64,000 nucleotides of DNA. Source: an uncultured Planctomycetaceae bacterium (lineage in GTDB: Bacteria > Planctomycetota > Phycisphaerae > SM23-33). Positions 1 through 64,000 of the stretch are shown piece after piece. Numbering within the stretch: the first letter of the stretch is position 1; every line of letters starts with the position of its first letter. The notes under the pieces were generated by a model, which made no database searches, was not told where the DNA came from, and was given only the letters and a program-made list of their open reading frames with translations. Location of the stretch: the NCBI GenBank assembly GCA_964401385.1, contig CAYNYF010000005.1, forward strand, positions 5,810 through 69,809, in the 5' to 3' direction. The translations under genes and the position numbers were made by a program.

Positions 1-1791
1 GGGCGTGTTCGGCCAGGTCCAGGAGTGCTTGCCCCAACTGGCGGCGAAGGCGCGCTTCGTCCGAACCATCGCCCGGAAGAACCGCGGGAACGGCGGCCAG
101 CCCATCTCCGTGTTGTGGGCGCCGGTGGACGAGCGGATCAGCAGGTACGGCATCTCCCTGCGCGGGTCCAGGCTTACGTAGTTGCCGTAGTCCTGGCGAT
201 AGTAGACGTTCTCCTGGTCGGGGCGGTCGGCGTAGGCGCGGGGCGGGCCCCAGACGCCGTTGGCCCGGTTCCAACACTGGAACCCCTTGGTGAACTCCGG
301 CTGCCCCCAGCCGACCAGCCAGGAGTACAGATCCGGGCGCTCGATCTCCATCATGCCCCACACACCCATGTTCACGTCGATGCGCTGCTCGTCGATCGCC
401 CACCTGGACTTCACCCAGCGGATGAGCGCCTCCTGCCGGCGCTGGGCGAACGGCCGCCACTTGCCGTGCTCGATTCCCTTGAGCGTGGCGTAGGCGTCGT
501 TGATGCCCATCCAGTACGACATGGGCTGCTCGTCGGACGGGGTGAGGATGATGTGGTTAAACGGGCTGTTGGTCGACGTCGGCTGGGGATAACTGGACCA
601 GTCGTTCTTGTGCGAGACCTGGAGCCGCGCCGGCTTGGCCAGCGAGTCGGGGCAGTACTGCACGATCACGTCGTAGCGCAAGGGGCGCGGGCCGAGCGGC
701 TGATCGGCCCAGTAGGAATGCCACTGCTCCAGATGGGTCTGCTTGTCGCGGCCGACCTGGCGGACGATCTGCTTGTACATGACCGGCTCCGGCGGGGCGA
801 CCTTTTCCTCGATGGGACCAGCGGTGTTGGCCTGGGTCAGATCGGTGGTGTTCGCAACGCCGTTGACGCAGGTGACCACGGCGTAGTAGCCCCGGCCGGG
901 CTTGCCGACCATGTGCACGTACACGCCGGTGCCGGGCGGGACGGACTGCTTGCCGTCGACGCCGACGCGCATCACCCGAAATTCCTTGTCCAGCACCGAC
1001 CGCCCGGTCTCGCCGATGGGCCAGCGGATAACAGTCCGCGTGTTGATGCACGAGCCGGGCACCAGCTCGCCCAGCAGCTTCGCGGCGCCGATGCTGGCGG
1101 GCGTGATGGGCTTGTCGTGGCGATACACGCGGTAGCGAATCTCGCGCTTCTCGTCGTCGGGGACGATCGCCTCGGCGCTGTAGGACTTGATCTTCTTTTT
1201 CAGCTCGACCCAGCGGAACGCCTCCTTGCCCTCGCAGAGGTCTTCGATCTCCTTGAAGGTGATGAACACCTGCCCGCTGCGATACAGCGCCCGCACGCCG
1301 GCAACCTGCTCGGGCGGGTCCTTCAGCTTGCCCTCATAGGTGATTTCAAGGATGGTTCCATTGCGGTCGTAGCGAGGGGCGCTGCGGAGCAGAAGCGAAA
1401 CCACTTTCTTGGGCGAGCCGGCCTGGCGGCGGACGACGTCGGTGACGTCGAACCAGCGATAGTACGGCGGCGCCAGTTGCAGCGGCCGGTCGGCGAGCTT
1501 GACACCGCCTTGCTCGTCCCGGCTTTCGACCGCGACCGCGTCGAAGCCACGGTCGTACGAGCCACTGTTCCGCCGGAAGAGCAGCCGCGCGCAGTAAATC
1601 TTCGCCCGCCGGGGCAGGGCCGACAGGTCGAAGACCAGCAGCCGGCCCTGGCTGCCGAGCAGCTCGTATTTCAGCGCCTTGGGGTGCTGGAGCCGCCCCG
1701 AGACGCCCCAGCGCTCGACCACCACGTCGGCCCGCGCCGAAGCGGCCGCCAGGAGCAGCAGCCCAATGGCAATCGGCCCGGCCCGTCTCAT
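1..1791 (-). CDS. Secreted hypothetical protein, partial (runs off the window start); paralog of the next gene
   Basis: Read by hand from the reverse complement: ATG at 1789-1791 (plus-strand cat), no stop down to position 1. The product begins MRRAGPIAIGLLLLAAASARA (signal peptide). It shares blocks with the 1788-3695 product, e.g. PPGTGVYVHMVGKPGRGYYAVV versus PPGTGLYVHNPAKPGKRYYAVV, and GQVFITF versus GQTFITW. Its ATG overlaps the upstream gene's TGA (ATGA coupling). Missing from the ORF track because it exits the window. The track's 25..2100 + ORF is its antisense. Confidence 0.6.
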   Translation of the reverse strand, partial: MRRAGPIAIGLLLLAAASARADVVVERWGVSGRLQHPKALKYELLGSQGRLLVFDLSALPRRAKIYCARLLFRRNSGSYDRGFDAVAVESRDEQGGVKLADRPLQLAPPYYRWFDVTDVVRRQAGSPKKVVSLLLRSAPRYDRNGTILEITYEGKLKDPPEQVAGVRALYRSGQVFITFKEIEDLCEGKEAFRWVELKKKIKSYSAEAIVPDDEKREIRYRVYRHDKPITPASIGAAKLLGELVPGSCINTRTVIRWPIGETGRSVLDKEFRVMRVGVDGKQSVPPGTGVYVHMVGKPGRGYYAVVTCVNGVANTTDLTQANTAGPIEEKVAPPEPVMYKQIVRQVGRDKQTHLEQWHSYWADQPLGPRPLRYDVIVQYCPDSLAKPARLQVSHKNDWSSYPQPTSTNSPFNHIILTPSDEQPMSYWMGINDAYATLKGIEHGKWRPFAQRRQEALIRWVKSRWAIDEQRIDVNMGVWGMMEIERPDLYSWLVGWGQPEFTKGFQCWNRANGVWGPPRAYADRPDQENVYYRQDYGNYVSLDPRREMPYLLIRSSTGAHNTEMGWPPFPRFFRAMVRTKRAFAASWGKHSWTWPNTP

Positions 1792-3695
1792 TTCGAAGCC
1801 TCCTGGGCGCTCTGGCCTTCGGCGGGCCCGCCTGCCTCCGGCAGGTGGGCAGGCGGCAACTGGGACGGCCTGGCGATCTTCACCACCAGCGGCCCGCCGG
1901 AGAGCTTGAGCTTCTCCAGCGTCATGAGCCCGTGGGCGTCCACGATCACCTCGCCGCTCTGGGCCGGGGCGGTCTTGCCGCGCCTGTCGGGCAGGGAGAC
2001 GGCCGAGAAGGCCAGCTTGTCGCCGGGCTTCGGTTTGAACCTGCTGAGCCGGCGCGGCGTCAGGTCGAAGGTGCTCGCCCGGCCGGTGATGGTGATCTGA
2101 AAGCCGTCCGGGGCGTCCTTGATATCCTTCCAGGCGTAGACGGTGTTGGTCTGGCCGCCGCCTTCGCCCTCCTTGTCCAGCGAGGAGTTGGCGAAGGCCG
2201 GAACGGGCGTGTCGCGGCGGATGTCCAGTCCCCGCCACAGTCCGGTGTAGCGGTCCGGCGGGGCCAGGGTGCCGCCCCAGGCCCAGTGGGCGTACAGCGG
2301 CTGGCGGGCCTTATGCATGGCCGAGTAGAGCCGCCCGCGGCCCTTGCCCCAACCCTTCACCCGGCCCCAACTGCCGCCCTTGCAGACGAACAGCGGCAGG
2401 TCCCTGGCCGCATTTTCCAGCACCACCTTGTCCAGCTCGGCCCAGGCCCACTCGCCCCGGCCCTTATCGTCGGTGATCTTCGCGTCCTTCTCGCCCCAGG
2501 CGCGGGCGAACTTGCGGATGGACTTGCGGTCGAGCAGGCGGGCCTCAAAGCCGGTGACCAGCACGTATGCGAACTCGTCCGGGTAGCTCAGCGCCATCAT
2601 GGCCGCGCCGTCCCCGCCGACGGGGATGATCCGGTCCGGATCGATCGGGAGCTTCCTCTTGGCCCAGGCCAGAAAGGCGAGGATGCGCTTCTGGGTATGA
2701 TTGCTCACGCGGCCAGCCTTGGCGTCCTTGCCAGCGGCGAGGGCGTCGTTGTAGCCGTACCAGCCGCTGAAGGGCCAGTCGTGCGGGGCGATCTGCACGC
2801 TGCCGGCCATGTACTTGGCGTTCGGCTTGGCGTAGGAGTAGTTGCCGCTGTGGAAGTACAGCTCCACCGGAGCGGGCTTCTTGACCTCCGGCCTGCCTGC
2901 CTCCGGCAGGTAGGCAGGCGGCACGAGCACGGACCAGTTGAAATACATGTTCGGAAGCGGCGACAGCGGCGGGGCCGTCCACTGGACGTAGACCTTTCGC
3001 CTGCCGGGGTAGTCGAAGAACGGCCCCCACAGGCCGTCGCCCTGGCAGACCGGCTCGCCCGGGCCGACGGTCTCTTCGACCGGCTCGGTCAGGACGTTGG
3101 CCCTCAGCAGGCGCTCCTCGCCGCCCTCGCCGGCTAGGCGGCGGCAGACGACGGCGTAGTAGCGCTTGCCCGGCTTGGCGGGGTTGTGGACGTACAGCCC
3201 GGTCCCCGGCGGCAGCGGCCCGGCCTTTTCGTCGATGACGAAGCGCGGGATGGGACAGCGGTTCATCCGCGGATGGTCCATGTGCCACGAATACACGTAG
3301 CCGTTGTAGTTCCGCGCCAGCTCGCCCACCCGGTCGGGCTGGATCATGGCCTGGCCGATGAGGTACTCGACGTTTCGCCCGTTGACGTTGTAGCCGGATA
3401 GCGGGGCGACCTCGCCCAGCAGCTTGGCCTTCTTGAGGTTCCTGCCCGTGATCCGCTCGTCGTGGCAGTAGATGCGGTACGTCCAGGCGCCGTTTTCATT
3501 GGCGGCCTCGAGCTTGTCCTTGATTTCGCCCCAGGTGACCTTCTCGGCCGTGATCAGCGGCTCCAGCTCGCCCCAGGTGATGAACGTCTGGCCGGCGCGA
3601 TGGAAGGCGCGTATCTCACCTGCCGCCGACGCCGCCGCCAGCGCGATCGACAGGCCCGCCGCCGTAAGATACACGAAGCGCAGTTGTCTGATCAT
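1788..3695 (-). CDS. Secreted hypothetical protein (signal peptide), paralog of the previous gene
   Basis: 635-aa ORF with N-terminal MIRQLRFVYLTAAGLSIALAAASAAGE signal. AAGGAG-like RBS (aaggagatcgggcaATG) upstream. Paralogous motifs shared with the 1-1791 product. Its stop overlaps the next gene's start. Confidence 0.7.
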   Translation of the reverse strand: MIRQLRFVYLTAAGLSIALAAASAAGEIRAFHRAGQTFITWGELEPLITAEKVTWGEIKDKLEAANENGAWTYRIYCHDERITGRNLKKAKLLGEVAPLSGYNVNGRNVEYLIGQAMIQPDRVGELARNYNGYVYSWHMDHPRMNRCPIPRFVIDEKAGPLPPGTGLYVHNPAKPGKRYYAVVCRRLAGEGGEERLLRANVLTEPVEETVGPGEPVCQGDGLWGPFFDYPGRRKVYVQWTAPPLSPLPNMYFNWSVLVPPAYLPEAGRPEVKKPAPVELYFHSGNYSYAKPNAKYMAGSVQIAPHDWPFSGWYGYNDALAAGKDAKAGRVSNHTQKRILAFLAWAKRKLPIDPDRIIPVGGDGAAMMALSYPDEFAYVLVTGFEARLLDRKSIRKFARAWGEKDAKITDDKGRGEWAWAELDKVVLENAARDLPLFVCKGGSWGRVKGWGKGRGRLYSAMHKARQPLYAHWAWGGTLAPPDRYTGLWRGLDIRRDTPVPAFANSSLDKEGEGGGQTNTVYAWKDIKDAPDGFQITITGRASTFDLTPRRLSRFKPKPGDKLAFSAVSLPDRRGKTAPAQSGEVIVDAHGLMTLEKLKLSGGPLVVKIARPSQLPPAHLPEAGGPAEGQSAQEASK

Positions 3696-3729
3696 TGCCC
3701 GATCTCCTTGGCTTTCGTCAGAGCGGCGG

Positions 3730-6450
3730 CTACTTGGCGTCGCGCCAGTTCGGCCCGATGCCCAAGTCCACCTTCAGCGGGACCTTCAGCCGCATCGCCC
3801 TGGTCATTTCCTCAACAATAACTAACCCGTCCCGCTCGGCGGCGTCTCGCGGGGTCTCGAACAGCAGCTCGTCGTGGATTTGCAGCAGCATCCGCGACGG
3901 CCGGTGCTCCTCGGCCAGCCGGCGGTGAATGTTGATCATGGCGATCTTGATCAGGTCGGCCGCCGAGCCCTGGACGACGGAGTTGATGGCCAGCCGCTCG
4001 GCCAGCCGGCGGCGCTGCGCGTTGGACGAATCAACGCCGGCGATCGGCCGGCGCCGGCCGGCAAGCGTCTCCACGTAGCCGGCGGACTTAGCCTTCTGGA
4101 CGCAGGTCTGAAGGAACTCCTGGATCTTGGGGAACCGCGCCCTGTAGGAATCGATGAACGCCTGCGCGTCGCCGCGCGGAATCCGCAGCGTCTGGGAGAG
4201 CCCGTAGGCGGTCTGGCCGTAGATGATGCCGAAGTTGACCGTCTTGGCGCGGGCGCGCTGCTCGGGGTTGACCGCCTCGGGTTCGACCCCGAAGACCTCC
4301 GCCGCCACGATGCGGTGAATGTCCTGGTCGGCGTGGAAGGCCGCCGTCAGCGTCTCGTCTTCGCAGAGATGTGCCAGGATGCGCAGCTCCACCTGGCTGT
4401 AATCGGCCGACAGCAGCACGTTGGGCTCCTCGGCCACGAAGGCAGCCCGAATTTGCCGGCCGAGGTCCGTCCGCACCGGGATGTTCTGGAGGTTCGGATC
4501 GGACGAGGAGAGCCTGCCGGTGGTCGTGCCCGTCTGGTGAAAGCTGGTGTGGACCCGCCCCGTCTGCGGGTGGATGCACCCGGCCAGCCCCGTCAGGTAC
4601 GTCCGCAGCAGCTTGGTCACCTGGCGATAGTCCAGCACCAACGCCGGCACCTCGTGGTGAACGGCCAGCTCGGTCAGCACCGCCGAGTCGGTGCTCGGAC
4701 CGGTCTTGGTCCGCCGCAGGACGGGCAGCCCCAGCCGCTCGAAGAGCACCCCCGCCAGTTGCTTGGGCGAATCCGGGTTGAAGTCCACCCCGGCCGCGGC
4801 GATTATCCCGTCCCGCAGCTCCTCGGCGCGCTTGGCCAGCTTTACCTTCTGGCGGTTCAGCTCCGCCGGGTCGACGCGGACGCCGTGCCGCTCCATGCTC
4901 GCCAGCACCGGCATCAGGGCCATCTCGACGTCTTCGAACAGGCCGGCGAGCCCCTCTCGCCCCAGCCGCGGGCGGAGCAGATAGCTCAGCCGCAAGGTCA
5001 CGTCGGCGTCCTCGGCGGCGTAGACGACGACCTCCTCGACGGGCACCTCGCTCATTTTCCTCTGGGCCTTCCCCCGGCCGATGAGGTGCTCGATGGGGAT
5101 GCACTGATGATTGAGCATCTCGGCGGCCAGGGCGTCGAGCTTGAAGCTCCCGCGCTCGGCCTCCAGGACGTAGGCGGCCAGCATGGTGTCGAACATGGGT
5201 CCGGCCAGCGGGGCGCCGAAATTTTCCAGCACGATCGCGTCGTACTTGAGGTTGTGGCCGATCTTCTCCACCCGCGGATCGGCAAAGATTCCGGCGAGCT
5301 TTCCCCGCGCCAGCTCCCTCTCGAGCGTCTTTCCGCCCAGCGGCGCCGCCAGCGGGATGTAGACGGCCTCTCCCGGCCGCCAGGAAAGGGATATGCCGAC
5401 CAGGTCGGCCCACACCGGCTGGACGGAGGTCGTCTCGGTGTCGACCGCCAGACGGGAAACGTCCTTCAGCTCCTTCAGCATCGCCTCGAAGGCCTTCGGG
5501 TCATCCACGCAGCGATAGGCGAAGTCCTTGGCCGTGGTCTGCCCCGCCGGCGCGGCGGCCGCCTCCACGCCCTCGCCAACCGCGGCCGGCTCGCCCAACA
5601 GGTTCAGTCGCCCCAACAGCCGCTGGAAGCCCAGCTCGGCCAATATCAGCCCGGCCGTGGCCGCCCGCAGGCCGCGAAACTCGAATTGCGGCAGGTCCAG
5701 ATCCATCTCCACGCGGTCGTTCAGCGTCACCAGCTCCTTGGCCAGAGCCACGTCGGCGGCGTGCTTGCGGACGTTCTCGGCCAGCTTGGGGGTCAACTCG
5801 TCGGCGTGGGCGACGACGGCCTCGGCCGAGCCGAAGCGACCGATGAGCTCGACCGCCCTTTTCGGCCCCACGCCGGGGATGCCGGGGATGTTGTCGGCCG
5901 AGTCGCCGGAGAGGGCCTGAATCTCGACGGCCTTCTCCGGCGGGTAGCCCTTCAGTTGCTCCAGCCGGGCGGCGTCGATGACCTCGGACTTGGTCGGGTC
6001 GTACAGCACCACGTCGCCGCCCAGAAGCTGCTCCAGGTCCTTGTCGCGGCTGACCAGGACGATACGGACGCCGCTGTCGCCCAGCCGCCGGACGATGGTG
6101 GCCATGATGTCGTCGGCCTCGGCGCCGGTCTTTTGCAGCAGCGGCACGCCCAGGGCCTGGACGACCTGGAAGATCCGCTCGATCTGCGGGGGCAGGTCCT
6201 CCGGCGGCTTGGCTCGCTGGGCCTTGTATTCGGGATAAATCTCGGTTCGGTGCAGGTGTTCCCGGCCGCTGTCCATGGCCACGGCCAGGTAATCGGGCTT
6301 TGCCTCGGCGATGAGCTTCAACAGCATGGAGGTGAACACGTAGGTTGCCCGCGTCGGCTCGCCCGCGGGGCTGGTCAGGTCGCGGAAAGGGGCGTAGTAG
6401 GCGCGGAAGATCTGCCAGTGCCCGTCGACAATATAGAAGGACTTTGACAA
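3730..6450 (-). CDS. polA: DNA polymerase I
   Basis: 906-aa product with a 5'-3' exonuclease N-terminus (FYIVDGHWQIFRAYYA), 3'-5' exo region and Pol A-family motifs (DYSQVELRILAHL, KTVNFGIIYG). Apparent TTG start at 6448-6450 with GGGAGAG RBS. Confidence 0.95.
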   Translation of the reverse strand: MSKSFYIVDGHWQIFRAYYAPFRDLTSPAGEPTRATYVFTSMLLKLIAEAKPDYLAVAMDSGREHLHRTEIYPEYKAQRAKPPEDLPPQIERIFQVVQALGVPLLQKTGAEADDIMATIVRRLGDSGVRIVLVSRDKDLEQLLGGDVVLYDPTKSEVIDAARLEQLKGYPPEKAVEIQALSGDSADNIPGIPGVGPKRAVELIGRFGSAEAVVAHADELTPKLAENVRKHAADVALAKELVTLNDRVEMDLDLPQFEFRGLRAATAGLILAELGFQRLLGRLNLLGEPAAVGEGVEAAAAPAGQTTAKDFAYRCVDDPKAFEAMLKELKDVSRLAVDTETTSVQPVWADLVGISLSWRPGEAVYIPLAAPLGGKTLERELARGKLAGIFADPRVEKIGHNLKYDAIVLENFGAPLAGPMFDTMLAAYVLEAERGSFKLDALAAEMLNHQCIPIEHLIGRGKAQRKMSEVPVEEVVVYAAEDADVTLRLSYLLRPRLGREGLAGLFEDVEMALMPVLASMERHGVRVDPAELNRQKVKLAKRAEELRDGIIAAAGVDFNPDSPKQLAGVLFERLGLPVLRRTKTGPSTDSAVLTELAVHHEVPALVLDYRQVTKLLRTYLTGLAGCIHPQTGRVHTSFHQTGTTTGRLSSSDPNLQNIPVRTDLGRQIRAAFVAEEPNVLLSADYSQVELRILAHLCEDETLTAAFHADQDIHRIVAAEVFGVEPEAVNPEQRARAKTVNFGIIYGQTAYGLSQTLRIPRGDAQAFIDSYRARFPKIQEFLQTCVQKAKSAGYVETLAGRRRPIAGVDSSNAQRRRLAERLAINSVVQGSAADLIKIAMINIHRRLAEEHRPSRMLLQIHDELLFETPRDAAERDGLVIVEEMTRAMRLKVPLKVDLGIGPNWRDAK

Positions 6451-6606
6451 GCTCGCTCTCCCGTAATTTCCATGAAGCTACCCTGCCGCGCCGGGCGGGT
6501 CAACGCTTGGCGGCAGCGGGGCGGGAACGAAAAAGATGTTGACTAGGCCCCGCCCGGCAAAGATACTGCCCGTAGCTGGAAGCGACCTAACCGGAGTCCC
6601 CAAGGC

Positions 6607-6632
6607 TGCTCCCGACCGGCCGTTCGGGAGCA
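6607..6632. promoter_or_regulatory. GC hairpin (9-bp stem tgctcccga/tcgggagca, 8-nt loop) in the polA/6707 divergent intergenic region
   Basis: Inverted repeat read directly from the sequence. Lies about 75 bp upstream of the 6707 start codon. Function unknown. Confidence 0.25.
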
Positions 6633-6706
6633 ACGCCCTGATAAGATCCAAAGTTACGGGTTATGGTCGAGTCTGAGACTTCGGTCGGCAACAAAGGAGT
6701 CGGCGA

Positions 6707-8068
6707 ATGGCACGCGTTGTCCAACGACGTGGCACCCCACCGTACCTGCTGATCTTGTTCGTGCTGCTGTTCCTCACCGCCACGACGCTGGCGGTGCTTT
6801 TCTACGTGCGCTATGACGAGAAGATCCAGCAACTCACGACAAGCAATTCCAGGCTCCGCGATCAGAGGCGAAAGGTCAGCGACGAGAAAAAGCAGAAGGA
6901 CCAACTCATCGCGGTCATCGTCGGTCGCGACGCCGAAGGCGTCAAGGCGGACGCCGCCGCGGCCGCGGCGAAAGAGGCGCTGACCGGCCCGCACGCCAAG
7001 GCCTGGCAGAACGACGGACTGGCCGCGGCCGTCGGGGGCCTGGAGGAGCTGATCGGCGACCCGCAGACCAAGACCAGCGGTTTCCTCAAGGACATCGGCG
7101 ACCTGAATGTCCGCGTCAGCAGCCTGGAAGGAACCATCAAGCAGAAAGACGCCGCCATTAAGAACGCGCAAGGCAAATACGACAAGCTGGCGACGGACTC
7201 GGCCGCACAGCTTGCCAAGGCGCGAAACGGCTTCCAGGCGGCTCTCAAGGCCAAGGACAACCAGCTCCAGCGCGCCGTCGACCAACAGAAGACGGACATC
7301 GCCGACAAGGACCGGCGAATCAGCGTGCTCGCCCAAGAGATGGAGCAGGCACGCAACGACATCCGGGAGCGCGACCGGCTGATCCAGAAGTATCTGCAAG
7401 AGATCGCCGATCGCAGGCCCAAGGCCCAGACCGGCGCGCAGCCGCGCAGGCCCGACGGGAAGATCCTAAAGGCCCTGCTGGACCAGCAAATTGTGTACGT
7501 GGACATCGGCGAAAAGGACCACGCCAAGCCGGGGCTGCCGCTGGCGGTGTATTCTTCCCAGACGGGCATACCCGCCGACGGGGTGGGCAAGGCCCAGATC
7601 GTGGTCAACAACGTCTTCTCCACCACCAGCGAGTGCCGCATCGTCAAAGCCAAGAAGGACGACCCGATCATCGAGGGCGATCTGGTGGCCAACGTCGTCT
7701 TCGACCCGGCGCGAAGCTACAAGTTCGTCGTCGAGGGTGATTTTGATATCTACGGCGAGGGGCGGACCGACCCCCGGGCCAAGGAGTACATCCGGACCAT
7801 GATCGATCGCCTTGGCGGCAAGCTGGTGGACGAGATCGCCGTCAGCACCGACTTTGTGGTGCTGGGCGAGGAGCCCCCGCGGCCGCCCAGACCCGAGGCG
7901 GACGCTCCCCCGGGAGACTGGCAGCTCTACACCCAGAAGATGAAGAAGTACGATGACTATACCCGCATAAAGGGCACGGCCCTGCGGCTGCAAATCCCCA
8001 TCATGAACACCACCCGGTTCCTCGCCTTTACCGGGCTGGTTCCGATGAAACGACTGGTCGAGCAATAG
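6707..8068 (+). CDS. Membrane-anchored coiled-coil protein with a BRCT-like C-terminal domain
   Basis: AAGGAG RBS 7 nt before the ATG. N-terminal TM (YLLILFVLLFLTATTLAVLFYV). Long K/E/Q-rich heptad region. C-terminal block YKFVVEGDFDIYGEGRTDPRAKEYIRTMIDRLGGKLVDEIAVSTDFVVLGEEP fits the BRCT pattern (F.G...R.e....I...GGk......T..vV.Gee). Confidence 0.7.
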   Translation: MARVVQRRGTPPYLLILFVLLFLTATTLAVLFYVRYDEKIQQLTTSNSRLRDQRRKVSDEKKQKDQLIAVIVGRDAEGVKADAAAAAAKEALTGPHAKAWQNDGLAAAVGGLEELIGDPQTKTSGFLKDIGDLNVRVSSLEGTIKQKDAAIKNAQGKYDKLATDSAAQLAKARNGFQAALKAKDNQLQRAVDQQKTDIADKDRRISVLAQEMEQARNDIRERDRLIQKYLQEIADRRPKAQTGAQPRRPDGKILKALLDQQIVYVDIGEKDHAKPGLPLAVYSSQTGIPADGVGKAQIVVNNVFSTTSECRIVKAKKDDPIIEGDLVANVVFDPARSYKFVVEGDFDIYGEGRTDPRAKEYIRTMIDRLGGKLVDEIAVSTDFVVLGEEPPRPPRPEADAPPGDWQLYTQKMKKYDDYTRIKGTALRLQIPIMNTTRFLAFTGLVPMKRLVEQ

Positions 8069-8131
8069 CGGCGGCAGGAGGCAAGCTCTTTCGCCGGGTC
8101 GGGAAAGAGCAGCGAACTGTCAGGTCATTCA

Positions 8132-8160
8132 AGTCCCCGTCGCCAGCGGCGGGGACTTTT
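8132..8160 (+). terminator. Intrinsic terminator-like hairpin (agtccccg...cggggact followed by tttt) between convergent genes
   Basis: 8-bp GC-rich stem, 10-nt loop, T-tract. Sits directly after the 6707-8068 CDS and overlaps the stop of the convergent 8159-9595 CDS. Confidence 0.5.
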
Positions 8161-9595
8161 ATGCGCGGCGGCGGGCGCCACGGCCGCGGAGGAGGAGGAG
8201 CGCCGCTGCCGCCAGAACCAGCAAGGCGACCGCGGCCGGCTCCGGAACGGCCGAGCCCCCCCCCAGGTAATTGTCGCCCCAGATGGTGTAATCGCCGCCG
8301 TCGATCAAACCGTCTTCGTTGAAATCGGCCTCCCCCCAGCAGCCCGGCTGAAGGCAATGGTCGGCCCATATTGTGTAGTCCCCCCCGTCGACCGCCCCGT
8401 CGAAGTTGGCGTCGCCCGGCGTGGCCGGCAGGACCACGATGATGGCGGCGTCCTGCGGGTAGCGCATGTCCACGTACCACTCCACCACGGGCGTGTCCTC
8501 CAGCCACATGGAGGGGGAGAACATGCTGTTGCCCAGGATGGCGTCCAGGTCGCCGGGCATGTCCTCGTCGGGAATGATGAACACCGCGGTGTTGCCGATG
8601 GCGAGCACGTCGCCCTCACGCCCATGACCGAGGTCCAGCGCCAGGGCGTTGAGGAACCAGCCGGGGGCTTCGCTCTGTTCGCCTCCCACCCCGCTGACGG
8701 GCAGCGTCAGCTCCGGCGTGGACTCCACGTCGATGCCGGCGGCGACGGCGAAGCTCTCCGAAACGAAGTTCGCCGGCGAGCCGGTGTCGAAGATGGCCGT
8801 GGCGGTCGCGAACGGATCCGAGGCGGTCCGGCGAATGTGGATCGGCAGCATGGGGTGCTCGCCGACGTCGACGGCCTGCGGGTCCTCGAAGAACGGCTCC
8901 AGCGTCACCGGCACGTACAGCGCCCGCGGGTCCGTCGGCGGCGGCAGCGGGCGCTGGAGCGAGCCGGCCATCACCATCAAGGTGAACCGCAGCATCTCCA
9001 GGTAGTGCGGGTCCACGTGCAGCACCCTGCCCTGCATGTTGGTCATGCCGATGATGTCGAAATCGATCCCAAGCAGGCCGCCGCCGATGGGCTCTAACGC
9101 CGCGGCCATTCGCGTCGCCGGCGACGCCGGCCCGGTGTACGGGCCGTGCAGGCCGTACAGGCCGGGGTTTTCCGGGTCGCCCGATTCGAAGGCCGTCTTG
9201 AAGTCGGCCATCATGATGTCCACCGGCTTGGTGACGGCGAAGTCCACCGTGCCGCCGAAGCCGACGTCGGTGAACTTCACCTCCGGGTACGGCTGGAGGG
9301 GAATCCCCACGCCGTCCCAGGCGGCGTAGGACTCCTGCGTGGTCATCCCCAGGATGCTGGCCGACGCGCCGGTGTCGCCGATGGCGACCCACGCCCGGCT
9401 GGGAGAGCCGAACAGATCGGCCCCGAGGTACCAGGAGCCGTCGGCCGGGTCCACCAAGCCGTACAGCAGCCCCACGTAGCCCAGCCCCACCGGGCCGGCC
9501 GCCCGGAGAACAACGTGGTCCGCCCGGGCCGGCCTCCGCCCGCCCAGAAACAAGAGCACACAGCACAGCGCGGACATGGCCGCCAAGCGCCTCAT
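8159..9595 (-). CDS. PEP-CTERM-anchored secreted protein with a pepsin-like double-DTG aspartic protease signature and two dockerin-like Ca-binding repeats
   Basis: Signal peptide. AIGDTGAS (D74) and AIFDTGSP (D270) lie about 196 residues apart, as in A1 pepsins. C-terminal DANFDGAVDGGDYTIW and EADFNEDGLIDGGDYTIW repeats. Ends with a VPEP-hydrophobic-RGRGARRRA (PEP-CTERM) tail. GGAGGA RBS. Confidence 0.8.
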   Translation of the reverse strand: MRRLAAMSALCCVLLFLGGRRPARADHVVLRAAGPVGLGYVGLLYGLVDPADGSWYLGADLFGSPSRAWVAIGDTGASASILGMTTQESYAAWDGVGIPLQPYPEVKFTDVGFGGTVDFAVTKPVDIMMADFKTAFESGDPENPGLYGLHGPYTGPASPATRMAAALEPIGGGLLGIDFDIIGMTNMQGRVLHVDPHYLEMLRFTLMVMAGSLQRPLPPPTDPRALYVPVTLEPFFEDPQAVDVGEHPMLPIHIRRTASDPFATATAIFDTGSPANFVSESFAVAAGIDVESTPELTLPVSGVGGEQSEAPGWFLNALALDLGHGREGDVLAIGNTAVFIIPDEDMPGDLDAILGNSMFSPSMWLEDTPVVEWYVDMRYPQDAAIIVVLPATPGDANFDGAVDGGDYTIWADHCLQPGCWGEADFNEDGLIDGGDYTIWGDNYLGGGSAVPEPAAVALLVLAAAALLLLRGRGARRRA

Positions 9596-9902
9596 GCCGA
9601 ATCCTCCGACGGAAACGATCGAGCCATCACGGACTATCCTTATTATACCGCATTCGGGCGAACGCGCTCACTGCCATCGGCCGGCCAAGAAGCGTTCGGC
9701 CCCGGCCAGTCGCCCGCGCGGAAGCCCGAACAAACGTTGCATTCCGAAAACAATCCACGAAGGCTTGGAAGTGACCCGCGTCGATACATATCATGACCAG
9801 GGAGGCGACGGCGTCACCTCTCGACCGGGCTGATTGGCATTCGACACGGGCGGGCTTAGCCGAATCCGGGCGAAGTCGGCTCGCCGGCAAAGGAGACACA
9901 AA

Positions 9903-10079
9903 GTGCTGCCGCTGAGGATATTGGCCGGGGCCCTGATCGGCGCCGCCGCCGGCGTCCTGATGGGCCGGGCACGGCTCTGCCGGACGGAAGGATGCAACGT
10001 CAAGGCCAACATGGTCGCTTCCATCGTGGCCGGGGCGGTCTTCGGCGCCGCCGTTGCGTTTTACTTCAGCCACCGATGA
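9903..10079 (+). CDS. Small hypothetical membrane protein (about 58 aa, GTG start)
   Basis: AGGAG RBS followed by GTG (aaaggagacacaaaGTG). Product has two hydrophobic segments (ILAGALIGAAAGVL, IVAGAVFGAAVAFYF). Weak call. Confidence 0.3.
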   Translation: MLPLRILAGALIGAAAGVLMGRARLCRTEGCNVKANMVASIVAGAVFGAAVAFYFSHR

Positions 10080-10271
10080 AGCATCCGGAGAGGTCTCCCG
10101 AAAGGCGAGAGGTCCAATGAACGAGCGAACCGTTATCGTCGGAGGCGTTGCCGCCGGCGCGGCGCGACAACGTGCGAAATCTCGCGGGAAGCGACGGCCT
10201 TCTGAAGCGTGTGCCGAAGCCGGCAAAGTGACTGTCCGGCAATGGCGCGCTGGTGAGGGGAGGATGGACAC

Positions 10272-11243
10272 ATGAGCAACGAACACGGCGAACTGTTCAC
10301 CCGGCATCCTGTCAACCCGATTTTGAGGGCTGCGGAGTGGCCGTATCCGGTCAACTCCGTCTTCAACGCCGGGGTGACCACGATGGACGGCCAGACGCTG
10401 CTGCTGGTCCGCGTGGAGGACCGGCGCGGAATGAGCCACCTGTGCGCCGCGCGGAGCGCCGACGGGGTGACCAACTGGCGCATCGACACCAAGCCCACCT
10501 TCCCCGCCGACCCGGCCAACCACCCCGAAGAACTCTGGGGCATCGAGGATCCGCGCATCAGCTTCGTGGCCGAGACCGGCGACTACCTCATCGCGTACAC
10601 CGCCTTCAGCGAGGGCGGCCCGCTGGTCGCGCTGGCCCGGACGCGGGACTTCAAGAAGTTCGAGCGACTGGGCCCGGTGACGCCGCCGGAGGACAAGGAC
10701 GCGGCCGTGTTCCCGGTGCGCTTCAACGGCAGATGGGCGCTGATCCACCGGCCATCCGCCGGGGAAATCGGCCTGGGCGCGCACATCTGGGTGTCCTTCT
10801 CCCCCGACCTGACGCACTGGGGCGATTTTCGAATCCTTCTCCGCGCCCGGCACGGCGGCTGGTGGGACGCCAACAAGATCGGGCTTTCTCCGCCGCCGCT
10901 GGAAACGCCGGAAGGGTGGCTGCTGATGTACCACGGTGTTCGCATGACCGCCTCCGGATGCATCTACAGGCTGGGGCTTGCCCTGCTGGACCGGTCCGAC
11001 CCTACCACGGTGCTTCGCCGCAGCGACGAGTGGATCTTCAGTCCCAGGGAGGTCTACGAGAGGCAGGGAGACGTCGAGCAGGTGGTCTTTCCCTGCGGCT
11101 GGGTGGTCGAGGGGGACGAGATCCGGCTTTACTACGGCGGGGCGGACACCTGCATCGCCCTGGCCACGGGCAGCCTGCGCGAGGTAATGGACCACCTGCT
11201 GGGCCTGCCGGCGTATGAGGCCCCGAAACCTCCCCCGTGCTGA
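10272..11243 (+). CDS. Glycoside hydrolase family 130 (beta-mannoside phosphorylase/hydrolase family, 5-bladed beta-propeller)
   Basis: 323-aa product with GH130/DUF377-type motifs (NPIL, EDPRI, MYHGV, LYYGGAD). GGAGG RBS. Confidence 0.8.
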   Translation: MSNEHGELFTRHPVNPILRAAEWPYPVNSVFNAGVTTMDGQTLLLVRVEDRRGMSHLCAARSADGVTNWRIDTKPTFPADPANHPEELWGIEDPRISFVAETGDYLIAYTAFSEGGPLVALARTRDFKKFERLGPVTPPEDKDAAVFPVRFNGRWALIHRPSAGEIGLGAHIWVSFSPDLTHWGDFRILLRARHGGWWDANKIGLSPPPLETPEGWLLMYHGVRMTASGCIYRLGLALLDRSDPTTVLRRSDEWIFSPREVYERQGDVEQVVFPCGWVVEGDEIRLYYGGADTCIALATGSLREVMDHLLGLPAYEAPKPPPC

Positions 11244-11264
11244 CAAGGCACAGGCGAGACAGCA

Positions 11265-12707
11265 TCAACGCTCGGCCAGGGTGGCAACGTATTCGCTGAG
11301 CATCTTCGCGTAGCTCGCCGCGGCCGGGCCGGGCTGGACTCGGCGAGTCTCGCCGGCCATCGACCGGTGCAGTTGGTCCAGGGAGGTTTCCTCCTCCAGC
11401 ATGGCCCGGGCGAGGATGGCGGCCCCGAAAGCGCTGATCTCGGGCTCGGTCGGCAGCGTCACCGGCCGGCCGACCACGTCGGCGACGATCTGGGGGGTGC
11501 ATCGGCTGCGGGCGCCGCCGCCGCACATGATCAGCCGACGCGCCGGGCAGCCCGCCACCTCCAGCCAGCCGATCTGCCGCGCCAGCTCCATGCACAGGCC
11601 CTCCACGGTCGCGCGGAGCAGGTGGGCCCGCCCGTGGGCGAGCTTCAGCCCGTGCACGCTGCCGGAGGTCGGGCGCCCCCCCCCGCCCGTGCCGGACAGG
11701 AACGGCCACAGCCTCAGTCCGTCGGAGCCCGGCGGAATCGAATCGATCACCTTGTCGATCGCCTCGGGCGATTCGCCCTCCAGAGCGGTCATCGCCAGGG
11801 CCCAGCGAAAGGCCGAGCCGCCGACGACCAGCGAGAGCATCTGCCCCCATCGCCCCGGCAGGACGTGATCGCACACCCACGCCGACGGCACCACCGGGCT
11901 CATCAGCCGGTCGGTCACCGCCAGCAGGGCCCAGGCCGTCCCCGCCCCGAACATGACGTCGCCGGCGTCGATCGCGCCGCAGCCGAGGGCGGCGGCGTAC
12001 TGGTCGTGCACGGCCGGTCCGACGGGAATGCCGGCGGGCAGGCCCGTCAACTCGGCGGCCTCGGCGCTCAGCGGCCCGGCCGCCTGCCGCGCCGACAGCA
12101 AGTCGGGAAGCTGCTCGGCCCGCAGGCCCATCAGCTCCAGCACGTCCGGGTCGGCCTGGCGGAGGGAGGGATTGTACAGGCAGCAGATGCTCAGCGACGA
12201 GCCGTCGTGGGCCCCCCGCCCGCACAGCCGCCGCACGATGGTGTCGCCCACGAAGCCCACCCGGTTCGGCCAGGCGAGCAGCTCCGGCCGGCGCCGCCGC
12301 AGCCAGAGAAGCTGCCCCAGGGAGATGCCGCTTCGCCCGTGGCCCAGGCGGGAGGCGAAGTACTCGCTGCCCATCCGCTTCGTCAGTTCCCGGTCGAAAG
12401 GCTGTCCGCGCGGGTCCATCCAACTGATTACCGACCCCAGGCAGGTCCCGTCCTCAGCGCGGATCTGCATGGCCGCGCCCTGACTGGAGACGCCCACCGC
12501 CCGCACCTCACCCGGCCTGGCGCCGCCGGCGGCCTGGCGAACGGCCTCCAGCGTCGCCTGCCAGATCCGCTCGATGTCCTGCTCCACGCCGCCGTCGGGG
12601 GTGTGAACCAGCGGCACGGGCGCGGACCCCCTGGCCGCGATCACCCCGTCGGCCTCGACCAGCAGGGCCTTGACGTTGGTCGTTCCCAGGTCCAGTCCCA
12701 GCAGCAT
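11265..12707 (-). CDS. FGGY-family carbohydrate kinase (xylulo-/ribulokinase-like)
   Basis: N-terminal LGLDLGTTNVKA motif; 480 aa; typical FGGY length and C-terminal domain. Confidence 0.85.
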   Translation of the reverse strand: MLLGLDLGTTNVKALLVEADGVIAARGSAPVPLVHTPDGGVEQDIERIWQATLEAVRQAAGGARPGEVRAVGVSSQGAAMQIRAEDGTCLGSVISWMDPRGQPFDRELTKRMGSEYFASRLGHGRSGISLGQLLWLRRRRPELLAWPNRVGFVGDTIVRRLCGRGAHDGSSLSICCLYNPSLRQADPDVLELMGLRAEQLPDLLSARQAAGPLSAEAAELTGLPAGIPVGPAVHDQYAAALGCGAIDAGDVMFGAGTAWALLAVTDRLMSPVVPSAWVCDHVLPGRWGQMLSLVVGGSAFRWALAMTALEGESPEAIDKVIDSIPPGSDGLRLWPFLSGTGGGGRPTSGSVHGLKLAHGRAHLLRATVEGLCMELARQIGWLEVAGCPARRLIMCGGGARSRCTPQIVADVVGRPVTLPTEPEISAFGAAILARAMLEEETSLDQLHRSMAGETRRVQPGPAAASYAKMLSEYVATLAER

Positions 12708-12710
12708 CGC

Positions 12711-14120
12711 CTAAACCTCAACGTATTCAGCGCCCAGCATCTCGGCGGCGATGGCAAGCCGGCCGCGGGCGTCGCCGAAGCACACGGCCAAGTGGTGCGG
12801 GCCGCCGGCCCGGGCATAGGCCGTCAGGAACTCGCGCACGTCGCCGGGCGGGCTCATCTTCGAATGCGGCACGGCCAGTTGCGGCAGCGGGCCGAAGTCC
12901 TCGATCGTCATCGGCGAGGCGATGATCCGCCATTTCTGCCCGGCCGCGAGCGTCAGCGCCGTCAGCGTCGCCTCGCCGGGCTGGAAGCTGCACGCCAGCG
13001 CCAACTGCCGCCCGCGAATCGGCACCAGCGACTTCTTGCGGGCGACCATGCACACCTTGCGGTCCTTCCGGGCCATGGCCACGTTGGCCTCGCCCATGTG
13101 GCTGACCAGCACGGCGTTGCCGGCGAAGTCGATGGTGAAGATCTCGCTGAAGCTGGCCGGCGGGTGCAGCCAGCCCAGGAACGCCGACCCGGCCGCGGAG
13201 ATCAGGTCGCCCTCCCCGCCGAAGCCGACGGCCTCGCCCAGCAGCCGGCTGGCGGCGACGAACGGCAGCGTCTCCACCCTGTCGTCCTCGCCGAAGGCCA
13301 GGAACTGATACGTCAGCGCGTCCAGCCGGTTGTCGCCGACCATTCCCCGCAGGGCGATCTCCGCCCGGGCGGTGGCAGACAGATCTTCGTCGGTGACGTC
13401 CGCGGCGATCTCGTAGGCGTCGCGATACTCCGCCGTCAGCCGGGCGACGTCGGCCGGGGCGGCCTGCCCGGCTCGCCGGACGTACTCAGCCACGGTCAGT
13501 GCCTGCCACTGACAGCCGAGCGTCGTGGCCATCATCGTCGTATCCAGGCCGAAATCGCCCATGCCCGGAAACGGATAGCCCAGCAGCCCCAGCCGCGCCC
13601 TGCCCAGCCGGCTGACCGCGTAGCCGGCGCGGATGTGGTCGGTCAGGGCGGCCACGCCCGCGGCATCGTCCAGGTGGCTGGTCACGTAGCCGAACGGCAC
13701 GCCGGAGCGGACCAGCACGTTGCACAGGTCGTGCGTGCCGTGGACGCCGTGATTGGCGGTCAACTCGGCGTCGCCGTAGGAAGCGTCCACCGCGTACAGC
13801 TCCTGCGTGTTCCAGACCACGATCGGCAGGCGCGTCCGCTTCAGCGCCGGGGCGGAAATCAGGCTGGGCGAGTACGAAAGCAACACCACCAGCAGGACGT
13901 CGACCCCGTCAGCCTCGAAGCCCGCCACCGTCCGCTCCACCGCCTCGCGAGTGAAGACCGCCCCGCCGAAGCGGACCTCGGCCACGTCGGCCAGGGCGGG
14001 CATGAGCCGCTCGCGGACGAACTTCTCCCGGCCCTGGCGAAGCTGGGGTCCGGACCTCTCATAAAACTCCAGCGTCAGCCCCAGCAATCCAACTTTCGGT
14101 CGACTGGAATTTTCCGGCAC
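12711..14120 (-). CDS. L-arabinose isomerase family protein (AraA-like)
   Basis: Blocks alignable to E. coli AraA (GEGDLISAAGSAFL vs GEGDWKTAALLRIM; LVSHMGEANV vs LVLGSHMLEV; AGGPHHLAV vs AGGAHHTVF). GTG start with AGGAGAG RBS. Confidence 0.75.
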   Translation of the reverse strand: MPENSSRPKVGLLGLTLEFYERSGPQLRQGREKFVRERLMPALADVAEVRFGGAVFTREAVERTVAGFEADGVDVLLVVLLSYSPSLISAPALKRTRLPIVVWNTQELYAVDASYGDAELTANHGVHGTHDLCNVLVRSGVPFGYVTSHLDDAAGVAALTDHIRAGYAVSRLGRARLGLLGYPFPGMGDFGLDTTMMATTLGCQWQALTVAEYVRRAGQAAPADVARLTAEYRDAYEIAADVTDEDLSATARAEIALRGMVGDNRLDALTYQFLAFGEDDRVETLPFVAASRLLGEAVGFGGEGDLISAAGSAFLGWLHPPASFSEIFTIDFAGNAVLVSHMGEANVAMARKDRKVCMVARKKSLVPIRGRQLALACSFQPGEATLTALTLAAGQKWRIIASPMTIEDFGPLPQLAVPHSKMSPPGDVREFLTAYARAGGPHHLAVCFGDARGRLAIAAEMLGAEYVEV

Positions 14121-14151
14121 GGCGGTCTCTCCTGACAGGTTGGCGGCTGGG

Positions 14152-14943
14152 TCAGTCCTCGATTTCCTTGCGAACCGGCTCCAGGAAGCTGCGGGGAACG
14201 TCCCTCGCCAGCAGGTCGTTGAAGACCTCGGCCACGGCCGAGGCGTATGTCTCGAGCAGCCGGCGGCCCAGCTCGGCGGTCGCGCGGGTGGCGCGGCCTT
14301 CCACGGCGTCGGGCAGGTCGGTCACCGAGGGCACGCAGAAGACGCCCTCTCGCCCGCGAAGTGCCGGGAACGGAAACTCCCGGCCGTAGAGATCGGTCGG
14401 ACCGTCCACGGCCGCGGACATGTTCACCAAGTCCGGGCGCAGGGCCAGCATCAGCGAGGTCTCGATCAGGCCGGCGTGCGTGATCGGCTCGGCGGCGATT
14501 CTGCCGGCTACCTCGGCGGCCATCTCGTACGGGCTGACGTCAACGTACATGGCGTGCGTCCCCCGCCAGCGCAACTGCCACACGGCCAGTTGGGCCGCCG
14601 GCAGGTTGCCGTGGCCCTGGACGAAGACAATCTTGCGGAAGCCGAGCCGGTGAAGGTCGCCCGCCACGTCGACCAGTTTGGCCAGCAGCGTCGCCGGCGA
14701 GACGCCCGCCGACGCGAACGGCCGGGCCCACTCCACCACGCTGTACCGCACCGTCGGGAAGATGGCCACTCTCTCGGCATCACTGGCGGCCGCGGCGCGG
14801 GCGAGGATGCCCTCGACGATCAGGCTGTCGGTCCCGCAGGGAAGGTGCGGGCCGTGGGCCTCCAGCGACCCCATCGGAATGACCCCGACGCCGCCTTCGG
14901 CCGCCCGACGCAACTGGATGTAGTTGGCTTGTTCGGCTTCCAC
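14152..14943 (-). CDS. Creatininase-family amidohydrolase
   Basis: VIPMGSLEAHGPHLP metal-binding motif typical of the creatinine amidohydrolase family. Confidence 0.8.
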   Translation of the reverse strand: MEAEQANYIQLRRAAEGGVGVIPMGSLEAHGPHLPCGTDSLIVEGILARAAAASDAERVAIFPTVRYSVVEWARPFASAGVSPATLLAKLVDVAGDLHRLGFRKIVFVQGHGNLPAAQLAVWQLRWRGTHAMYVDVSPYEMAAEVAGRIAAEPITHAGLIETSLMLALRPDLVNMSAAVDGPTDLYGREFPFPALRGREGVFCVPSVTDLPDAVEGRATRATAELGRRLLETYASAVAEVFNDLLARDVPRSFLEPVRKEIED

Positions 14944-14968
14944 GCTGCTCGATGCCTCCGGCCCGCCC

Positions 14969-15928
14969 TCACCGGGCGGGGAATTCGATCGGGACCCTTC
15001 TCTCGCTGGTCTCGCTACTGCAATCCGCGGCCACCGCCCCGGACAGGACCAGCTCGCTGTTCAGGATTTGCAGGATGCTGGCCGGCACCAGCGGCGTGAC
15101 CGGCCCGTGGGCGGCCAGGCGGGTGACGAACCGCTGCCACACCGACTCGCCGCAGCCGAAGCCGTTCCAGAAGCTCACGCGCTTGGCCCCGGCCAGCTCC
15201 CTCGGCCCGATGGTGGCGGCCTTGGGCGGCGTCCAGGACCAGTCGCCGGCGCTGCCGGCGTCGGCGTACAGGCAGTTCTGAAGGATGGTGATCGGGTGCA
15301 GCTCGACGATCCTGGCCCCGGCCTGGAGGTAGGCGTCGACGTCGTCGCCGAACTCGACCCCCAGGTGCGGCTCGAAGAAGGCGATGTGCCCGCCCCAGCC
15401 GATGCCGCCGTAGCAGACGTCCGCCCCGCCCGCGTCCTCGAGCATTCCGCTGTAATCGTTGACGTTGTCGGTGCTGGGGAAGTGAATCTGCTCCTCCGGC
15501 ATTCTCAGCTCGGGCCTGATCCGGCCGAAGAAGTCCTGCCACATCCAGTACTGAAAGCCGCCCTTCCAGTCGCGCGGAGCGGTGTTGCCGTCCTGGTCGG
15601 CGTACTCGTCCATGTTGAACGTGTGCACGTGCCGGCAGGAAAGGTTCAGCTCGTTGATGGCGTGGGCGGCCAGGGCGTAGTTGGGGTTCGGCGCCGGCAG
15701 GATCATCACGTGCCGCCGGCCCTCGTCCAGGCTGCGCTGGATCCCGGCCACGATGTCCAGCACGTAGCCGAACTGAAAGGCCGTCTCGTTCTCGATGATG
15801 CGGATCTTGAAGTTCGGATTGGCATGCCGGCAAAGATCCTCCTTCCCGATCTTCCGGACCCGCTCGCACACGGCCGCATCTCGAAAGGGGAGGAACCGGG
15901 CCATCTCATGGGCAAAGCCCGCCGGCAT
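14969..15928 (-). CDS. Glucosamine-6-phosphate deaminase/isomerase (NagB) superfamily protein
   Basis: HTFNMDEY motif (NagB TFNMDEY). GAAAGGAG RBS. Confidence 0.75.
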   Translation of the reverse strand: MPAGFAHEMARFLPFRDAAVCERVRKIGKEDLCRHANPNFKIRIIENETAFQFGYVLDIVAGIQRSLDEGRRHVMILPAPNPNYALAAHAINELNLSCRHVHTFNMDEYADQDGNTAPRDWKGGFQYWMWQDFFGRIRPELRMPEEQIHFPSTDNVNDYSGMLEDAGGADVCYGGIGWGGHIAFFEPHLGVEFGDDVDAYLQAGARIVELHPITILQNCLYADAGSAGDWSWTPPKAATIGPRELAGAKRVSFWNGFGCGESVWQRFVTRLAAHGPVTPLVPASILQILNSELVLSGAVAADCSSETSERRVPIEFPAR

Positions 15929-15955
15929 GTCGCGCTCCTTTCTCCCCGGCGCGTT

Positions 15956-17098
15956 TCATTGCATCTGCGGCAGATCGACCGCGGCCTGCGTCTCGGCCGA
16001 TTCGCGAACCGCCTCCAGCACGCGCTGGAGGTGAATGCCCTCTTGCAGCGAGGGGCTGGGCTGGCCCCCCTCGGCGATAGCCCGCAGGAACGAGTACAGG
16101 CTGTGGACATGGCCGCGGACCCAACCGACGGGGAACTTCGGTCCGGGGAACTTCCCGCCGGGGGCGGGGTACCGGTGCACGCAGGCGATCTGCTGCCAGC
16201 CGCGCCCGCCGAGATCGCCGTCGGGCGGTCGGCCGTCGTAGATCTCCAGGTAGTTCGGCTGCATGGAGTTGAAGCGGATCGCCCCGTGCCGGCCGTGAAT
16301 CTCAAACCGCAGCTCGTCCTCCGTGCCCGTGGCGATCTTGCTGACGTCCACGCTGCCAAAGGCGCCGTCGGCGCTTTGCAGCAGCACCAGCGCCGCGTCC
16401 TCGACGTCGATCTTCATCATCGTTCCGGGCTCATCCAGGCTGGGGCGCTCGGCCGCCCAGATCCGGCTGAGACAGTGGGCCCGCTGGAACGGCCCGATCA
16501 GCCACCACAGCAGGTCGATCACGTGCGAGCCCAGGTCGCGGATCACCCCGCCGCCGGCGGCCGCGGTCGACTTCCAGTTCACCGCCTTGTTCGGATCGGC
16601 GCTGCCGCTGTGCAGATACGCCGCCCGGAAGTGCGTCACCTTGCCCAGGAAGCCCTCCTCCAGAAGCCCCCTGGCCTTCAGCGTGGCCGGGTAGAACCGG
16701 AACTGAAACGCCACCTGTGCCTTCGCCCGGTAGCCGGCAAGCAGCCCGGCAAGTTCCTCGGCCTCGGCCAGACTGGCGGTAACGGGCTTGTCGACGTAGA
16801 CGTGCTTGCCCGCCTTGATGGCCGCCGCCAGGGCCGGGAAGTGCGCCTGGTTCGGCGTGCAAACGTGAACCAGATCCACGTCGTCGGCCTCGATCACCTC
16901 CCGCGGGTCGGTCGTGTGCCGCTCGAAGCCGCCGGTCTCGCGCGCCGCCGCGGCCAGCTCGTCGGTGAGTTCGCAGACCGCCTTCAGCCGGCAGGCGAGA
17001 GGCTCCGGGCTGTAGTACAGGGGGATGGTCTTGTGGGCGAACGTATGCATCTTGCCCATGAACCCAAACCCCAGCACGCCCACGCCCAGAGTCTTCAT
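15956..17098 (-). CDS. Gfo/Idh/MocA-family NAD(P)-dependent oxidoreductase
   Basis: Start taken at MKTLGVGVLGFGFMGKMH (Rossmann GxGxxG) with GAGGAG RBS. The track ORF up to 17572 is an upstream extension. Confidence 0.85.
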   Translation of the reverse strand: MKTLGVGVLGFGFMGKMHTFAHKTIPLYYSPEPLACRLKAVCELTDELAAAARETGGFERHTTDPREVIEADDVDLVHVCTPNQAHFPALAAAIKAGKHVYVDKPVTASLAEAEELAGLLAGYRAKAQVAFQFRFYPATLKARGLLEEGFLGKVTHFRAAYLHSGSADPNKAVNWKSTAAAGGGVIRDLGSHVIDLLWWLIGPFQRAHCLSRIWAAERPSLDEPGTMMKIDVEDAALVLLQSADGAFGSVDVSKIATGTEDELRFEIHGRHGAIRFNSMQPNYLEIYDGRPPDGDLGGRGWQQIACVHRYPAPGGKFPGPKFPVGWVRGHVHSLYSFLRAIAEGGQPSPSLQEGIHLQRVLEAVRESAETQAAVDLPQMQ

Positions 17099-17133
17099 GC
17101 CGCGCTCTCCTCGGTGCCAATCCGGATCGGCCG

Positions 17134-18144
17134 CTACAATACGGTCTCCAGCAACTTCATTCCATTTCCGAAAAAGACGGCCTCGAAAAAGCCTCGCCCC
17201 AGGTGCAGCCGGCCGGCCGCCTTCTTGATCGCTCGAAGCTCCTCGTACAGGAACGCGGTGAAGATAAGCTTCTGCTGCTCGTCGGAAATCGACAGGTGCC
17301 ACGGAACCGGCGTCACGTACGTGTACTGGTCGTTGATCTCGACGGATTTTCCCGGCGCCAGGGCGATGGGAGTATCCGTGGCGAACAGGATCTTCTCCTG
17401 CGGCACCCGCCGGAAGAGATACTCCATCACCTCCCAGTTGTTCAGCATCGCCAGGTCGAAATACAGGTTCGGCAGGTCCTTCAGTCCGGCCAGGTTGCCC
17501 ACGATGTTCTTGAGGAAATACGCCCTGCCGATGTGTGCAAGCACGATCTTTGCCCGCGGCCAGGCCGAGCAAAGCTCCACGATCTGGGCCTGGTTGAGCG
17601 GATCGGCCAGGCGCCGGCTGCGGGGGATGTGCAGCATCACGATCAGGCCGAGATCGTCGGCCACGCGCATGATCGGCTCCGGGAGCATCTCGTGGATTTC
17701 CACCAGGTTGGGGTCGTCCTTCCTGACGTAGTCCAGGTAGGGCTTGAGGCCCAGGAAGCCCGACTCGATCACGTCGCGCCGAACCTCGCCGGCATCCTCG
17801 GCAGGGTCGACCAGGCGGAAGCCGAAGAACTGCCGTCTGTCGGCCCCGGCGGCGACGTATCGGTTGTTGGCGACCATATCGTACTGGACGTGGGGCAGGC
17901 CGAAGCAGACGGCCGACGTCTCCCGGCCGGGATAGGCCTCGGCGAGGTCCTGCCGCAGATCGTCGAAGCCGTACCTGCTGATGAGATGCCCGGCGGAGGA
18001 GTAGGTGTGCCCGGCCGGCAGAGTCTTCTCGTCGAAGACGTGGACGTGAAAGTCCAGCACCCTGGCCGGCACGAACTCATCCAGCTCTTCCCGCCAGATT
18101 GTCAGGTTGCGCGGGTGTTTCGTCGTCTGGCGCCACACGGGCAA
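17134..18144 (-). CDS. Amidohydrolase-2 family (TIM-barrel metal-dependent hydrolase/decarboxylase) protein
   Basis: DFHVHVF metal-binding motif and the ATDTPIA region typical of amidohydrolase-2. Start uncertain (TTG at 18144 or a downstream GTG). Confidence 0.7.
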   Translation of the reverse strand: MPVWRQTTKHPRNLTIWREELDEFVPARVLDFHVHVFDEKTLPAGHTYSSAGHLISRYGFDDLRQDLAEAYPGRETSAVCFGLPHVQYDMVANNRYVAAGADRRQFFGFRLVDPAEDAGEVRRDVIESGFLGLKPYLDYVRKDDPNLVEIHEMLPEPIMRVADDLGLIVMLHIPRSRRLADPLNQAQIVELCSAWPRAKIVLAHIGRAYFLKNIVGNLAGLKDLPNLYFDLAMLNNWEVMEYLFRRVPQEKILFATDTPIALAPGKSVEINDQYTYVTPVPWHLSISDEQQKLIFTAFLYEELRAIKKAAGRLHLGRGFFEAVFFGNGMKLLETVL

Positions 18145-18195
18145 TTGCTTTCACTTTCGAGGCCCGCGGCCTGCGGCAGGCCGTCGCGGGCGAGA

Positions 18196-19335
18196 TTACG
18201 CCGGGGCGTCGCCCCAGTCGGGCACGTCCATCCATTCGCCGTCCTTCAGCGCGGATTTGTGGGCCATCACGCCGGGGGCGAAGTATCGCGCCGCCTCCCA
18301 GGCGTTGACGCTCGGCCGGCGGCCGGCGGCGACGGCATCGACGAACTCGTGCACCAGGTAGGCGTGGGAGCCGCCGTGCCCGCCGTAGACCTCCACGTCG
18401 CTGGAGCTTTCCCGGCTGAACGCCTCCAGCACCTCCGGCGGCAGCGGGTCGCGCATCTCCTCCGGCGCCAGCGGCGTGATGTCGCTCTTGGTCACCCAGT
18501 GCGCCCCCCAGGGCTCGTCGATGAACGAGCCCTCCGTGCCGAACAGGCGGAACCCCTCGCGGCCGCCATGGCCGACGCGGCGGTACTCGCACACGCGCGC
18601 GACCGCCCCGCCGCTCAGCCGGAAAAACGCCGTCTCGTTGCTGAAGACGTTGCCGGAGACCGTATCCTGGCGGAACCAGTCGTCGTTGGGGTGCACGTAA
18701 CCGATGGCCGAGACGCGCGTGACCCGCTCCCTCATCACCGAGAGGAACCCGCCGATGGAGTGCGTGGGATAGTGCATGGGCACGCCGCCGCTGTGGGAGA
18801 TGTCCCACTGGTCGCCGCGGCGATTCCGCGCCACCTCGCGCAGGCCGTGGTCCAGGTCGTGAAGATACTCGCCCTCGGCCAGGACGAAGTTGCCGAAGGC
18901 CTCCTCGGCCGCGCGGCGGCGGCAGTACATCGCCTGCGGGCGGTAGTAGCTGGTCTCGCCCATCATGTAGTGCATGCCCGTCCGCGTGCAGGCGGCGATG
19001 ATCTTGTCGCACCAGTCGAGCATCTTGTCCCCCTCGGCCAGGCAGATCATGGGCACGGCGCTGTAGACGTGCTTGCCGGCCTCCATGGCCTGGATCGCCT
19101 GCGGGGCGTGCAGCCACGGCTGGGTGATGATGGCGAGGGCCTGAACGTCGGTCCTGCAGATCTCGTCCAGGCTGGCGTAGGTCTCGGCGATGCCGAATCG
19201 CTCGGCCACCTTGGCCAGCCGCCCGGCCTTGACGTCGCAGAGGGCGATCCGATCCACCAGGGGATGGTCCCGGAAGAGCCGGACGAACCCCTGCCCGAAC
19301 ATCCCCACGCCGACGATGCCAATGCTGATTCCCAT
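18196..19335 (-). CDS. Gfo/Idh/MocA-family oxidoreductase
   Basis: Start at MGISIGIVGVGMFGQGF (Rossmann). The track ORF up to 19746 is an upstream extension. Confidence 0.85.
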   Translation of the reverse strand: MGISIGIVGVGMFGQGFVRLFRDHPLVDRIALCDVKAGRLAKVAERFGIAETYASLDEICRTDVQALAIITQPWLHAPQAIQAMEAGKHVYSAVPMICLAEGDKMLDWCDKIIAACTRTGMHYMMGETSYYRPQAMYCRRRAAEEAFGNFVLAEGEYLHDLDHGLREVARNRRGDQWDISHSGGVPMHYPTHSIGGFLSVMRERVTRVSAIGYVHPNDDWFRQDTVSGNVFSNETAFFRLSGGAVARVCEYRRVGHGGREGFRLFGTEGSFIDEPWGAHWVTKSDITPLAPEEMRDPLPPEVLEAFSRESSSDVEVYGGHGGSHAYLVHEFVDAVAAGRRPSVNAWEAARYFAPGVMAHKSALKDGEWMDVPDWGDAPA

Positions 19336-19388
19336 GGTTTTCCCTTTCGCGTCTTTGCTCCGGTTCGCTTGTCTTCCTGCCCCGCGGC

Positions 19389-20579
19389 CTAGGCGTGGCC
19401 GCGGCCGTGCTCGCGGTAGTGATGCAGGCCTTCCATGAAGGCGCGGACGTTTTCCCGATTCGTGCCGGGGGCGATGCTGCTGCTGGCGCCCAGCATCAGC
19501 CCGACCTCCGGTCCGTTGGCCACGAGCCACTTCATCTGGTCCACCACGTCCTGCCGGCTGCCGAAGGGCAGCGTCGTGGTCACGGACACGCCGGCGATGA
19601 TGAACAGGGGCCCGCCCGCGCGGTCCTTCATTTGGCAGATGCGGGCGTAGTCCATGCCGTCCTCGTATTGAAAGCCCTGGAACCCGCCGATTCCCGCCTC
19701 GATCAGCCGCGGCACCATCGCCATCAGGTTGCCGTCGCAATGCCACAGCAGGCGGATGCCGGCGTCGCCGAACGGCTCGATCGCCCGGGCGAAGTGCGGC
19801 AGCCAGATCGCGTCCAGCGTCTTGACGTCCACCAGCGTCCCGCGCGAGTCAGCCATGTCGTGATCCAGCCGGAGCTGCCGCGGCAGGCCGCCCTCGACGA
19901 TGGCCCTGGCGGCCAGGCGGTTCCGCAGCACGGACAGGTCGGCCTGCTGGGCGAAGTCCCGCTCCATCACGTCAGGGAACAGGGCGTAGGCCGCGAAGTA
20001 GTCGGCGTAGCCGTAGGCGCCGTAGTGCAGCCCGGGAAAGCTCTGGAAGCCGTCGCTGTAGGGCCCCTTGAGCAGGTCGCCCCCGAAGCGCCTCTGAAGG
20101 CTCGCCTCGCTCTCGATCAGCTCGGCCAGGCGCGCGGGGGCATCGGCGTCAAACGCCTCGATCTCGGCGGCCCGGCGGGGGAAAACCACCGTCTCCATGT
20201 GCTCGACGACGGCCTCGGGGGAGTCGATCTCGATGCCGTCCAGGACGACCCTCTCGGCCCCGGTGGTGGCCTTTCGCGGCGTGGCGGAGGAAAACCCGTC
20301 CTGCTCCATGGTCAGCGGGTTGGTGGGGATGAACTGATCGATAAAGCACGCGCCGGCGAGCTGCTGGAAGGCTAGGTAGACCGTCTCCGGATCGGCGGCG
20401 AAATCGCCGGGCCGCCGCCCGGTCGCCTGCTCGATGAAGGGCACGTCCATGACGTGGACGATCCAGCCGGGAATGCCCCGGACGGGCTTCATGGCGAGGG
20501 TGTCCCAGGCCAGTTGCGCCCGGCCGCCCCATCTGCCCGCCAGGGATTCGTAGTACCCTTGCATGGTTCCGTCCTGCAC
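19389..20579 (-). CDS. Uroporphyrinogen-decarboxylase (URO-D)-like family protein
   Basis: About 396 aa; overall URO-D/MtaA-like TIM-barrel character. Not a canonical HemE. Confidence 0.55.
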   Translation of the reverse strand: MQDGTMQGYYESLAGRWGGRAQLAWDTLAMKPVRGIPGWIVHVMDVPFIEQATGRRPGDFAADPETVYLAFQQLAGACFIDQFIPTNPLTMEQDGFSSATPRKATTGAERVVLDGIEIDSPEAVVEHMETVVFPRRAAEIEAFDADAPARLAELIESEASLQRRFGGDLLKGPYSDGFQSFPGLHYGAYGYADYFAAYALFPDVMERDFAQQADLSVLRNRLAARAIVEGGLPRQLRLDHDMADSRGTLVDVKTLDAIWLPHFARAIEPFGDAGIRLLWHCDGNLMAMVPRLIEAGIGGFQGFQYEDGMDYARICQMKDRAGGPLFIIAGVSVTTTLPFGSRQDVVDQMKWLVANGPEVGLMLGASSSIAPGTNRENVRAFMEGLHHYREHGRGHA

Positions 20580-20600
20580 GCTCTCCGGCCGGGGCGAGGG

Positions 20601-22001
20601 CTACCCGCGGCCCAGCTCCTCGGCCGTCTCGCCGATGGCCTGGTCGATGATGTCCAGCCCGCGCAGCAACTCGGCCTCGTTCATCACGATCGGCGGGCTC
20701 ATGCGAAGGATGTGCCCGGCCGGGATCCACGCCAGGCCCTTCCGGAAGGCCTTGACGTAGACCATCCTGCCGGCCTCGTCAAATGGTTCTTTCGTGGAGC
20801 GGTCCTTGACCAGCTCCACGCCCATCAGGCAGCCCCTCGCCCGCACGTCGCCGATGATTCCGTGGGAGGACTTCATCTCCTCCAGCCGCTTGCCGGCGAT
20901 CTCGCCCAGCCGGCGGCTGTTTTCCAGCAGCCCCTCTTCCTCGATCACCTCGATGGACGCCAGCGCGGCCGCACACGCCATCGGGTTGCCGCCGTAGCTG
21001 CTGGAGGCGCTGATCCGATCGAAGTTGTCCCGAATCCCCTCGCGGGCGACGCAGGCGGTGACGGGAAAACCGTTGCCCAGCCCCTTGCCCAGCGTCACCA
21101 CGTCCGGCAGCACGCCCCAGTGCTCCATGCACAGCCACCGTCCGGTGCGGCCCATGCCGGTGAGTACCTCATCCGCCACCAGCAGGATGCCGCGCTCGTC
21201 GCAGAAGCCCCGCAGCGCGGGGAAGAAATCATCCGGCGGGGTGATGGTGCCGGCCCAGCCCTGGATCGGCTCCAGCACGAACGCCGCCACCTGAGCGGTC
21301 GTGCCCTCCCGGATGAACTGGTCGTAGTAGGAAAGGTAGGCCTGCGTGTCCGGCGAGCCGTCCGGGCGCGCCCACAGCGGCCGGTACGTGTCCGGCCGGG
21401 GCAGCATGTAGAACCCCGGCATCCGCGTGGGCGCGTACATCGGATTCATCCGGGCGCAGGAAACCGACCCCAGCGTCTTGCCGTGGAAGTCCATGAAGCC
21501 CGACAGGAACTCCGTCCGCCCGGTCGCGGCCCGGCAGACGCGCATGGCCGCCTCCACCGCCACCGTGCCGCTGTCGTAAAGCTGCATGCCGTTCAGATCG
21601 CCCGGCAGAATCTCGGCGAGCTTCCTGACCAGCGCCTCCTTGACCGGCGTGGTGAAGTCGTGGCAGTTCATCAGCCGGCGGGCCCAATGGGCCACCGCCT
21701 CGCTGACCTTCGGGTGGCAGTGGCCCAGGCTGGTGACGTAGATGCCGCTGGAGAAGTCCAGGTACCGGTTGCCGTCCACGTCCTCCAGCGTAACCCCGCG
21801 GCCGCGGCTCCAGCAGACCGGAAAGAGCCTCACCTGGCCGGACAGCCCCTTGTAGTGGCCGGCGGCCGAGGCGTGCAGGCGGCGGCTCTCCGGCCCGGGC
21901 GGCGTGGTCACAATGTTCGGCACCCGCGACAGGTCCGCGCGGCACCAGTCCCGGTCGTACTCAACCTTGGGAATGATCTGCTCCGCTGCCGTCTTCGACA
22001 T
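20601..22001 (-). CDS. Class-III (omega/GABA-AT-like) PLP-dependent aminotransferase
   Basis: LVADEVLTGMGRTGRW and the lysine motif TLGKGLGNGFP. Start set at MSKTAAEQ with GAAGGAAGG RBS; the track's GTG at 22022 is also possible. Confidence 0.85.
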   Translation of the reverse strand: MSKTAAEQIIPKVEYDRDWCRADLSRVPNIVTTPPGPESRRLHASAAGHYKGLSGQVRLFPVCWSRGRGVTLEDVDGNRYLDFSSGIYVTSLGHCHPKVSEAVAHWARRLMNCHDFTTPVKEALVRKLAEILPGDLNGMQLYDSGTVAVEAAMRVCRAATGRTEFLSGFMDFHGKTLGSVSCARMNPMYAPTRMPGFYMLPRPDTYRPLWARPDGSPDTQAYLSYYDQFIREGTTAQVAAFVLEPIQGWAGTITPPDDFFPALRGFCDERGILLVADEVLTGMGRTGRWLCMEHWGVLPDVVTLGKGLGNGFPVTACVAREGIRDNFDRISASSSYGGNPMACAAALASIEVIEEEGLLENSRRLGEIAGKRLEEMKSSHGIIGDVRARGCLMGVELVKDRSTKEPFDEAGRMVYVKAFRKGLAWIPAGHILRMSPPIVMNEAELLRGLDIIDQAIGETAEELGRG

Positions 22002-22014
22002 CGCTGGCCTTCCT

Positions 22015-23409
22015 TCATCCACGGGCGCCCGCGGCCGACGACCGCAGCAGCGACCGGAACTTCTCGATGATGAAATCCACGATCTGCTCGTCCGCCGCCA
22101 GGGAGAGCTTGGTCAGGATCGTGCTGTGCCCGGCGTGATACGCGTGCACGCGGACCCACAGCCCGGCCTCGACCGCCCGGCGGTGAAAATCCAGCGCGTC
22201 CTCGACCCGGCGGAACTTCAGCCCCGCCAGGTGCCGCTTGCCGCGGGCGTCCTGAACGACGCCGCCGAACTCCTCGGCCAGTTCCGAGAGCCGCCCCAGG
22301 AAGCGGTCGCCCACGGCCGCGAGCCGCTCGCCCTGCCCGGAGACCATGTCCATCACGCACAGCCCGACGTAGCTGGCCAGCGAGGCGCTGCCGTTGGTGT
22401 TGATCGCGTCATACTGGCCGAGCACATCGTAACGGCTCTTGTACAACACCGCCGCCAGCGGATGGAAGCCCGCGGTCATGCCCTTGCCGGCGATGACCAT
22501 GTCCGGGACGAAGCCCATCGTGCGGTAGGCGAAGATCTCCGGCTGCCAGAAGCCGGTCTGGATTTCGTCCATGCACATGATCGCGCCGGCCTCGTCGCAC
22601 AGCCGCCGAGTGAGTTGCAGGTACGACGGCTGGAGGGGGAGAGCCTCGCGGTTCATCATGATCGGCTCGGCCCAGAAGGCGGCGACGCGCCGGCCATGGC
22701 GGCGAAAGACCGCCTTCAACTCTTCGGCATCGTTCGGCTGGACGGTGGCGACTTCCAGGCCCTTGACGTACTGCCGCCACATGCCGCGCATGTACTGGGG
22801 AACCATGTCGGTGCCGTGGTAGTTGCCGTCCAGAACCACCACCACCGGCTTGCCCCTGCCCCGGTGGGCGCGCTTATACCAGACAAGCTGCATCTTCAGG
22901 GCCGCCTCGCAGGCGACCGAGCCGGTGCAGCAGCCCAGCAGCACCGTGTCGATGGGGTCCCGCTGGCCGGGGGGGCTGGCCGCCTCCACCAGCCGGTGGG
23001 CCAGGCGCTTCACCGGCGCCTGCGGGATGTTGGCATGGTTGTCCCAGACGACCCCGGCCGCGACGGCCTCGTTGATGGCCGCGCACAACTGCGGGTGGTT
23101 GTAGCCCCAGAGCATCTGGTAGTGCCCGGAGGTGCAGTCCAGGTACAGCCGCCGCTGCTCGGTGAGGTAGAACAGCCCGCGCCCGACCAGCAGGTCGTCG
23201 CAGGCGGCCGTCTGGCTTCCGCCGAAGGAGTCCTGAAGGGCCGTCTTGTCGACCGGCGTCAGCGCGGGGATTTCCTCAATGGTCTGGCCGACGCGGGCCA
23301 GGAGCTGGTCGGTCGGCCCGGTGAGGAAATCCAATCCGGCCCGCATGCTGGCGAGCGTCTGCCCGCCGTCGGGCCCCAGCAACGAAGCGGCTGTCGAGAG
23401 CTGTGTCAT
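22015..23409 (-). CDS. Class-III PLP-dependent aminotransferase (second, tandem)
   Basis: MCMDEIQTGFWQ and AGKGMTAGFHP motifs; 464 aa. Confidence 0.85.
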   Translation of the reverse strand: MTQLSTAASLLGPDGGQTLASMRAGLDFLTGPTDQLLARVGQTIEEIPALTPVDKTALQDSFGGSQTAACDDLLVGRGLFYLTEQRRLYLDCTSGHYQMLWGYNHPQLCAAINEAVAAGVVWDNHANIPQAPVKRLAHRLVEAASPPGQRDPIDTVLLGCCTGSVACEAALKMQLVWYKRAHRGRGKPVVVVLDGNYHGTDMVPQYMRGMWRQYVKGLEVATVQPNDAEELKAVFRRHGRRVAAFWAEPIMMNREALPLQPSYLQLTRRLCDEAGAIMCMDEIQTGFWQPEIFAYRTMGFVPDMVIAGKGMTAGFHPLAAVLYKSRYDVLGQYDAINTNGSASLASYVGLCVMDMVSGQGERLAAVGDRFLGRLSELAEEFGGVVQDARGKRHLAGLKFRRVEDALDFHRRAVEAGLWVRVHAYHAGHSTILTKLSLAADEQIVDFIIEKFRSLLRSSAAGARG

Positions 23410-23413
23410 GTTG

Positions 23414-24223
23414 CTACTCCAGACTGTACTTGGCGATCATCGCCTCCGGGGCGGCGTTTTCCCTGACGACCTCGCACAGGGCGGCCTGAAAGGCCTGGGG
23501 GTCGGGAACCTGGATGGCGTTGCGTCCGAAGACCACCCCGGCCGCGCCGGTCGAAACCTCCGCCGCCGCCAGGGCAAGCGCCTCCCGCTGCGTGGGCAGC
23601 CGCTCGGCCCCGAGGGCGAGCACGGGAACCGGACACGTGCCGGTGACCTCCTCGAATCGGCAGGTGCAGAAGGTTTTGATCGCGTCGGCGCCCAGCTCGG
23701 CCACGATCCGGCTGCCGATGCGCACGTTCTCATGTAGCTCCTCTGCCGACATGTCGGCGTGTCCGGTCGGGAAATACTCGCCGATGACGGGAATGCCCAG
23801 ACGGTGGCAGCGGTTCATCGCCCGGGCGAACACGGACACGTTGGCGGCGTCGCGCTGCTCGGACCCGGTCCGCAGCGTCAGCGACACCAGGGCGAGGTCC
23901 ATCCCCTCGCGGAGGGCGTCCTCGGCATCGTAGCAGTCGGCGCTGGGGGCCTCGCGGCAGCCCCACGTGAAGCAGTACACCGAGTTCCAGTTCAGCCGGA
24001 CCGCGGCCAGTGGTCGGCGCCGCCCGGCGAAGATGCCGCAGCAGTGTCGCAGCATCCCCGGCGACAGCAGGACCGCGTCGACGGCCGGGTTGATCTTCCC
24101 GGCCGTGGCGGGCAGGTCCTCCATGCCGGCGATGGGCCCGTCGAACAGGCCGTGGTCGATGGCGATGATGACCGCCCTGCCGTCGCCCAGCAGCCGCCGC
24201 ATCCGGATTTCACGACCGTCCAT
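23414..24223 (-). CDS. Class I aldolase (DeoC/FbaB/LacD-type TIM-barrel aldolase family)
   Basis: AVIIAIDHG N-terminal motif and GADAIKT lysine region typical of this aldolase family. Confidence 0.7.
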   Translation of the reverse strand: MDGREIRMRRLLGDGRAVIIAIDHGLFDGPIAGMEDLPATAGKINPAVDAVLLSPGMLRHCCGIFAGRRRPLAAVRLNWNSVYCFTWGCREAPSADCYDAEDALREGMDLALVSLTLRTGSEQRDAANVSVFARAMNRCHRLGIPVIGEYFPTGHADMSAEELHENVRIGSRIVAELGADAIKTFCTCRFEEVTGTCPVPVLALGAERLPTQREALALAAAEVSTGAAGVVFGRNAIQVPDPQAFQAALCEVVRENAAPEAMIAKYSLE

Positions 24224-24241
24224 ATTCTTTCCTCGCTTCCG

Positions 24242-25021
24242 TCATGCCAGCGTCACCTTGACTCCCCGCCGCCGCATGGCCGCCACGAGCGACCCGCTCG
24301 CCCGCCGATCCGTGATGAGTTCATCCACGTCCTGGATGCGGGCGAACCTGGCGGCGGCGGTGCGCCCGAGCTTGTCGGCGTCGGCCACGACGATCACCCG
24401 CCGCGCCCGCCGGACCATCAGGGCGGCCACGCCGGCAACCTCCGCATCGTCGGCGAAGCTGCCTCGCTGCGGGTCCACGCCGTCGCTGCCGACGAAGGCC
24501 ACGTCGGCCCGCATCTGCCTTAGCGCCGCCTCCGTCTCGGCCCCGGCTAGGTCCGGCGAGCCGTCGCGGACGCGCCCGCCCAGCAGCACCAGCGCCACCG
24601 GCTCGCGCGACCACAGCTCGGCCGCCACCGCCAGCGAGGACGTGACCACGGTGCAGCGCCGCCTCGTCCGCGCCAGGGCCCGGGCCAGCGCCAGGGTCGT
24701 GGTGCCGGTGTCCACGAAGACCGTATCGCCCGGCCTGACCCTCCCGACCGCGGCCGCGGCGATGCGGCGCTTCTCAGGCAGGTGCGACAGGTGCCGCTGG
24801 CTGAAGGCGTATTCGAAGGTGATCCTCCCGGCCGGCACCGCCCCGCCATAGCTGCGGATGGCCACGCCGGCCGAGGCCAGCGCCGCCAGATCGCGCCGGA
24901 TCGTCATTGCCGTCACGCCGAGCCTCTCGGCCGCCTCGGAAGTGCGGATCCGCTCGCTCGATCGCAGCAGCCGGGTCAGGACCCGCCGGCGAAGCTCTGC
25001 CTCTCTGGAAGATCGCGACAT
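24242..25021 (-). CDS. DeoR-family transcriptional regulator
   Basis: N-terminal HTH (AAERLGVTAMTIRRDLAAL) plus DeoR C-terminal sugar-phosphate-binding domain. First gene of the 13-gene minus-strand cluster. Confidence 0.85.
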   Translation of the reverse strand: MSRSSREAELRRRVLTRLLRSSERIRTSEAAERLGVTAMTIRRDLAALASAGVAIRSYGGAVPAGRITFEYAFSQRHLSHLPEKRRIAAAAVGRVRPGDTVFVDTGTTTLALARALARTRRRCTVVTSSLAVAAELWSREPVALVLLGGRVRDGSPDLAGAETEAALRQMRADVAFVGSDGVDPQRGSFADDAEVAGVAALMVRRARRVIVVADADKLGRTAAARFARIQDVDELITDRRASGSLVAAMRRRGVKVTLA

Positions 25022-25037
25022 GAAACCACACGCCCAA

Positions 25038-25058
25038 TAATGTTCACTTCGAACATTA
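25038..25058. promoter_or_regulatory. Perfect palindrome TAATGTTC-acttc-GAACATTA; candidate DeoR operator
   Basis: 8-bp perfect inverted repeat with 5-bp spacer, 17 bp upstream of the deoR-family start, in the divergent region shared with the MFS transporter. Confidence 0.45.
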
Positions 25059-25167
25059 TAACCGCCGCCCCCGCCACTGCAAGCGCCAACCCGCCGCCGC
25101 GCGCGGCCGGCGCCACGGCCGCGCCGGCTTGTCGGCCAAGCCCGCGTCGGGTAGAATTGGTCCGAAC

Positions 25168-26547
25168 ATGGAAGCCCCGGCCGAGAAGAGCCCCCGCAGA
25201 ATGCTGTTCCACTTCAGCCTGTACGGCTTCCTGAAGAACCAACAGTATTACGAGCCCTTCCTGATGCTCTTCTTCCTCCAGACGCTCAGCGAGGACTTCT
25301 TCAAGGTGGGACTGCTGGTCAGCTACCGCGAGGTCTTGATCAACCTGTTCGAAGTGCCCAGCGGCGCCATTGCCGACCTGTACGGGCGGCGCCGGTGCAT
25401 GATGTTCAGCTTCTGCGCGTACATCGTCTCCTTTGCCATCTTCGCCTTTTCATCGGTCCTGTGGCAACTGCTGCTGGCCATGAGCTTTTTCTCCCTTGGC
25501 GACGCCTTCCGCACGGGCACGCACAAGGCGATGATCTTCGGCTACCTCCACCGCCACGGACGCTCGGACGAAAAGACCAAGTACTACGGCACGACCCGGA
25601 GCTGGTCGAAGATGGGCTCGGCCCTGTCGGTGGTCATCGCCGCGGGGATAGTATTCACGGCGTCGGCCTTTTACGGCAACTCACAGGCCCCGGTGTACCG
25701 CTATCTGTTCCTGGCCTGCATCGTGCCGTACCTGATCGGGCTGGTCAACTTCACCGGTTATCCCCGGTACCTCGACGGCACGGCCGGCAAGGCCCCGGCG
25801 ATCGGCAAGATCTTCACCCACCTGCTGCGCGTGGGGCGCGACGCCGTCAAGGCCCCGGCCCTGCGGAGGCTGCTGATCGAGTCGATGGGCTACGAGGGCC
25901 TCTACAAGGTCGCCAAGGACTACCTCCAGCCGATCGTCAAGGGCCTGGCGCTGACGCTGCCGCTGCTGGCGGCGCTGAAGGGCATGCAGCGGACGGCCGC
26001 GCTGATCCTCGTCGTCTACGTCGCCATATACCTGCTGGAGAGCTTCTCCTCCCGGCGCAGCGACAGCGTGCGTCGGCGCAAAGGCGGCGAGGAGCACGGG
26101 GCGTGGTTCCTGTGGAAGCTGAACCTGATCGTCTTCAGCGCGATCGCCGCCGGGCTCACGGTCGACTGCTACCTCAGCGGGGCGGCCGTCTCCTTTGGGC
26201 TGGTGGTGGCGATCGCCGGCTTCATGGCCTTGGCCGTGCTCCAGAACCTCTGGCGGCCGATGCACATGGGCCGGTTCGACACCGTCGGCTACGCCAAGGC
26301 CGGCGCCACCATCCTCAGCGTCGAATCCCAGGCCAAGAGCCTCTCGGCGGCAATCTTCGCCCCGCTGCTGGGGCTGGCCGTCAACGCCATCAAGAACTTC
26401 CCCCAGGTGCACAGCGAACACGCCAAGTTCATCCCCATCTCCCTGGTCGGCATCCTCTTTGCCGCGGCCATGCTGACGCTCCGCCGCGGCCCCCGGCCCC
26501 GGGCGCAGGGTGCCGATGCTGTGCAGGCAACGACCGAGGACGTATAA
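25168..26547 (+). CDS. MFS transporter
   Basis: About 12 hydrophobic helices; divergent from the DeoR-regulated cluster. Start taken at ATG 25168 (MEAPAEK); the track start 25129 is TTG. Confidence 0.8.
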   Translation: MEAPAEKSPRRMLFHFSLYGFLKNQQYYEPFLMLFFLQTLSEDFFKVGLLVSYREVLINLFEVPSGAIADLYGRRRCMMFSFCAYIVSFAIFAFSSVLWQLLLAMSFFSLGDAFRTGTHKAMIFGYLHRHGRSDEKTKYYGTTRSWSKMGSALSVVIAAGIVFTASAFYGNSQAPVYRYLFLACIVPYLIGLVNFTGYPRYLDGTAGKAPAIGKIFTHLLRVGRDAVKAPALRRLLIESMGYEGLYKVAKDYLQPIVKGLALTLPLLAALKGMQRTAALILVVYVAIYLLESFSSRRSDSVRRRKGGEEHGAWFLWKLNLIVFSAIAAGLTVDCYLSGAAVSFGLVVAIAGFMALAVLQNLWRPMHMGRFDTVGYAKAGATILSVESQAKSLSAAIFAPLLGLAVNAIKNFPQVHSEHAKFIPISLVGILFAAAMLTLRRGPRPRAQGADAVQATTEDV

Positions 26548-26619
26548 TCCCCGCCGGCGGATCGGCCCGGCCGCGGCCGGCCGGAAGCGCAGGAATGCAA
26601 GCGGCGTTGAGGTGCGATC

Positions 26620-27147
26620 ATGGCCCAGCATCAAAGGCGCGTCGTCATTTTTCCCGGGATGTTCGACCCCGTCACCAACGGACATCTCGACGTCATCGAG
26701 CGCGGGCGGAAGCTCTTCGACGAACTCGTCATCGCCGTCGGCGAAAACCCGGACAAGAAGGCCCTCTTCGCCCAGGCCGAACGCGCCGAGACCATCGGCC
26801 AGCTCGTCGCAAAGCACCCCAACGTGCGGGTGGAGGTCTTTGACGGGCTGACGGTCGACTTTGCCGCCAAGGTCGGCGCCGCGGCCATCCTCCGCGGCAT
26901 CCGCAACAGCTCGGATCTCCAGTTCGAATTCCAGACCGCCTTGACCAATCGAGCGGTGGCGGGCGTCGAGACCGTGTTCATCATGACCTCCACCGAGTTT
27001 GCCTTCACCTCCTCGTCTCTGATCAAGCAGATCGCCTCCATGGGCGGCGATATTTCTGCCCTGGTGCCGCCGATCGTGGTCGAGGCCATGCGAACCAAGC
27101 GCGGCGAGATACGCAACCATGACCGGCACCTGGAGGAGTCAGACTAG
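26620..27147 (+). CDS. coaD: Phosphopantetheine adenylyltransferase
   Basis: IFPGMFDPVTNGHLDVIERG (H/TxGH nucleotidyltransferase motif); 175 aa. Confidence 0.9.
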   Translation: MAQHQRRVVIFPGMFDPVTNGHLDVIERGRKLFDELVIAVGENPDKKALFAQAERAETIGQLVAKHPNVRVEVFDGLTVDFAAKVGAAAILRGIRNSSDLQFEFQTALTNRAVAGVETVFIMTSTEFAFTSSSLIKQIASMGGDISALVPPIVVEAMRTKRGEIRNHDRHLEESD

Positions 27148-27195
27148 GCGGCGGCCTGGGCGCACGCCACAAGCCGTCGAGCAAAGGGATTGACC

Positions 27196-27232
27196 AAAAA
27201 AAGTCGGCGTCAGGGGAGGGGAGCCTGACGCC
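27196..27232 (-). terminator. Intrinsic terminator (9-bp stem ggcgtcagg/cctgacgcc, 9-nt loop, then U7 on the minus strand)
   Basis: Hairpin preceded on the plus strand by aaaaaaa, which gives UUUUUUU after the hairpin on the minus-strand transcript. In the convergent coaD/nadD gap. Confidence 0.55.
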
Positions 27233-27422
27233 GTTGCAATAAACTCGGCCAAGGGAGGGAGCTCGGCCGAGGAGCCTCACTCGCTGTGCAACAACGTACA
27301 CCCCATCTTGTATTCGCAAACGGTGGAATTGTCAACCCAAAAAGATGATTTTCCCGCGGATTTTACCGTTTCCCCGTGGCCGGCCATAAGGTCTTTATTC
27401 AACACGACTTATATCGCCATAC

Positions 27423-28083
27423 TCAGTCGGCGTACAGCCCCCGCTGGCTTATATAATCTATTACAGCATAGGGGGTTAGATAACGGGCCGATTTCCCCTC
27501 CCGGACGCGTCGGCGAATCTGGGTGCTGGTGATGTCTATCAGCGGTGTCGGGGCCACCGCGGCCGCCAGGCGCGACACCTGATCGGGCGTGAAAAGCACC
27601 CGCAGCTTGTCCAGCGTCGCCGAAAGTCGGGCACTGTACGGCGGGCGGGCGAGGGTGACAATCGTGGCCATCTCGACCACCTCGCTGGCCCGGTGCCAGG
27701 TCGGCAGGTCCTCCAGCATGTCGGCCCCGATGATCCAATACAACTGCACGTCCAGGCCATGCTCCTGGCGGAGCTGCATCAACGTGTCGAAGGTATAGCT
27801 GGGCGGGGGCCGCCTCAGCTCGACGTCGCTGACGTCGAACAGTTCCTCCCCCGCAATCGCCAGCCGGGTCATTTCCAGGCGATCCTCGGCCGTGGCCGCA
27901 AAGCCGGGCGAAGCCGCCGGCCCCCGACCGCCATGGTCCACACTCTTGTGCGGCGGCACGTACGCCGGCACGAACGTGACACGCTCGAAATGGAAATACT
28001 CCGCCACCGCCCGGGCCGCGATCAGGTGCCCGTGATGAATCGGATTGAACGTCCCGCCGAACAGTACGATCCGCTCGCGCATC
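27423..28083 (-). CDS. nadD: Nicotinate-nucleotide adenylyltransferase
   Basis: Start at MRERIVLFGGTFNPIHHGH (HxGH motif); the track start 28139 is an extension. Confidence 0.85.
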
Positions 28084-28234
28084 TGGGTCTTCCTTTCGCA
28101 GCGGACATTAGAACACGCCCGGCCGTCCGATGCGAGCATCTCCGCCGGCCCGGCCGCGCCAGCGCCGACCCCGCACGCGCTGGCCTTCGAGCGGGCGTTC
28201 GGCTACACTTTCCGGCCTGCAAGGGAAGGCAGAA

Positions 28235-29062
28235 ATGAAATTGTGCCGGGTCGTCGATGAAAGCTCGCAGGTCTGTTACGCGGCCGAGGCCGACGGCGTC
28301 TTCCGAAAGGTCGCCGGCGACGTCTTCGGCGATTACAGCATCGTCGACCGGGAAATTCGCCCCGGGAAAATCCTGCCACCGGTCGTTCCGCCGAACGTCT
28401 TCGCCGTCGGGCTGAACTATCGCGGGCACGCCCGCGAGACGAACAAGCCCCTCCCCGAGGCCCCGGTGGTCTTTGCCAAGGCGACCACGTCGGTGATCGG
28501 CGCGGGCGAGCCGATCGTGCTGCCGGCGGCCGGGGCGGCGTGCGTGGACTACGAGGTGGAGCTGGCCGTGGTCATCGGGCGGACCTGCCGGGACGTCCCG
28601 GCCGAGCGGGCCGGCGAATGCGTCCTGGGCTACACCGTCGCCAACGACGTGTCCGCCCGCGACTGGCAGCGGCGGCTCGGCCAGTGGGTCCGGGCCAAGA
28701 GCTTCGACAGCTTCTGCCCGCTGGGGCCGTGCATCCAGACGGAGCTGGACCCGGCCGACGCGGGCCTCTCCTGCACCCTCAACGGAACGCTCATGCAGGA
28801 TTCAACCACCGCCGATCTGATCTTTTCCGTGCCGCAGTTGATCGAGTTTCTCTCGGCGGACCTGACGCTGCTGGCCGGGACGGTGATCCTGACCGGCACG
28901 CCGGCGGGGGTGGGCGCGGCCCGCTCGCCGCAGGTGTTCCTCCGCCCCGGCGACACGGTCACCTGCGCCGTCGAGGGCATCGGCGAGCTGACCAACCCGG
29001 TGATCGCGGCCGAAGGGGCCGCAGCCCAATCGGGCGGCGCCGGCCGGACCTGGGGAAGCTGA
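28235..29062 (+). CDS. Fumarylacetoacetate hydrolase (FAH) family protein
   Basis: Start at MKLCRV (GGGAAGG RBS). FAH-fold motifs (VFAKATTSV, CVDYEVELAVVIGR, ILTGTPAGVG). Confidence 0.8.
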   Translation: MKLCRVVDESSQVCYAAEADGVFRKVAGDVFGDYSIVDREIRPGKILPPVVPPNVFAVGLNYRGHARETNKPLPEAPVVFAKATTSVIGAGEPIVLPAAGAACVDYEVELAVVIGRTCRDVPAERAGECVLGYTVANDVSARDWQRRLGQWVRAKSFDSFCPLGPCIQTELDPADAGLSCTLNGTLMQDSTTADLIFSVPQLIEFLSADLTLLAGTVILTGTPAGVGAARSPQVFLRPGDTVTCAVEGIGELTNPVIAAEGAAAQSGGAGRTWGS

Positions 29063-29214
29063 GCCGCGCATTTGCCGTCTCCGGTCGGCGGCCCTCCGCC
29101 GCCGGGTTCCGCAAAGCGGCGCAGCGGAAGTAAAAGACGCACCGCAGGTCGCAGTGGTAGCCTTTAGGGCGGAAAGACTTACGTCCCCATTTCCGAGCGC
29201 GGGCAACCGCACCA

Positions 29215-29249
29215 TTGACAAAACGGGAGATCCGTTGTACCATACTGAC
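29215..29249 (+). promoter_or_regulatory. Sigma70-like promoter candidate (TTGACA-17 nt-TACCAT) upstream of the RCC1 PEP-CTERM gene
   Basis: ttgacaaaacgggagatccgttgtaccatact. Perfect -35 hexamer, 17-nt spacer, 4/6 match at -10. Lies in a 340-bp lower-GC intergenic region. Confidence 0.3.
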
Positions 29250-29399
29250 GCTCAAGCTCGGTAAGCGCGAAGGTTTCCACCTGACAGCACGGCCGATTTT
29301 GTTTCGGCGCAGCGGCACGTGCCGCAGGCATACCGGCTCGTTTCAGATAGCAGAAGGTGGTTGAGGTCTGGCAAGGATCTTACGGCTCGGCTCAATTCA

Positions 29400-30371
29400 A
29401 TGAAGGATTCTATCATGCGGACACTGAAGTTGGTTGGCATGGCGGTCTTGGCGGGGTGTCTCTGGGCGGGTGCGGCCTCTCAAGCGGCGGAGATCGGCAG
29501 CCTGGAGGCCTGGGGCTGGAACGCCAGCGGGCAGTGCGACGTACCGGGCGGCGACTATTTCCTGTCCGTCGTGGGCGGGAACTGGCACAGCCTTGCCCTC
29601 AGGGACGACGGATCGCTGGCGGCCTGGGGGACAAACGTCTACGGTGTCTGCCAAGTGCCGGCGGGGGACGATTTCACAGCCATCTCGGCCGGGCTGGTCC
29701 ACAACCTGGCTTTGAGGGAAGATGGGTCGGTGGAGGCATGGGGCTCCAATGAAAGCGGGCGATGTGACGTCCCGCCGGGATACGTCTTCTCGGCCATTGC
29801 CTGCGGCAATCGCCACAGCTTGGCCATCACAGACGGGGGAGCCCTGGTGGCCTGGGGGGAGGACCTCAACGGCGAATGCGACGTGCCGGCGGGCAACGAT
29901 TACGCCGCCGTCTCGGGCGGGTACCGCTACAGCCTTGCCCTCAAGGATGATAACTCACTGGTGGCCTGGGGCTGTAGCAGCACGGTCGTATCCGACGTTC
30001 CCACCGGGAACGATTACGTGGCCATCGCGGCCGGAGACGAGCACGCCCTGGCCCTGCGGGACGACGGATCGATCGCCGCCTGGGGGCGGGACACGTTCGG
30101 TCAGTGCAACGCCCCGGCCGGCAACGACTTCGTGGCCGTCGCCGCCGGCTGGTGCCACAGCCTGGCGCTCAGAAGTAATGGCACCGTGGAGGTTTGGGGC
30201 TCCTACCTCGGCACGCCGATAAAGCCTATGCCCCCGAGGGACGATTTCATCGCCATCGCCGCCGGGCACGACCACAGCCTGGGCATCGTCCCCGAGCCGG
30301 CCTGCACACTGCTGCTGGCCGTGGGCGTCTGTGCCCTGAGCCGGCGCCGGCATAGACGCGGCAAGGGTTGA
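29400..30371 (+). CDS. RCC1-repeat (beta-propeller) protein with PEP-CTERM anchor
   Basis: Repeated WG.N..GQCDVP / HSLAL units. C-terminal VPEPACTLLLAVGVCALSRRRHRRGKG. Signal peptide. Alternative start at ATG 29415 with AAGGA RBS. Confidence 0.8.
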   Translation: MKDSIMRTLKLVGMAVLAGCLWAGAASQAAEIGSLEAWGWNASGQCDVPGGDYFLSVVGGNWHSLALRDDGSLAAWGTNVYGVCQVPAGDDFTAISAGLVHNLALREDGSVEAWGSNESGRCDVPPGYVFSAIACGNRHSLAITDGGALVAWGEDLNGECDVPAGNDYAAVSGGYRYSLALKDDNSLVAWGCSSTVVSDVPTGNDYVAIAAGDEHALALRDDGSIAAWGRDTFGQCNAPAGNDFVAVAAGWCHSLALRSNGTVEVWGSYLGTPIKPMPPRDDFIAIAAGHDHSLGIVPEPACTLLLAVGVCALSRRRHRRGKG

Positions 30372-30619
30372 GCCAGCGAGCCGCGGGCTATGTCGCGGAG
30401 GCAGGGAGCCCCTTCAGATCCGTGCGGTACTTGAAAAAATGGACCGTCGTGGCATGTATCCCGGGCTTCGCGACCGCCCGGGCAGCGGCGGAGTAGCTCA
30501 ACGTGATGGGCAGGAGCGTCACTGGTTCCAGCGCAGACTCGGCACAGGCCACACCGCCCAAGTTGCCATGCACAGGACGCTGTCGGGTCAGTGTCGCGCC
30601 CCAAGGTGAGGAAAGGACA

Positions 30620-31255
30620 ATGGTAGGAAAGTATCTGCTCTCGACGGCTGTGGCCGGGCTGATCCTGCTGACACCACGCGCAGGCGCCTCGGCGACCATC
30701 AGCACGTTTGACTCCACCGATGAAGGCTGGACGATCACCGGCGACGCACAAGGTGCTTCAGTCTTGCCGACCTATCACGCGACGGGTGGAAACCCCGGCG
30801 GGTACGTCTCGGCCACCGATAATGTTCAAGGGGGCGTCTGGTACTTCAAGGCGGGCCCGCAGTTCCACGGCGACTTCTCAGCGGGTCACGGGACCGACCT
30901 GACGTTCGACCTGCGCCAAAGTGGCACGCACAGTCAGTTCGACGCGGTCGACGTCTACCTGCGGGGCGGCGGATTGGAACTGACCTACGACACGGCCAGC
31001 AATCCCGGCACTGTCTGGACCTCCTACAGCATTGAGCTGACCGAGACAGCCGGCTGGACGCTGGGCGCCGTTCCTCCTACGCAGGCCGAGATGCAGCAAG
31101 TGCTCGCCGACGTGACGGACTTGCAGATTCGTGGGGAATTCATCACGGGTAGCGACATAGGTGACCTGGACAACGTGGTGATGGTGCCCGTACCCGCTGC
31201 GCTGTCGCTGCTGGCGCTGGGCGCCCCGCTGCTGGGCCGGAAACGCCGAAGATAA
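30620..31255 (+). CDS. PEP-CTERM sorting-domain protein
   Basis: Start MVGKYLL with AGGAAAGGA RBS; signal peptide. C-terminal VPVPAALSLLALGAPLLGRKRRR. Confidence 0.7.
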   Translation: MVGKYLLSTAVAGLILLTPRAGASATISTFDSTDEGWTITGDAQGASVLPTYHATGGNPGGYVSATDNVQGGVWYFKAGPQFHGDFSAGHGTDLTFDLRQSGTHSQFDAVDVYLRGGGLELTYDTASNPGTVWTSYSIELTETAGWTLGAVPPTQAEMQQVLADVTDLQIRGEFITGSDIGDLDNVVMVPVPAALSLLALGAPLLGRKRRR

Positions 31256-31295
31256 ACCGTGCGCAGGGAGCGGCGCTTCCCTGCCGGACAATAGA

Positions 31296-31342
31296 AAGGC
31301 CGCGGACACCCTGGGAAAGGGCGCCCGCGGCCTTGGCTTTTG
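31296..31342 (+). terminator. Terminator-like hairpin (aaggccgcgg...ccgcggcctt followed by ggcttttg)
   Basis: 10-bp stem with a large loop and a short T-tract, in the convergent gap between the PEP-CTERM gene and the OMP gene. Confidence 0.35.
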
Positions 31343-31365
31343 CCGCGGTCAGGTCTTCCGGCCGA

Positions 31366-32412
31366 TCAGAACTCGTACTTGAGCTGGGCGCCCCAGACGC
31401 CGTTGCCCTCGGAGTTGGCCAGGTTGCCGAAGAACCCGCAGCCCAGCCCCAAGGTGAAGTTCGGATTGAAGGCAAAGCCCACGAATATGGCGTGCCAGTT
31501 GTTCTCGTCGCCAAGGACGTTGTTGATGCGGTCGTAGGGGTTTTCCTTCTGGCGGAACTCATAGCCCACGCCCATCCAGTCGGTGACCAGGCAGATGACG
31601 CTGCCCTCGACGGTGGTGGCGCAGCTATCGCCGAAGCCCAGATAGCCGAGCTGCGCGGCCTGGCTGTTGCGCAGGCCCGCGCTGAAGATCACCGGCCGGC
31701 CGACGATGGGCACCGTCTTGCTGGCCGTCAGGGTGTAATCGATGCCGTTGCTGCGCTTGAAGCCGACGGAGCTGAGCGCCTTGCCGCCATTGTTGTCGAT
31801 GGTGCGAATGCCGCAGGTGTACTTGAAGTGCATGCCCGCGGTGACGGCCGGGGTCGGCAGGCCGAAGCTGTTCTCCTCGATCACCATCGCCCGCAGGTTG
31901 AACACGTTCATGTACACGTCGCTGCGCTTGATGTTGAAGCCCATCTTGCTGATGGCGTCCGGCACCGTGCCCATGTCGAAGCGGCTGAGGGTGTAGCCGA
32001 CCTCGACCCGCCGCCAGAACGTCTCGGTGATGGAGATGTTCTGAGCGCTTTTCTGGGAACCGAGGTAGACGTAGGTGAACGAGACAGCCGGCCGCCCGAT
32101 GACCGTGCCTTTGGGCCCGGGGTTGGACAGGTAGGCGGTGGGCGTGATCAGGCCGCCGCCAACGCCCTCGATGTTGTGCAGGGGCCAGGGAGGAGGTTTG
32201 CCGGGCGGGGCGGCCTCTGCCTCTTCCTCTGCGGCCACGGCCGCCTGGCCCACCTGAGCCAGCCAACCCGCCGACTCGCCGCCCATGGCCAGCAGGGGCG
32301 TGGATTCAGCACTTTGGTCGAAAAGCCCCAGATCCTTCGTCCCTCCGGCCAGGGCCGGAACCGTCAGGGCAAGCATCGCCACGAAGCCCACTGCGTAACG
32401 CAGTGATGACAT
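31366..32412 (-). CDS. Outer-membrane beta-barrel (porin-like) protein
   Basis: Signal peptide (MLALTVPALA). Alternating amphipathic beta-strand pattern. C-terminal ...LKYEF aromatic terminus typical of OMPs. AAAGGAG RBS. Confidence 0.6.
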   Translation of the reverse strand: MSSLRYAVGFVAMLALTVPALAGGTKDLGLFDQSAESTPLLAMGGESAGWLAQVGQAAVAAEEEAEAAPPGKPPPWPLHNIEGVGGGLITPTAYLSNPGPKGTVIGRPAVSFTYVYLGSQKSAQNISITETFWRRVEVGYTLSRFDMGTVPDAISKMGFNIKRSDVYMNVFNLRAMVIEENSFGLPTPAVTAGMHFKYTCGIRTIDNNGGKALSSVGFKRSNGIDYTLTASKTVPIVGRPVIFSAGLRNSQAAQLGYLGFGDSCATTVEGSVICLVTDWMGVGYEFRQKENPYDRINNVLGDENNWHAIFVGFAFNPNFTLGLGCGFFGNLANSEGNGVWGAQLKYEF

Positions 32413-32691
32413 ATCAAAGACTCCTTTCTCCCATGAGGCAAACCACGTGACAAATATACCCGGCCCGCCGGCGCCGGCCGGCGTGCCCAGAACTTTTATT
32501 GAGAAGCATTTAGTTTATCGGTCAGGGGCATTCAAGAAAATTTGCCGAAAATCTGCCGCCGCTGCCGCGCTTCGCCCGACAGGGCAAGGCCGCCCGCCGG
32601 CAGTGGGCCGCCCGGGCCGGAGAATTTCGGCCTGCCCGCGGCCGCTGAATGTTGACGGCGCAGTGCCGGCCGACATAGGCTTTGCCCGGCC

Positions 32692-34962
32692 ATGGGAAAG
32701 AGCTTGGCAGAGAAAGTGATCGCCCTGCGGTGGTGGATCGTCGGGGCGTGGGCGGCCGGCGCGATCGCGCTGGGGGTCTTTGTGGTCGCCCCCGACCCGG
32801 CCGCGAACGAATTGCAGACGTTCCTGCCGGTCGAGTCGGCCTCGGTGCGGGCGGCCGGCGCCCTGGCCAAGTCCTTTCCCCGTTCGGCCGGGCTGTCGCA
32901 GGCGGCAATCGTCATCGAGCGGCGCCGGGGCGGCCCTGCCGGCAGCGGGCGGAGCGCCCGGCTGACGGAGGCCGACCTGGCCGCGCTGAACGGCTTGGCC
33001 GGGCGGCTGCGGGAGAGCCTGCCCGAGGCCTTCGCCGGCGTGCTGCCCGCCGGGTCGCTGTCGGTTCGGGCGCCGGGCGACTTTCCGGCTATTCTGGGGG
33101 CGAATCCCTTCGTCAGCGGCGACGGGGCGTCGGCGGTGGCGGCGGTGCAGATCCCGGCCACCTTCGTCACGATCCGCGCCGCCCGCGTCGTCGAGTACGT
33201 CCGCCGCGCCGTGAGCGAATCCAGCTTCCCCACCGGGCTGGACGTGGCCGTGACCGGCTCGGCCGCCTTCGGGGCCGACTACGCCGCCGCCGCCAACAAG
33301 TCACATTCCGACACCGTCTGGGTGACGGTGGTGGCGGTGCTGGTGATCCTGCTGGTGGTCTACCGGGCGCCGCTGGCGGCGGGGACGGTGCTGGCGACGA
33401 TCGCCCTGGCCGCAACCGTCGCCCACTTCGGCCTGCAAATCGCTTCCCACCTGGGCCTGCACGTGGGCACGGCCGAGAAGATCTTCGTCTTTGTGCTGGT
33501 CTTCGGCGTGGGCGTCGACTACTCGCTGCTGTACCTGAGCCGGTTCCGGGAGTCGCTGGAGGTTTCGCCCGGCGCGCGGGCGGCGGCGGCGGTGGCGCTG
33601 TCGGCGACGGCGGCGACGATCCTGGCGTCGGCGAGCACGGACATCGCCGGGCTGGCAATGCTCTCGACGGCCCGGTTCAAAATATTCCAGACGGCGGGCA
33701 TGGCCGTGCCCATCGGGCTTGCGGTGGCCCTGGCGGCGGCGTTGACGCTGGTGCCGGCGGTCGTCGCCATCTGCCGGCACAGGCTATTCTGGCCGAGCCG
33801 GCGGACGGGCTTCATCGGCTCGCGGCGGATCTGGCCGGCCGTCGCCGGGGCCGTGGCCGCCCGGCCGGGCCTCGTCCTCATCGTCACGCTGGCCGCCCTG
33901 GCCGTTCCCGCCAGCCAGGCCTTCCGGCTGGACTTCGTCTACGACGCCCTGACCGGCCTGGGCAACGAGTACGGCTCGGTCCGCGGGCGGGAGATGACCC
34001 GCCGCCACTGGCCGGTCGGGCAGACCAGCCCGACGATCGTGCTCTTGCAGGCCCACTCGCCCTCGCCCGCAAAAGAGCTGCCCGCGGCCGCCGCCAGGCT
34101 CACCGTCGCCCTGGCGAAGCTCGACGGCGTCTCCGACGTCCGCTCGCTGGCTCAGCCCCTCGGCCGGGCGGGGGCAAACCCCGCCACCGGCATGCTCCTG
34201 GGGGCGGCGGGCGAGAAGGTGCGGGCCGAGTACCTCAGCCCCGACGGCCGGGCGACCCGGCTCGACGTGGTGCTGACGCACCCCGGCTTCTCCATCGCCG
34301 CCATGGACACGCTCCAGCGAATCCAGCAGGCCTGCCGGAGCACGCTTCCGGACGGGGTGGCCGCCGACTTCTCCGGCGTCACGGCCGAGATGGCCGACAT
34401 CCGGGCCGTCACGCAGCGAGATTTCTACCGCATTGCCGCCCTGGTGCTGACCGTGGTGTTCCTGATCGTGCTGCTGCTGCTGCGGGAGCCGATCGTTTCG
34501 GCCTTCATGGTCGGCTCGATGGTGCTCAGCTATCTGGCGGCCCTGGGCACGGCCTGGTGGTTCTTCACCGGCGTGTGCGGCTCGCCCGGGCTGGACTGGA
34601 AGGTCGAGGTCTTCCTGTTCGTGGTGATGCTGGCCGTGGGCGTGGACTACAACATTTTCCTGGCGGCGCGGCTGTCGGAGGAGTCGCGCCGGGCCGGCCC
34701 GCGCGAGGCCGCCCGGACGGCCATCATCCGCACCGGCGGCATCATCAGCTCGGCCGGGCTGATCATGGCCGCCGCCCTGGGCTCGCTGATGATCTCCAGC
34801 ATATCCCTGTTCGTGCAGTTGGGCTTTGCCTTTGCGGTGGGCATGCTGCTGGAGACCTTCCTCGTCCGCCCGCTGCTGCTGCCGTCCTTCGCCATCCTCA
34901 CCGGCCGACTCGGCCACCGGCGCAAGTCGGCATCAGAATCAACGGAACCTGCGGATCGCTGA
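32692..34962 (+). CDS. MMPL-family (RND superfamily) membrane transporter
   Basis: 756 aa with two TM bundles, each followed by the conserved VDYSLLYLSRFRE / VDYNIFLAARLSEE blocks. Confidence 0.85.
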   Translation: MGKSLAEKVIALRWWIVGAWAAGAIALGVFVVAPDPAANELQTFLPVESASVRAAGALAKSFPRSAGLSQAAIVIERRRGGPAGSGRSARLTEADLAALNGLAGRLRESLPEAFAGVLPAGSLSVRAPGDFPAILGANPFVSGDGASAVAAVQIPATFVTIRAARVVEYVRRAVSESSFPTGLDVAVTGSAAFGADYAAAANKSHSDTVWVTVVAVLVILLVVYRAPLAAGTVLATIALAATVAHFGLQIASHLGLHVGTAEKIFVFVLVFGVGVDYSLLYLSRFRESLEVSPGARAAAAVALSATAATILASASTDIAGLAMLSTARFKIFQTAGMAVPIGLAVALAAALTLVPAVVAICRHRLFWPSRRTGFIGSRRIWPAVAGAVAARPGLVLIVTLAALAVPASQAFRLDFVYDALTGLGNEYGSVRGREMTRRHWPVGQTSPTIVLLQAHSPSPAKELPAAAARLTVALAKLDGVSDVRSLAQPLGRAGANPATGMLLGAAGEKVRAEYLSPDGRATRLDVVLTHPGFSIAAMDTLQRIQQACRSTLPDGVAADFSGVTAEMADIRAVTQRDFYRIAALVLTVVFLIVLLLLREPIVSAFMVGSMVLSYLAALGTAWWFFTGVCGSPGLDWKVEVFLFVVMLAVGVDYNIFLAARLSEESRRAGPREAARTAIIRTGGIISSAGLIMAAALGSLMISSISLFVQLGFAFAVGMLLETFLVRPLLLPSFAILTGRLGHRRKSASESTEPADR

Positions 34963-35112
34963 CGCCGGCTGTCGTGCCCGTCACCACTCGCCGCGATTCG
35001 CGGGCGTGTTCCTCCCAGGCGACAGCCCTTGGCAGGATCAGGAGCACCCACCCCGCCATCGGCAGGCAGATCCCGGGCGCAGCGCCAGCCATGCGTATCC
35101 GCCCGCCGCGTG

Positions 35113-35301
35113 CTATTTCTTGTGCAGGTCGGCGATCAACACCCCGCCGGCGGCGACGTTCTCCGGGGGGTTCTCCTTGATCAGCACGGTGACCTGCTTG
35201 ATCCCGTAGACCTCCACGGCCACGTCGGTAAGCCTCCTGGCCAAGTCCCGTTTCTTCTGGACGTCCTTAACGATCGGGCCTTCCACCGTAATCATCGGCA
35301 T
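35113..35301 (-). CDS. 4-oxalocrotonate tautomerase-family protein
   Basis: MPMITVEGPI... (Pro1 after Met); about 62 aa; GGGAAGGGAAG RBS. Confidence 0.7.
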   Translation of the reverse strand: MPMITVEGPIVKDVQKKRDLARRLTDVAVEVYGIKQVTVLIKENPPENVAAGGVLIADLHKK

Positions 35302-35523
35302 CGCACTTCCCTTCCCTGCAAGAGCCGGGCGGCCAGCCGACCACGGCAAGGCCAGCCGCCCTGCTGTCCGACGCGCTCATCTCCGGGCACGCACACACGC
35401 CCGCCGGGATGTCACAACGTTAGCAGGAATGCGGCACGGACAACAGCGGCGTCGCGCCGGCGCTTCCAGGTGCATTTCCCGGCGGCGTTGACGCAGGCCC
35501 CGGGCGGCGATACAGTGGCGCAA

Positions 35524-36510
35524 ATGCGATACACGCCCATAGCTTTTCTCTGCTTGTTGCTGGCCCTGGGCTGTGAGGTCCAAGAGCCGCCGACGCCCTC
35601 CGCCGCGGCGGCCGAGCCGGCAAAGCCCGGGCCGGCAGCGCCGGTCGTGCCGGGCGGTAAGGTGATGGCGACCGTCAACGGCCGGCCGATCTACATGAAG
35701 GACCTCTACCAGCCGCTGGTCGAGGCCGACGGACTGCGGATGGCTGAAATGCTCATCGCCGACGCCATCGTCGCCCAGGAGGCCGCCCGCCGAAGCGTCA
35801 GCGCCACCGACTCCGACGTCGAGGCCGAGAACCAGCACTCTCTCAAGAACATCTCCCACCTGCTCAACGAAGCCCTCGGCCCCGACCAGCGCGAGCGGCT
35901 GCTGGATCAGTTGCTCGCCAGCCGCGGGCTCACCCGGTCGCTGTGGCAGGCCACCATGAGGCGCAACGCACTGCTGCGGAAGATGGTCGCCCCGCAGGTG
36001 GTGGTCAGCGAGGCCATGCTCAAGGTCGAATACGACCGCAGATACGGGGAAAAGGTCCAGATCAGCCACGTTCAGCTTCCCACCTTCGCAGAGGCCGAGA
36101 AGATCATCGCCCTGCTGAAGGCCGGGGAGGACTTCGCCGCCCTGGCCCGGAAGCACTCCACCAACACCGACACCGCCCGCGTGGACGGGATGATCTCGCC
36201 GGCGTTCACGCAGGCCAACGCCTCCGTGCCCAAGCCCATCCGCGACGCGGCCTTCGCCCTGAGAAGGCCGGGCGAGATCAGCGGCGTCGTCCAGGTGGGC
36301 AGCGAGTTCCACGTGCTCAAGCTCCGCCAGCGGATCCCCGCCCCGCCGGCCGATTTCGGGAAGGTCAAGGAACAGCTCCGCGGGGAGCTTCGAGAGCGCC
36401 TGACCGAGCGGCTTCAGCTTCAACTGCTGCGGGACCTGCGGACCAAGGCCGACGTGGACTACATCAACCCCGCGCTGCGGACGGCGGTGAAGCGGCAATC
36501 CCGCCCCTGA
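35524..36510 (+). CDS. SurA/PrsA-like peptidyl-prolyl isomerase (parvulin domain), lipoprotein
   Basis: Lipobox LLALGC; parvulin-type domain (HVQLPTFAEAEKIIALLKAGEDFAALARKHS ... GVVQVGSEFHVLKL). Confidence 0.75.
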   Translation: MRYTPIAFLCLLLALGCEVQEPPTPSAAAAEPAKPGPAAPVVPGGKVMATVNGRPIYMKDLYQPLVEADGLRMAEMLIADAIVAQEAARRSVSATDSDVEAENQHSLKNISHLLNEALGPDQRERLLDQLLASRGLTRSLWQATMRRNALLRKMVAPQVVVSEAMLKVEYDRRYGEKVQISHVQLPTFAEAEKIIALLKAGEDFAALARKHSTNTDTARVDGMISPAFTQANASVPKPIRDAAFALRRPGEISGVVQVGSEFHVLKLRQRIPAPPADFGKVKEQLRGELRERLTERLQLQLLRDLRTKADVDYINPALRTAVKRQSRP

Positions 36511-36547
36511 GCCCGCGGCGGCCGAGAAGGACAAGGAAGGGTGGCCG

Positions 36548-37849
36548 ATGCAGCCGTGCAACGTCTTGTACATTCACTCACACGACACCGGCCGATACGT
36601 CCGGCCGTACGGCTACGCCGTGCCCACACCGAACATCCAGGCCCTCGCCCGGCAGGGGGTGCTCTTCCGCAGCGCCTTCTGCTGCGCCCCCACCTGCTCG
36701 CCCAGCCGGGCGTCGCTGCTGACCGGGCAGTACCCCCACAGTAGCGGAATGCTGGGGCTGGCCCACCGCGGATTCGCCCTGAACGACTACGGCCGGCACA
36801 TCATCCACACGCTGGGGGAGGCCGGCTACCACTCGGTGCTGAGCGGCATCCAGCACGTGGCCCGCAATTCGGCCACCGTCGGCTACGATGAGGTGCTGCC
36901 CGCTCCGGGCTACAGCGAGGAGGCCGTCGCCCGGGACGCGGTGAGATGGCTCGCCGGCTCGCCGAAAAAGCCGTTCTTCCTGTCGGTGGGCTTCGGCGCG
37001 ACCCACCGCGTTTTCCCCCCGCCGGACCCGGCCGACGAGCCGCAGTACTGCCGGCCGCCGGCGCCGCTGCCGGACACGCCCGAGACCCGCTACGACTTCG
37101 CCTGCTACCGGAGCCGCGCGCGCATGCTGGACAAGGCCGTAGGAACCGTGCTGGCGGCGCTGGAGCGGGCGGGGCTGGCCGAAAGCACGCTGGTCATCTG
37201 CACCACCGACCACGGGGTGGCCTTTCCCGGCATGAAGTGCAACCTGACCGATCACGGCATCGGCGTAATGCTCATCCTCCGCGGGCCCGGCGGCTTTTCC
37301 GGCGGGAGGGCCTGCGAGGCGATGGTCTCCCACGTCGACCTGTTCCCGACGGTCTGCGAGCTGATCGGCGTCGACCCGCCCGGCTGGCTCCAGGGACGGT
37401 CGATGATGCCGCTGATCCGCGGTGAGGTCGAGCAGATCAACGAGGAGATCTTCGCCGAGGTCACCTATCACGCGGCGTACGAGCCGATGCGGGCGGTGCG
37501 GACGCAGCGGTGGAAATACATCCGCAGGTTCTCCGAGCGGCCGACGGGCGTGATGTGCAACTGCGACAAGAGCCCCAGCAAGGACGTGTGGCTGGCCCAC
37601 GGCTGGCGGGATCGGCCGGTCGCCGGCGAAGAGTTTTTCGACCTGGTTTTCGACCCCAACGAGGCGCACAACCTCGCCGCCGACCCGGCCGCGAAGGGCG
37701 CCCTCGACGACATGCGCCGGCGGCTGGAGAAATTCATGCGGGCCACCGACGATCCGCTGCTGAAGGGCCCCGTGCCCCCGCCGCCCGGGGCACGCGTCAA
37801 CCACCCGGACTGCCTCTCGCCGGGCGAGAAGCGGTTCATCGACACCTGA
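36548..37849 (+). CDS. Sulfatase (Cys-type, C-S-P-S-R), no signal peptide
   Basis: YIHSHDTGR and CCAPTCSPSRASLLTGQYPH formylglycine motif. AAGGAAGGG RBS. N-terminus lacks a signal peptide. Confidence 0.85.
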   Translation: MQPCNVLYIHSHDTGRYVRPYGYAVPTPNIQALARQGVLFRSAFCCAPTCSPSRASLLTGQYPHSSGMLGLAHRGFALNDYGRHIIHTLGEAGYHSVLSGIQHVARNSATVGYDEVLPAPGYSEEAVARDAVRWLAGSPKKPFFLSVGFGATHRVFPPPDPADEPQYCRPPAPLPDTPETRYDFACYRSRARMLDKAVGTVLAALERAGLAESTLVICTTDHGVAFPGMKCNLTDHGIGVMLILRGPGGFSGGRACEAMVSHVDLFPTVCELIGVDPPGWLQGRSMMPLIRGEVEQINEEIFAEVTYHAAYEPMRAVRTQRWKYIRRFSERPTGVMCNCDKSPSKDVWLAHGWRDRPVAGEEFFDLVFDPNEAHNLAADPAAKGALDDMRRRLEKFMRATDDPLLKGPVPPPPGARVNHPDCLSPGEKRFIDT

Positions 37850-37876
37850 ACCGCCCTGGCGAAACGAAAGGAAGAC

Positions 37877-39367
37877 ATGGCCAAGCCACCCAACATCCTG
37901 CTGTTCTGTGCCGACCAGCTCCGGGCGGACGCCCTCGGCTGCTACGGCAACAATGTCTGCCGGACGCCCAACCTGGACGCCCTGGCCACCGCCGGCGTGC
38001 TGTTTGAGAACACCTTCACCCCCAATCCGATCTGCGTGCCGGCCCGGGCGGTCATCACCACCGGCAACTACCCCCACGTCTGCACCGGCACCAAGAACAA
38101 CTCCGGCAGGATTCGCGACGATCAGCCCAAGCTGGCCGAGCACTTCGCCCGGTGCGGCTACGAGACCTACGCCTGCGGCAAGCTGCACTATGTGCCCTAT
38201 GCCCCGCCGGGCGAGCCGCGCCTGCTGCACGGCTACCAGCACTGCGACCTGACCGAGTCCGGGCGGCTGCAATGGCTCTACAACCCGGCCGGCGGGCAGC
38301 GCGGGCTGGAAGACTACATCGACTACCTCGCCGACGTCGGCTGGGCCGGCTACAGCCGCGCCCACGGTGCCGGCAACAACGACGTCCGCCCGTGCCCGTC
38401 GCCGCTGCCGGCCGAGCATCACGTCGACCACTGGGTGGCCGACCGAGCCATCGCCCGCCTGGGCGAGCACCTGGCCAACCGCGCCGACAAGCCCTTCCTG
38501 ATCTGGTGCAGCTTCCCCAAGCCGCACTCGCCGATGGACCCGCCCATCGAATACGCCACGATGTACGACCCGCGCGAGGTACCCCCGCCCGTCGGCGGCG
38601 AGTCGACGCTGGCCGACCGCAATCCGCTGCTGGAGGCCACCCGCATCACCCACGGCATGGACACGCTCAGCCCCGCCGCGCGGCAGGTTATCAAGGCATA
38701 CTACTACGCCGTGATCAGCCATCAGGACGCCCAGGTCGGGCGGGTGATGGCGGCGCTGGCGGCGGCCGGCGCGGCCGAGGACACCATCATCATGTTCATG
38801 GCCGACCACGGCGACCTGATGGGCGACTTCGGCGTTTACTTCAAGAGCAACTTCCTGGAAGGGGCGGTGCGGGTGCCGCTGCTGGTCAAGGCCCCCGGCC
38901 GGCCCGGCGGGCAACGGCGGAGCCAACTGGTCGGGCTCCAGGACGTGCTGCCGACGCTGGCGGCCCTGACCGATTGCCCGCTCGGCCGCGAGGTCCACGG
39001 GATCGACCTGACGAACGCGCTGTCCGACGCAGACGCCGACGTCCGCGAGTTCTACTACAGCCAGTGCATGGACGACCCGCGGCAGGCGGCCATGATCTGC
39101 GACGGCCGCTGGAAATACTGCTACGCCCAGCAGGGCCCCACCGAAGAGCTGTACGACCTGGCCGAGGACCCGCACGAGCTGGTCAACCTGGCCGCCCGCG
39201 GTGACGCCGAGAAGCTGCTCGAGCCCTGGCGCGAGCGGCTGATGGCCGAGGCCCGCCGCCTGGGCGATACCGCCCTGCTCGACGGGAAGAAGCTGAAGAC
39301 CGCGCCGCTGGATCGGGCCGCCATCGGCAAGCTGCCCATCAGCGGCATGGGCTGGCGCTGGTTCTGA
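37877..39367 (+). CDS. Sulfatase (Cys-type, C-V-P-A-R), no signal peptide
   Basis: ILLFCADQLRAD and CVPARAVITTGNYPH motifs; 496 aa. Confidence 0.85.
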   Translation: MAKPPNILLFCADQLRADALGCYGNNVCRTPNLDALATAGVLFENTFTPNPICVPARAVITTGNYPHVCTGTKNNSGRIRDDQPKLAEHFARCGYETYACGKLHYVPYAPPGEPRLLHGYQHCDLTESGRLQWLYNPAGGQRGLEDYIDYLADVGWAGYSRAHGAGNNDVRPCPSPLPAEHHVDHWVADRAIARLGEHLANRADKPFLIWCSFPKPHSPMDPPIEYATMYDPREVPPPVGGESTLADRNPLLEATRITHGMDTLSPAARQVIKAYYYAVISHQDAQVGRVMAALAAAGAAEDTIIMFMADHGDLMGDFGVYFKSNFLEGAVRVPLLVKAPGRPGGQRRSQLVGLQDVLPTLAALTDCPLGREVHGIDLTNALSDADADVREFYYSQCMDDPRQAAMICDGRWKYCYAQQGPTEELYDLAEDPHELVNLAARGDAEKLLEPWRERLMAEARRLGDTALLDGKKLKTAPLDRAAIGKLPISGMGWRWF

Positions 39368-39437
39368 CCGCCCGGTCGAGCCGCCCGCCGCCGCGCCCAA
39401 GAAACCCAAGTGATTTCGGGGCGGCGCTCGCTATCAT

Positions 39438-40787
39438 GTGGCCATGCTCCGGCGGCGTTTCGGGACATTCACGGGCGGGATCGACATTCCCGACGACAAG
39501 GAAGCCACCCTGGATGCACCCATCGCCCCGGTCGGGCGCCTGGAGAGGCTCCGCGTTCCGCTGGCGCCGGTCCCGGCCGAGCCGGCCCGCCCGGTCGTTC
39601 GGCCGGGCTATCGCGTCGCGGACGGGCAGAAGCTCGCCGAGGCGGACTCCCCGGAGCAGGTGGCGGTTTTCGCCCCGCTGGCGGGGCGGGTGGCGCGGTT
39701 TACCGAGGCGCTCGTTCCGGCCCATCCGAGCGGCTGGCGGGTCTCGCCGGCGATTGAGCTGACCGACCTGGGCCGCCCCGAGGGCATACGCCCGCTGCCG
39801 ACGACCTATCAGTGGCAGGCCGCCGACGACGGCTCCCTGCGGCTGCGAGTGGCCGAGGGCGGGCTGGTAACGTCCGGCTCGCCGCCGACGGCCCTGGCCG
39901 GCTGGGTGGAGGCCGCCCGGCGGGCGAAGGTCCACACCCTCATCGCCAACGTGATGGAGAACACGCCGTTCGTCACGGCCGATCACCGCCTCCTGGCCGA
40001 GCACGGCGGCGAGGTCATGCGCGGGCTGGTGATCCTCGCCCGGGCCATCGGCGTCACGGAGGCTATGCTGGCGGTCGACCTTCGCCGAACCGGCGCCTAC
40101 CAGGCCGCGGTCGGGCCGGCACACCTGCACGGCGTCGACGCCATCGCCCTGGCCCACAAGTATCCCATCGGGGCCGAGCCCATCCTGGTCAAGGTCCTCA
40201 CCCGGCGGGAGATCCCGCTGGGCCGGCGGGCCTTTTCGATCGGGGTGGCCACGACCGACGCGGCAACCTGCTGGGCGACGTACCAGTGGGTGGCGTGTGG
40301 CGTTCGGCCGACGGCGCGCGTGGTCACCGTCGCCGGGCCGAGGGTCGGCGCGCCGGGCAACCTGCTGGTGCCCTTCGGCGCCGACGCCGGCGAGGTGCTG
40401 GCGCTGGCCGAGGTTCGCGGCGACGAGCCGGCCATCCACGGGCCGGCCATGACCGGGCGCATGCTGCCACCCGAGGCGGTCGTCACCGGCCAGACCAACG
40501 CCCTGCTGGCACTGGAGCCCCCGCCGGCGGGCGTGCCCACGCCCTGTATCCGCTGCGGCTGGTGCACGGACAACTGCCCGGCGCGGCTGAACGTGGCCGC
40601 CCTAAACGACGACTTCGAGCTGGGCAGGACCGAGCGGGCGCGGCGGCGCGGGGCGCTGGCGTGCGTGGGCTGCGGCATATGCAGCTACGTCTGCCCGGCC
40701 CGGCTGCCCCTGGCCCGGCGGGTGGGGCTGCTGATGCAGGCCATCCGGGAAGAGCAAACGGCCGCCCCGGCCAGGGCGAGCCAATGA
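39438..40787 (+). CDS. RnfC-like electron-transport subunit (two 4Fe-4S ferredoxin motifs)
   Basis: N-terminal FTGGIDIPDDK (RnfC F.GGIHPPE.K-like). CIRCGWCTDNCP and CVGCGICSYVCP cluster motifs. Confidence 0.7.
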   Translation: MAMLRRRFGTFTGGIDIPDDKEATLDAPIAPVGRLERLRVPLAPVPAEPARPVVRPGYRVADGQKLAEADSPEQVAVFAPLAGRVARFTEALVPAHPSGWRVSPAIELTDLGRPEGIRPLPTTYQWQAADDGSLRLRVAEGGLVTSGSPPTALAGWVEAARRAKVHTLIANVMENTPFVTADHRLLAEHGGEVMRGLVILARAIGVTEAMLAVDLRRTGAYQAAVGPAHLHGVDAIALAHKYPIGAEPILVKVLTRREIPLGRRAFSIGVATTDAATCWATYQWVACGVRPTARVVTVAGPRVGAPGNLLVPFGADAGEVLALAEVRGDEPAIHGPAMTGRMLPPEAVVTGQTNALLALEPPPAGVPTPCIRCGWCTDNCPARLNVAALNDDFELGRTERARRRGALACVGCGICSYVCPARLPLARRVGLLMQAIREEQTAAPARASQ

Positions 40788-40788
40788 C

Positions 40789-42039
40789 GTGAACCACCGC
40801 CGCCGGCGCCGCAGCGCCCGCGGCCGGGAGATCCAAAGCGCTGGTATGGTGCAGACACGGCAAACGCTGAGCAGCCAGGCAGCCGCCCACGCCCCGTTCC
40901 TGCGGGCCCCCGAGGCCAGCCGCAGCATCTTCGTGGTGATGTTCGCGGCCGCGTGCGCCCCGCTGGGGGCCGGGGTGGTGCTGTTCGGCTGGCGGGCGCT
41001 GGCGGTGGCAGGCCTGAGCGTGGGCGGATGCGTGCTGACGGAGACCGCCTACTACCGCGTGACGCGGACGCCGGCGCTTCTGGGCCGCTCGCACGCGGCC
41101 CTGACGGGGCTGCTGCTGGCGCTGACGCTGCCGGCGTTCGTGCCCTGGTACGTGCCGTTGACGGGGGCGGTCTTCGCCATCATCGTCGGCAAGGCCATCT
41201 TCGGCGGCATGGGGCACTTTCTCTGGCAGCCGGCGCTGGTGGGGCGGCTGGCGGTGGGCGTGATCTTCGCCCCGCCGCTGCTGCCGATCGACCTGCTCAA
41301 CCCGCAGCAGTGGCCCGTGCTGGCGGTCAACCGCGTCATCCTCGGAGACGTGCGCCAGACCCGGTCCGTCCGCGCCGTCCGCGACTGGCAGCGGACGCCC
41401 GCCCCGCCCCAGGCTGACGCCTTCAAAACCCGGCGCCCGCGCGAGATGCTGCGCGAGCTGACCGGCCCGGGCGAGGCCCGCCCGGCGTCCATCGTGGACA
41501 CGCTGCGGCGGATGCCGCCGGTCCGCGATCTGCTGCTGGGCGCCCACGGCGGCGACATCGGCGAGACCTGTGTGCTGGTGATCCTGGTAGCCGGGCTGTA
41601 CCTGGTCTATCGCAACTACGTCCGGGGGTTCCTGCCGGGGATGTTCATCCTCGCGGCCGTCGTCACCGCCGCAATCGCGCCCGTCCGGGCGGGGCAAGGC
41701 CAGAGCTGGAAGTGGCTGCCCATCGCCTCCGAGGGGCTCGACGTGGGGTTCAGCTACGTCGCCTACCATCTCACATGCGGCGAGATCATGCTGGCGGCGT
41801 GGTTTCTCGCCACGGAGATGACCTCGCGCCCGGTGACGGCGCCGGCGCAGGCGATCTTCGCCGCCGGCTGCGGGGCAACGGCGGTGCTGCTTCGACTGTA
41901 TACGCCGCTGGCGATACCGGCCTACGCGGCCGTGCTCGGGTGGAATACTTTCACCCCCGTCCTGGACGTGATCCGCCCGCGGGTGCTGGGGCAGAAGCGC
42001 TTCTGGCAGCGGTGGCGCGAACCGCGCCCGGCAGAGTGA
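40789..42039 (+). CDS. RnfD/NqrB-like integral membrane subunit
   Basis: Polytopic. LLGAHGGDIGETCVLVILVAGLYLVY matches the RnfD block. Starts 2 nt after the RnfC-like stop. True start may be an internal Met. Confidence 0.7.
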   Translation: MNHRRRRRSARGREIQSAGMVQTRQTLSSQAAAHAPFLRAPEASRSIFVVMFAAACAPLGAGVVLFGWRALAVAGLSVGGCVLTETAYYRVTRTPALLGRSHAALTGLLLALTLPAFVPWYVPLTGAVFAIIVGKAIFGGMGHFLWQPALVGRLAVGVIFAPPLLPIDLLNPQQWPVLAVNRVILGDVRQTRSVRAVRDWQRTPAPPQADAFKTRRPREMLRELTGPGEARPASIVDTLRRMPPVRDLLLGAHGGDIGETCVLVILVAGLYLVYRNYVRGFLPGMFILAAVVTAAIAPVRAGQGQSWKWLPIASEGLDVGFSYVAYHLTCGEIMLAAWFLATEMTSRPVTAPAQAIFAAGCGATAVLLRLYTPLAIPAYAAVLGWNTFTPVLDVIRPRVLGQKRFWQRWREPRPAE

Positions 42040-42102
42040 CCGGCGAGAGCAGCTCCCGCCTGGGGCGTCTCTCGTGCCGTGCCGCCCGGCGGTGCAACCG
42101 CT

Positions 42103-42738
42103 TTACCGACTCCGGCCGCGGAAAGCCCGCCTCCGCCTGCGAGTCACCGCCAGGGCCCCCATGCCCAGAAGCACCATCACGGCCGGGGCGGGAACCGGAG
42201 TGCCCTCGAAGATGAGCGTCGCCTGCGTCACGTCGCCGGTTGCGTGCTCCACCAGCTCATAGGGTTCCTCGGGATACAAAAAAAGGGGAGCATTGATGCT
42301 CCAGCTCACCTCGCCCCATCCCTGTTTCACGCGCTCCAACTCGTAGGCGGCAATCTGGTCATAGACCGCCTCGCCGTCGAACGCCCCGCTGCAATCGAGG
42401 GCCACCACGTCCACGCCCGAGATTCCGCCCTCCGGATACAGCACCGAAAAGAAGCCGGGGGCGGTCACGTTGTCCACACCCGTCCCAAAGGGCAAACCAC
42501 GCGCCCACAGGCCTCCGTAGAATGTCCCGGCGATTCGGATTCGAACCTCCTGGACTTCCAGAAAGGCCGTGCCGCAGTCATAGGCGCACTTCTTCCCCGA
42601 CGAGCCGGCGGAAGCGTCGGTGGTGTAATGTCCCAGCAGACCATCCAGCGGCAGTTCGAACGTGTCCGTCCATCCCGCCGATGCCGGCACCAGCAGACCC
42701 ATCAGGCAGGCAATGGAAGCACATCCCTTCGCGTACAT
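42103..42738 (-). CDS. PEP-CTERM sorting-domain protein
   Basis: Start MYAKGCASIACLMGLLVPASA with AAGGAGG RBS. C-terminal TPVPAPAVMVLLGMGALAVTRRRRRAF. Confidence 0.7.
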   Translation of the reverse strand: MYAKGCASIACLMGLLVPASAGWTDTFELPLDGLLGHYTTDASAGSSGKKCAYDCGTAFLEVQEVRIRIAGTFYGGLWARGLPFGTGVDNVTAPGFFSVLYPEGGISGVDVVALDCSGAFDGEAVYDQIAAYELERVKQGWGEVSWSINAPLFLYPEEPYELVEHATGDVTQATLIFEGTPVPAPAVMVLLGMGALAVTRRRRRAFRGRSR

Positions 42739-42992
42739 TCGGTCCTCCTTTCCGCCATGCAAGGACAGAGGCATTCTCCTGGCTTGTTGGACGTACCCTC
42801 GGCGTGGCTCGGCTGAGGCCGATGGCCATGCCGCACGAAGAGGAACGAATCAAGACTTCCGACAAAGTCCCGGCTGAACTGATCCCCCAGGCCAATGTAA
42901 TTCTACGGCCGCCGACCGCCGGCGTCAAGGGCCCATCTCGCGGGAAGGAAGCTCGGGGGGTGGCCAACCCAGGCGTGAATGCCCGGCCTCCG

Positions 42993-43721
42993 CTACCTTG
43001 CCCGCAGCAGGCGGGCGAAGGCCAGGGCGGCTGCGACGCCCGGCCACAGGGCCCAGGCCCAGATCGGCGCGGGATGCCAGGAGGCGCTCCTGGCGGCGGC
43101 GACCGAATACGCACAGGTCGCCGGCCCGGCCGAGAAGAGCCAATCGGGCGGGACGCCCCTGCCGGTCACCTCGGTCAGCACGTAATAGGTCACGGGCATG
43201 CCAACGGCAATGAGGGCGGCGGCCAGGGCGGCGGCGGTCGTGGTGGCGGCGCGGCCTTGGGCCACCCACAAGCTTAGCCCCCACGCCGCCATCGCCACGC
43301 CCGTCAGGTACAGCAGGCCGCGGACGACGTCCCCGGCCGTGGCGTCCGACAGCCACGCGGCGGCCACGTAAAGCGGCGCCGAGGCCACCAGCAGCATCAC
43401 GTACTCACCGGCCGCGGGAAAAATCGACGCCAGCGCGCCCTCGTCGCTCGCCGCGGACCGCCCGGCCGCGGCGGCCCTGCGCCCGAGAACCAGCGGGCAG
43501 ATCAACATCAGCAGGCCCGCCTGGGCCGCCAGCAGCACCTGCAAGGCCGGCGGGCTGGCAAAGCCCCCGCCAAAGTCTGGTTGCAGGAAGCTCTCCGGCA
43601 GCGACCCCACCGCCAGCGCCGCCACCGAGACGGCCAGGAAGACCGCCCCGGCCGGATGCCAGAACTGCACGACCTTCCCGCCGGCGGGAACATCGCCGCC
43701 CTGATCAATGGATGCTGACAT
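42993..43721 (-). CDS. Hypothetical polytopic membrane protein
   Basis: 242 aa with about 6 hydrophobic helices. Immediately downstream of ftsQ, overlapping it by about 17 bp. Confidence 0.45.
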   Translation of the reverse strand: MSASIDQGGDVPAGGKVVQFWHPAGAVFLAVSVAALAVGSLPESFLQPDFGGGFASPPALQVLLAAQAGLLMLICPLVLGRRAAAAGRSAASDEGALASIFPAAGEYVMLLVASAPLYVAAAWLSDATAGDVVRGLLYLTGVAMAAWGLSLWVAQGRAATTTAAALAAALIAVGMPVTYYVLTEVTGRGVPPDWLFSAGPATCAYSVAAARSASWHPAPIWAWALWPGVAAALAFARLLRAR

Positions 43722-44646
43722 GGAGTTTTTCGAAGCGGAGATCGATCCAGTCCTTCACGCCGGCCAGCTTGCCGCCGTTGGAGGCGACGTAGGCGTCCAG
43801 GTTGGCCAGTTTGGCCTCCGGGGCCAGGCAGTAGTCCAGCCCGTCCTCGGCCGGAAAACGCCCGAAGAGAACCCGCGTCCGCCGCGACTGGCCGAGCTGG
43901 GCGTAGAACTGGAGGTGCGGGTCCATCGGGCTGATGCGCCCGTTGTGATTGCGGACGTCGATGACGCTGATCTGACCTTGCCACGCCCGGCCCTTCAGCA
44001 GGCTGAGCAGGCGCAGGCCCTTATCCAACTCCGGGGCGTCCCACTTCTGCCCCGGCCGCGGCGGTAGCGTGCCCACGCCGTCGATCTTGACGAAGGCGTC
44101 CTGGCGAACCTGATTGGCCCGCAGCGGCAGCACCACGCCGCCGGCGTCGACCACGTGAAATTCGCCCGGCCGATCCTCGACCGCCACCAGCGCCGCCGGC
44201 CGGCGGAACTCGGCCTCGATCACGACCGTGCCGTCATGGTGCTTGCGGACGCAGCGTACCTTCGCGATCCAGGGGTGCTCGGCGGCGGCATCGTAAACGT
44301 CCTTCGCCAAGCTCTCGTCGAAGACGCTGCGCCCGGACACTTTGGCCTGAACGCGTGACAGGACACTGCGGACAGCGTACGGCGGCAGGTCCATCGGGCG
44401 CTCGGCCAGCCGCACGCGCGCGGACTTTCCGGCGTACTCCGGCGAGGCCAGCACACTGCTCCGCATGCCCCACAGCGCCAGCGCCGCCAGCGCCGCCACC
44501 GTCAACACGGCCGAAGCCTTGACGGCCTTGGCCTTGTGCGGCCAGGGCGGGTGCGACGGCTTGACCTGGGCTTTCGCCCGATCCTTCTTCTTTTTCTTCC
44601 TTCGCAGCACCAGCGGTAACCTCCCTGTTCCGGCCGGCACAGGCAA
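43705..44646 (-). CDS. ftsQ: Cell division protein FtsQ-like (POTRA domain)
   Basis: Basic cytoplasmic N-terminus, single TM, periplasmic POTRA-like domain. Sits directly downstream of ddl in the dcw cluster. Confidence 0.7.
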   Translation of the reverse strand: MPVPAGTGRLPLVLRRKKKKKDRAKAQVKPSHPPWPHKAKAVKASAVLTVAALAALALWGMRSSVLASPEYAGKSARVRLAERPMDLPPYAVRSVLSRVQAKVSGRSVFDESLAKDVYDAAAEHPWIAKVRCVRKHHDGTVVIEAEFRRPAALVAVEDRPGEFHVVDAGGVVLPLRANQVRQDAFVKIDGVGTLPPRPGQKWDAPELDKGLRLLSLLKGRAWQGQISVIDVRNHNGRISPMDPHLQFYAQLGQSRRTRVLFGRFPAEDGLDYCLAPEAKLANLDAYVASNGGKLAGVKDWIDLRFEKLHVSIH

Positions 44647-44658
44647 CCCGTGCCCGGC

Positions 44659-45645
44659 TCACGCCCCACCGGGCAACCTGTTCAGGGCCAACTGCACGAT
44701 CCGGTCGCAGAGCTGCTCGAAGCTGACGTTCGCGGCCGCGGCCGCCTTCGGCAGCAGCGAGTGAGACGTAAAGCCGGGAATCGTGTTGACCTCCAGCACG
44801 TGGGCGACGCCGGCCGGGGTAAGGATGAAGTCCACCCGGCTGAAGTCCCGACAGCCCAATGCCTTATGGGCAGTGACCGCGGCCGCCCGGAGGTGCTCGA
44901 CCACGGCCGGCGGCAACTGCGTGTCCACGATGTACTCCGTGGCGTCGTCCTCGTACTTGGCGACGTAGTCGTAGAACTCCCGCGCGGGGCGAATCTCGAC
45001 CACCGGCAGCGGCCTGTCGGCCAAGATGCCGACGGTCATCTCCCGCCCCTCGATGAACGCCTCGACCATTGCCCTGCCGTACCGGGCCAGCAGCCCTTCC
45101 AGGGCCGCGTCGCGGCTGGCGTCGTCGCGGGCGATGATGACGTCCACGCTGGAGCCGCCATCGACGGGCTTGAGCACGCACGGCGGCGGCACGCCCGCCA
45201 GCAGCCCACCCCAGTCCGGCGGCGAAAGCCCCCCGTCGACCACCACCCAATCCGGCGTCGCCAGCCCCGCCCGGCGGAACAGCCGCTTGCTGGCGTCCTT
45301 GTCCATCGCCAGCTCCGAGGCGGACGGGCCGGAGCCCACGTACCTCAGGCCCCGCTGCTCGCACAGCCGCTGGACCTGGCCGTTCTCGCCGAAGGCCCCG
45401 TGCACGGCGATGAACACCATCTCGATGCCCTCGCGGTCCAGGGCGGCGGTGTCTTCGGGGCCGACGTCGGCGGCGGTGACCCGGTGCCCGCAGCGCCGCA
45501 GCGCCTCGGCCACGGCTCGGCCGGACAGCAACGATACCTCGCGCTCGCTGCCGGGCCCACCCATGAGCACGGTGATGTCCAGCGGGCGGGTTCTACGGCC
45601 CGCCACGTCGATGGCGCCTTGGGCTGCGAGGGGCTCTGCCGGCAT
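44659..45645 (-). CDS. ddl: D-alanine--D-alanine ligase
   Basis: VLMGGPGSEREVSLLSG ... ATP-grasp motifs. Confidence 0.9.
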   Translation of the reverse strand: MPAEPLAAQGAIDVAGRRTRPLDITVLMGGPGSEREVSLLSGRAVAEALRRCGHRVTAADVGPEDTAALDREGIEMVFIAVHGAFGENGQVQRLCEQRGLRYVGSGPSASELAMDKDASKRLFRRAGLATPDWVVVDGGLSPPDWGGLLAGVPPPCVLKPVDGGSSVDVIIARDDASRDAALEGLLARYGRAMVEAFIEGREMTVGILADRPLPVVEIRPAREFYDYVAKYEDDATEYIVDTQLPPAVVEHLRAAAVTAHKALGCRDFSRVDFILTPAGVAHVLEVNTIPGFTSHSLLPKAAAAANVSFEQLCDRIVQLALNRLPGGA

Positions 45646-45648
45646 GGC

Positions 45649-46533
45649 TCACCAGACCTCCACTTCCAGTTCCAGATACACTTCCCAGCGCTTGTAGACG
45701 TCCTCGCGGATGATGTTGATCAGTTTCAGCACGTCGGAAGCCCGCGTCCCCGGGTCAGCGATGATGAAGTTGGCGTGCCTGTCCGAGACCTGTGCCCCGC
45801 CGGTGCGGCGGCCCTTCAGGCCGGACTTGTCGATCAGGGCCCCGGCCGACAGGCCCCGGGGGTTCTTGAAGATGCAGCCGGCGCTGCGGACCCACAGCGG
45901 CTGGGTGTTCTTCTTGTAGATCCAGATACGTTTGACCTGGTTGAGGATCCTGCGCGGGTCGTCGGGCATCAGCCGAAACTGGGCGCCGAGGATGACCTTG
46001 GCGGAGATGTTGGTGTGGCGGTAGCCGAAGACCAGCTCCCCGCGGAGGCGGGTGAAGCCGACGCCGTCGCTGTCCATCAGGTCGACCGACTCGACCATGT
46101 TGCCGATGTCGCCGAAGGCCCCGCCGGCGTTCATCCGTACCGCCCCGCCGATGCTGCCGGGGATGCCGGCCAGGCATTCCATTCCGCTCATCCCCTCCCG
46201 CACCGAGCGCAGCACTATCCGGTGCAGCTCGGCCGCCGCCCCCGCCTCCACGCCGTCCTTAGTGAAGCGCACCCGCCCGAACGTCTCGCCGGCCAGACGC
46301 ACCACCGCCCCGCGTACGCCGGAATCGTCGATCAGAAGGTTCGCCCCGCCGCCCAGGATGCGCACGGGAACCTCGTTCTCCCGGCAGCGCCGGAGCACCT
46401 CCGCCAACTGCTCCGGCGTGGTCGGCTCGATGAAGTACTGCGCCGGCCCGCCGATGCGCATCCACGTATACGAGGCCAGCGGCACTTCCGTCTTAACGAT
46501 CTGTTCCAAGCCAGCGAACAATGTCATCCGCAA
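45649..46533 (-). CDS. murB: UDP-N-acetylenolpyruvoylglucosamine reductase
   Basis: FAD-binding RIGGPAQYF...ILGGGANLL and C-terminal MurB domain. Confidence 0.9.
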   Translation of the reverse strand: MRMTLFAGLEQIVKTEVPLASYTWMRIGGPAQYFIEPTTPEQLAEVLRRCRENEVPVRILGGGANLLIDDSGVRGAVVRLAGETFGRVRFTKDGVEAGAAAELHRIVLRSVREGMSGMECLAGIPGSIGGAVRMNAGGAFGDIGNMVESVDLMDSDGVGFTRLRGELVFGYRHTNISAKVILGAQFRLMPDDPRRILNQVKRIWIYKKNTQPLWVRSAGCIFKNPRGLSAGALIDKSGLKGRRTGGAQVSDRHANFIIADPGTRASDVLKLINIIREDVYKRWEVYLELEVEVW

Positions 46534-47935
46534 CTTCCCAGATGTTGCCCGCCCCCATGGTTACCACCAGGTCGCCCGGGGCCAGAGAGGCCTTCAGGTG
46601 TCGGCTGATCGACTCAAAGCTGTTCCGGTAGACCGCGTCGCCGCCGTTGAGGCGAATCTGAGCGACCAGGTCTTCGGCGGAGATGTATTCCTTTTCGCGC
46701 TCGCTGTCGCGGACGAAGTAGATGTCCGGGACGATGACGCGGTCGGCGGCGCCGAAGCTGCGGGCGAAGTCCTTCAGCAAGAAGCGCGTGCGCGAGTGCT
46801 GGTGCGGCTGGAAGACGCACCAGATCCGCTGCGGCAGGAAGAACTCGCGAATGGCCCGCAGCGTCACCTGGATCTCGGTGGGGTGGTGGGCGTAGTCGTC
46901 GACCACGGTGACGCCGCCGAGGGCGGCCTTGATGGTGAGCCGGCGATACACGCCCTCGAAGCCGGCGACGGCCTTCGCGATCTGGGCGGGGCTGAGCCCG
47001 GCCTGATGCAGCAGCCCGGCCGCCGCCAGGGCATTATAGACTTGGTGCAGCCCGGGAAGCTGAAGCGCCATCCTGCAAAAGCGCTTTCCGCCCAGCAGCA
47101 CGTCGAACCGGAAGCGGCCGCGGTCGGCCCTCAAGTTGCTCGCCCGCCACAGCGGGTCGTCCTCCACGCCGAACGTCTGCACCTCGCAGGTTGCCTCGCG
47201 CACCGCCTGCATGACGTTGCGGTCGTCGCCGTTGGCCATCAGCAGCCCGCGGGCGGGCAGCTTGGACGCGAACGCCCGGAAGGCCTCCACGATGGCGGCA
47301 ATGTCGGCATAGCAGTCCAGGTGGTCCTCCTCGATGTTCAGAATGGCCGCGTACATCGCGGAGAGGTTCAGGAAGGAGCGGTCGAACTCGCAGGCCTCGG
47401 CGACGAAATGCCGGCCCGCGCCGACGCCGCTGGGCCCGCCGAGCTGGGCGACGGTCGCCCCGATGATGAAGGACGGGTCCATGCCCGCCGACGCCAGGGC
47501 GTAGGCGACCAGGGCCGTGGTGGTGGACTTTCCGTGGGTGCCGGCGACGGCGATGCCGCAGCGGTCGCCCATCAGCCGCCCCAACATCTGGCTATACTTG
47601 ATCACCTCCGCCCCGCGCTGCCGAGCGGCCAGCAGCTCCGGGTTGGCCTCGTGAATCGCGGCCGAGTACACCACCAGGTCCAGCTTCTCCGGCAGGTTCT
47701 CCGCCCGCTGGCCCACGGTCACGCCGGCCCCGTGAGCGGCCAAGTCCTGTAGCGCGGCCGAGTCGGCCTGGTCGGAGCCGCTGACGGTCGCCCCGCGGGC
47801 CAGAAGCATCCTCGCCAGGGCGCGCATGCCCGATCCGCCCATGCCGATCAGGTGCACCCGCCGGCGGAGATACTTGGCCTCGGCCACCCCGGCGGCGGCG
47901 AATGTCCTCCGCTCAGTTTCCATCGGTCTCAGCAT
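46493..47935 (-). CDS. murC: UDP-N-acetylmuramate--L-alanine ligase
   Basis: HLIGMGGSGM and VAGTHGKSTTT P-loop; Mur ligase C-terminal domain. Confidence 0.9.
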   Translation of the reverse strand: MLRPMETERRTFAAAGVAEAKYLRRRVHLIGMGGSGMRALARMLLARGATVSGSDQADSAALQDLAAHGAGVTVGQRAENLPEKLDLVVYSAAIHEANPELLAARQRGAEVIKYSQMLGRLMGDRCGIAVAGTHGKSTTTALVAYALASAGMDPSFIIGATVAQLGGPSGVGAGRHFVAEACEFDRSFLNLSAMYAAILNIEEDHLDCYADIAAIVEAFRAFASKLPARGLLMANGDDRNVMQAVREATCEVQTFGVEDDPLWRASNLRADRGRFRFDVLLGGKRFCRMALQLPGLHQVYNALAAAGLLHQAGLSPAQIAKAVAGFEGVYRRLTIKAALGGVTVVDDYAHHPTEIQVTLRAIREFFLPQRIWCVFQPHQHSRTRFLLKDFARSFGAADRVIVPDIYFVRDSEREKEYISAEDLVAQIRLNGGDAVYRNSFESISRHLKASLAPGDLVVTMGAGNIWEVADDIVRWLGTDR

Positions 47936-48000
47936 AGTAGTTACTCACACACGTCCCTGTCAAACTCGCCCAACCGCCACTCTCGTTGCAGCTTTCGGCC

Positions 48001-48060
48001 TCCCGCTTTCAGTTTTCAGCTTTCAGCTTTGCCCTTCGCTCTTCGTCTTTTTCAAATCGC
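48001..48060. repeat. Dispersed intergenic repeat: GCTGAAA-heptad element (copy 1, inverted orientation) in the murG/murC gap
   Basis: gctttcagttttcagctttcagctttg is the reverse complement of the 53131-53160 copy. Similarity extends about 45 bp: gacgaagagcgaagggcaaagctgaaagctgaaaactgaaagc vs cacgcgagaaggagacaaagctgaaagctgaaaactgaaagc. Confidence 0.6.
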
Positions 48061-48088
48061 GCGGACTTTGACAAAGCCCGCGTAGTAC

Positions 48089-49219
48089 TTATCGCCCGGT
48101 GGAGGAATTTTGCTTTAGCCCGGTCAACCAGCGGGCGACGGCTTCGGCCGCGCCGGGGCGGGCGAGCGCCTCCGCGGCCGAGCGCATCGCCTCCAACCGC
48201 GACGGGTCCCGCAGGATCGGCAGCAGGGCCTCGCGCAGCGCCTGGGCGTTGAGTGCCCGGTCGCGGGCATCGATCACCTCCACGGCCGCGCCGGCCGATA
48301 CTAAGGCGGCGGCGTTGTGGCGCTGGTGCTGGTCGCGGTGATACGGATACGGCATGAGCACGGCCGGAGTGGCGGTGGCGGTCAGCTCGGCCACGGTCGA
48401 TGCCCCCGCTCGACTGAGCACGACGTCGGCCAGGGCGTAGGCAAGGTCCATCCGCTGGCAGAACTCCAGCAGCGTCCACCGCATCCTGCTGCCGGCGAGG
48501 GCCGCCCGCACTTCGTCGGCCTTGCCCGGCCCGGCCACGTGCAGGAGCTGCCAGCCAGCGGCCAGCTCGTCCAGGTCGTCCACGATTTCGGCGACCGCCT
48601 GATTGATGTTGGCGGCCCCCTGGCTGCCGGCGGCGACCAGCAGGGTTTTGCGATCACCGCCCAGCGACCACAGCTTCCGGCCCTCGGCCGGATCGCCCCG
48701 CACCAACGCCTGCCGCACGGGACAGCCCACCAGCCGCGATTTGGCTCCGCCGCGGCCAAGGTCGGCCGCCGTCCGCTCGAACTGCGTAAAGATCACCCCC
48801 GCCCGCCGGGCCAGGTGGCGGTTGGCCGCGCCGGCCACGGCGTCGATGCAGAGCAGGCCCGTTCGCACGCCGGCGCGAGCGGCCGCGCGGACCACCGGAA
48901 CGGCGGCGAATCCGCCCAGCCCCAGCACCGCCGCCGGACGGACGTCGGCCAGCAACTCGCCGGCCAGCCGCGCCGACGACACCCAGCGACGCAGGAACTT
49001 TCCCCAGCCGCGCAGGCCGCGCGGCGGCGGGCAGATCGGCTGGGCGACGAAGGCATACGGCGTGGAGGAGAGGATCCGCCGGTCAATGTCGCGATCCGAG
49101 CAGGCGAAGACGATCTGGGCGTCGCCCTGCATCTCCAGCAGCCGCTCGACCACGGCCAGGGCCGGATACAGGTGCCCGCCGGTGCCCCCCCCGGCGAAGA
49201 TGTACGCTGGTCGGCTCAT
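48089..49219 (-). CDS. murG: Undecaprenyldiphospho-muramoylpentapeptide beta-N-acetylglucosaminyltransferase
   Basis: IFAGGGTGGHLYPALAV N-terminal motif; GT28 fold. Confidence 0.9.
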   Translation of the reverse strand: MSRPAYIFAGGGTGGHLYPALAVVERLLEMQGDAQIVFACSDRDIDRRILSSTPYAFVAQPICPPPRGLRGWGKFLRRWVSSARLAGELLADVRPAAVLGLGGFAAVPVVRAAARAGVRTGLLCIDAVAGAANRHLARRAGVIFTQFERTAADLGRGGAKSRLVGCPVRQALVRGDPAEGRKLWSLGGDRKTLLVAAGSQGAANINQAVAEIVDDLDELAAGWQLLHVAGPGKADEVRAALAGSRMRWTLLEFCQRMDLAYALADVVLSRAGASTVAELTATATPAVLMPYPYHRDQHQRHNAAALVSAGAAVEVIDARDRALNAQALREALLPILRDPSRLEAMRSAAEALARPGAAEAVARWLTGLKQNSSTGR

Positions 49220-49297
49220 GCACCACCACGGGCGGCCGCCAACGGAATCGCCAGGCGCAGGCCGGATTCCGGCGGGCGGCGCGACATTTGTGCTCCG

Positions 49298-50464
49298 TCA
49301 TTCATTGGCCATCAGGCGTTCGGCGCTCGTCATTTTCTTGCGCGCGCTCACTGAGACGATCATGGCCGTCGCCGCCGACATTGCCAGCAGCGAACTCCCG
49401 CCGGCCGAGACGAACGGCAGCGACACGCCGGTCGGCGGCAGGCACACCGCGTTCACGGCGACGTGCATGACCGCCTGCAAGCCGATGAGGAAGCCGAGCC
49501 CTCCCGCGAGCAGGGCGCCGAGGCGATCGCCGGCCGTCCGCGCCGCCCGATACGCCAGCAGCAGCCAGACCAGCAGCAGGGCGATGACCACCCCCGCCCC
49601 GATCGCGCCCAGCTCCTGGCAGATCATGGCGAAGATGAAGTCGGTGCCGGCCTCGGGCAGATATCCGTACTTCGCCACCCCGCCGCCGACCCCGGCCGGC
49701 GCCGCCCCGGAGGCGACGGCGATCAGGGCCTGCCGCGGCTGGTAGGCCGACGGGTTGGTCGTGCTGAACGGATCCCAGAAGGCCGTGATCCTCGCCCACC
49801 GGTGCGGGTCGCAGACGACGAACTTATAGAAGCCGGCGGCGGCGAGCGGCAGCAGGGCCAGCACGTACAGCCACGGCACGCCGCCCATCAGCAGCAGCAC
49901 GGCCGAGGCGATGGCGATGATCGCGGCCGTGCCGAAGTCCTGCGTGACCACCAGCGCGATGCCCAGCCCGATCAGCCCAACGGCCGGCAGGAACGTCCGA
50001 GTGAAACTCCGCGGGCGGACGCCCGGGCGGCTGAGCAGTCCCGCCAGAAAGACCAGCACACCGAACTTGAGCACCTCGGAGGGCTGAAACCCCACCGGGC
50101 CGAACTGGAGGAAACGCAGCGTCCCGCGGATGTCTCTGCCGAACACCAGCACCGCCGCGGCGCTGCAAAGGCCAACGACCAGCAGCGCTTCGGCCGGCGT
50201 GGGCAGCCGTCGGCCCCAGGGCCGGCGGACAAGCCAGCGATAGTCCAGCCGCCACAGCAGCAGGAGCAGCAGCAGCCCGCTGGTCGCGAAGAGTAGTTGC
50301 CGGACATCGCGGCGATAGTACCACTTCGCCCCGGCCGCCGTTGGGAAGGAGGTGCTGAAGACCATCACCGCCCCCAGGGCCATCAACGCCAGCGTCGTCA
50401 GGATCAGGGCCTCGCCGCCCGGGTTGTCCCGCAACGCGATCCGTCCAGGCTTTCCGCCTTCCAT
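49298..50464 (-). CDS. ftsW: SEDS-family peptidoglycan glycosyltransferase (FtsW/RodA)
   Basis: 10-TM SEDS protein with the conserved C-terminal loop. Confidence 0.85.
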   Translation of the reverse strand: MEGGKPGRIALRDNPGGEALILTTLALMALGAVMVFSTSFPTAAGAKWYYRRDVRQLLFATSGLLLLLLLWRLDYRWLVRRPWGRRLPTPAEALLVVGLCSAAAVLVFGRDIRGTLRFLQFGPVGFQPSEVLKFGVLVFLAGLLSRPGVRPRSFTRTFLPAVGLIGLGIALVVTQDFGTAAIIAIASAVLLLMGGVPWLYVLALLPLAAAGFYKFVVCDPHRWARITAFWDPFSTTNPSAYQPRQALIAVASGAAPAGVGGGVAKYGYLPEAGTDFIFAMICQELGAIGAGVVIALLLVWLLLAYRAARTAGDRLGALLAGGLGFLIGLQAVMHVAVNAVCLPPTGVSLPFVSAGGSSLLAMSAATAMIVSVSARKKMTSAERLMANE

Positions 50465-50508
50465 GGCGTCCTCCAGAACGCGAATTCGAGCAAATCACGA
50501 GAAGAAAC

Positions 50509-50538
50509 AGAACGCGAACTCGCGCGAATTCGCGTTCT
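50509..50538 (-). promoter_or_regulatory. Hairpin (10-bp stem agaacgcgaa/ttcgcgttct) overlapping the mraY stop, followed by a U-rich tract on the transcript
   Basis: Inverted repeat read from the sequence. A direct partial repeat cgcgaattcg lies nearby at about 50478-50490. Confidence 0.35.
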
Positions 50539-51659
50539 CAGCGGAGTTTCAGCGTCGCCAAAGCCACGGCCGCGCACAGGATGCCCAGCAGCCAGAAGCG
50601 GACCACCACCTTGGACTCCGCCCAGCCGGCCAGGTGGAAATGATGATGGACCGGTGCACAGCGGAACAGCCGCCGGCCGCCGGTGCCCTTGAAATACAGA
50701 ATCTGCATCAGCACGCTGACGGCTTCCATGACGAACACGCCGCCGGCGAGGAACAGCATCAGCTCGTGCCGGGTGACCACGGCGATGTAGCCGATCAGCC
50801 CCCCCAGCGGCAGCGAGCCGGTGTCGCCCATGAACACCTGCGCCGGCAGGCAGTTGTACCACAAGAACCCCACGCAGGCGCCGACCATGGCCGCGCACAC
50901 CACCGTCAGCTCCGCCGCCTCCGGCACGAAGGGCAGGCGGAAGACGTTGGCCCAATCGTGCACGCCGGCCACCCACGCCAACACCAGAAACACGCCGGTG
51001 ACCATGACCATGCAGCCGCCGGCCAGCCCGTCCATGCCGTCGGTGAGGTTGACGGCGTTGGAGGAACCGGTGATGACCAACACCCCGATGATCACGAACG
51101 CCAGCAGCGGCAGGTGCAACGGCTGGGCCCGGAAGGGGAAGTAAAAGTTCTGGACGGCGTTGATGAGTCTGCCATCGTAGTCCTCGTAGAAGCTCTCGCG
51201 CCCGTGGCTGTAGATGAAGATGGTCAGCAGCACCCCCAAGCAGACCTGGAAGACGATCTTCTCCCACATCTTCAGCCCGTCGCGGGTGGAGCCTTCGCCG
51301 CTGCCGGGGCGGCCTTGGCGCAGCTTGAACCAGTCGTCGAAAGCCCCCACCCCCCCCAGCCAGATCAGGGCGAACAACGCCAGCCGCACGTACATGCTGT
51401 CCAGGTCTGCCAGCAGCAGCGTGCTCAGAAAGATCGCCAGCACGATCAGGGCGCCGCCCATGGTGGGCGTGGCCGACTTGTGGCGGGTCAGCTCGTTCAG
51501 GGCGGCGTGGTCGAACTCCGGGCGGTCGCCCAGCTTCTTGCGAATCAGGAAGCGGATCATCCGCGGGCTCAGCAGCACCACCACCAGAAAGCTCACCACG
51601 GCCGCGCACACCATCCGCAGGATCAACTGCGTCCCGCCGAAAAGCAGGTCGGTCAGCAC
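50538..51659 (-). CDS. mraY: Phospho-N-acetylmuramoyl-pentapeptide transferase
   Basis: PTMGG motif and other MraY-family blocks. Confidence 0.9.
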   Translation of the reverse strand: MLTDLLFGGTQLILRMVCAAVVSFLVVVLLSPRMIRFLIRKKLGDRPEFDHAALNELTRHKSATPTMGGALIVLAIFLSTLLLADLDSMYVRLALFALIWLGGVGAFDDWFKLRQGRPGSGEGSTRDGLKMWEKIVFQVCLGVLLTIFIYSHGRESFYEDYDGRLINAVQNFYFPFRAQPLHLPLLAFVIIGVLVITGSSNAVNLTDGMDGLAGGCMVMVTGVFLVLAWVAGVHDWANVFRLPFVPEAAELTVVCAAMVGACVGFLWYNCLPAQVFMGDTGSLPLGGLIGYIAVVTRHELMLFLAGGVFVMEAVSVLMQILYFKGTGGRRLFRCAPVHHHFHLAGWAESKVVVRFWLLGILCAAVALATLKLR

Positions 51660-53074
51660 TTGGGCTTTGCCTTTCTGGTCTTGCCCGCCCGCCTAGCGGG
51701 GGCGAAGGCCGCCTGAATTTTGCCTACCAGCCGCTCCATCCCCATCGCCCGGGAGCCCTTGAGCAGGACGACGTCGCCGCTCTTGAGCATCTTCGGCAGC
51801 CTCCTGCACGCGGCCTCGACGGAGGCGATCTGCTCTGTCTGGACGTTGTCGCCCGCGGCCGCGGCGGCGATCTGCCGGCCCAGCGGACCCACCCCCACGA
51901 GCAGGTCCACCCGGCAGCGGGACAGCGCCTCGCCGGCGGCCCGATGCAGCTCGTCGCTTCGCGGGCCCAGCTCCAGCATGTCGCCGGCGACGATGACGCG
52001 GCGCTTGCCGGGGAAGCTCGCCAGCGTCTCGCCGGCCGCCAGCAGCGAGGCCGGATTGGCGTTGTAGGCGTCGTTGACGATGGTGACCGCGCCGGCGGGT
52101 ACCCGCTCCAGCCGCATTTCCAGGCCGGTGTAATCGCCCAGGGCCTCGGCCGCCGCCCGCGGGTCCATGCCGAACCGCTGAGCGACCCCGATCGCTGCAA
52201 GGGCGTTGAGGGCGTTGTGCTTGCCCGGCACCGACAGCTCCGCCCACGTCCGGCCGTTCAGCTCGAAGCGGCACCGGCCGTCGCCGGCCTCATAGCCGGT
52301 CAGGCGCAGCTCGGCCGAGTCGCTCTCGCCGAAGCCCACCCGCCGCACGTCGTAGGCACGCACTGCCCGTTCCAGCGGCTCGCTGTCGGCCCAGATCACG
52401 CCCAGGCCGGATGGACCCAACCCCCCAAGAATCGCCGCCTTCTCGGCCGCGATGTGCTCCAGGTCCATCAGCTTCTCCAGGTGCGTCTCAGCCACCGAGG
52501 TGATCACGGCCACGTCCGGGCGAACGATGCCCGTCAGGGCGGCGATCTCACCGGGGGCGTTGGAGCCGATCTCGCAGATGACGTAATCGTCGTCGGCGGC
52601 CGCGTCGAATATCGTCAGCGGCACGCCCACGTCGTTGTTGAAGCTCTTGGGCCCGGCGCGGCCTTTGAGCCGCCGGGAGAGAATCCGGTCGATCATGCCC
52701 TTGACGGTGGTCTTCCCGTTGGAGCCGGTCACGCCCACGAAGCTCGCGGCCAGGTGTTGCCGGACCGACCCCGCCAGCTTGCCCAGCGCTACCCGGGTGT
52801 CGGCGACGCCGACCACGCCGCCGGCGAACCACCCCATGACCTGCTCGTCCAGGGTCGCGCCGAAGTCCACCACGGCCGCGACGCAGCCAGCCGCGGCGGC
52901 CTGCGGCAGGAAGTCGTGCCCGTCGAAGTTCGGCCCGCGCAGGGCGAAGAACACGTCGCCGGCCCGGGCCGTGCGCGAATCGACTGAGACGCCCTCGATC
53001 GGCACCATCTCCGCCGGCGAGCGCCACCCGCCGCGAACCGCCCCTCGAAGCTCTTCCGGCATCAACCGTCGCAT
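51653..53074 (-). CDS. murF: UDP-N-acetylmuramoyl-tripeptide--D-alanyl-D-alanine ligase
   Basis: VTGSNGKTT P-loop; Mur ligase domains. Confidence 0.9.
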   Translation of the reverse strand: MRRLMPEELRGAVRGGWRSPAEMVPIEGVSVDSRTARAGDVFFALRGPNFDGHDFLPQAAAAGCVAAVVDFGATLDEQVMGWFAGGVVGVADTRVALGKLAGSVRQHLAASFVGVTGSNGKTTVKGMIDRILSRRLKGRAGPKSFNNDVGVPLTIFDAAADDDYVICEIGSNAPGEIAALTGIVRPDVAVITSVAETHLEKLMDLEHIAAEKAAILGGLGPSGLGVIWADSEPLERAVRAYDVRRVGFGESDSAELRLTGYEAGDGRCRFELNGRTWAELSVPGKHNALNALAAIGVAQRFGMDPRAAAEALGDYTGLEMRLERVPAGAVTIVNDAYNANPASLLAAGETLASFPGKRRVIVAGDMLELGPRSDELHRAAGEALSRCRVDLLVGVGPLGRQIAAAAAGDNVQTEQIASVEAACRRLPKMLKSGDVVLLKGSRAMGMERLVGKIQAAFAPARRAGKTRKAKPKC

Positions 53075-53099
53075 GATCGTCGCTATATCCTACCCCGCC

Positions 53100-53232
53100 C
53101 TCGGAAAACTTTACACGCGAGAAGGAGACAAAGCTGAAAGCTGAAAACTGAAAGCTGAAAAAAGCCAAACGGTCCGTTACGCTCGCGTCGTCTTTCAGCT
53201 TTTAGCTTCTAGCTTTCAGTTTTCATTTTTCC
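53100..53232. repeat. Composite inverted-repeat/hairpin element built from GCTGAAA heptads (copies 2 and 3) in the murE/murF gap
   Basis: Left arm aagctgaaagctgaaaactgaaagctgaaaaaag (53131-53164). Loop contains the mini-palindrome aacggtccgtt. Right arm tctttcagcttttagcttctagctttcagttttcattttt (53191-53230) abuts the murE stop. Confidence 0.6.
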
Positions 53233-54701
53233 TACGCCCCCGCCTCACCCAGCAGCTCCGCGGCGGTTTCCATGTCGTCGAAGTGGATCCGCCTGTCGCC
53301 GATGACCTGATAGTTCTCGTGGCCCTTTCCGGCGATCAGGACGACGTCGCCTTTTCCCGCCGAGGCGACGGCCGCGGCGATGGCCGACCGCCGGTCCGGC
53401 TCGACCTGCACCTGGCCGCGGGCCCGCTCGGAGAATCCGGCCATCACCTCCTCGATGATAGCCGCCGGCTCCTCGGTGCGCGGGTTGTCGGAGGTGACGA
53501 TGATGCGGTCGGCGCGCTTCTCGGCCACGGCGGCCATCCGCGGGCGCTTGGAGCGGTCGCGGTCGCCGCCGCAGCCGAAGACCAGGATCAGCTTTCCGTC
53601 CGTCAGTGGCCGCAGGGCCGAAAGAACGTTGTCCAGGGCATCGTCGGTGTGGGCGTAATCCACCATCACGTCGAAGGGCCCGGCGAAGGTTACCCGCTGG
53701 AGCCGGCCGGGGACGTAGCGAACCTCGCCCAGGGCTCCGGCGATGGCTTCCAGGTCAACGCCCAGGGCGATCGCCGCCGCCGCCGCCGCCAGGGCGTTGG
53801 CAACGTTGTGCCGCCCGATCAACTGAAGCTGCACGCCCGCCTCCCGCCCGGCGTGGACGAGAAAGAAGGTGCTGCCGGACGGCTCGATTCGCTCGATCCG
53901 GGCGTACACGTCGGCCGCGGGGCTCAGGCCGTACCAAAGGACCGGCGCGGCCGTGGCCGAGGCGATCTGCTCGGCGTAGCGGCTGTCGCGGTTGACCACG
54001 GCCCGGGCGGCGGCCGGCAGCGACTCGAACAGCCTCCGCTTGGCCGCCAGGTAGTTGGCCATGGTGCCGTGATAGTCCAAATGGTCGCCGCTGAGATTGG
54101 TGAACACGCCCACGTCGAAGTCGACCCCGGCGGTGCGGTGCTGGTCCAGGGCGTGGGAGGAGACCTCCATCACCAGGTGGGTGCCGCCGGCCCGGACCAC
54201 CTCGGCCATCATCTCCGCCAGTCGCAGCGGGTCGGGGGTGGTGGTGCCGGCGGGGGCGGAGGCGGCGATGGTGTCGTAGGCAATCGTGCCCAGCAGGGCC
54301 GCTTTTTTCCCGGACGATTCCAGGATGTGGTGCAGCAGGTAGGTGAAGGTGGTCTTGCCGTTGGTGCCGGTGACGCCGACGACGGTCAGCTTTCGCGCGG
54401 GCCAGCCGGCGATGGCCTGGGCGACCGGCCCGACGGCCCGGGCCGAGTCCGGCACGACCGCGTAAGCAACCCGAGGGCGCACGGCCGCGGCGTCTTCGCA
54501 GACCACGGCCGTGCACCCCGCCGCCACGGCTGAAGCGATGTATCGGTGGCCGTCCGTCGCCGTCCCCCGAACGGCCACAAAGCAATCTCCTTCCTGCGCC
54601 TTGCGAGAGTCCGTCACGACGCGCCGCACGTCGGCCTCGCCCCGGCGCTGCACGCCGTCCACTCCGGCCTCGGCCAGCAGTTCTGAAAAACGCATCGCCA
54701 T
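53232..54701 (-). CDS. murE: UDP-N-acetylmuramoyl-L-alanyl-D-glutamate--2,6-diaminopimelate ligase
   Basis: Start at MAMRFSELL, which aligns with the E. coli MurE N-terminus. VTGTNGKTT P-loop. DNPR / KGHE motifs near the C-terminus. The track's longer ORF up to 55055 would overlap ftsI. Confidence 0.9.
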   Translation of the reverse strand: MAMRFSELLAEAGVDGVQRRGEADVRRVVTDSRKAQEGDCFVAVRGTATDGHRYIASAVAAGCTAVVCEDAAAVRPRVAYAVVPDSARAVGPVAQAIAGWPARKLTVVGVTGTNGKTTFTYLLHHILESSGKKAALLGTIAYDTIAASAPAGTTTPDPLRLAEMMAEVVRAGGTHLVMEVSSHALDQHRTAGVDFDVGVFTNLSGDHLDYHGTMANYLAAKRRLFESLPAAARAVVNRDSRYAEQIASATAAPVLWYGLSPAADVYARIERIEPSGSTFFLVHAGREAGVQLQLIGRHNVANALAAAAAAIALGVDLEAIAGALGEVRYVPGRLQRVTFAGPFDVMVDYAHTDDALDNVLSALRPLTDGKLILVFGCGGDRDRSKRPRMAAVAEKRADRIIVTSDNPRTEEPAAIIEEVMAGFSERARGQVQVEPDRRSAIAAAVASAGKGDVVLIAGKGHENYQVIGDRRIHFDDMETAAELLGEAGA

Positions 54702-54907
54702 CTCGTTGCCGCCGGCGAGGGCGCCGACTCGCCGGCACCGGCAGGAAGACATCTTTCGAGGGCCCCAAACGCCCATCGCCCCCGCCGGGGGCGCGGCCTG
54801 CGCTTGGGGCCGTCGCTGCCCGGGCGCGGCGACACTCCGAGTGCCGCCGGCCCGGGCCAACGCTGGGACACTATTGTAACCAATCCATCGGCCCACCGGC
54901 CGAGGGG

Positions 54908-56653
54908 TCATCGCCTGACGACCTCCCCGAGCTTGTCGGGAGGGGTCTCCAGATATTCCAGGGTCTTTTCGAGCACCTCGCCGACGTAGGGGGCGGCCAC
55001 CTTGCCGCCGGTGTAGCCGGTGCTGTAGTCGGGCCGGTAGACGCTGATCACGCACACCGCCGCCGGCCGGGCGGCCGGGGCGCCGCCCACGAAGGTGGCC
55101 GTGTACGCCCGCTCCTCATAGCCGTTCGGCCCGCCGATCTGGGCGGTGCCGGTCTTGCCGAAGACCCGCCACTGGCGCAGCCGCGCCCGCTTGCCCGTGC
55201 CGCGCTCGACCACGTTGACCAGCACCTCTTCCAGGAACTGCCGTGCGACGCGGCGGCTGAGCACACGCCGGATGCGCCGGCGGCGGGACTGATACACCAG
55301 GGCTCCGTCGGCGTCGACCACGTGGTCGACGATCCGCGGGCGCAGCAGCTCCCCGCCGTTGGCGATGGCGCTGAAGGCCGTCGTCATCTGCAAGGCGGTG
55401 ACCATGATCGGCCCCTGGCCGAAGGGAAGCCGGCGGGTGGCGTAGGGCGTCCAGCGGCGGATGGACACCAGCCGTCCGGGAGACTCGCCCGGCAGGTCGG
55501 CTCCCGTGCGCCGGCCGAAGCCGAAGGCCGAGGCGATGCGGTGCAGCCGCCAATTGCCCAGGTGCTCGCCCAGCTTGGCCATGCCGATGTTGCTGGAGTG
55601 GATCACGATCTCCGCCAGCGGAAGCTGCCCGAAGTGCATACCCGGGAAGTCGCGAATCGTCCCGCCCCTGTAGGCGTGGTAGATGCCATTGTGGCAGAAG
55701 AACTCCGTGTCCAGGGCGGCGGCGTTCATCTGCACCGCCCCAGCGGCGATGAAGAGCTTGAAGCAGCTTCCCGGCTCGTACGGGTCGGTGACGGCGCGGT
55801 TGCGGCGCCGTTCGGGGGAGCTGTGGGCGTAGTCGTTGGGGTCGTAGCCGGGCGCGCAGGCGACGGCGAGGATCTCGCCGGTGTCGGGCTCCATCACCAC
55901 GCCCCAGGCGGCCGCCGCCTTATAGCGCTCGGCCAGCTCGGCCAGGGCCTGCTCCAGAAAGCCCTGTACGATCACGTCCAGTGTCAGGAAGACGTGCCTG
56001 CCGTCGACGGGCGGGCGGTAGTGCCGGAGGAAGCCGTAGCTGCCGGTTCTGGCGGCGTCGGAACCCATGACGGCGACGCCATCGCGGCTGCGGAGGTAGG
56101 AATCGGCCTGAAGCTCGATGCCGGCGCCGGCGACACCGTCGACCCGCCGAAAGCCGACCGCCTGCGCCGCCAGCGACCCGCTGGGATAGTGTCGCCGCCA
56201 CTCATGCATCAGCCCCACACCCCGCAGCTTCAGATCGCCCAGCGCCCGGGCTTGGGCGGCCGAGACGTTGCGAAGCAGGTACACGAAACGCTTGTCCCGC
56301 CGCTCGTACATCTTGCGGTACAGCTCCGCCTCGAAGCCGCCGACGGCGGCGGCGATCTTCCGCGCCGCCGATGCCAGATTGTCCGGGCCGATGAGCACCG
56401 GGTCGGCGTAGCAGGTGGGCACCTGCTTGGACCCGGCCAGGAGAACGTATCCGCCGCGGGTGCGGGCGTAGATGTTACCCGGGCGGGCGGGCAGGACCAT
56501 CACTCGCCGCTGCTGGCGGGCGGCCAGACGGGCCAGGTCGCCGCCGCCGCCGAACTGCAAGTACACCACCCGCCCGGCCAGGGCCGCGAAGGCAGCGACC
56601 AGCAGGCCGAAGAACAGGTCGAATCGCCATTTTGCCAGTTTCAGTTCGCCCAT
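54908..56653 (-). CDS. ftsI: Peptidoglycan D,D-transpeptidase (PBP3-like)
   Basis: Start at MGELKLAKWRFDLFFGLLVAAF (TM anchor). Transpeptidase SxxK/SxN/KTG-type blocks. The track ORF start 56767 is an extension. Confidence 0.85.
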   Translation of the reverse strand: MGELKLAKWRFDLFFGLLVAAFAALAGRVVYLQFGGGGDLARLAARQQRRVMVLPARPGNIYARTRGGYVLLAGSKQVPTCYADPVLIGPDNLASAARKIAAAVGGFEAELYRKMYERRDKRFVYLLRNVSAAQARALGDLKLRGVGLMHEWRRHYPSGSLAAQAVGFRRVDGVAGAGIELQADSYLRSRDGVAVMGSDAARTGSYGFLRHYRPPVDGRHVFLTLDVIVQGFLEQALAELAERYKAAAAWGVVMEPDTGEILAVACAPGYDPNDYAHSSPERRRNRAVTDPYEPGSCFKLFIAAGAVQMNAAALDTEFFCHNGIYHAYRGGTIRDFPGMHFGQLPLAEIVIHSSNIGMAKLGEHLGNWRLHRIASAFGFGRRTGADLPGESPGRLVSIRRWTPYATRRLPFGQGPIMVTALQMTTAFSAIANGGELLRPRIVDHVVDADGALVYQSRRRRIRRVLSRRVARQFLEEVLVNVVERGTGKRARLRQWRVFGKTGTAQIGGPNGYEERAYTATFVGGAPAARPAAVCVISVYRPDYSTGYTGGKVAAPYVGEVLEKTLEYLETPPDKLGEVVRR

Positions 56654-56720
56654 GCTGGCGTGCTTAGCATTCCGGTGCCGGCGCGGGGCCGGGCCGAGGG
56701 CCAAAGTTAGTTTCGCTCGC

Positions 56721-56999
56721 TCACCAGGCCGGCCGGGGCGGGCGGCGGCTGGGCCGGCGCGGCTCACCGGGGCCGGCGACGTCGATGGGCCAATCCTCGG
56801 CCAATCGGCGTATGTTCTGCGGGGCCGTCAGTTCGCCCAGTCGAAGCTGCTGGCTCCACAGCCTCCGCCGGACCTCGAGCCTCCGGCCCTCCAGGTTGCA
56901 GATGTCGGATCGTACTCGGGTTTGTTGCAGGCGGAAGCCGGCCGCGGCCGCGGCGATTGCCGCCACCGCCAGGATGATCCACGCAAAGCGCATCCTCAC
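56721..56999 (-). CDS. ftsL: FtsL/DivIC-like small bitopic division protein
   Basis: TM (AWIILAVAAIAAAAAGF) followed by a short coiled coil. Sits immediately upstream of ftsI. Confidence 0.5.
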   Translation of the reverse strand: MRMRFAWIILAVAAIAAAAAGFRLQQTRVRSDICNLEGRRLEVRRRLWSQQLRLGELTAPQNIRRLAEDWPIDVAGPGEPRRPSRRPPRPAW

Positions 57000-57014
57000 A
57001 CTCCGCCCGTCCGC

Positions 57015-57797
57015 TCACGCACCGTTGGGAATTCGCAGCCTCAGCCCCACGGGCAGGCGGTCGGGGTCGCGGATCCGATCGGGATTTGCCTCCAGCAGCT
57101 TCCGCACGGCCGACCCGGCGGACGAGCCCATCTGGCGACGGGCGATGTCGGTCAGGGTGTCGCCGGCCCGGACGACGTAGGTTCGCCCCCGCCGGAAGCG
57201 GCCCTCCAGCGCAGGCAGCGTCATCTCGGTGTAGTTCTCCCGCCGCCGCACCCCGGGCGGGGAAACCGCCCGCCGCGACGCCGCCTCCAACGGCGGGATC
57301 AGAAGCACCTGGCCGACACCCACCTGCGAGGCGCTCGGCAGCTTCTCGCGATTGGCCGCGAAGATGCGGAGGTGCTCCCTTTCGTGCTCGCGCCCGTAAA
57401 CCTTCCGGGCGATCCGGATGAGCGTGTCTCCCGCCACCACCGTGTACGTCCGCGCCGGCCGAGCGGGCTGCACCGGGGGCGTCCGCTCCGGCGGCTGCGG
57501 GAGGTCCTGGCGGGCGACCAGGCTGGGCAGGCGCAAAGAGCCGTCCCCACGGTTGGCCTGATCGGAAGCCGGCGGAGGCGCAGTTTGCGCGGCAAGCTCG
57601 GGGGCATCGTCGCGGTGGTCCATCGAGGCGGCGGCCAGCTCCGGGCCAGTCAGTTGCGGCGGGGGCACGACGCCGGGGGGCGGCTGGCGGCTGGCGCTCT
57701 CGGCCGCCAGTCTCAAACTCCTCTGGCCGAGGACCATGCCGAAAAGAGCAATGAACGCCAGACCAACCAGCAGTGCGACGCGTCTGTCCCGTTTCAT
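57015..57797 (-). CDS. Membrane-anchored protein with two LysM domains
   Basis: N-terminal TM, Pro-rich linker, LysM repeats YTVVAGDTLIRIARKVYG and YVVRAGDTLTDIARRQMG. Confidence 0.75.
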   Translation of the reverse strand: MKRDRRVALLVGLAFIALFGMVLGQRSLRLAAESASRQPPPGVVPPPQLTGPELAAASMDHRDDAPELAAQTAPPPASDQANRGDGSLRLPSLVARQDLPQPPERTPPVQPARPARTYTVVAGDTLIRIARKVYGREHEREHLRIFAANREKLPSASQVGVGQVLLIPPLEAASRRAVSPPGVRRRENYTEMTLPALEGRFRRGRTYVVRAGDTLTDIARRQMGSSAGSAVRKLLEANPDRIRDPDRLPVGLRLRIPNGA

Positions 57798-57896
57798 GAC
57801 AGCAGGCTCCGTCCCAGGCGGGTCAGGCAGGTGCCGTCCGGGGGCGACCCGTCGGCGTCCGGGGCCCGACGGGTGAGAACCTGCTCTGACCAGCGA

Positions 57897-58793
57897 CTAC
57901 TGAATCCTTTCCAGTGTGCGAAGTTTCGCCGAGCGGCTTCGCGGGTTACGTGCGACCTCGTCTCGACTCGGCGTCAGCGGTTTGGGCGTCAACAGCCGGT
58001 GCGTGCCGGCCTCGGCGGCCGCGGCAAAACATCGCTTCACCAGCCGGTCCTCCAGCGAGTGAAAGCTGATGACGGCCGCCCGCCCGCCGACGCTCAGAAG
58101 CTGCGGCAGCCGCTCCAGCAGCCGCTGGAGGTTTTCCAGCTCGCCGTTGACGGCGATGCGGATGGCCATGAAGGTCCGCGTGGCCGGGTGGATCCGCCCA
58201 CGCCCGGGGCGGGCGCGACGGACCGCGCCGGCGACGATCCAGGCCAACTCCGCCGTGCGGCAGATCCGCTCCCGCCGGCGGGCACGCACGATGGCGCGGG
58301 CAATCCGCCGGGCGTGGCGCTCCTGGCCGTAGCGGCTGATGAGATCGGCAAGGGCGACCTCGCCGGCGGTGTTGACCAGGTCCTCGGCCGTCGGGCCCCG
58401 CCGCCGCATCCGCATGTCCAGCGGCCCGTCGAGCTGGAAGCTGAATCCACGCTCCGGGTCGGCCAACTGGGTCGAGGAGACGCCCAGGTCGGCCACCGCC
58501 GCGTCGACCGAGGCCACCTCGGCCTCGGCCAGTACCGCCTCCAGCTCGGCGAAGTTGGCCTCGAACAGCCGGACACGCGCGCCAAACCGCGCTAAACGCT
58601 CTTTGGTTTTCAAAAGATTGGACTCGTCCAGATCGACGCCGATCAGCCTTGCGGCCGGGCCCGCCGCCTCCAGCAGCGCTTCGGCGTGCCCTCCCAGCCC
58701 AACCGTGCAGTCGACGATGGTTCGCCGGCCCGCGGGGGCCAGGTGCCGCACGACCTCATCGAGCAATACAGGAAAATGGCCGGCATCGTCCAT
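57897..58793 (-). CDS. rsmH: 16S rRNA (cytosine1402-N4)-methyltransferase
   Basis: HFPVLLDEV...DCTVGLGGH SAM motif; 298 aa. Confidence 0.9.
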   Translation of the reverse strand: MDDAGHFPVLLDEVVRHLAPAGRRTIVDCTVGLGGHAEALLEAAGPAARLIGVDLDESNLLKTKERLARFGARVRLFEANFAELEAVLAEAEVASVDAAVADLGVSSTQLADPERGFSFQLDGPLDMRMRRRGPTAEDLVNTAGEVALADLISRYGQERHARRIARAIVRARRRERICRTAELAWIVAGAVRRARPGRGRIHPATRTFMAIRIAVNGELENLQRLLERLPQLLSVGGRAAVISFHSLEDRLVKRCFAAAAEAGTHRLLTPKPLTPSRDEVARNPRSRSAKLRTLERIQ

Positions 58794-58805
58794 GACGCCG
58801 GCCCT

Positions 58806-59138
58806 TCAGACCGTTGGAGCCCGCCCGAAAACTGCCTCGACGTGCTCTGAAAACTCGACCCGGGCATATCCGTTTCCCAACGACCGCACCCGCGCCAGGC
58901 GCTTTTCAAGTACCAGCAGGCGCTGCCGAAGCCCCTCATCACAAAACGAGGGCGTCGCGTCCTGACGCTGAAGCTGGGCGAAAACGGAGCGGAAACATCC
59001 GTGTTTCGCGCCCGATCCGCTTACCGGCCGCTGGGAAACGAACATGGCGGAATCCTTTCCATCCCGGTACGACTCAACGGTCTTCCTCGCCGGCGCTTTC
59101 GGACCGTCCCTGCCGCGCCGACGTTTTCCTGGCTTCAC
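58806..59138 (-). CDS. Small hypothetical protein between mraZ and rsmH
   Basis: 110-aa ORF whose start overlaps the mraZ stop by 4 nt and which ends 12 nt before the rsmH start. No recognisable domain. Confidence 0.3.
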   Translation of the reverse strand: MKPGKRRRGRDGPKAPARKTVESYRDGKDSAMFVSQRPVSGSGAKHGCFRSVFAQLQRQDATPSFCDEGLRQRLLVLEKRLARVRSLGNGYARVEFSEHVEAVFGRAPTV

Positions 59139-59605
59139 TTGTCTCTCTCGGAGGCCCCGTCCAGACCGTCGCCGACGTCCAGGACGTCTTCGCCGTATCG
59201 CGGCAGGGTCTCCTCAACGTAGCGCTCCCACTCCTCGGTGGGCCACAGCTCGATGTGGTTGCCCTTGCCCACCAGCGTGACCTGCTCGGAGATCAGCGCG
59301 CGCTGCATGGACTTTTCCGGCAGCACCACCCGGCCCTGCGAGTCAGGGCTCAGCAGCCTGGCCATCGCGAACATCAGGTCCAGCCGGCGCGACCCACGGC
59401 TGGGGAGCGGATTGCGCTGAAGCGGTGCGAGCATCCGCCGGTACTCCGCATCGGGGTACAGGCACAAATACCGGTCGGGGCTCAGGACCAGATAGAATTT
59501 CCTGCCGTCTTCGGCCGGGTTCATCTGCTCCCGCAGGGGCGCCGGAATCGCCAGCCTGTGCTTGGCATCGATCGTTACATCAAACTCGCCCACGAACAAC
59601 GCCAC
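59135..59605 (-). CDS. mraZ: Transcriptional regulator MraZ
   Basis: Two tandem SpoVT/AbrB-like repeats (FDVTIDAKHRLAIPA, QVTLVGKGNHIELW). GTG start with GAAAGGGG RBS. Confidence 0.85.
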   Translation of the reverse strand: MALFVGEFDVTIDAKHRLAIPAPLREQMNPAEDGRKFYLVLSPDRYLCLYPDAEYRRMLAPLQRNPLPSRGSRRLDLMFAMARLLSPDSQGRVVLPEKSMQRALISEQVTLVGKGNHIELWPTEEWERYVEETLPRYGEDVLDVGDGLDGASERDK

Positions 59606-59629
59606 TTTGTGGCCCCTTTCACCGCTAGA

Positions 59630-59670
59630 AGGGAATTGCAGGGAAGATTAACCACCAGTAGGGCAAGCTG
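59630..59670 (-). promoter_or_regulatory. Phased GGGAA/GGGCA direct repeats upstream of mraZ (MraZ-box-like)
   Basis: agaaGGGaattgcaGGGaagattaaccaccagtaGGGcaag: GGG at offsets 5, 15 and 35, i.e. 10-bp helical phasing, 25-65 bp upstream of the mraZ start. Confidence 0.35.
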
Positions 59671-60006
59671 CAACAAAAAAATTGTAAGTTTTTTCCGGGG
59701 CTGCACCTAACGGAACCCTACTCTGCCCAATAAATTCGCCCTCGGCCACCTAAAGGCCCAATATGTGGGGGATCAACTTTTTTTGGCCGGCTCAAATTGC
59801 CTCTTCCGAAAACGCCCTATCGCCCCACCGGACCCCACGCCCCACCGCCGCCGGCAGGCAGAATTCGGCGCCTCGGCGGCCGCGCGCGGCGAATTCAGGC
59901 GAGACTATCACTCGACGCATGGACATACCTAGTTGGATGCATGATGCCGGTGTTCGCCGCGAAGCCCCCTCGGCAGGATGGACGAAGGCCCCCGTCACTC
60001 CGCCCA

Positions 60007-61143
60007 TCAGCTCACGCGCCCCGGTGCGTCCCCGGCCAACTCCGTGTAGAGGCGCTCGTGTGCGGCCAAGTTGGCGGCGATGGAAAAACGCTCGCCCACG
60101 CGCCGCCGGCCGGCCAGACCCAACCGCGCCCTTCTCGCCGGATCATCGATGAGTCCGGCCACGGCGGCGGCGAGGCCGTCGAGGTCTTCCGAGTCCACCA
60201 GCAGTCCGCTCTTGCCGTCCTCGATCACCTCGGTCAGCCCCGGGACCCTGGTGGCGACGACGGGCAACCCGGCCGCCATCGCCTCCGCCACCGCCAGACC
60301 GAAGCCCTCCCAGCGGCTGGGCAGAACGAGCATATCGGCCGCGCTCAGCACGCCCGCCACGTCGTCGGTGAATCCCAGCCAGACTGCCCAGCGGGAGGCG
60401 TCGTCGCGGCGGAGGAATTCCTCGACGAGGGACCTTTCCGGCCCGTCGCCGGCGATCACAACGCGGACGCCCCTGCCCGCGCGGCGAAGCCGGTCGGCCG
60501 CAGCCAGGAACAAAGCGACGTTCTTCTGGTAGTCCAGGCGCCCGACGAACGCGAGTAGGACCTCCTCATCGGCGACGCCCCAGCCGGCCCGCAGTTGCCT
60601 GCCGCGGGTGAGGTCGGCCGCATAGTCGTCCGGGTCGATGCCGTTGTGAATCACGCCGTAGCGCCACGCCGGCAGGCCCGATCTCCGCGCGTGGTGGTCG
60701 CGGACGGCGGCCGAGACGCACAGAATGCGGTCGCACAGGCCGGCGGCGGCGCGGGCCCAGGCATACTGCCACGGGCGGAAGCGGGCTTCGGCCACGTGCA
60801 CGGTGTGCACCAGGTGCGGCACGCCGGCGGCGCTGGCGGCGATCCTGCCGGCCAGGTCGGCGTGGAACAGGTGGGTGTGAAGCAGTTGGACCCGCTGCCG
60901 CCGCAGCAGCCGGATCAGCCCCAGGAGCTTGACCGCGTCCAGCCGCCCGCGGACGCCCAGCACGGTCACCCCCACGCCGGCGCGCCGGAGCCACTCGGCC
61001 ACCGCCCCGCCGCGGAGGGCGGCCACGTGAACGGCGAAGCGCCCACGGTCGAGCCTTCTGGCCAGCTCGTAGACGCATCGCTCCGCCCCGGCCGGGCGCA
61101 GCTCCGTAATCAGTTGGCAGATACGCAGGCGGCCCATGTCCAC
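60007..61143 (-). CDS. GT4-family glycosyltransferase (GT-B fold)
   Basis: C-terminal EGFGLAVAEAMAAGLPVVAT motif typical of GT4. Confidence 0.85.
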   Translation of the reverse strand: MDMGRLRICQLITELRPAGAERCVYELARRLDRGRFAVHVAALRGGAVAEWLRRAGVGVTVLGVRGRLDAVKLLGLIRLLRRQRVQLLHTHLFHADLAGRIAASAAGVPHLVHTVHVAEARFRPWQYAWARAAAGLCDRILCVSAAVRDHHARRSGLPAWRYGVIHNGIDPDDYAADLTRGRQLRAGWGVADEEVLLAFVGRLDYQKNVALFLAAADRLRRAGRGVRVVIAGDGPERSLVEEFLRRDDASRWAVWLGFTDDVAGVLSAADMLVLPSRWEGFGLAVAEAMAAGLPVVATRVPGLTEVIEDGKSGLLVDSEDLDGLAAAVAGLIDDPARRARLGLAGRRRVGERFSIAANLAAHERLYTELAGDAPGRVS

Positions 61144-61225
61144 AATGTATCGGCAAGGCCGCCCCGGGCAAGATCACAAATCCGCCCTGGAAAAGCGCGC
61201 CCGCGCCCGATACATTCTGCTGGCT

Positions 61226-62077
61226 ATGAGCAGCTACATAGGCACAGACAGAGCGATCATCCTGGCCCGCGGGCTGGGCACGCGAATGCAGAAGCGCGTG
61301 GAAGGGCTTCCCCTGGATGACGAGACCGCCAAGCTCGCCGACGAGGGCGCCAAGGGGATGATCCCCGTCGGCCGGCCGTTCCTGGACCACGCCCTGCAAG
61401 CCATGCTGGACGGCGGGGTGCACCAGTTCTGCCTGATCGTCCCGCCGGAGGCCTCGTCCATCCGGAACTACTACAAGGCCGTGCGCAGGAGCCTGACGGC
61501 CGCGACCATCTCCTTCGCCGTCCAGGCCGAGCCGCTGGGCACGGCCGACGCCGTCGCCGCCGGGCGCCAGTGGGCGGGCGATCGGCCGTTCATGGTCTTC
61601 AACTCCGACAATTACTACACGCCCGAAACCGTCCGGGCCCTGGCTGCCGCCGAGCCGCCGGCAAGCATCGCCTTCGAGCGAGAGGCGATGATCGAAAAGA
61701 GCAACATCGCCCCCGAGCGAATCCGCCGGTTCGCCGTGCTCGACGTCGACAAGGCCGGCTACGTCCGCCGTATCATCGAAAAGCCGCAAGACCCCGACGC
61801 CTACGCCCGCGGCGGAAAACTGTTCCTGTCCATGAACTGCTGGCTGTTCACGTCGGAGATCTTCCAGGCGTGCGCGTCGATCGCGGCCCACCCGATCCGC
61901 AAGGAATACGAGCTGCCCGCGGCCGTGCAGCACAGCATCGACAAGATGCACCTGCGATATCGGGCGGTGTCGCTCGCCGAGGGCGTGCTCGACCTGACCG
62001 GGCGGGCCGACATCGAGCCGGTGCGGCGGATGCTGGCCAATCACCAGGTGCGCTTCCCGGCGCCGGATCTTTGGTAG
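61226..62077 (+). CDS. Sugar-1-phosphate nucleotidyltransferase (NTP-transferase fold)
   Basis: Start at MSSYIG. AIILARGLGTRM (GxGTR) activator motif; about 284 aa. Confidence 0.8.
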   Translation: MSSYIGTDRAIILARGLGTRMQKRVEGLPLDDETAKLADEGAKGMIPVGRPFLDHALQAMLDGGVHQFCLIVPPEASSIRNYYKAVRRSLTAATISFAVQAEPLGTADAVAAGRQWAGDRPFMVFNSDNYYTPETVRALAAAEPPASIAFEREAMIEKSNIAPERIRRFAVLDVDKAGYVRRIIEKPQDPDAYARGGKLFLSMNCWLFTSEIFQACASIAAHPIRKEYELPAAVQHSIDKMHLRYRAVSLAEGVLDLTGRADIEPVRRMLANHQVRFPAPDLW

Positions 62078-62129
62078 GTGCAGTGAGATGGTCTGCTTAT
62101 GCGACCTGCTTGGCAGCGGCGATGCATTG

Positions 62130-63422
62130 ATGGCCCGGTCGGCGTCCGCGCTGGAGCGGCTTTTCGCCCGGAGCGGGCAGGAGCCGGTCATCGGCGTGTA
62201 CGTCCCCGGGCGGGTGGAGTTCCTGGGCAAGCACACCGACTATGCCGGCGGGCGCAGCCTGCTGATGACCGTGAACCGCGGCTTCCGGCTGGTGGCGGCC
62301 CCGCGGCAGGACAAGACGCTCCGCGTCGTCGCCGACGGCAACGAAAAGGACGCCCAGGAGTTCCGCTACGGGCAGATGCCCGCCCACGAGCCGGGCCATT
62401 GGGTCAACTACGTGGCCACGGTCGCCCGCCGGGTGGAGCGGAACTTCTCCGCCCGCGCGGACCTGCGCGGGGCGGACATCGCCTTCGCCTCCGACCTGCC
62501 CATCGCCGCCGGCATGAGTTCCTCCAGCGCGCTGATGGTGGCGACCTTCCTGGCGATCTCGGCGACCAACCGGCTGGACCGGACGCCGGACTACCGCCGC
62601 CAGATCACCTCGCCGGTGGAGCTGGCCGAGTATCTCGGCTGCGTGGAGAACGGGCAGTCCTTCGGGCCTCTTACCGGCGAGGCCGGCGTGGGAACCTTCG
62701 GCGGCAGCGAGGACCACACCTCCATGCTGTGCTGTAAGGCGGGGATGCTCTCGCAGTTTTCCTTCGCCCCGGCCAACTTCGAGCGGGAGATTGCCTTCCC
62801 CCGCCAGGCCGAGCTGGTGATTGCTTCCTCGGGCGTGCACGCGGTCAAGACCGGCCCGGCCATGGAGCTGTACAACCGCGCGTCCATCCGCGCCCGCAGG
62901 GCCTGCCAAGCCTACGACCGCGCCACCGGGGCGGACTGCCGCCACCTGCGCGAGATCGCCGCCAGGGTCGGCCCCGAGGGGCTGCTGGAGGCATTGGAAG
63001 CCATCCGCCGCGGGGCCGAGCCGGCCGACGGCGAGCTGGACCTTCCCGGGAGATTCGAGCAGTTCTTCCGCGAGGACCAGCAGATCATCCCGGCCGTTGG
63101 CGACGCTTTGGCCGCCGGCCAGATCGAGCGCATCGGCGAGCTGGTGGACGCCTCGCACGCCGGCGCCGCCCGCGGCCTGCAAAACCAGGTTCCGCAGACG
63201 AACTTCCTTCAGAAGTCGGCGCGGGAGCTGGGGGCGCTGGCGGCGTCGTACTTCGGCGCCGGCTTCGGCGGGTCGGTCTGGGCGATGGTGGAAAAGGACC
63301 GGGCCGAGGCCTTCGCCGACGAGTGGCGCCAGACCTACACGCGACAATTCCCCGAAGACGCCCAGCGCTCGGAGTTCTTCTCCTCCCGCCCCGGCAGGCC
63401 GGCCGAACTCTTGCAGGATTAA
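62130..63422 (+). CDS. GHMP kinase, galactokinase-like
   Basis: PGRVEFLGKHTDYAGG (GalK signature PGRVNLIGEHTDY) and PIAAGMSSSSAL ATP motif. Start taken at MARSAS. Confidence 0.8.
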   Translation: MARSASALERLFARSGQEPVIGVYVPGRVEFLGKHTDYAGGRSLLMTVNRGFRLVAAPRQDKTLRVVADGNEKDAQEFRYGQMPAHEPGHWVNYVATVARRVERNFSARADLRGADIAFASDLPIAAGMSSSSALMVATFLAISATNRLDRTPDYRRQITSPVELAEYLGCVENGQSFGPLTGEAGVGTFGGSEDHTSMLCCKAGMLSQFSFAPANFEREIAFPRQAELVIASSGVHAVKTGPAMELYNRASIRARRACQAYDRATGADCRHLREIAARVGPEGLLEALEAIRRGAEPADGELDLPGRFEQFFREDQQIIPAVGDALAAGQIERIGELVDASHAGAARGLQNQVPQTNFLQKSARELGALAASYFGAGFGGSVWAMVEKDRAEAFADEWRQTYTRQFPEDAQRSEFFSSRPGRPAELLQD

Positions 63423-63441
63423 CCCGACAGAACCTACGCCC

Positions 63442-64000
63442 ATGGAACTAACCACCAAAGGTGATTACCGGCAGTGCATGGATCGTGTCGAGGCGTGGTG
63501 GGCCCGGCAGATCATCGACCGCCCGCCGGTGACGATTTTCGTCCGCCCGGATCGCCCGGCGCGGGAGATAGCCTCGCATCACACGTCGCTTCAGCAGCAA
63601 TGGCTGGACGCGGAGTTCGCCGTGGACCGGGCCGAGGCCGCGGCCGAGGCGGGCGTCTGGCTGGCCGAGAACTTCCCCAGATACATGCCCAACCTCGGCC
63701 CGGAGGTCTGCGCGAACGCCTACGGGGCGGAGCTGGAGTTCTCGGAAGGCACGAGCTGGTCGATCCCCTGCGTCGGCAATATCCGCGACGTGCTGAAGAT
63801 GCAGCCGGACCTCGAGGCGCCCCACTGGAAGACGATCCGGCGGATGACCGAGCTTTCGCTCCAGCGCGGCGCGGGCAGGTGGATCACGGGCGTGGCCGAC
63901 CTGCACACCAACGGCGACCTGCTGGCCAGCCTGCGCGATCCGGAAATGCTCGCCCTGGACTACGCCGACGACTTCGAGGGCGTCCGCGCGGCCTGCCGGC
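63442..64000 (+). CDS. Hypothetical protein, partial (runs off the window end)
   Basis: Read by hand: ATG at 63442, open to the window end (MELTTKGDYRQCMDRVEAWWARQIIDRPPVTIFVRP...) with strong GC3 codon bias. Not in the ORF track. Confidence 0.45.
   Translation, partial: MELTTKGDYRQCMDRVEAWWARQIIDRPPVTIFVRPDRPAREIASHHTSLQQQWLDAEFAVDRAEAAAEAGVWLAENFPRYMPNLGPEVCANAYGAELEFSEGTSWSIPCVGNIRDVLKMQPDLEAPHWKTIRRMTELSLQRGAGRWITGVADLHTNGDLLASLRDPEMLALDYADDFEGVRAACR

Follow-up and report, generated by a model that had tools for sequence, protein, structure and literature searches.

The locus described here, part of a window of 64,000 nucleotides (the whole stretch of DNA analysed), raises the question of what a dcw cluster looks like in a bacterium of FtsZ-less type, and whether the genes interleaved with its familiar members belong to the division machinery. 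Within this 64-kb window, positions 42993–59605 on the minus strand form one co-directional dcw operon in the order mraZ, orfS, rsmH, lysM, ftsL-like, ftsI, murE, murF, mraY, ftsW, murG, murC, murB, ddl, ftsQ, orfM. This is the minus-strand order given in a preliminary description, and all of the genes named there are present, identified by Pfam and NCBIfam models or, for ftsQ, by fold and, for the FtsL-like gene, by architecture and position. We favour, at a probability of about 0.6, the reading that this is a complete Phycisphaerae-type dcw operon without ftsA, ftsZ and murD, carrying three lineage-specific genes and encoding a LysM protein that is possibly divisome-tethered. The features are as follows.

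59823–59845, minus strand: three GTGGGG repeats, candidate MraZ operator, read directly in the sequence
59135–59605, minus strand: mraZ (PF02381, 92.7 bits, two domains)
58806–59048, minus strand: orfS, 80-aa soluble protein with the motif RQRLLxLxxRLxRVxxLG
57897–58793, minus strand: rsmH (mraW) (PF01795, 319.7 bits; TIGR00006, 292 bits, cut-off 154)
57015–57797, minus strand: lysM, bitopic membrane protein (PF01476, 63.6 bits, two stretches)
56721–56999, minus strand: FtsL-like, 92 aa, TM helix and coiled coil, frame chosen by high GC3
54908–56767, minus strand: ftsI, class B PBP, start codon uncertain (PF00905 (Transpeptidase), 200.5 bits, and PF03717 (PBP_dimer))
53232–54695, minus strand: murE (NF001126, 559.8 bits, cut-off 373)
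51653–53074, minus strand: murF (TIGR01143, 358.6 bits, cut-off 288.6)
50538–51659, minus strand: mraY (PF00953, 114.2 bits)
50475–50538, minus strand: hairpin in the mraY-ftsW gap (dG -44.7 kcal/mol, z -3.8)
49298–50464, minus strand: ftsW (SEDS) (PF01098, 234.8 bits)
48089–49219, minus strand: murG (PF04101 and PF03033)
46493–47935, minus strand: murC (TIGR01082, 445.8 bits, cut-off 335)
45649–46533, minus strand: murB (PF02873 and PF01565)
44659–45645, minus strand: ddl (PF07478, 150.7 bits, and PF01820)
43705–44646, minus strand: divergent ftsQ, identified by fold
42993–43721, minus strand: orfM, last operon gene, orphan polytopic membrane protein of 242 aa with ~6–7 helices

Compared with the canonical dcw of E. 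coli and Verrucomicrobium spinosum (mraZ-rsmH-ftsL-ftsI-murE-murF-mraY-murD-ftsW-murG-murC-ddl-ftsQ-ftsA-ftsZ), 13 genes keep an equal relative order on a single strand: mraZ-rsmH stand at the 5' end and are followed by ftsL-ftsI with two extra genes interleaved, and murE-murF-mraY and ftsW-murG-murC-(murB)-ddl-ftsQ succeed one another in order, with ftsQ near the 3' end; murB falls between murC and ddl, a placement shared with many non-enteric bacteria. Judged from gene content and order, the departures from the canonical cluster are the lack of ftsA and ftsZ, a murD that is not in its place, and the gain at fixed positions of three lineage-specific genes (orfS after mraZ, lysM after rsmH and orfM after ftsQ). 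The nearest FtsW loci come from Phycisphaerae MAGs, which bears out the earlier Planctomycetota-type assignment and points to a Phycisphaerae-type planctomycete; the taxonomic breadth of the relatives is taken from MAG names and sequence divergence, and the nearest are all MAGs.

The ftsA-ftsZ pair that follows ftsQ in canonical clusters is replaced here by orfM and then convergent rnfD/rnfC. As the preliminary description had it, neither gene lies after ftsQ, and the same holds for the entire 64 kb: tblastn with the real FtsZ of an actinobacterial control locus (L009) found no match in the window, Pfam scans of the window ORFs detected no FtsA, FtsZ or MurD domain, and none of ~90 related loci (each ~20 kb around the dcw cluster) contains ftsZ, ftsA or murD. 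This is consistent with the proposed FtsZ-less Planctomycetota-type divisome and with published loss of ftsA/ftsZ, which is phylum-wide in Planctomycetota and ancestral (PMC12673574, PMC12283558, PMC8871954), and because that loss is already established the absence is not new. The operon resembles the FtsZ-less dcw of Planctomycetota/Chlamydiota (PMC12673574, PMC12283558, PMC5147048) in having lost ftsZ/ftsA and kept the peptidoglycan synthesis genes, ftsW, ftsI and ftsQ, and matches the 'Phycisphaerae / Planctomycetales' conservation group of that literature. The surveys concerned score known COGs as present or absent, and we found in them no account of gene order, of the cluster lacking murD or of the three added genes. 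What is new here is a set of three conserved, unannotated operon members (lysM, orfS and orfM) whose position is fixed across relatives. These gains contrast with the dcw history drawn in one survey, of loss and delocalisation with 'likely no gene gain' (PMC8871954), and the three genes are candidates for the FtsZ-free division machinery of these bacteria, whose mode of division is still described as a puzzle (PMC5147048, PMC12288469).

At the mraY-ftsW junction, where the actinobacterial control locus, which also has ftsZ, carries murD, only 73 nt separate the mraY stop (50538) from the ftsW start (50464). A tblastn search with the control MurD revealed no fourth Mur ligase in the 64 kb, and the murC gene was ruled out as a murD (TIGR01087, 114 bits against a cut-off of 212). 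The junction was described earlier as a direct mraY-ftsW succession without murD; it is real but not peculiar to this genome, since the gap is <450 bp in ~23 distinct contigs and murD stands between the two genes in 0 of ~23 independent contigs spanning both. Nor does murD occur within 10 kb of the cluster in the clade's loci, and neither it nor ftsA/ftsZ adjoins the cluster at either junction here. With no murD at this position in ~23 contigs, the arrangement is clade-wide and probably a relocation, and murD is most likely elsewhere in the genome because the literature has it retained in Phycisphaerae (COG survey, PMC12283558); for this genome, where murD was not located, the term 'relocated' draws on COG surveys published for other Phycisphaerae. 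If this lineage had truly lost or replaced the D-glutamate-adding step, murD would likewise be missing from the window and from every related locus fetched. Those loci, however, reach only ~20 kb around their dcw clusters; the intact murC, murE (above the cut-off of a meso-DAP-type model), murF, ddl, mraY and murG imply a normal stem peptide, and with the survey record of retention we regard loss as very improbable. That assembly or binning produced the atypical order is a thought invited by metagenome-type sequence whose nearest relatives are all MAGs; it is next to negligible given that dozens of contigs, assembled independently from different samples, show the mraY/ftsW, rsmH/lysM/ftsL and ftsQ/orfM junctions again, and that base composition is uniform over the operon region.

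The gap does contain the hairpin that had been noted in it. None of 200 shuffles folded equally well, the 14-mer AGAACGCGAATTCG has two complementary partners with a U-rich tract after the proximal pairing, and the element scored terminator-like; its motif occurs once in the window and the hairpin is not kept in most relatives.

The remaining conserved genes are assigned with differing ease. MraY shares 56–84% identity with its counterparts in relatives; the murE ORF is open up to 55055, with the family alignment beginning at residue 121; the top NCBIfam match of ftsW is TIGR02614 (ftsW) at 264.5 bits, under the cut-off of 337.5. The ORF first proposed as FtsL-like (56764–57018) was rejected in favour of the overlapping frame 56721–56999, which has high GC3, a TM helix with a coiled coil, and conservation at an identical position in relatives. 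Fourteen homologues gave no match to PF04999 or PF04977 and a single weak FtsL_2 match (E 0.086), and PDB matches are generic coiled coils; a protein of ~90 aa with a TM helix and a leucine-zipper-like helix, encoded upstream of ftsI, fits FtsL architecture, and we call it FtsL-like on architecture and position only.

The ftsQ call made earlier stands on structure and not on sequence families. Nothing was detected in Pfam even at E<=10 or by profile search against PDB sequences, and the NF004039 match is far under its cut-off (E 0.015, 14.4 bits against 353), the sequence being too divergent for such searches. The AF2 model (pLDDT 85.3) has one TM helix (residues 25–54) followed by a periplasmic POTRA and beta-domain fold, and the top eight Foldseek PDB matches are all FtsQ (probability 1.00, E 9e-8 to 1.7e-5, TM-score ~0.5 on target), comprising crystal and cryo-EM structures, with a divisome core complex and DivIB next. 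Like FtsQ/DivIB, the product is a predicted bitopic membrane protein encoded after ddl, and 43705–44646 (start 44610, 301 aa, in public data) is probably a divergent FtsQ, identified only by its modelled fold. FtsB is the partner of FtsQ in model organisms. In planctomycetes FtsB is reported lost (PMC12673574).

Beyond ftsQ, the genes once described as unrelated are of two sorts. orfM is a conserved operon member: it shares 17 nt with the stop end of ftsQ, both in this operon and in a related locus (L003), follows ftsQ in 6/6 loci, and belongs to a family of 173 cluster representatives, all of ~210–280 aa. It has no relatives in Pfam or PDB, and its AF2 model is unusable (pLDDT 52). orfM may be translationally coupled to ftsQ and is a further candidate division component. 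The 223-aa ORF at 42103–42774, by comparison, is absent from relatives, and its PEP-CTERM label is not upheld: a 'VPAP + helix + RRRRR' motif is visible, and the C-terminal sorting-signal matches (residues 186–216) are all under their cut-offs (VPLPA-CTERM 18.1 against 25.35, MYXO-CTERM 17.7 against 20, PepA 18.5 against 80). At the other end of the operon, orfS has no match in Pfam, NCBIfam or PDB; ~30 loci have a homologue of it between mraZ and rsmH, making it another candidate division component. Operon membership is not by itself proof of a division role for lysM, orfS or orfM.

The LysM gene is indeed inserted between rsmH and ftsL, and relatives carry it in their own dcw clusters, where absence would have told against a lineage-specific role. 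Fifty ORFs match the family HMM full length, and after removal of duplicates and one flankless contig 44 informative distinct contigs remain, 43 of which carry the gene in the slot from rsmH to ftsL/ftsI; the flanking RsmH ranges from 94% down to ~48% identity and the LysM protein diverges to ~30%. A second planctomycete lineage (L015) has a gene for a TM helix and two LysM domains in another dcw slot, between ftsW and murG, one full-length homologue (L014) is not part of any dcw cluster, and a more distant planctomycete (L008) has the rsmH-ftsL slot without a LysM gene. In the protein a short basic N-terminus leads into one TM helix, which is followed by a Pro/Ala-rich linker and two LysM domains (residues ~116–168 and 207–257; 63.6 bits against a gathering threshold of 20.9). 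Across the family alignment the linker differs in both length and sequence, and the TM helix is the best-conserved non-LysM part, with the invariant or near-invariant non-LysM residues clustered in it (V11, G12, F15, I16, F19, G20, L23). Because the N-terminus is basic, it is probably cytoplasmic, with the helix as an inner-membrane anchor and both LysM domains in the periplasm.

From its position, conservation and architecture we infer that the LysM protein is a divisome component, and, by analogy, that it may bind peptidoglycan while tethered to the divisome, in the manner of FtsN or DipM. Peptidoglycan binding is a known property of the LysM family. The conserved TM helix could dock on the FtsQ/FtsL-FtsW/FtsI synthase, and the flexible linker would allow the LysM domains to grip nascent or septal peptidoglycan; such a grip might bring the synthase, or hydrolase regulation, to the division site or steady it there, and the protein would then act like FtsN/DamX with their SPOR domain or like the LysM module of DipM. 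With the bitopic SPOR proteins FtsN/DamX/DedD of Proteobacteria it shares its layout, a brief N-terminal stretch in the cytoplasm, a single TM helix, then an extended Pro-rich low-complexity linker leading to a periplasmic peptidoglycan-binding module at the C-terminus, as seen in the sequence and the family alignment. The analogy is functional only: the module is a tandem LysM, with no SPOR domain in Pfam or NCBIfam, there is no detectable sequence relationship, and FtsN is encoded outside dcw and acts downstream of FtsA/FtsZ, a pair missing from this window. DipM, NlpD and ActS, regulators of septal peptidoglycan hydrolysis, likewise have LysM domains, which in them target division-site peptidoglycan; unlike these, the protein lacks a LytM/M23 domain and is anchored by a TM helix, being neither lipoprotein nor secreted, and its weak NCBIfam matches cover LysM segments only (ActS 28.4 against 375, DipM 12.4 against 900). 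Full-text literature searches on LysM with planctomycete dcw or Phycisphaera cell division brought up no pertinent paper.

Many envelope proteins unconnected with division carry LysM domains, which bind peptidoglycan generically, and the LysM gene (and orfS and orfM) might be a general envelope gene hitch-hiking in the operon, a YgaU/Kbp-like binder without a division-specific role. The top NCBIfam match is a generic 'peptidoglycan-binding protein LysM' (PRK11198), JGI labels homologues 'YgaU', one family member sits outside a dcw cluster, and unrelated insertions do occur, as in L003, where a DapA-like gene separates ftsW from murG. However, the YgaU/Kbp match (NF008399) reaches 74.7 bits against a cut-off of 134 and covers the LysM part only (model positions 90–147 of 149), with no BON domain detected in Pfam or NCBIfam; the slot is kept in nearly all contigs though the protein diverges strongly, the TM helix is under strong constraint, ftsL is just 15 nt away, and the second lineage has a similar gene in another dcw slot. 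We thus consider hitch-hiking unlikely, while leaving it an appreciable share of the probability. The protein could also act as an inhibitor or checkpoint factor of division, as do YneA of Bacillus and ChiZ of Mycobacterium, both single-TM LysM proteins. These have the same overall build, and there is a weak YneA match (E 6.5e-4, 19.6 bits), but that score is far under the cut-off of 60, two LysM domains and a long linker are present here, and the YneA and ChiZ genes are SOS-induced and lie outside the dcw operon, whereas lysM between rsmH and ftsL would be co-expressed with the synthases; an inhibitor is accordingly a quite improbable reading. The divisome-tethered LysM protein remains the interpretation that we prefer.

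At the head of the operon, mraZ scores 83.6 bits against TIGR00242, under the cut-off of 98. The three GTGGGG repeats ~220 nt upstream of it, whose starts are 7 and 10 nt apart, resemble the GTGGG repeats of E. coli MraZ.

The minus-strand genes from mraZ to orfM, the latter encoding a polytopic membrane protein, form an uninterrupted series in a window with a G+C content of ~69% all along, as delineated by gene calls combining a GC3-based ORF filter with Pfam and NCBIfam scans. The gene order in the preliminary description, a dcw cluster with a LysM gene inserted and without murD or ftsA/ftsZ, is therefore correct. When the genome collection was searched with FtsW, the hits were MAGs of Phycisphaerae and Planctomycetota (36–60% identity).

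Genes of the dcw operon in the window
59135-59605, minus strand, mraZ (GC3 filter and Pfam/NCBIfam)
58806-59048, minus strand, orfS, 80-aa ORF
57897-58793, minus strand, rsmH
57015-57797, minus strand, LysM protein, 260 aa
56721-56999, minus strand, FtsL-like ORF, 92 aa, TM helix and coiled coil
54908-56767, minus strand, ftsI
53232 to ~54695, minus strand, murE
51653-53074, minus strand, murF
50538-51659, minus strand, mraY
49298-50464, minus strand, ftsW
48089-49219, minus strand, murG
46493-47935, minus strand, murC
45649-46533, minus strand, murB
44659-45645, minus strand, ddl
43705-44646, minus strand, ftsQ, 313-aa bitopic protein
42993-43721, minus strand, orfM, 242-aa polytopic membrane protein

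Intergenic spacing is small or negative, with overlaps at murF/mraY, murC/murB and ftsQ/orfM (17 nt). Most features that define a dcw cluster are present, those involving murD and ftsAZ are missing, and three genes (orfS, lysM and orfM) are gained. The FtsL-like gene had previously been placed at 56764-57018, an ORF with a low-complexity translation, and is instead the overlapping frame at 56721-56999; no ftsL family was assigned to it in Pfam, NCBIfam or PDB sequences at permissive thresholds. None of the sequence models of Pfam, NCBIfam or the PDB matched the 313-aa ftsQ product, permissive thresholds included. In its AF2 model (25 homologues, pLDDT 85.3) a TM helix leads into a periplasmic region of alpha/beta type, and the best eight Foldseek matches in the PDB are all FtsQ (E 9e-8 to 1.7e-5), with the FtsWIQBL complex and DivIB next. 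By its fold, the protein is a highly divergent FtsQ.

The direct succession of mraY and ftsW without an intervening murD was borne out and extends beyond the window, with a gap of <450 bp in all ~23 distinct contigs spanning both genes, drawn from a genome scan, exact-protein look-ups and a metagenome scan. NCBIfam equivalog scores and normal protein lengths rule out a murD wrongly called as murC and a fusion of MurD with an adjacent protein. MurC reaches 446 bits with TIGR01082, against just 114 bits with the MurD model; MurE and MurF are above the NCBIfam cut-offs. The three Mur ligases are thus unambiguous. True MurD and FtsZ sequences were taken as tblastn queries from L009, an actinobacterial control locus with mraY-murD-ftsW and ftsZ. 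The MurD query matched only MurC, MurE and MurF in the window and no other region in any fetched Phycisphaerae locus, and the FtsZ query gave no match above noise in the window. Pfam likewise found no FtsA, FtsZ or further Mur ligase in all other likely ORFs of the 64 kb, which encode Rnf subunits, sulfatases, an MMPL transporter, DNA polymerase I, sugar-metabolism genes and others. Within 64 kb there is thus no ftsA by Pfam and no ftsZ by tblastn or Pfam; this lack is already known from the literature (PMC12673574, PMC12283558; also PMC8871954, PMC5147048), in which alr completes the list of dcw genes missing in Phycisphaerae.

Given the short mraY-ftsW gap in ~23 contigs and the lack of a murD match across the Phycisphaerae loci, murD is kept out of the dcw cluster clade-wide, and the atypical order is not an assembly artefact, an explanation we do not favour for a layout recurring in so many contigs. 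Nor do we favour a true loss of murD from the lineage, a reading that would equally leave the MurD query without a match of its own. Relocation of murD elsewhere in the genome is the reasonable reading, because the other steps of the pathway are all represented and murD is listed for Phycisphaerae in published COG surveys (PMC12283558).

The LysM protein consists, in order, of MKRDRR, a TM helix, a Pro/Ala-rich linker, a LysM domain, a short spacer containing the motif YxEMTL and another LysM domain, and its homologues form a compact family of ~235–310 aa. In the family alignment linker length and sequence differ freely between members, and the invariant or near-invariant positions outside the LysM domains concentrate in the TM helix (V11, G12, F15, I16, F19, G20, L23). 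A family HMM running from the TM helix through the second LysM domain matched 50 ORFs in the fetched loci, of which five duplicates and one without flanks were removed, leaving 44 distinct contigs. The insertion noted earlier in this one cluster recurs in the dcw clusters of relatives, where the gene lies between rsmH and ftsL/ftsI in 43 of the 44 contigs, and the slot is held even at ~30% LysM protein identity and ~48% RsmH identity. The one full-length homologue outside any dcw cluster is in locus L014 (5627-6460). About 2 kb from it, positions 8468-10732 encode a protein of 754 aa whose domains are of the actin-like PilM_2/FtsA type; this proximity may be coincidental or may point to an actin-like ATPase as a partner. 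The rsmH-ftsL slot holds only an FtsL-like gene in L008, from a more distant planctomycete, and a Planctomycetota MAG (L015, 8858-9796) has the order ftsW, TM+2xLysM gene, 93-aa ORF, murG. An unrelated low-GC metagenome contig (L096, 442-1449) has the order murD, LysM lipoprotein, ftsW; dcw clusters with a LysM gene are thus found outside the present clade as well.

At the mraZ-rsmH junction, ~30 loci have orfS homologues that carry the motif RQRLLxLxxRLxRVxxLG, and orfS is a real gene; neither a TM segment nor a known family was found for it (Pfam, NCBIfam and PDB sequences, permissive thresholds). The polytopic protein after ftsQ had been regarded as unrelated, which needs revision: its overlap with the ftsQ stop is 17 nt in L003 as in the window, and orfM follows ftsQ in 6/6 loci reaching that far (the window, L003, L016, L017, L100 and L101). 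An exhaustive profile search yielded an orfM family of 173 cluster representatives, all ~210–280 aa, with conserved charged residues (E106, D131, R134, E184) in or beside predicted helices. Pfam, NCBIfam and PDB sequences gave no Pfam domain or solved relative at permissive thresholds, and an AF2 model from a 10-sequence alignment (pLDDT 52) is too poor for use.

The cluster ends with orfM, beyond which lie a window-specific 223-aa secreted ORF (42103-42774, minus strand) and then convergent rnfD/rnfC. This ORF has a C-terminal 'VPAP + helix + RRRRR' tail resembling a sorting signal, with all VPLPA, MYXO and PEP-CTERM matches sub-threshold. The PEP-CTERM-like ORF is absent from both L016 and L017, and a promoter-like site of its own precedes it (42900-42928), which places it outside the operon. 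The view that orfM and this ORF are both passengers was rejected, given the conservation of orfM and its coupling to ftsQ; only the PEP-CTERM-like ORF is excluded. The rnfC-rnfD genes (39438-42039, plus strand) converge on the operon end and have the same layout in L016; synteny therefore reaches past the cluster. The immediate upstream neighbour of mraZ, sharing its strand, is a GT4 glycosyltransferase gene (60007-61143, minus strand), with a below-cut-off top NCBIfam match to TIGR03088, a PEP-CTERM/XrtA-system glycosyltransferase (196 bits). At least 14 related loci (e.g. L003, L012, L013, L018, L022, L026, L035, L045) keep the gene there. On its far side in the window, as in L012, is a divergent NTP-transferase/GHMP-kinase pair.

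For the LysM protein, operon membership, positional conservation, LysM domains and a constrained TM helix are established. We posit that its N-terminus would be cytoplasmic and its LysM domains periplasmic, where they would bind peptidoglycan, while the TM helix would join the protein to the FtsQ/FtsL-FtsW/FtsI complex. Since FtsB is reported missing, the helix could, speculatively, partner FtsL. The design so proposed is that of FtsN and DamX, which carry a SPOR domain, and of the LysM targeting module of DipM. A passenger envelope protein, with which the homologue outside any dcw cluster might agree, and a YneA/ChiZ-like inhibitor are both not favoured. The broader reading of a divisome component, to which we assign a probability of about 20%, is that orfS, lysM and orfM may be core parts of the machinery with which binary-fission planctomycetes divide independently of FtsZ. 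In that case the LysM protein would replace FtsB and/or FtsN through TM pairing with FtsL/FtsQ and readout of septal peptidoglycan, and orfM, coupled to ftsQ in the usual ftsA slot, would be a membrane organiser replacing the FtsA/FtsZ scaffold.

Planctomycete division without FtsZ has repeatedly been termed a mystery (PMC5147048, PMC12288469). Earlier publications list missing known genes, and the losses are already published; the present analysis shows added ones. Three unannotated families are fixed in a division/cell-wall operon over a broad Phycisphaerae set, and these gains contradict the general view of the dcw cluster as one with gene losses but without any gain (PMC8871954). The main value of the result is that it names three genes, orfS, lysM and orfM, as concrete candidates for parts of the divisome that works without FtsZ; were they irrelevant to division, an ordinary lineage-specific operon variant would be left. 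Neither the gene order nor the three added families were found in the literature searched, with Pilhofer 2008 and Megrian 2022 outside its scope.

Several further features were observed in and around the operon. The repeat GTGGGG occurs three times ~220 nt upstream of mraZ (ggcGGTGGGGcGTGGGGtccgGTGGGGcg; 59823-59845, minus strand), with spacings of 7 and 10 nt from start to start. The E. coli MraZ operator consists of GTGGG repeats and, by analogy, those found here may be a candidate autoregulatory site of the operon. Within the mraY-ftsW gap (50475-50538), the 14-mer AGAACGCGAATTCG can pair with either of two complementary stretches; the proximal pairing has a U-rich tract after it, which is terminator-like, and would be excluded by the distal one, an attenuator-like geometry. 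This hairpin was rejected as a conserved RNA element, since only one of eight relatives (L101) has a significant hairpin, and an unrelated one: a very strong structure formed by GGAAATT repeats at its mraY-ftsW junction (2240-2330, z -5.7). A sigma-70-like site, TTGACA-18-TACTAT (10/12 matches; 47934-47963, minus strand), lies inside the 153-nt murG-murC gap and ends at the murC start codon, making it a possible internal promoter of murC-murB-ddl-ftsQ-orfM. Window positions 1-3695 and 6707-8068 hold two large ORFs without a Pfam family, one of >746 aa that runs off the window edge and one of 635 aa, and a 453-aa ORF with only weak coiled-coil/SMC-like matches. Some relatives carry a ~1-kb insertion between ftsW and murG (L003, 11158-12063; L068; L071), which in L003 contains a 301-aa ORF that is DapA/N-acetylneuraminate-lyase-like by eye.

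Follow-up and report, generated by a model that had tools for sequence, protein, structure and literature searches.

Introduction

The REP/BIME sequences of enterobacteria, for example those in malE-malF, form intercistronic hairpins, which can make the upstream message more stable or attenuate read-through; REPs are imperfect palindromes of roughly 35 nt with a conserved head, are mobilised by RAYT transposases and occur in hundreds of copies. Defined terminal inverted repeats and a TA target duplication mark the Correia elements of Neisseria, whose interior is conserved and which form an RNase III-sensitive hairpin when co-transcribed.

Tandem repeats with a unit of seven nucleotides are another class. 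In Xanthomonas (GGGAATC) and Nostoc PCC 7120 (GGGGA(T/C)T) such units are present mostly in about four copies and overwhelmingly between genes (Rehm et al. 2015, PMC4692102). The Xanthomonas repeats are intergenic and lie near the upstream ORF, with 70 of 186 in convergent pairs; they are scarce in divergent regions, their length differs among close species and their function was not found, while in Nostoc PCC 7120 a single array was located inside an operon, pecE-pecF (PMC4692102). Direct repeats of the heptamer TAACTGA occur in marine Beggiatoaceae, Cyanobacteria and Bacteroidetes, in sets a few nucleotides upstream of start codons (with one indirect repeat in 170 sets), and those of Beggiatoaceae have been proposed as sites for a trans-acting factor (MacGregor 2015, PMC4679880). 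No functional pattern was found for the repeats of either study (PMC4679880, PMC4692102). As cited in these two papers, long repeats in many genomes belong most often to the heptanucleotide class (Mrazek et al. 2007), polymerase slippage is the proposed cause of long prokaryotic repeats, and tandem heptanucleotides are found in Calothrix PCC 7601.

Heptad arrays in two spacers of the dcw cluster

The window, that is, the whole 64-kb stretch of DNA analysed, carries on its minus strand a dcw cluster of Phycisphaerae (Planctomycetota). Its gene identities are those given by an earlier sequence-only reading, whose calls of murG, murC, murE and murF, all on the minus strand, were right. That reading had placed a repeat in the murG/murC (gap A) and murE/murF (gap B) spacers and estimated both at about 155 bp, in good agreement with the 153 and 157 nt found here. 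It was mistaken in describing the operon as otherwise tightly packed, since the ftsI-murE and mraZ-rsmH spacers have 212 and 341 nt, and those of rsmH-LysM, ftsW-murG and mraY-ftsW have 99, 78 and 73 nt. The genes and features of the two spacers are as follows.

46493-47935, minus strand: murC
47934-47963, minus strand: putative sigma-70-like promoter, TTGACA-N18-TACTAT (promoter scan)
47989-48031, minus strand: gap A heptad array, mRNA-sense (sequence and Tandem Repeats Finder)
48061-48081, minus strand: hairpin GCGGGCUUUG-U-CAAAGUCCGC directly past the murG stop (read from sequence)
48089-49219, minus strand: murG
51653-53074, minus strand: murF
53075-53132, minus strand: remainder of gap B, a 58-nt spacer with 91% identity in the alignment with the close relative L121 and no counterpart in more distant relatives
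53129-53163, plus strand: gap B 3' arm, CAAAG(CTGAAAG)(CTGAAAA)(CTGAAAG)(CTGAAAA)
53133-53231, minus strand: hairpin segment absent in L121, which has 2 nt instead (alignment; BLAST break points 53232 and 53132)
53164-53191, minus strand: hairpin loop, 28 nt (sequence and fold)
53168-53178: loop palindrome AACGGTCCGTT
53192-53226, minus strand: gap B 5' arm on the mRNA, a degenerate sense array (sequence, Tandem Repeats Finder and fold)
53232-54695, minus strand: murE, with its stop codon at 53232-53234

The repeat in the two spacers is real. An exact 23-mer, GCTGAAAGCTGAAAACTGAAAGC, is found at 48005-48027 (minus strand) and 53133-53155 (plus strand) and had no match in 100 shuffles, and the exact identity reaches 27 nt (CAAAGCTGAAAGCTGAAAACTGAAAGC, at 48005-48031 and 53129-53155); the conserved element of about 45 bp that had been described is reduced to these 27 nt and a purine-rich flank of loose similarity. 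Tandem Repeats Finder detected a period of 7 at 47989-48030 (6.0 copies), 53130-53160 (4.4 copies) and 53192-53216 (3.6 copies), each with at least three head-to-tail copies of the unit, and with this program no further period-7 array of at least three copies was found in the 64-kb window. The elements are tandem heptanucleotide repeats with the unit (R)CTGAAA. They sit between identified genes and near the end of the upstream ORF, beginning 57 nt past the murG stop in gap A and 6 nt past the murE stop in gap B, and the sense arrays end about 70 nt short of the murC ATG and about 125 nt short of the murF ATG.

In gap A, three perfect units at 48005-48031, CAAAG(CTGAAAG)(CTGAAAA)(CTGAAAG)C, precede three degenerate ones (CGGGAGG CCGAAAG CTGCAAC) that reach down to 47989, and this single array has no inverted partner. 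The position just past murG, occupied here by the hairpin listed above, holds a different GC-rich hairpin in relatives. On its other side the array lies upstream of the putative murC promoter, which is immediately upstream of the murC ATG and overlaps it (10 of 12 matches in the scan and none in shuffles); GTTTGACAG together with TAC(C/T)ATGC is invariant across five lineages whose MurC identity goes down to 74%. For the gap A array, a measurable effect is improbable.

A predicted hairpin between murE and murF

In gap B the arrays form an inverted pair, as had been noticed. The units of the 5' arm are AUGAAAA CUGAAAG CUAGAAG CUAAAAG CUGAAAG, and the 3' arm, in which 27 nt match the gap A array exactly, runs antisense on the mRNA. 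A hairpin of about 100 nt had been proposed for this pair, and the folding that had been suggested as a check bears it out: the 103-nt element 53129-53231 is predicted to fold on the mRNA strand into a strong hairpin of 38 pairs at -40.1 kcal/mol (z = -6.2 against shuffles), and the mini-palindrome said to lie in the loop is present there as AACGGTCCGTT. The whole of gap B is predicted to fold at -54.2 kcal/mol (z = -3.4). A terminator scan detected a weak apical stem (6 pairs, 3 of them G-C) followed by GCUUUUUU (53185..53166), with U6 and a tail that enters the 3' arm; in the full gap B fold the U tract is paired inside the long stem. The scan for promoter-like sites found none in gap B. There were no Rfam matches at gathering thresholds in the window, and the sole sub-threshold hit, to a plant miRNA-precursor hairpin model (34 bits against 100), reflects shape alone.

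Since the predicted hairpin on the mRNA strand is strong, an effect on the intra-operon mRNA is possible. Thus the pair could be a selected intercistronic RNA element of the REP/BIME kind that protects the upstream mraZ-murE message against 3' exonucleases, is cut by RNase III or brings about part-termination, and so sets the murE:murF ratio. Such a role would fit a hairpin of this stability placed directly past the murE stop and the detection of the apical stem with its U6. It would also fit the ancestral murE-murF junction of only 14 nt, into which any insert must alter the coupling of the two genes, and the position of CTGAAA..TTTCAG pairs, which have the polarity seen here, at gene 3' ends in other genomes (between convergent genes in three of five cases). 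However, the apical stem is weak, and because the essential murF, mraY, ftsW and murG lie downstream and gap B has no promoter-like site, termination cannot be efficient; moreover, a relative of about 95% identity does without the hairpin. On balance we consider selection for this role unlikely.

Comparison with relatives

The close relative L121 has 94-95.5% nucleotide identity to the window. In gap A it keeps the array as (CTGAAAG)2 CTGAAAA, with the next 21 nt (three units) missing and with G/A changes besides this indel. In gap B it lacks the whole hairpin, a clean indel that makes a difference of 97 nt; alignment with this empty site showed no target-site duplication at the junctions, TAGGA/AAAATG... 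and ...TTTCAGC/TTTG. Both the number and the sequence of the units therefore vary between close relatives. Heptads were found at neither site in relatives of 70-80% protein identity, nor in gap A of relatives with 74-80% MurC identity, and other dcw contigs from Phycisphaerae, about 75 kb in all, contained no arrays. In more distant relatives the murE-murF gap is 14 nt, which we read as the ancestral state. The 27 nt shared by gap A and the gap B arm, unlike the gap A of the relative, argue for copying between the two sites rather than independent growth. We also observed that another dcw spacer of the relative holds a mobile-looking cassette (PDDEXK_3).

The sequence-only reading had taken confinement to the two sites and lack of conservation in related genomes as signs against its proposal. 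Within the window the repeat is indeed confined to them and relatives do not conserve it, yet the heptad array is very common elsewhere.

Presence in one genome and absence from a close relative, inverted arms and a 27-nt identity at two oppositely oriented sites might be expected of a REP- or MITE-like mobile element, the label that had been given to the repeat, with the inverted arrays as terminal repeats and transposition between intergenic sites; the cassette in the relative could be read in the same sense. The label does not fit the details. The arms are simple tandem 7-nt units whose number is variable, close relatives differing by three heptads; a target-site duplication is absent; gap A has a lone array and not an inverted pair; and neither the window nor 260 fetched loci contained another copy of the loop (53161-53192), similar hairpins elsewhere having unrelated loops. 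Transposition of this kind is highly improbable. We give even less credence, in fact almost none, to an assembly artefact or chance similarity. The contig is metagenome-derived, repeats can misassemble, and in other loci several arrays are located at the end of a contig, but the 23-mer was never matched in shuffles, three contigs of a related population independently carry the gap A array, flanks and gene order are collinear with those of relatives, and the hairpin is short enough to fit within a sequencing read.

Arrays of the same unit in other genomes

(NCTGAAA)n arrays, frequently in inverted pairs, were found in many phyla and in metagenomes; their hosts include Acidobacteriota, Planctomycetota, Bacteroidota, Verrucomicrobiota and others, with GC contents from 31 to 73%. 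In the array-carrying loci, 7 is by far the commonest tandem period (411 of 1100 Tandem Repeats Finder rows). The seventh base is mostly homogeneous within an array (triplets AAA 90, CCC 76, TTT 39 and GGG 23), as slippage predicts, and in viral contigs the G,G,A,G variant seen in the window is the rarer counterpart of the all-G array, with 2 cases against 24. Among the other heptads of these loci, 52% contain TGA and 24% CTGA, against about 20% and 5.5% by our own estimates, which assume uniform composition. The genes flanking CTGAAA-oriented arrays are co-directional in the sense orientation in 69 cases and in the antisense orientation in 39, convergent in 25 and divergent in 6. Pairs of the opposite order, TTTCAG..CTGAAA, exactly fill stop-to-start spacers within operons, and several arrays immediately precede a Shine-Dalgarno sequence and ATG, for example those before rpmJ (L127), lysC (L136) and a gene in L139.

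The recurrence across phyla, the enrichment in TGA and CTGA and the bias in orientation are a hint that selection or a trans-acting factor is at work and not slippage alone. The arrays might be binding sites for an RNA-binding protein, the ribosome or a DNA-binding regulator, with the dcw copies joined to that network. AAACTGA, a one-nucleotide variant of TAACTGA, the excess of the sense orientation in co-directional regions and the arrays that precede start codons or fill spacers all point this way. For the window this is very doubtful: its gap A array and gap B sense arm lie far from the next start, the former upstream of the murC promoter; the arrays are not conserved in relatives; the seventh base and many other heptads vary freely; a candidate factor was not identified; and the related repeats already described lack a functional pattern (PMC4679880, PMC4692102).

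A bolder proposal is that (NCTGAAA)n is a cross-phylum, strand-specific RNA 'punctuation' read by a conserved factor, and that the murE-murF hairpin is a fresh working copy of it. The reader would be RNase III, the ribosome or an unknown RNA-binding protein, and heptads would be selected to carry UGA; TTTCAG..CTGAAA would fill intra-operon spacers from stop to start and CTGAAA..TTTCAG would mark gene 3' ends. The murE-murF hairpin would then uncouple two cell-wall genes, and across 5 kb of the same mRNA it could also base-pair with the 27 nt in the murG-murC gap that complement it perfectly; the predicted duplex between the gap B 3' arm and the gap A array has -46.8 kcal/mol, against -32.8 kcal/mol for the local arms. 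We hold this proposal to be quite improbable.

Origin and significance of the arrays

The reading that we favour, and think somewhat probable, is that the arrays are heptanucleotide simple repeats of a known bacterial class, recently settled in tolerant dcw spacers, and not a conserved operon regulator. Arrays would arise and change by replication slippage, whole units at a time, and the inverted pair could derive from local inverted copying or from gene conversion between arrays. They would have settled recently, at roughly species-level divergence, in two spacers tolerant of extra DNA, in gap A between the post-murG hairpin and the conserved murC promoter and in gap B directly past the murE stop. 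On the polycistronic mRNA the gap B pair would form a stem-loop of 38 bp co-transcriptionally, its 5' arm rich in A and its 3' arm rich in U. This hairpin would be at most a modest 3'-end barrier, an RNase III target or a leaky attenuator, and would loosen the ancestral tight junction of murE and murF; it may, as a side-effect, act as a weak barrier or attenuator between the two genes. Counting against a simple passenger view, the only arrays in 64 kb all fall in the dcw cluster. Repeats that are young and variable passengers in an essential operon are not a conserved intra-operon regulator.

For the window itself the consequences are small. However, two populations of about 95% identity that differ by a 97-nt hairpin of -40 kcal/mol, 6 nt past the murE stop, constitute a natural experiment, and metatranscriptomes could reveal through them the effect of a hairpin on a polycistronic mRNA. 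The wider NCTGAAA pattern, with its two pair architectures in different gene contexts and its TGA-enriched heptads in multiple phyla, bears on the long-standing unsolved puzzle of the bacterial preference for 7-nt repeats.

Comparison with known systems

As far as we searched, no paper containing the GCTGAAA motif was found, and the unit and the Planctomycetota are apparently absent from repeat surveys. Membership of REP/BIME is not supported for these elements: the repeated unit is a tandem heptad array, not a palindrome with a conserved head, and gap A is unpaired. Nor is membership of the MITEs supported, for want of a flanking duplication at the L121 empty site and of a second loop copy in the window and fetched loci. 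The murE-murF insert resembles REP/BIME as an intercistronic hairpin only if its RNA effect is real, and its arms differ from a REP in being tandem heptads. Like the Correia elements (MITEs), it is non-coding and short, has inverted ends and differs in presence among strains, but their terminal inverted repeats, TA duplication and conserved interior are not seen here.

The TAACTGA sets of Beggiatoaceae are closer, AAACTGA (equivalent to CTGAAAA) being one base off their unit. Both units have stops in three forward frames and leave the reverse strand open, and both kinds of array are intergenic, in short sets of 2-6, with a patchy distribution among phyla. Unlike the TAACTGA sets, however, the window arrays do not lie in 5' leaders but far from start codons, and one of them is an inverted pair. 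Heptanucleotide units are likewise shared with the long simple sequence repeats of prokaryotes, although the works describing these are general surveys.

In genomic behaviour the heptamers of Xanthomonas and Nostoc match: like them, the window arrays fall between genes, not far from where the upstream ORF ends, include an inverted pair able to form a stem-loop, and vary in length and sequence among close relatives. The host phylum differs, and in contrast to those G-rich units, which form G-quadruplexes, the A-rich GCTGAAA cannot. Most likely, the window repeats are a GCTGAAA instance of this already known class of bacterial heptamers.

Organization of the dcw cluster and its spacers

NCBIfam and Pfam scans identified mraZ, rsmH, a LysM protein gene, ftsI, murE, murF, mraY, ftsW, murG, murC, murB and ddl in the minus-strand dcw cluster (42993-59605), where the LysM-domain protein lies between rsmH and ftsI; judged by its MurF and MurC homologues, the source belongs to the Planctomycetota, class Phycisphaerae. 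Within these limits, mraY and ftsW are not separated by a murD, and ddl is not followed by ftsA or ftsZ; a missing FtsZ is expected for Planctomycetota. Two ORFs 3′ of ddl (313 and 242 aa) matched no family in the same scans. The same dcw layout was observed in two more distant Phycisphaerae, L236 and L237. The limits of the two spacers under study, murG-murC (gap A) and murE-murF (gap B), are those below because the start codons were fixed by the relatives.

Features of the dcw cluster around gaps A and B
47935, minus: ATG start of murC, 480 aa in all relatives
47936-48088: gap A (murG-murC), 153 nt, bounds from relatives' start codons
47963..47934, minus: sigma-70-like promoter TTGACA-N18-TACTAT, 10/12 matches, none in shuffles, downstream of the gap A array
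48061-48081: hairpin just after the murG stop, upstream of the gap A array
53074, minus: ATG start of murF, whose 473-474 aa forms in relatives begin MRRLMPEEL
53075-53231: gap B (murE-murF), 157 nt, bounds from relatives' start codons
54695, minus: start of murE

The sequence-only reading had taken these gaps as exceptions in an otherwise tightly packed operon, a description that we cannot retain given the ftsI-murE spacer of 212 nt, the mraZ-rsmH spacer of 341 nt and other wide spacers. We also observed a match to the type I hammerhead ribozyme model antisense to ftsW (50025-50129, plus strand; 22.6 bits, E = 0.077), which falls below the gathering score of 34 and is probably due to chance.

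Heptad arrays and the predicted hairpin

The elements in gaps A and B are heptanucleotide simple repeats. The proposed presence of one repeat in both gaps was borne out by the 23-mer GCTGAAAGCTGAAAACTGAAAGC, which occurs exactly twice in the window (48005-48027, minus; 53133-53155, plus) and in none of 100 shuffles, and the exact identity between the two gaps extends to 27 nt. Tandem Repeats Finder detected three period-7 arrays of at least 3 copies and no others in the 64 kb. On the mRNA, the 5′ arm of gap B follows the murE stop as a degenerate sense array (AUGAAAA CUGAAAG CUAGAAG CUAAAAG CUGAAAG), and is separated by a 28 nt loop containing AACGGACCGUU from an antisense array that makes up the 3′ arm (UUUUCAG CUUUCAG UUUUCAG CUUUCAG CUUUG). 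The suggestion that this inverted pair forms a hairpin agrees with the strong fold predicted for the mRNA strand, in which the 103-nt element forms 38 pairs at -40.1 kcal/mol (z = -6.2); the entire gap B folds at -54.2 kcal/mol (z = -3.4). Gap A harbors a single sense array without an inverted partner, and its predicted fold is not centred on the array. No Rfam family was matched in either gap.

The gap A array (48005-48031) could also pair, over 27 nt and without mismatch, with the gap B 3′ arm (53129-53155), located 5.1 kb upstream on the same polycistronic mRNA; the duplex predicted between them (-46.8 kcal/mol) is stronger than the local hairpin arms (-32.8).

The gap A array lies between the murG hairpin and the predicted murC promoter, and therefore in an insertion-tolerant stretch. 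Across five lineages, the most distant at 74% MurC identity, the promoter hexamers do not vary, in contrast to the drifting sequence between and around them, and GTTTGACAG-N17-TAC(C/T)ATGC is likewise invariant in the five (window 47934-47963, minus). The -10-like hexamer overlaps the annotated murC ATG, and a second in-frame ATGG found 12 nt downstream is also invariant (47920-47935). Taken together, the invariant motif and the second ATG suggest an internal promoter for murC, which would perhaps be nearly leaderless and start at the second ATG; the predicted murC start site lies near 47927. Being upstream of this putative promoter, the gap A array would reach the RNA only through transcripts that continue from murG. 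A scan of gap B found no promoter-like site, and the sole resemblance to a terminator is inside the hairpin, where a weak apical stem of 6 pairs (3 G-C) precedes U6. With murF, mraY, ftsW and murG all downstream, efficient termination by the hairpin is excluded. On the mRNA, the hairpin may act at most as a modest barrier to 3′-exonucleases, an RNase III substrate or a leaky attenuator.

Comparison with relatives

The comparison with relatives is the most informative evidence. In a close relative (contigs L121-L124, ENA ERZ272568xx, 94-95.5% nucleotide identity to the window), the gap A array is present as CAAAG(CTGAAAG)2CTGAAAA, followed directly by GGGAGTGG; compared with it, the window is 21 nt longer, which is exactly three heptads, and carries G/A substitutions. 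Gap B of the same relative reads TAG-CA-TTTGCCGCG-TTCTCGCG..., so that the whole hairpin (window 53133-53231) is absent, while the remaining 58 nt are 91% identical and the L121 murE-murF junction measures 63 nt, and the alignment showed no target-site duplication at the indel junctions. In the more distant Phycisphaerae L236-L241 (70-80% protein identity), gap A has no heptads, the murE-murF gap is just 14 nt, and no NCTRRRR arrays were found in about 75 kb of dcw-region sequence. Because they are absent or altered in relatives, both elements must be young, and the operon conserves neither of them; one changes length by whole units, and the repeat is recent and dispensable.

The repeat and the predicted hairpin of the earlier interpretation stand, and its REP/MITE label is not supported, as we found no palindromic unit, no target duplication in the comparison with the close relative, and no second copy of the interior in the window or the fetched loci.

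Other dcw spacers also drew our attention. The mraY-ftsW gap (50465-50537) contains the palindrome AGAACGCGAATTCGCGCGAGTTCGCGTTCT and a third copy of the GAACGCGAATTCG motif. At precisely this position, the ~95%-identical relative (L121:3742-4343) carries an inserted PDDEXK_3 gene of 141 aa with these motifs on either side, which makes this gap the second dcw spacer with a presence/absence polymorphism. The 212-nt ftsI-murE spacer (54696-54907, minus) holds a block common to five Phycisphaerae lineages (L236:3265-3423, L237:3355-3559, L239:5159-5526 and L241:8307-8480 in the relatives; conserved block 54851-54869 in the window), which reads GUCCCAGCGUUGGCCCGGG ... CGGCACUYGGAGUGCCGCC ... CCCGGGCWGCGA ... 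GAUAUCCUCCUGCC. Its predicted structure comprises an invariant long-range helix, an inner hairpin and an inserted stem of variable length, with compensatory changes in 8 of the 36 predicted pairs. Rfam gave no match for this spacer, and the block could be an undescribed leader RNA or the murE promoter region.

NCTGAAA arrays in other genomes

With one genome per species, the very general pattern CTGAAANCTGAAANCTGAAA was found in at least 120 stretches, and the matches listed include Acidobacteriota, Planctomycetota, Bacteroidota, Verrucomicrobiota, Chloroflexota and others, at 31-73% GC. In metagenomes, 111 stretches whose flanks are unrelated contain the exact 23-mer, and that a majority have exactly 4 units reflects the shortest length the search could catch; a GCTGAAA array is found in 21 IMG/VR contigs. 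Among the genome loci listed (L001-L120), period 7 dominates the tandem repeats (411 of 1100 TRF rows) and the seventh base is mostly uniform within an array. Other heptads, counted across all fetched loci in 236 arrays with no CTGAAAN array within 300 nt, contain TGA in 52% and CTGA in 24% of cases, against about 20% and 5.5% expected from our own uniform-composition estimates.

With CTGAAA taken as the forward direction of each array, the neighbouring genes are co-directional sense in 69 cases, co-directional antisense in 39, convergent in 25 and divergent in 6, small numbers that come from our own ORF set with home-made gene calls and a codon-position filter. Only gene orientation was used: distances from array to ORF start were set aside, as CTGAAA repeats place a TGA in every frame and so bring the first start codon artificially next to the array, and orientation is skewed by shadow ORFs where GC is high. 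Inverted pairs are frequent and occur in two polarities; their neighbours were assigned with the same home-made gene calls, and the numbers are again small. Where both neighbours of a TTTCAG..CTGAAA pair (n = 23) were callable, 12 of 13 fill the stop-to-start spacer of co-directional genes. Pairs with the polarity of gap B, CTGAAA..TTTCAG (n = 12), are found at gene 3′ ends, three of the five with both neighbours called being between convergent genes. A proposed role of inverted pairs as marks of divergent promoters found no support, divergent context being the rarest (6/139).

Four viral contigs (L244, L247, L252 and L255) share a segment of about 1160 nt that has a (GCTGAAA)3 array at either end, the two being inverted, and the flanks of these arrays are identical. 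The 23-mer is also present in gene leaders of the unrelated metagenome contigs L127, L136 and L139: about 20 nt upstream of rpmJ (L127:3902-3924; translation MKVRSSVKRICEHC...), 5′ of what resembles an aspartate-kinase start (MSVVVMKF), and ahead of a GGAGG and ATG.

Origin of the arrays

Slippage is the origin we infer for the arrays. Copying or conversion probably links the gap A array with the 3′ arm of gap B as well, since the two have 27 nt in common, including a G,G,A,G pattern of seventh bases missing from the relative's gap A; this variant occurs in roughly 8% of arrays, and chance sharing by the two gaps is not negligible. The rarity of mixed seventh-base patterns in the genome sample had raised the idea that the G,G,A,G 23-mer is a specific conserved element, which was abandoned because viral contigs contain 24 all-G arrays against 2 of this pattern. 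Horizontal transfer was also considered, because 34 nt of the gap B 5′ arm recur identically in the unrelated metagenome contig L136, and set aside: by a rough estimate the match is compatible with chance, because few purine-transition variants of the unit exist. A link to MraZ, a direct-repeat binder, was dropped given the same arrays at unrelated loci in other phyla. Across the wider family, a trans-acting factor may read the arrays, but where these two copies lie, and their lack of conservation, speak against it in this case.

Comparison with known heptamer repeats

Heptameric tandem repeats are a described, if unexplained, feature of bacterial genomes (PMC4679880, PMC4692102). Both papers cite Mrazek (2007) for heptamers being, in many genomes, the most frequent of the long simple repeats, with slippage of the polymerase as the proposed cause. 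We found no paper describing the GCTGAAA/NCTGAAA unit, a motif search giving only unrelated eukaryotic papers. The TAACTGA repeats of Beggiatoaceae, Cyanobacteria and Bacteroidetes are one base from the present unit; they sit just upstream of start codons, where a translational role has been proposed, though untested (PMC4679880), and our leader-located 23-mers recall those of ribosomal-protein operons. In Nostoc, a GGGGATT array is located within the pec operon (PMC4692102). The GGGAATC repeats of Xanthomonas are intergenic, mostly of about 4 units and close to the upstream ORF, with 70 of 186 patterns in convergent inverted pairs and 7-8% in divergent against 16% in convergent regions; they vary between close species, and no function was found (PMC4692102). 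The dcw arrays belong to this known class of bacterial heptamer repeats, with a GCTGAAA unit for which we found no description, and NCTGAAA arrays behave much like the GGGAATC repeats of Xanthomonas.
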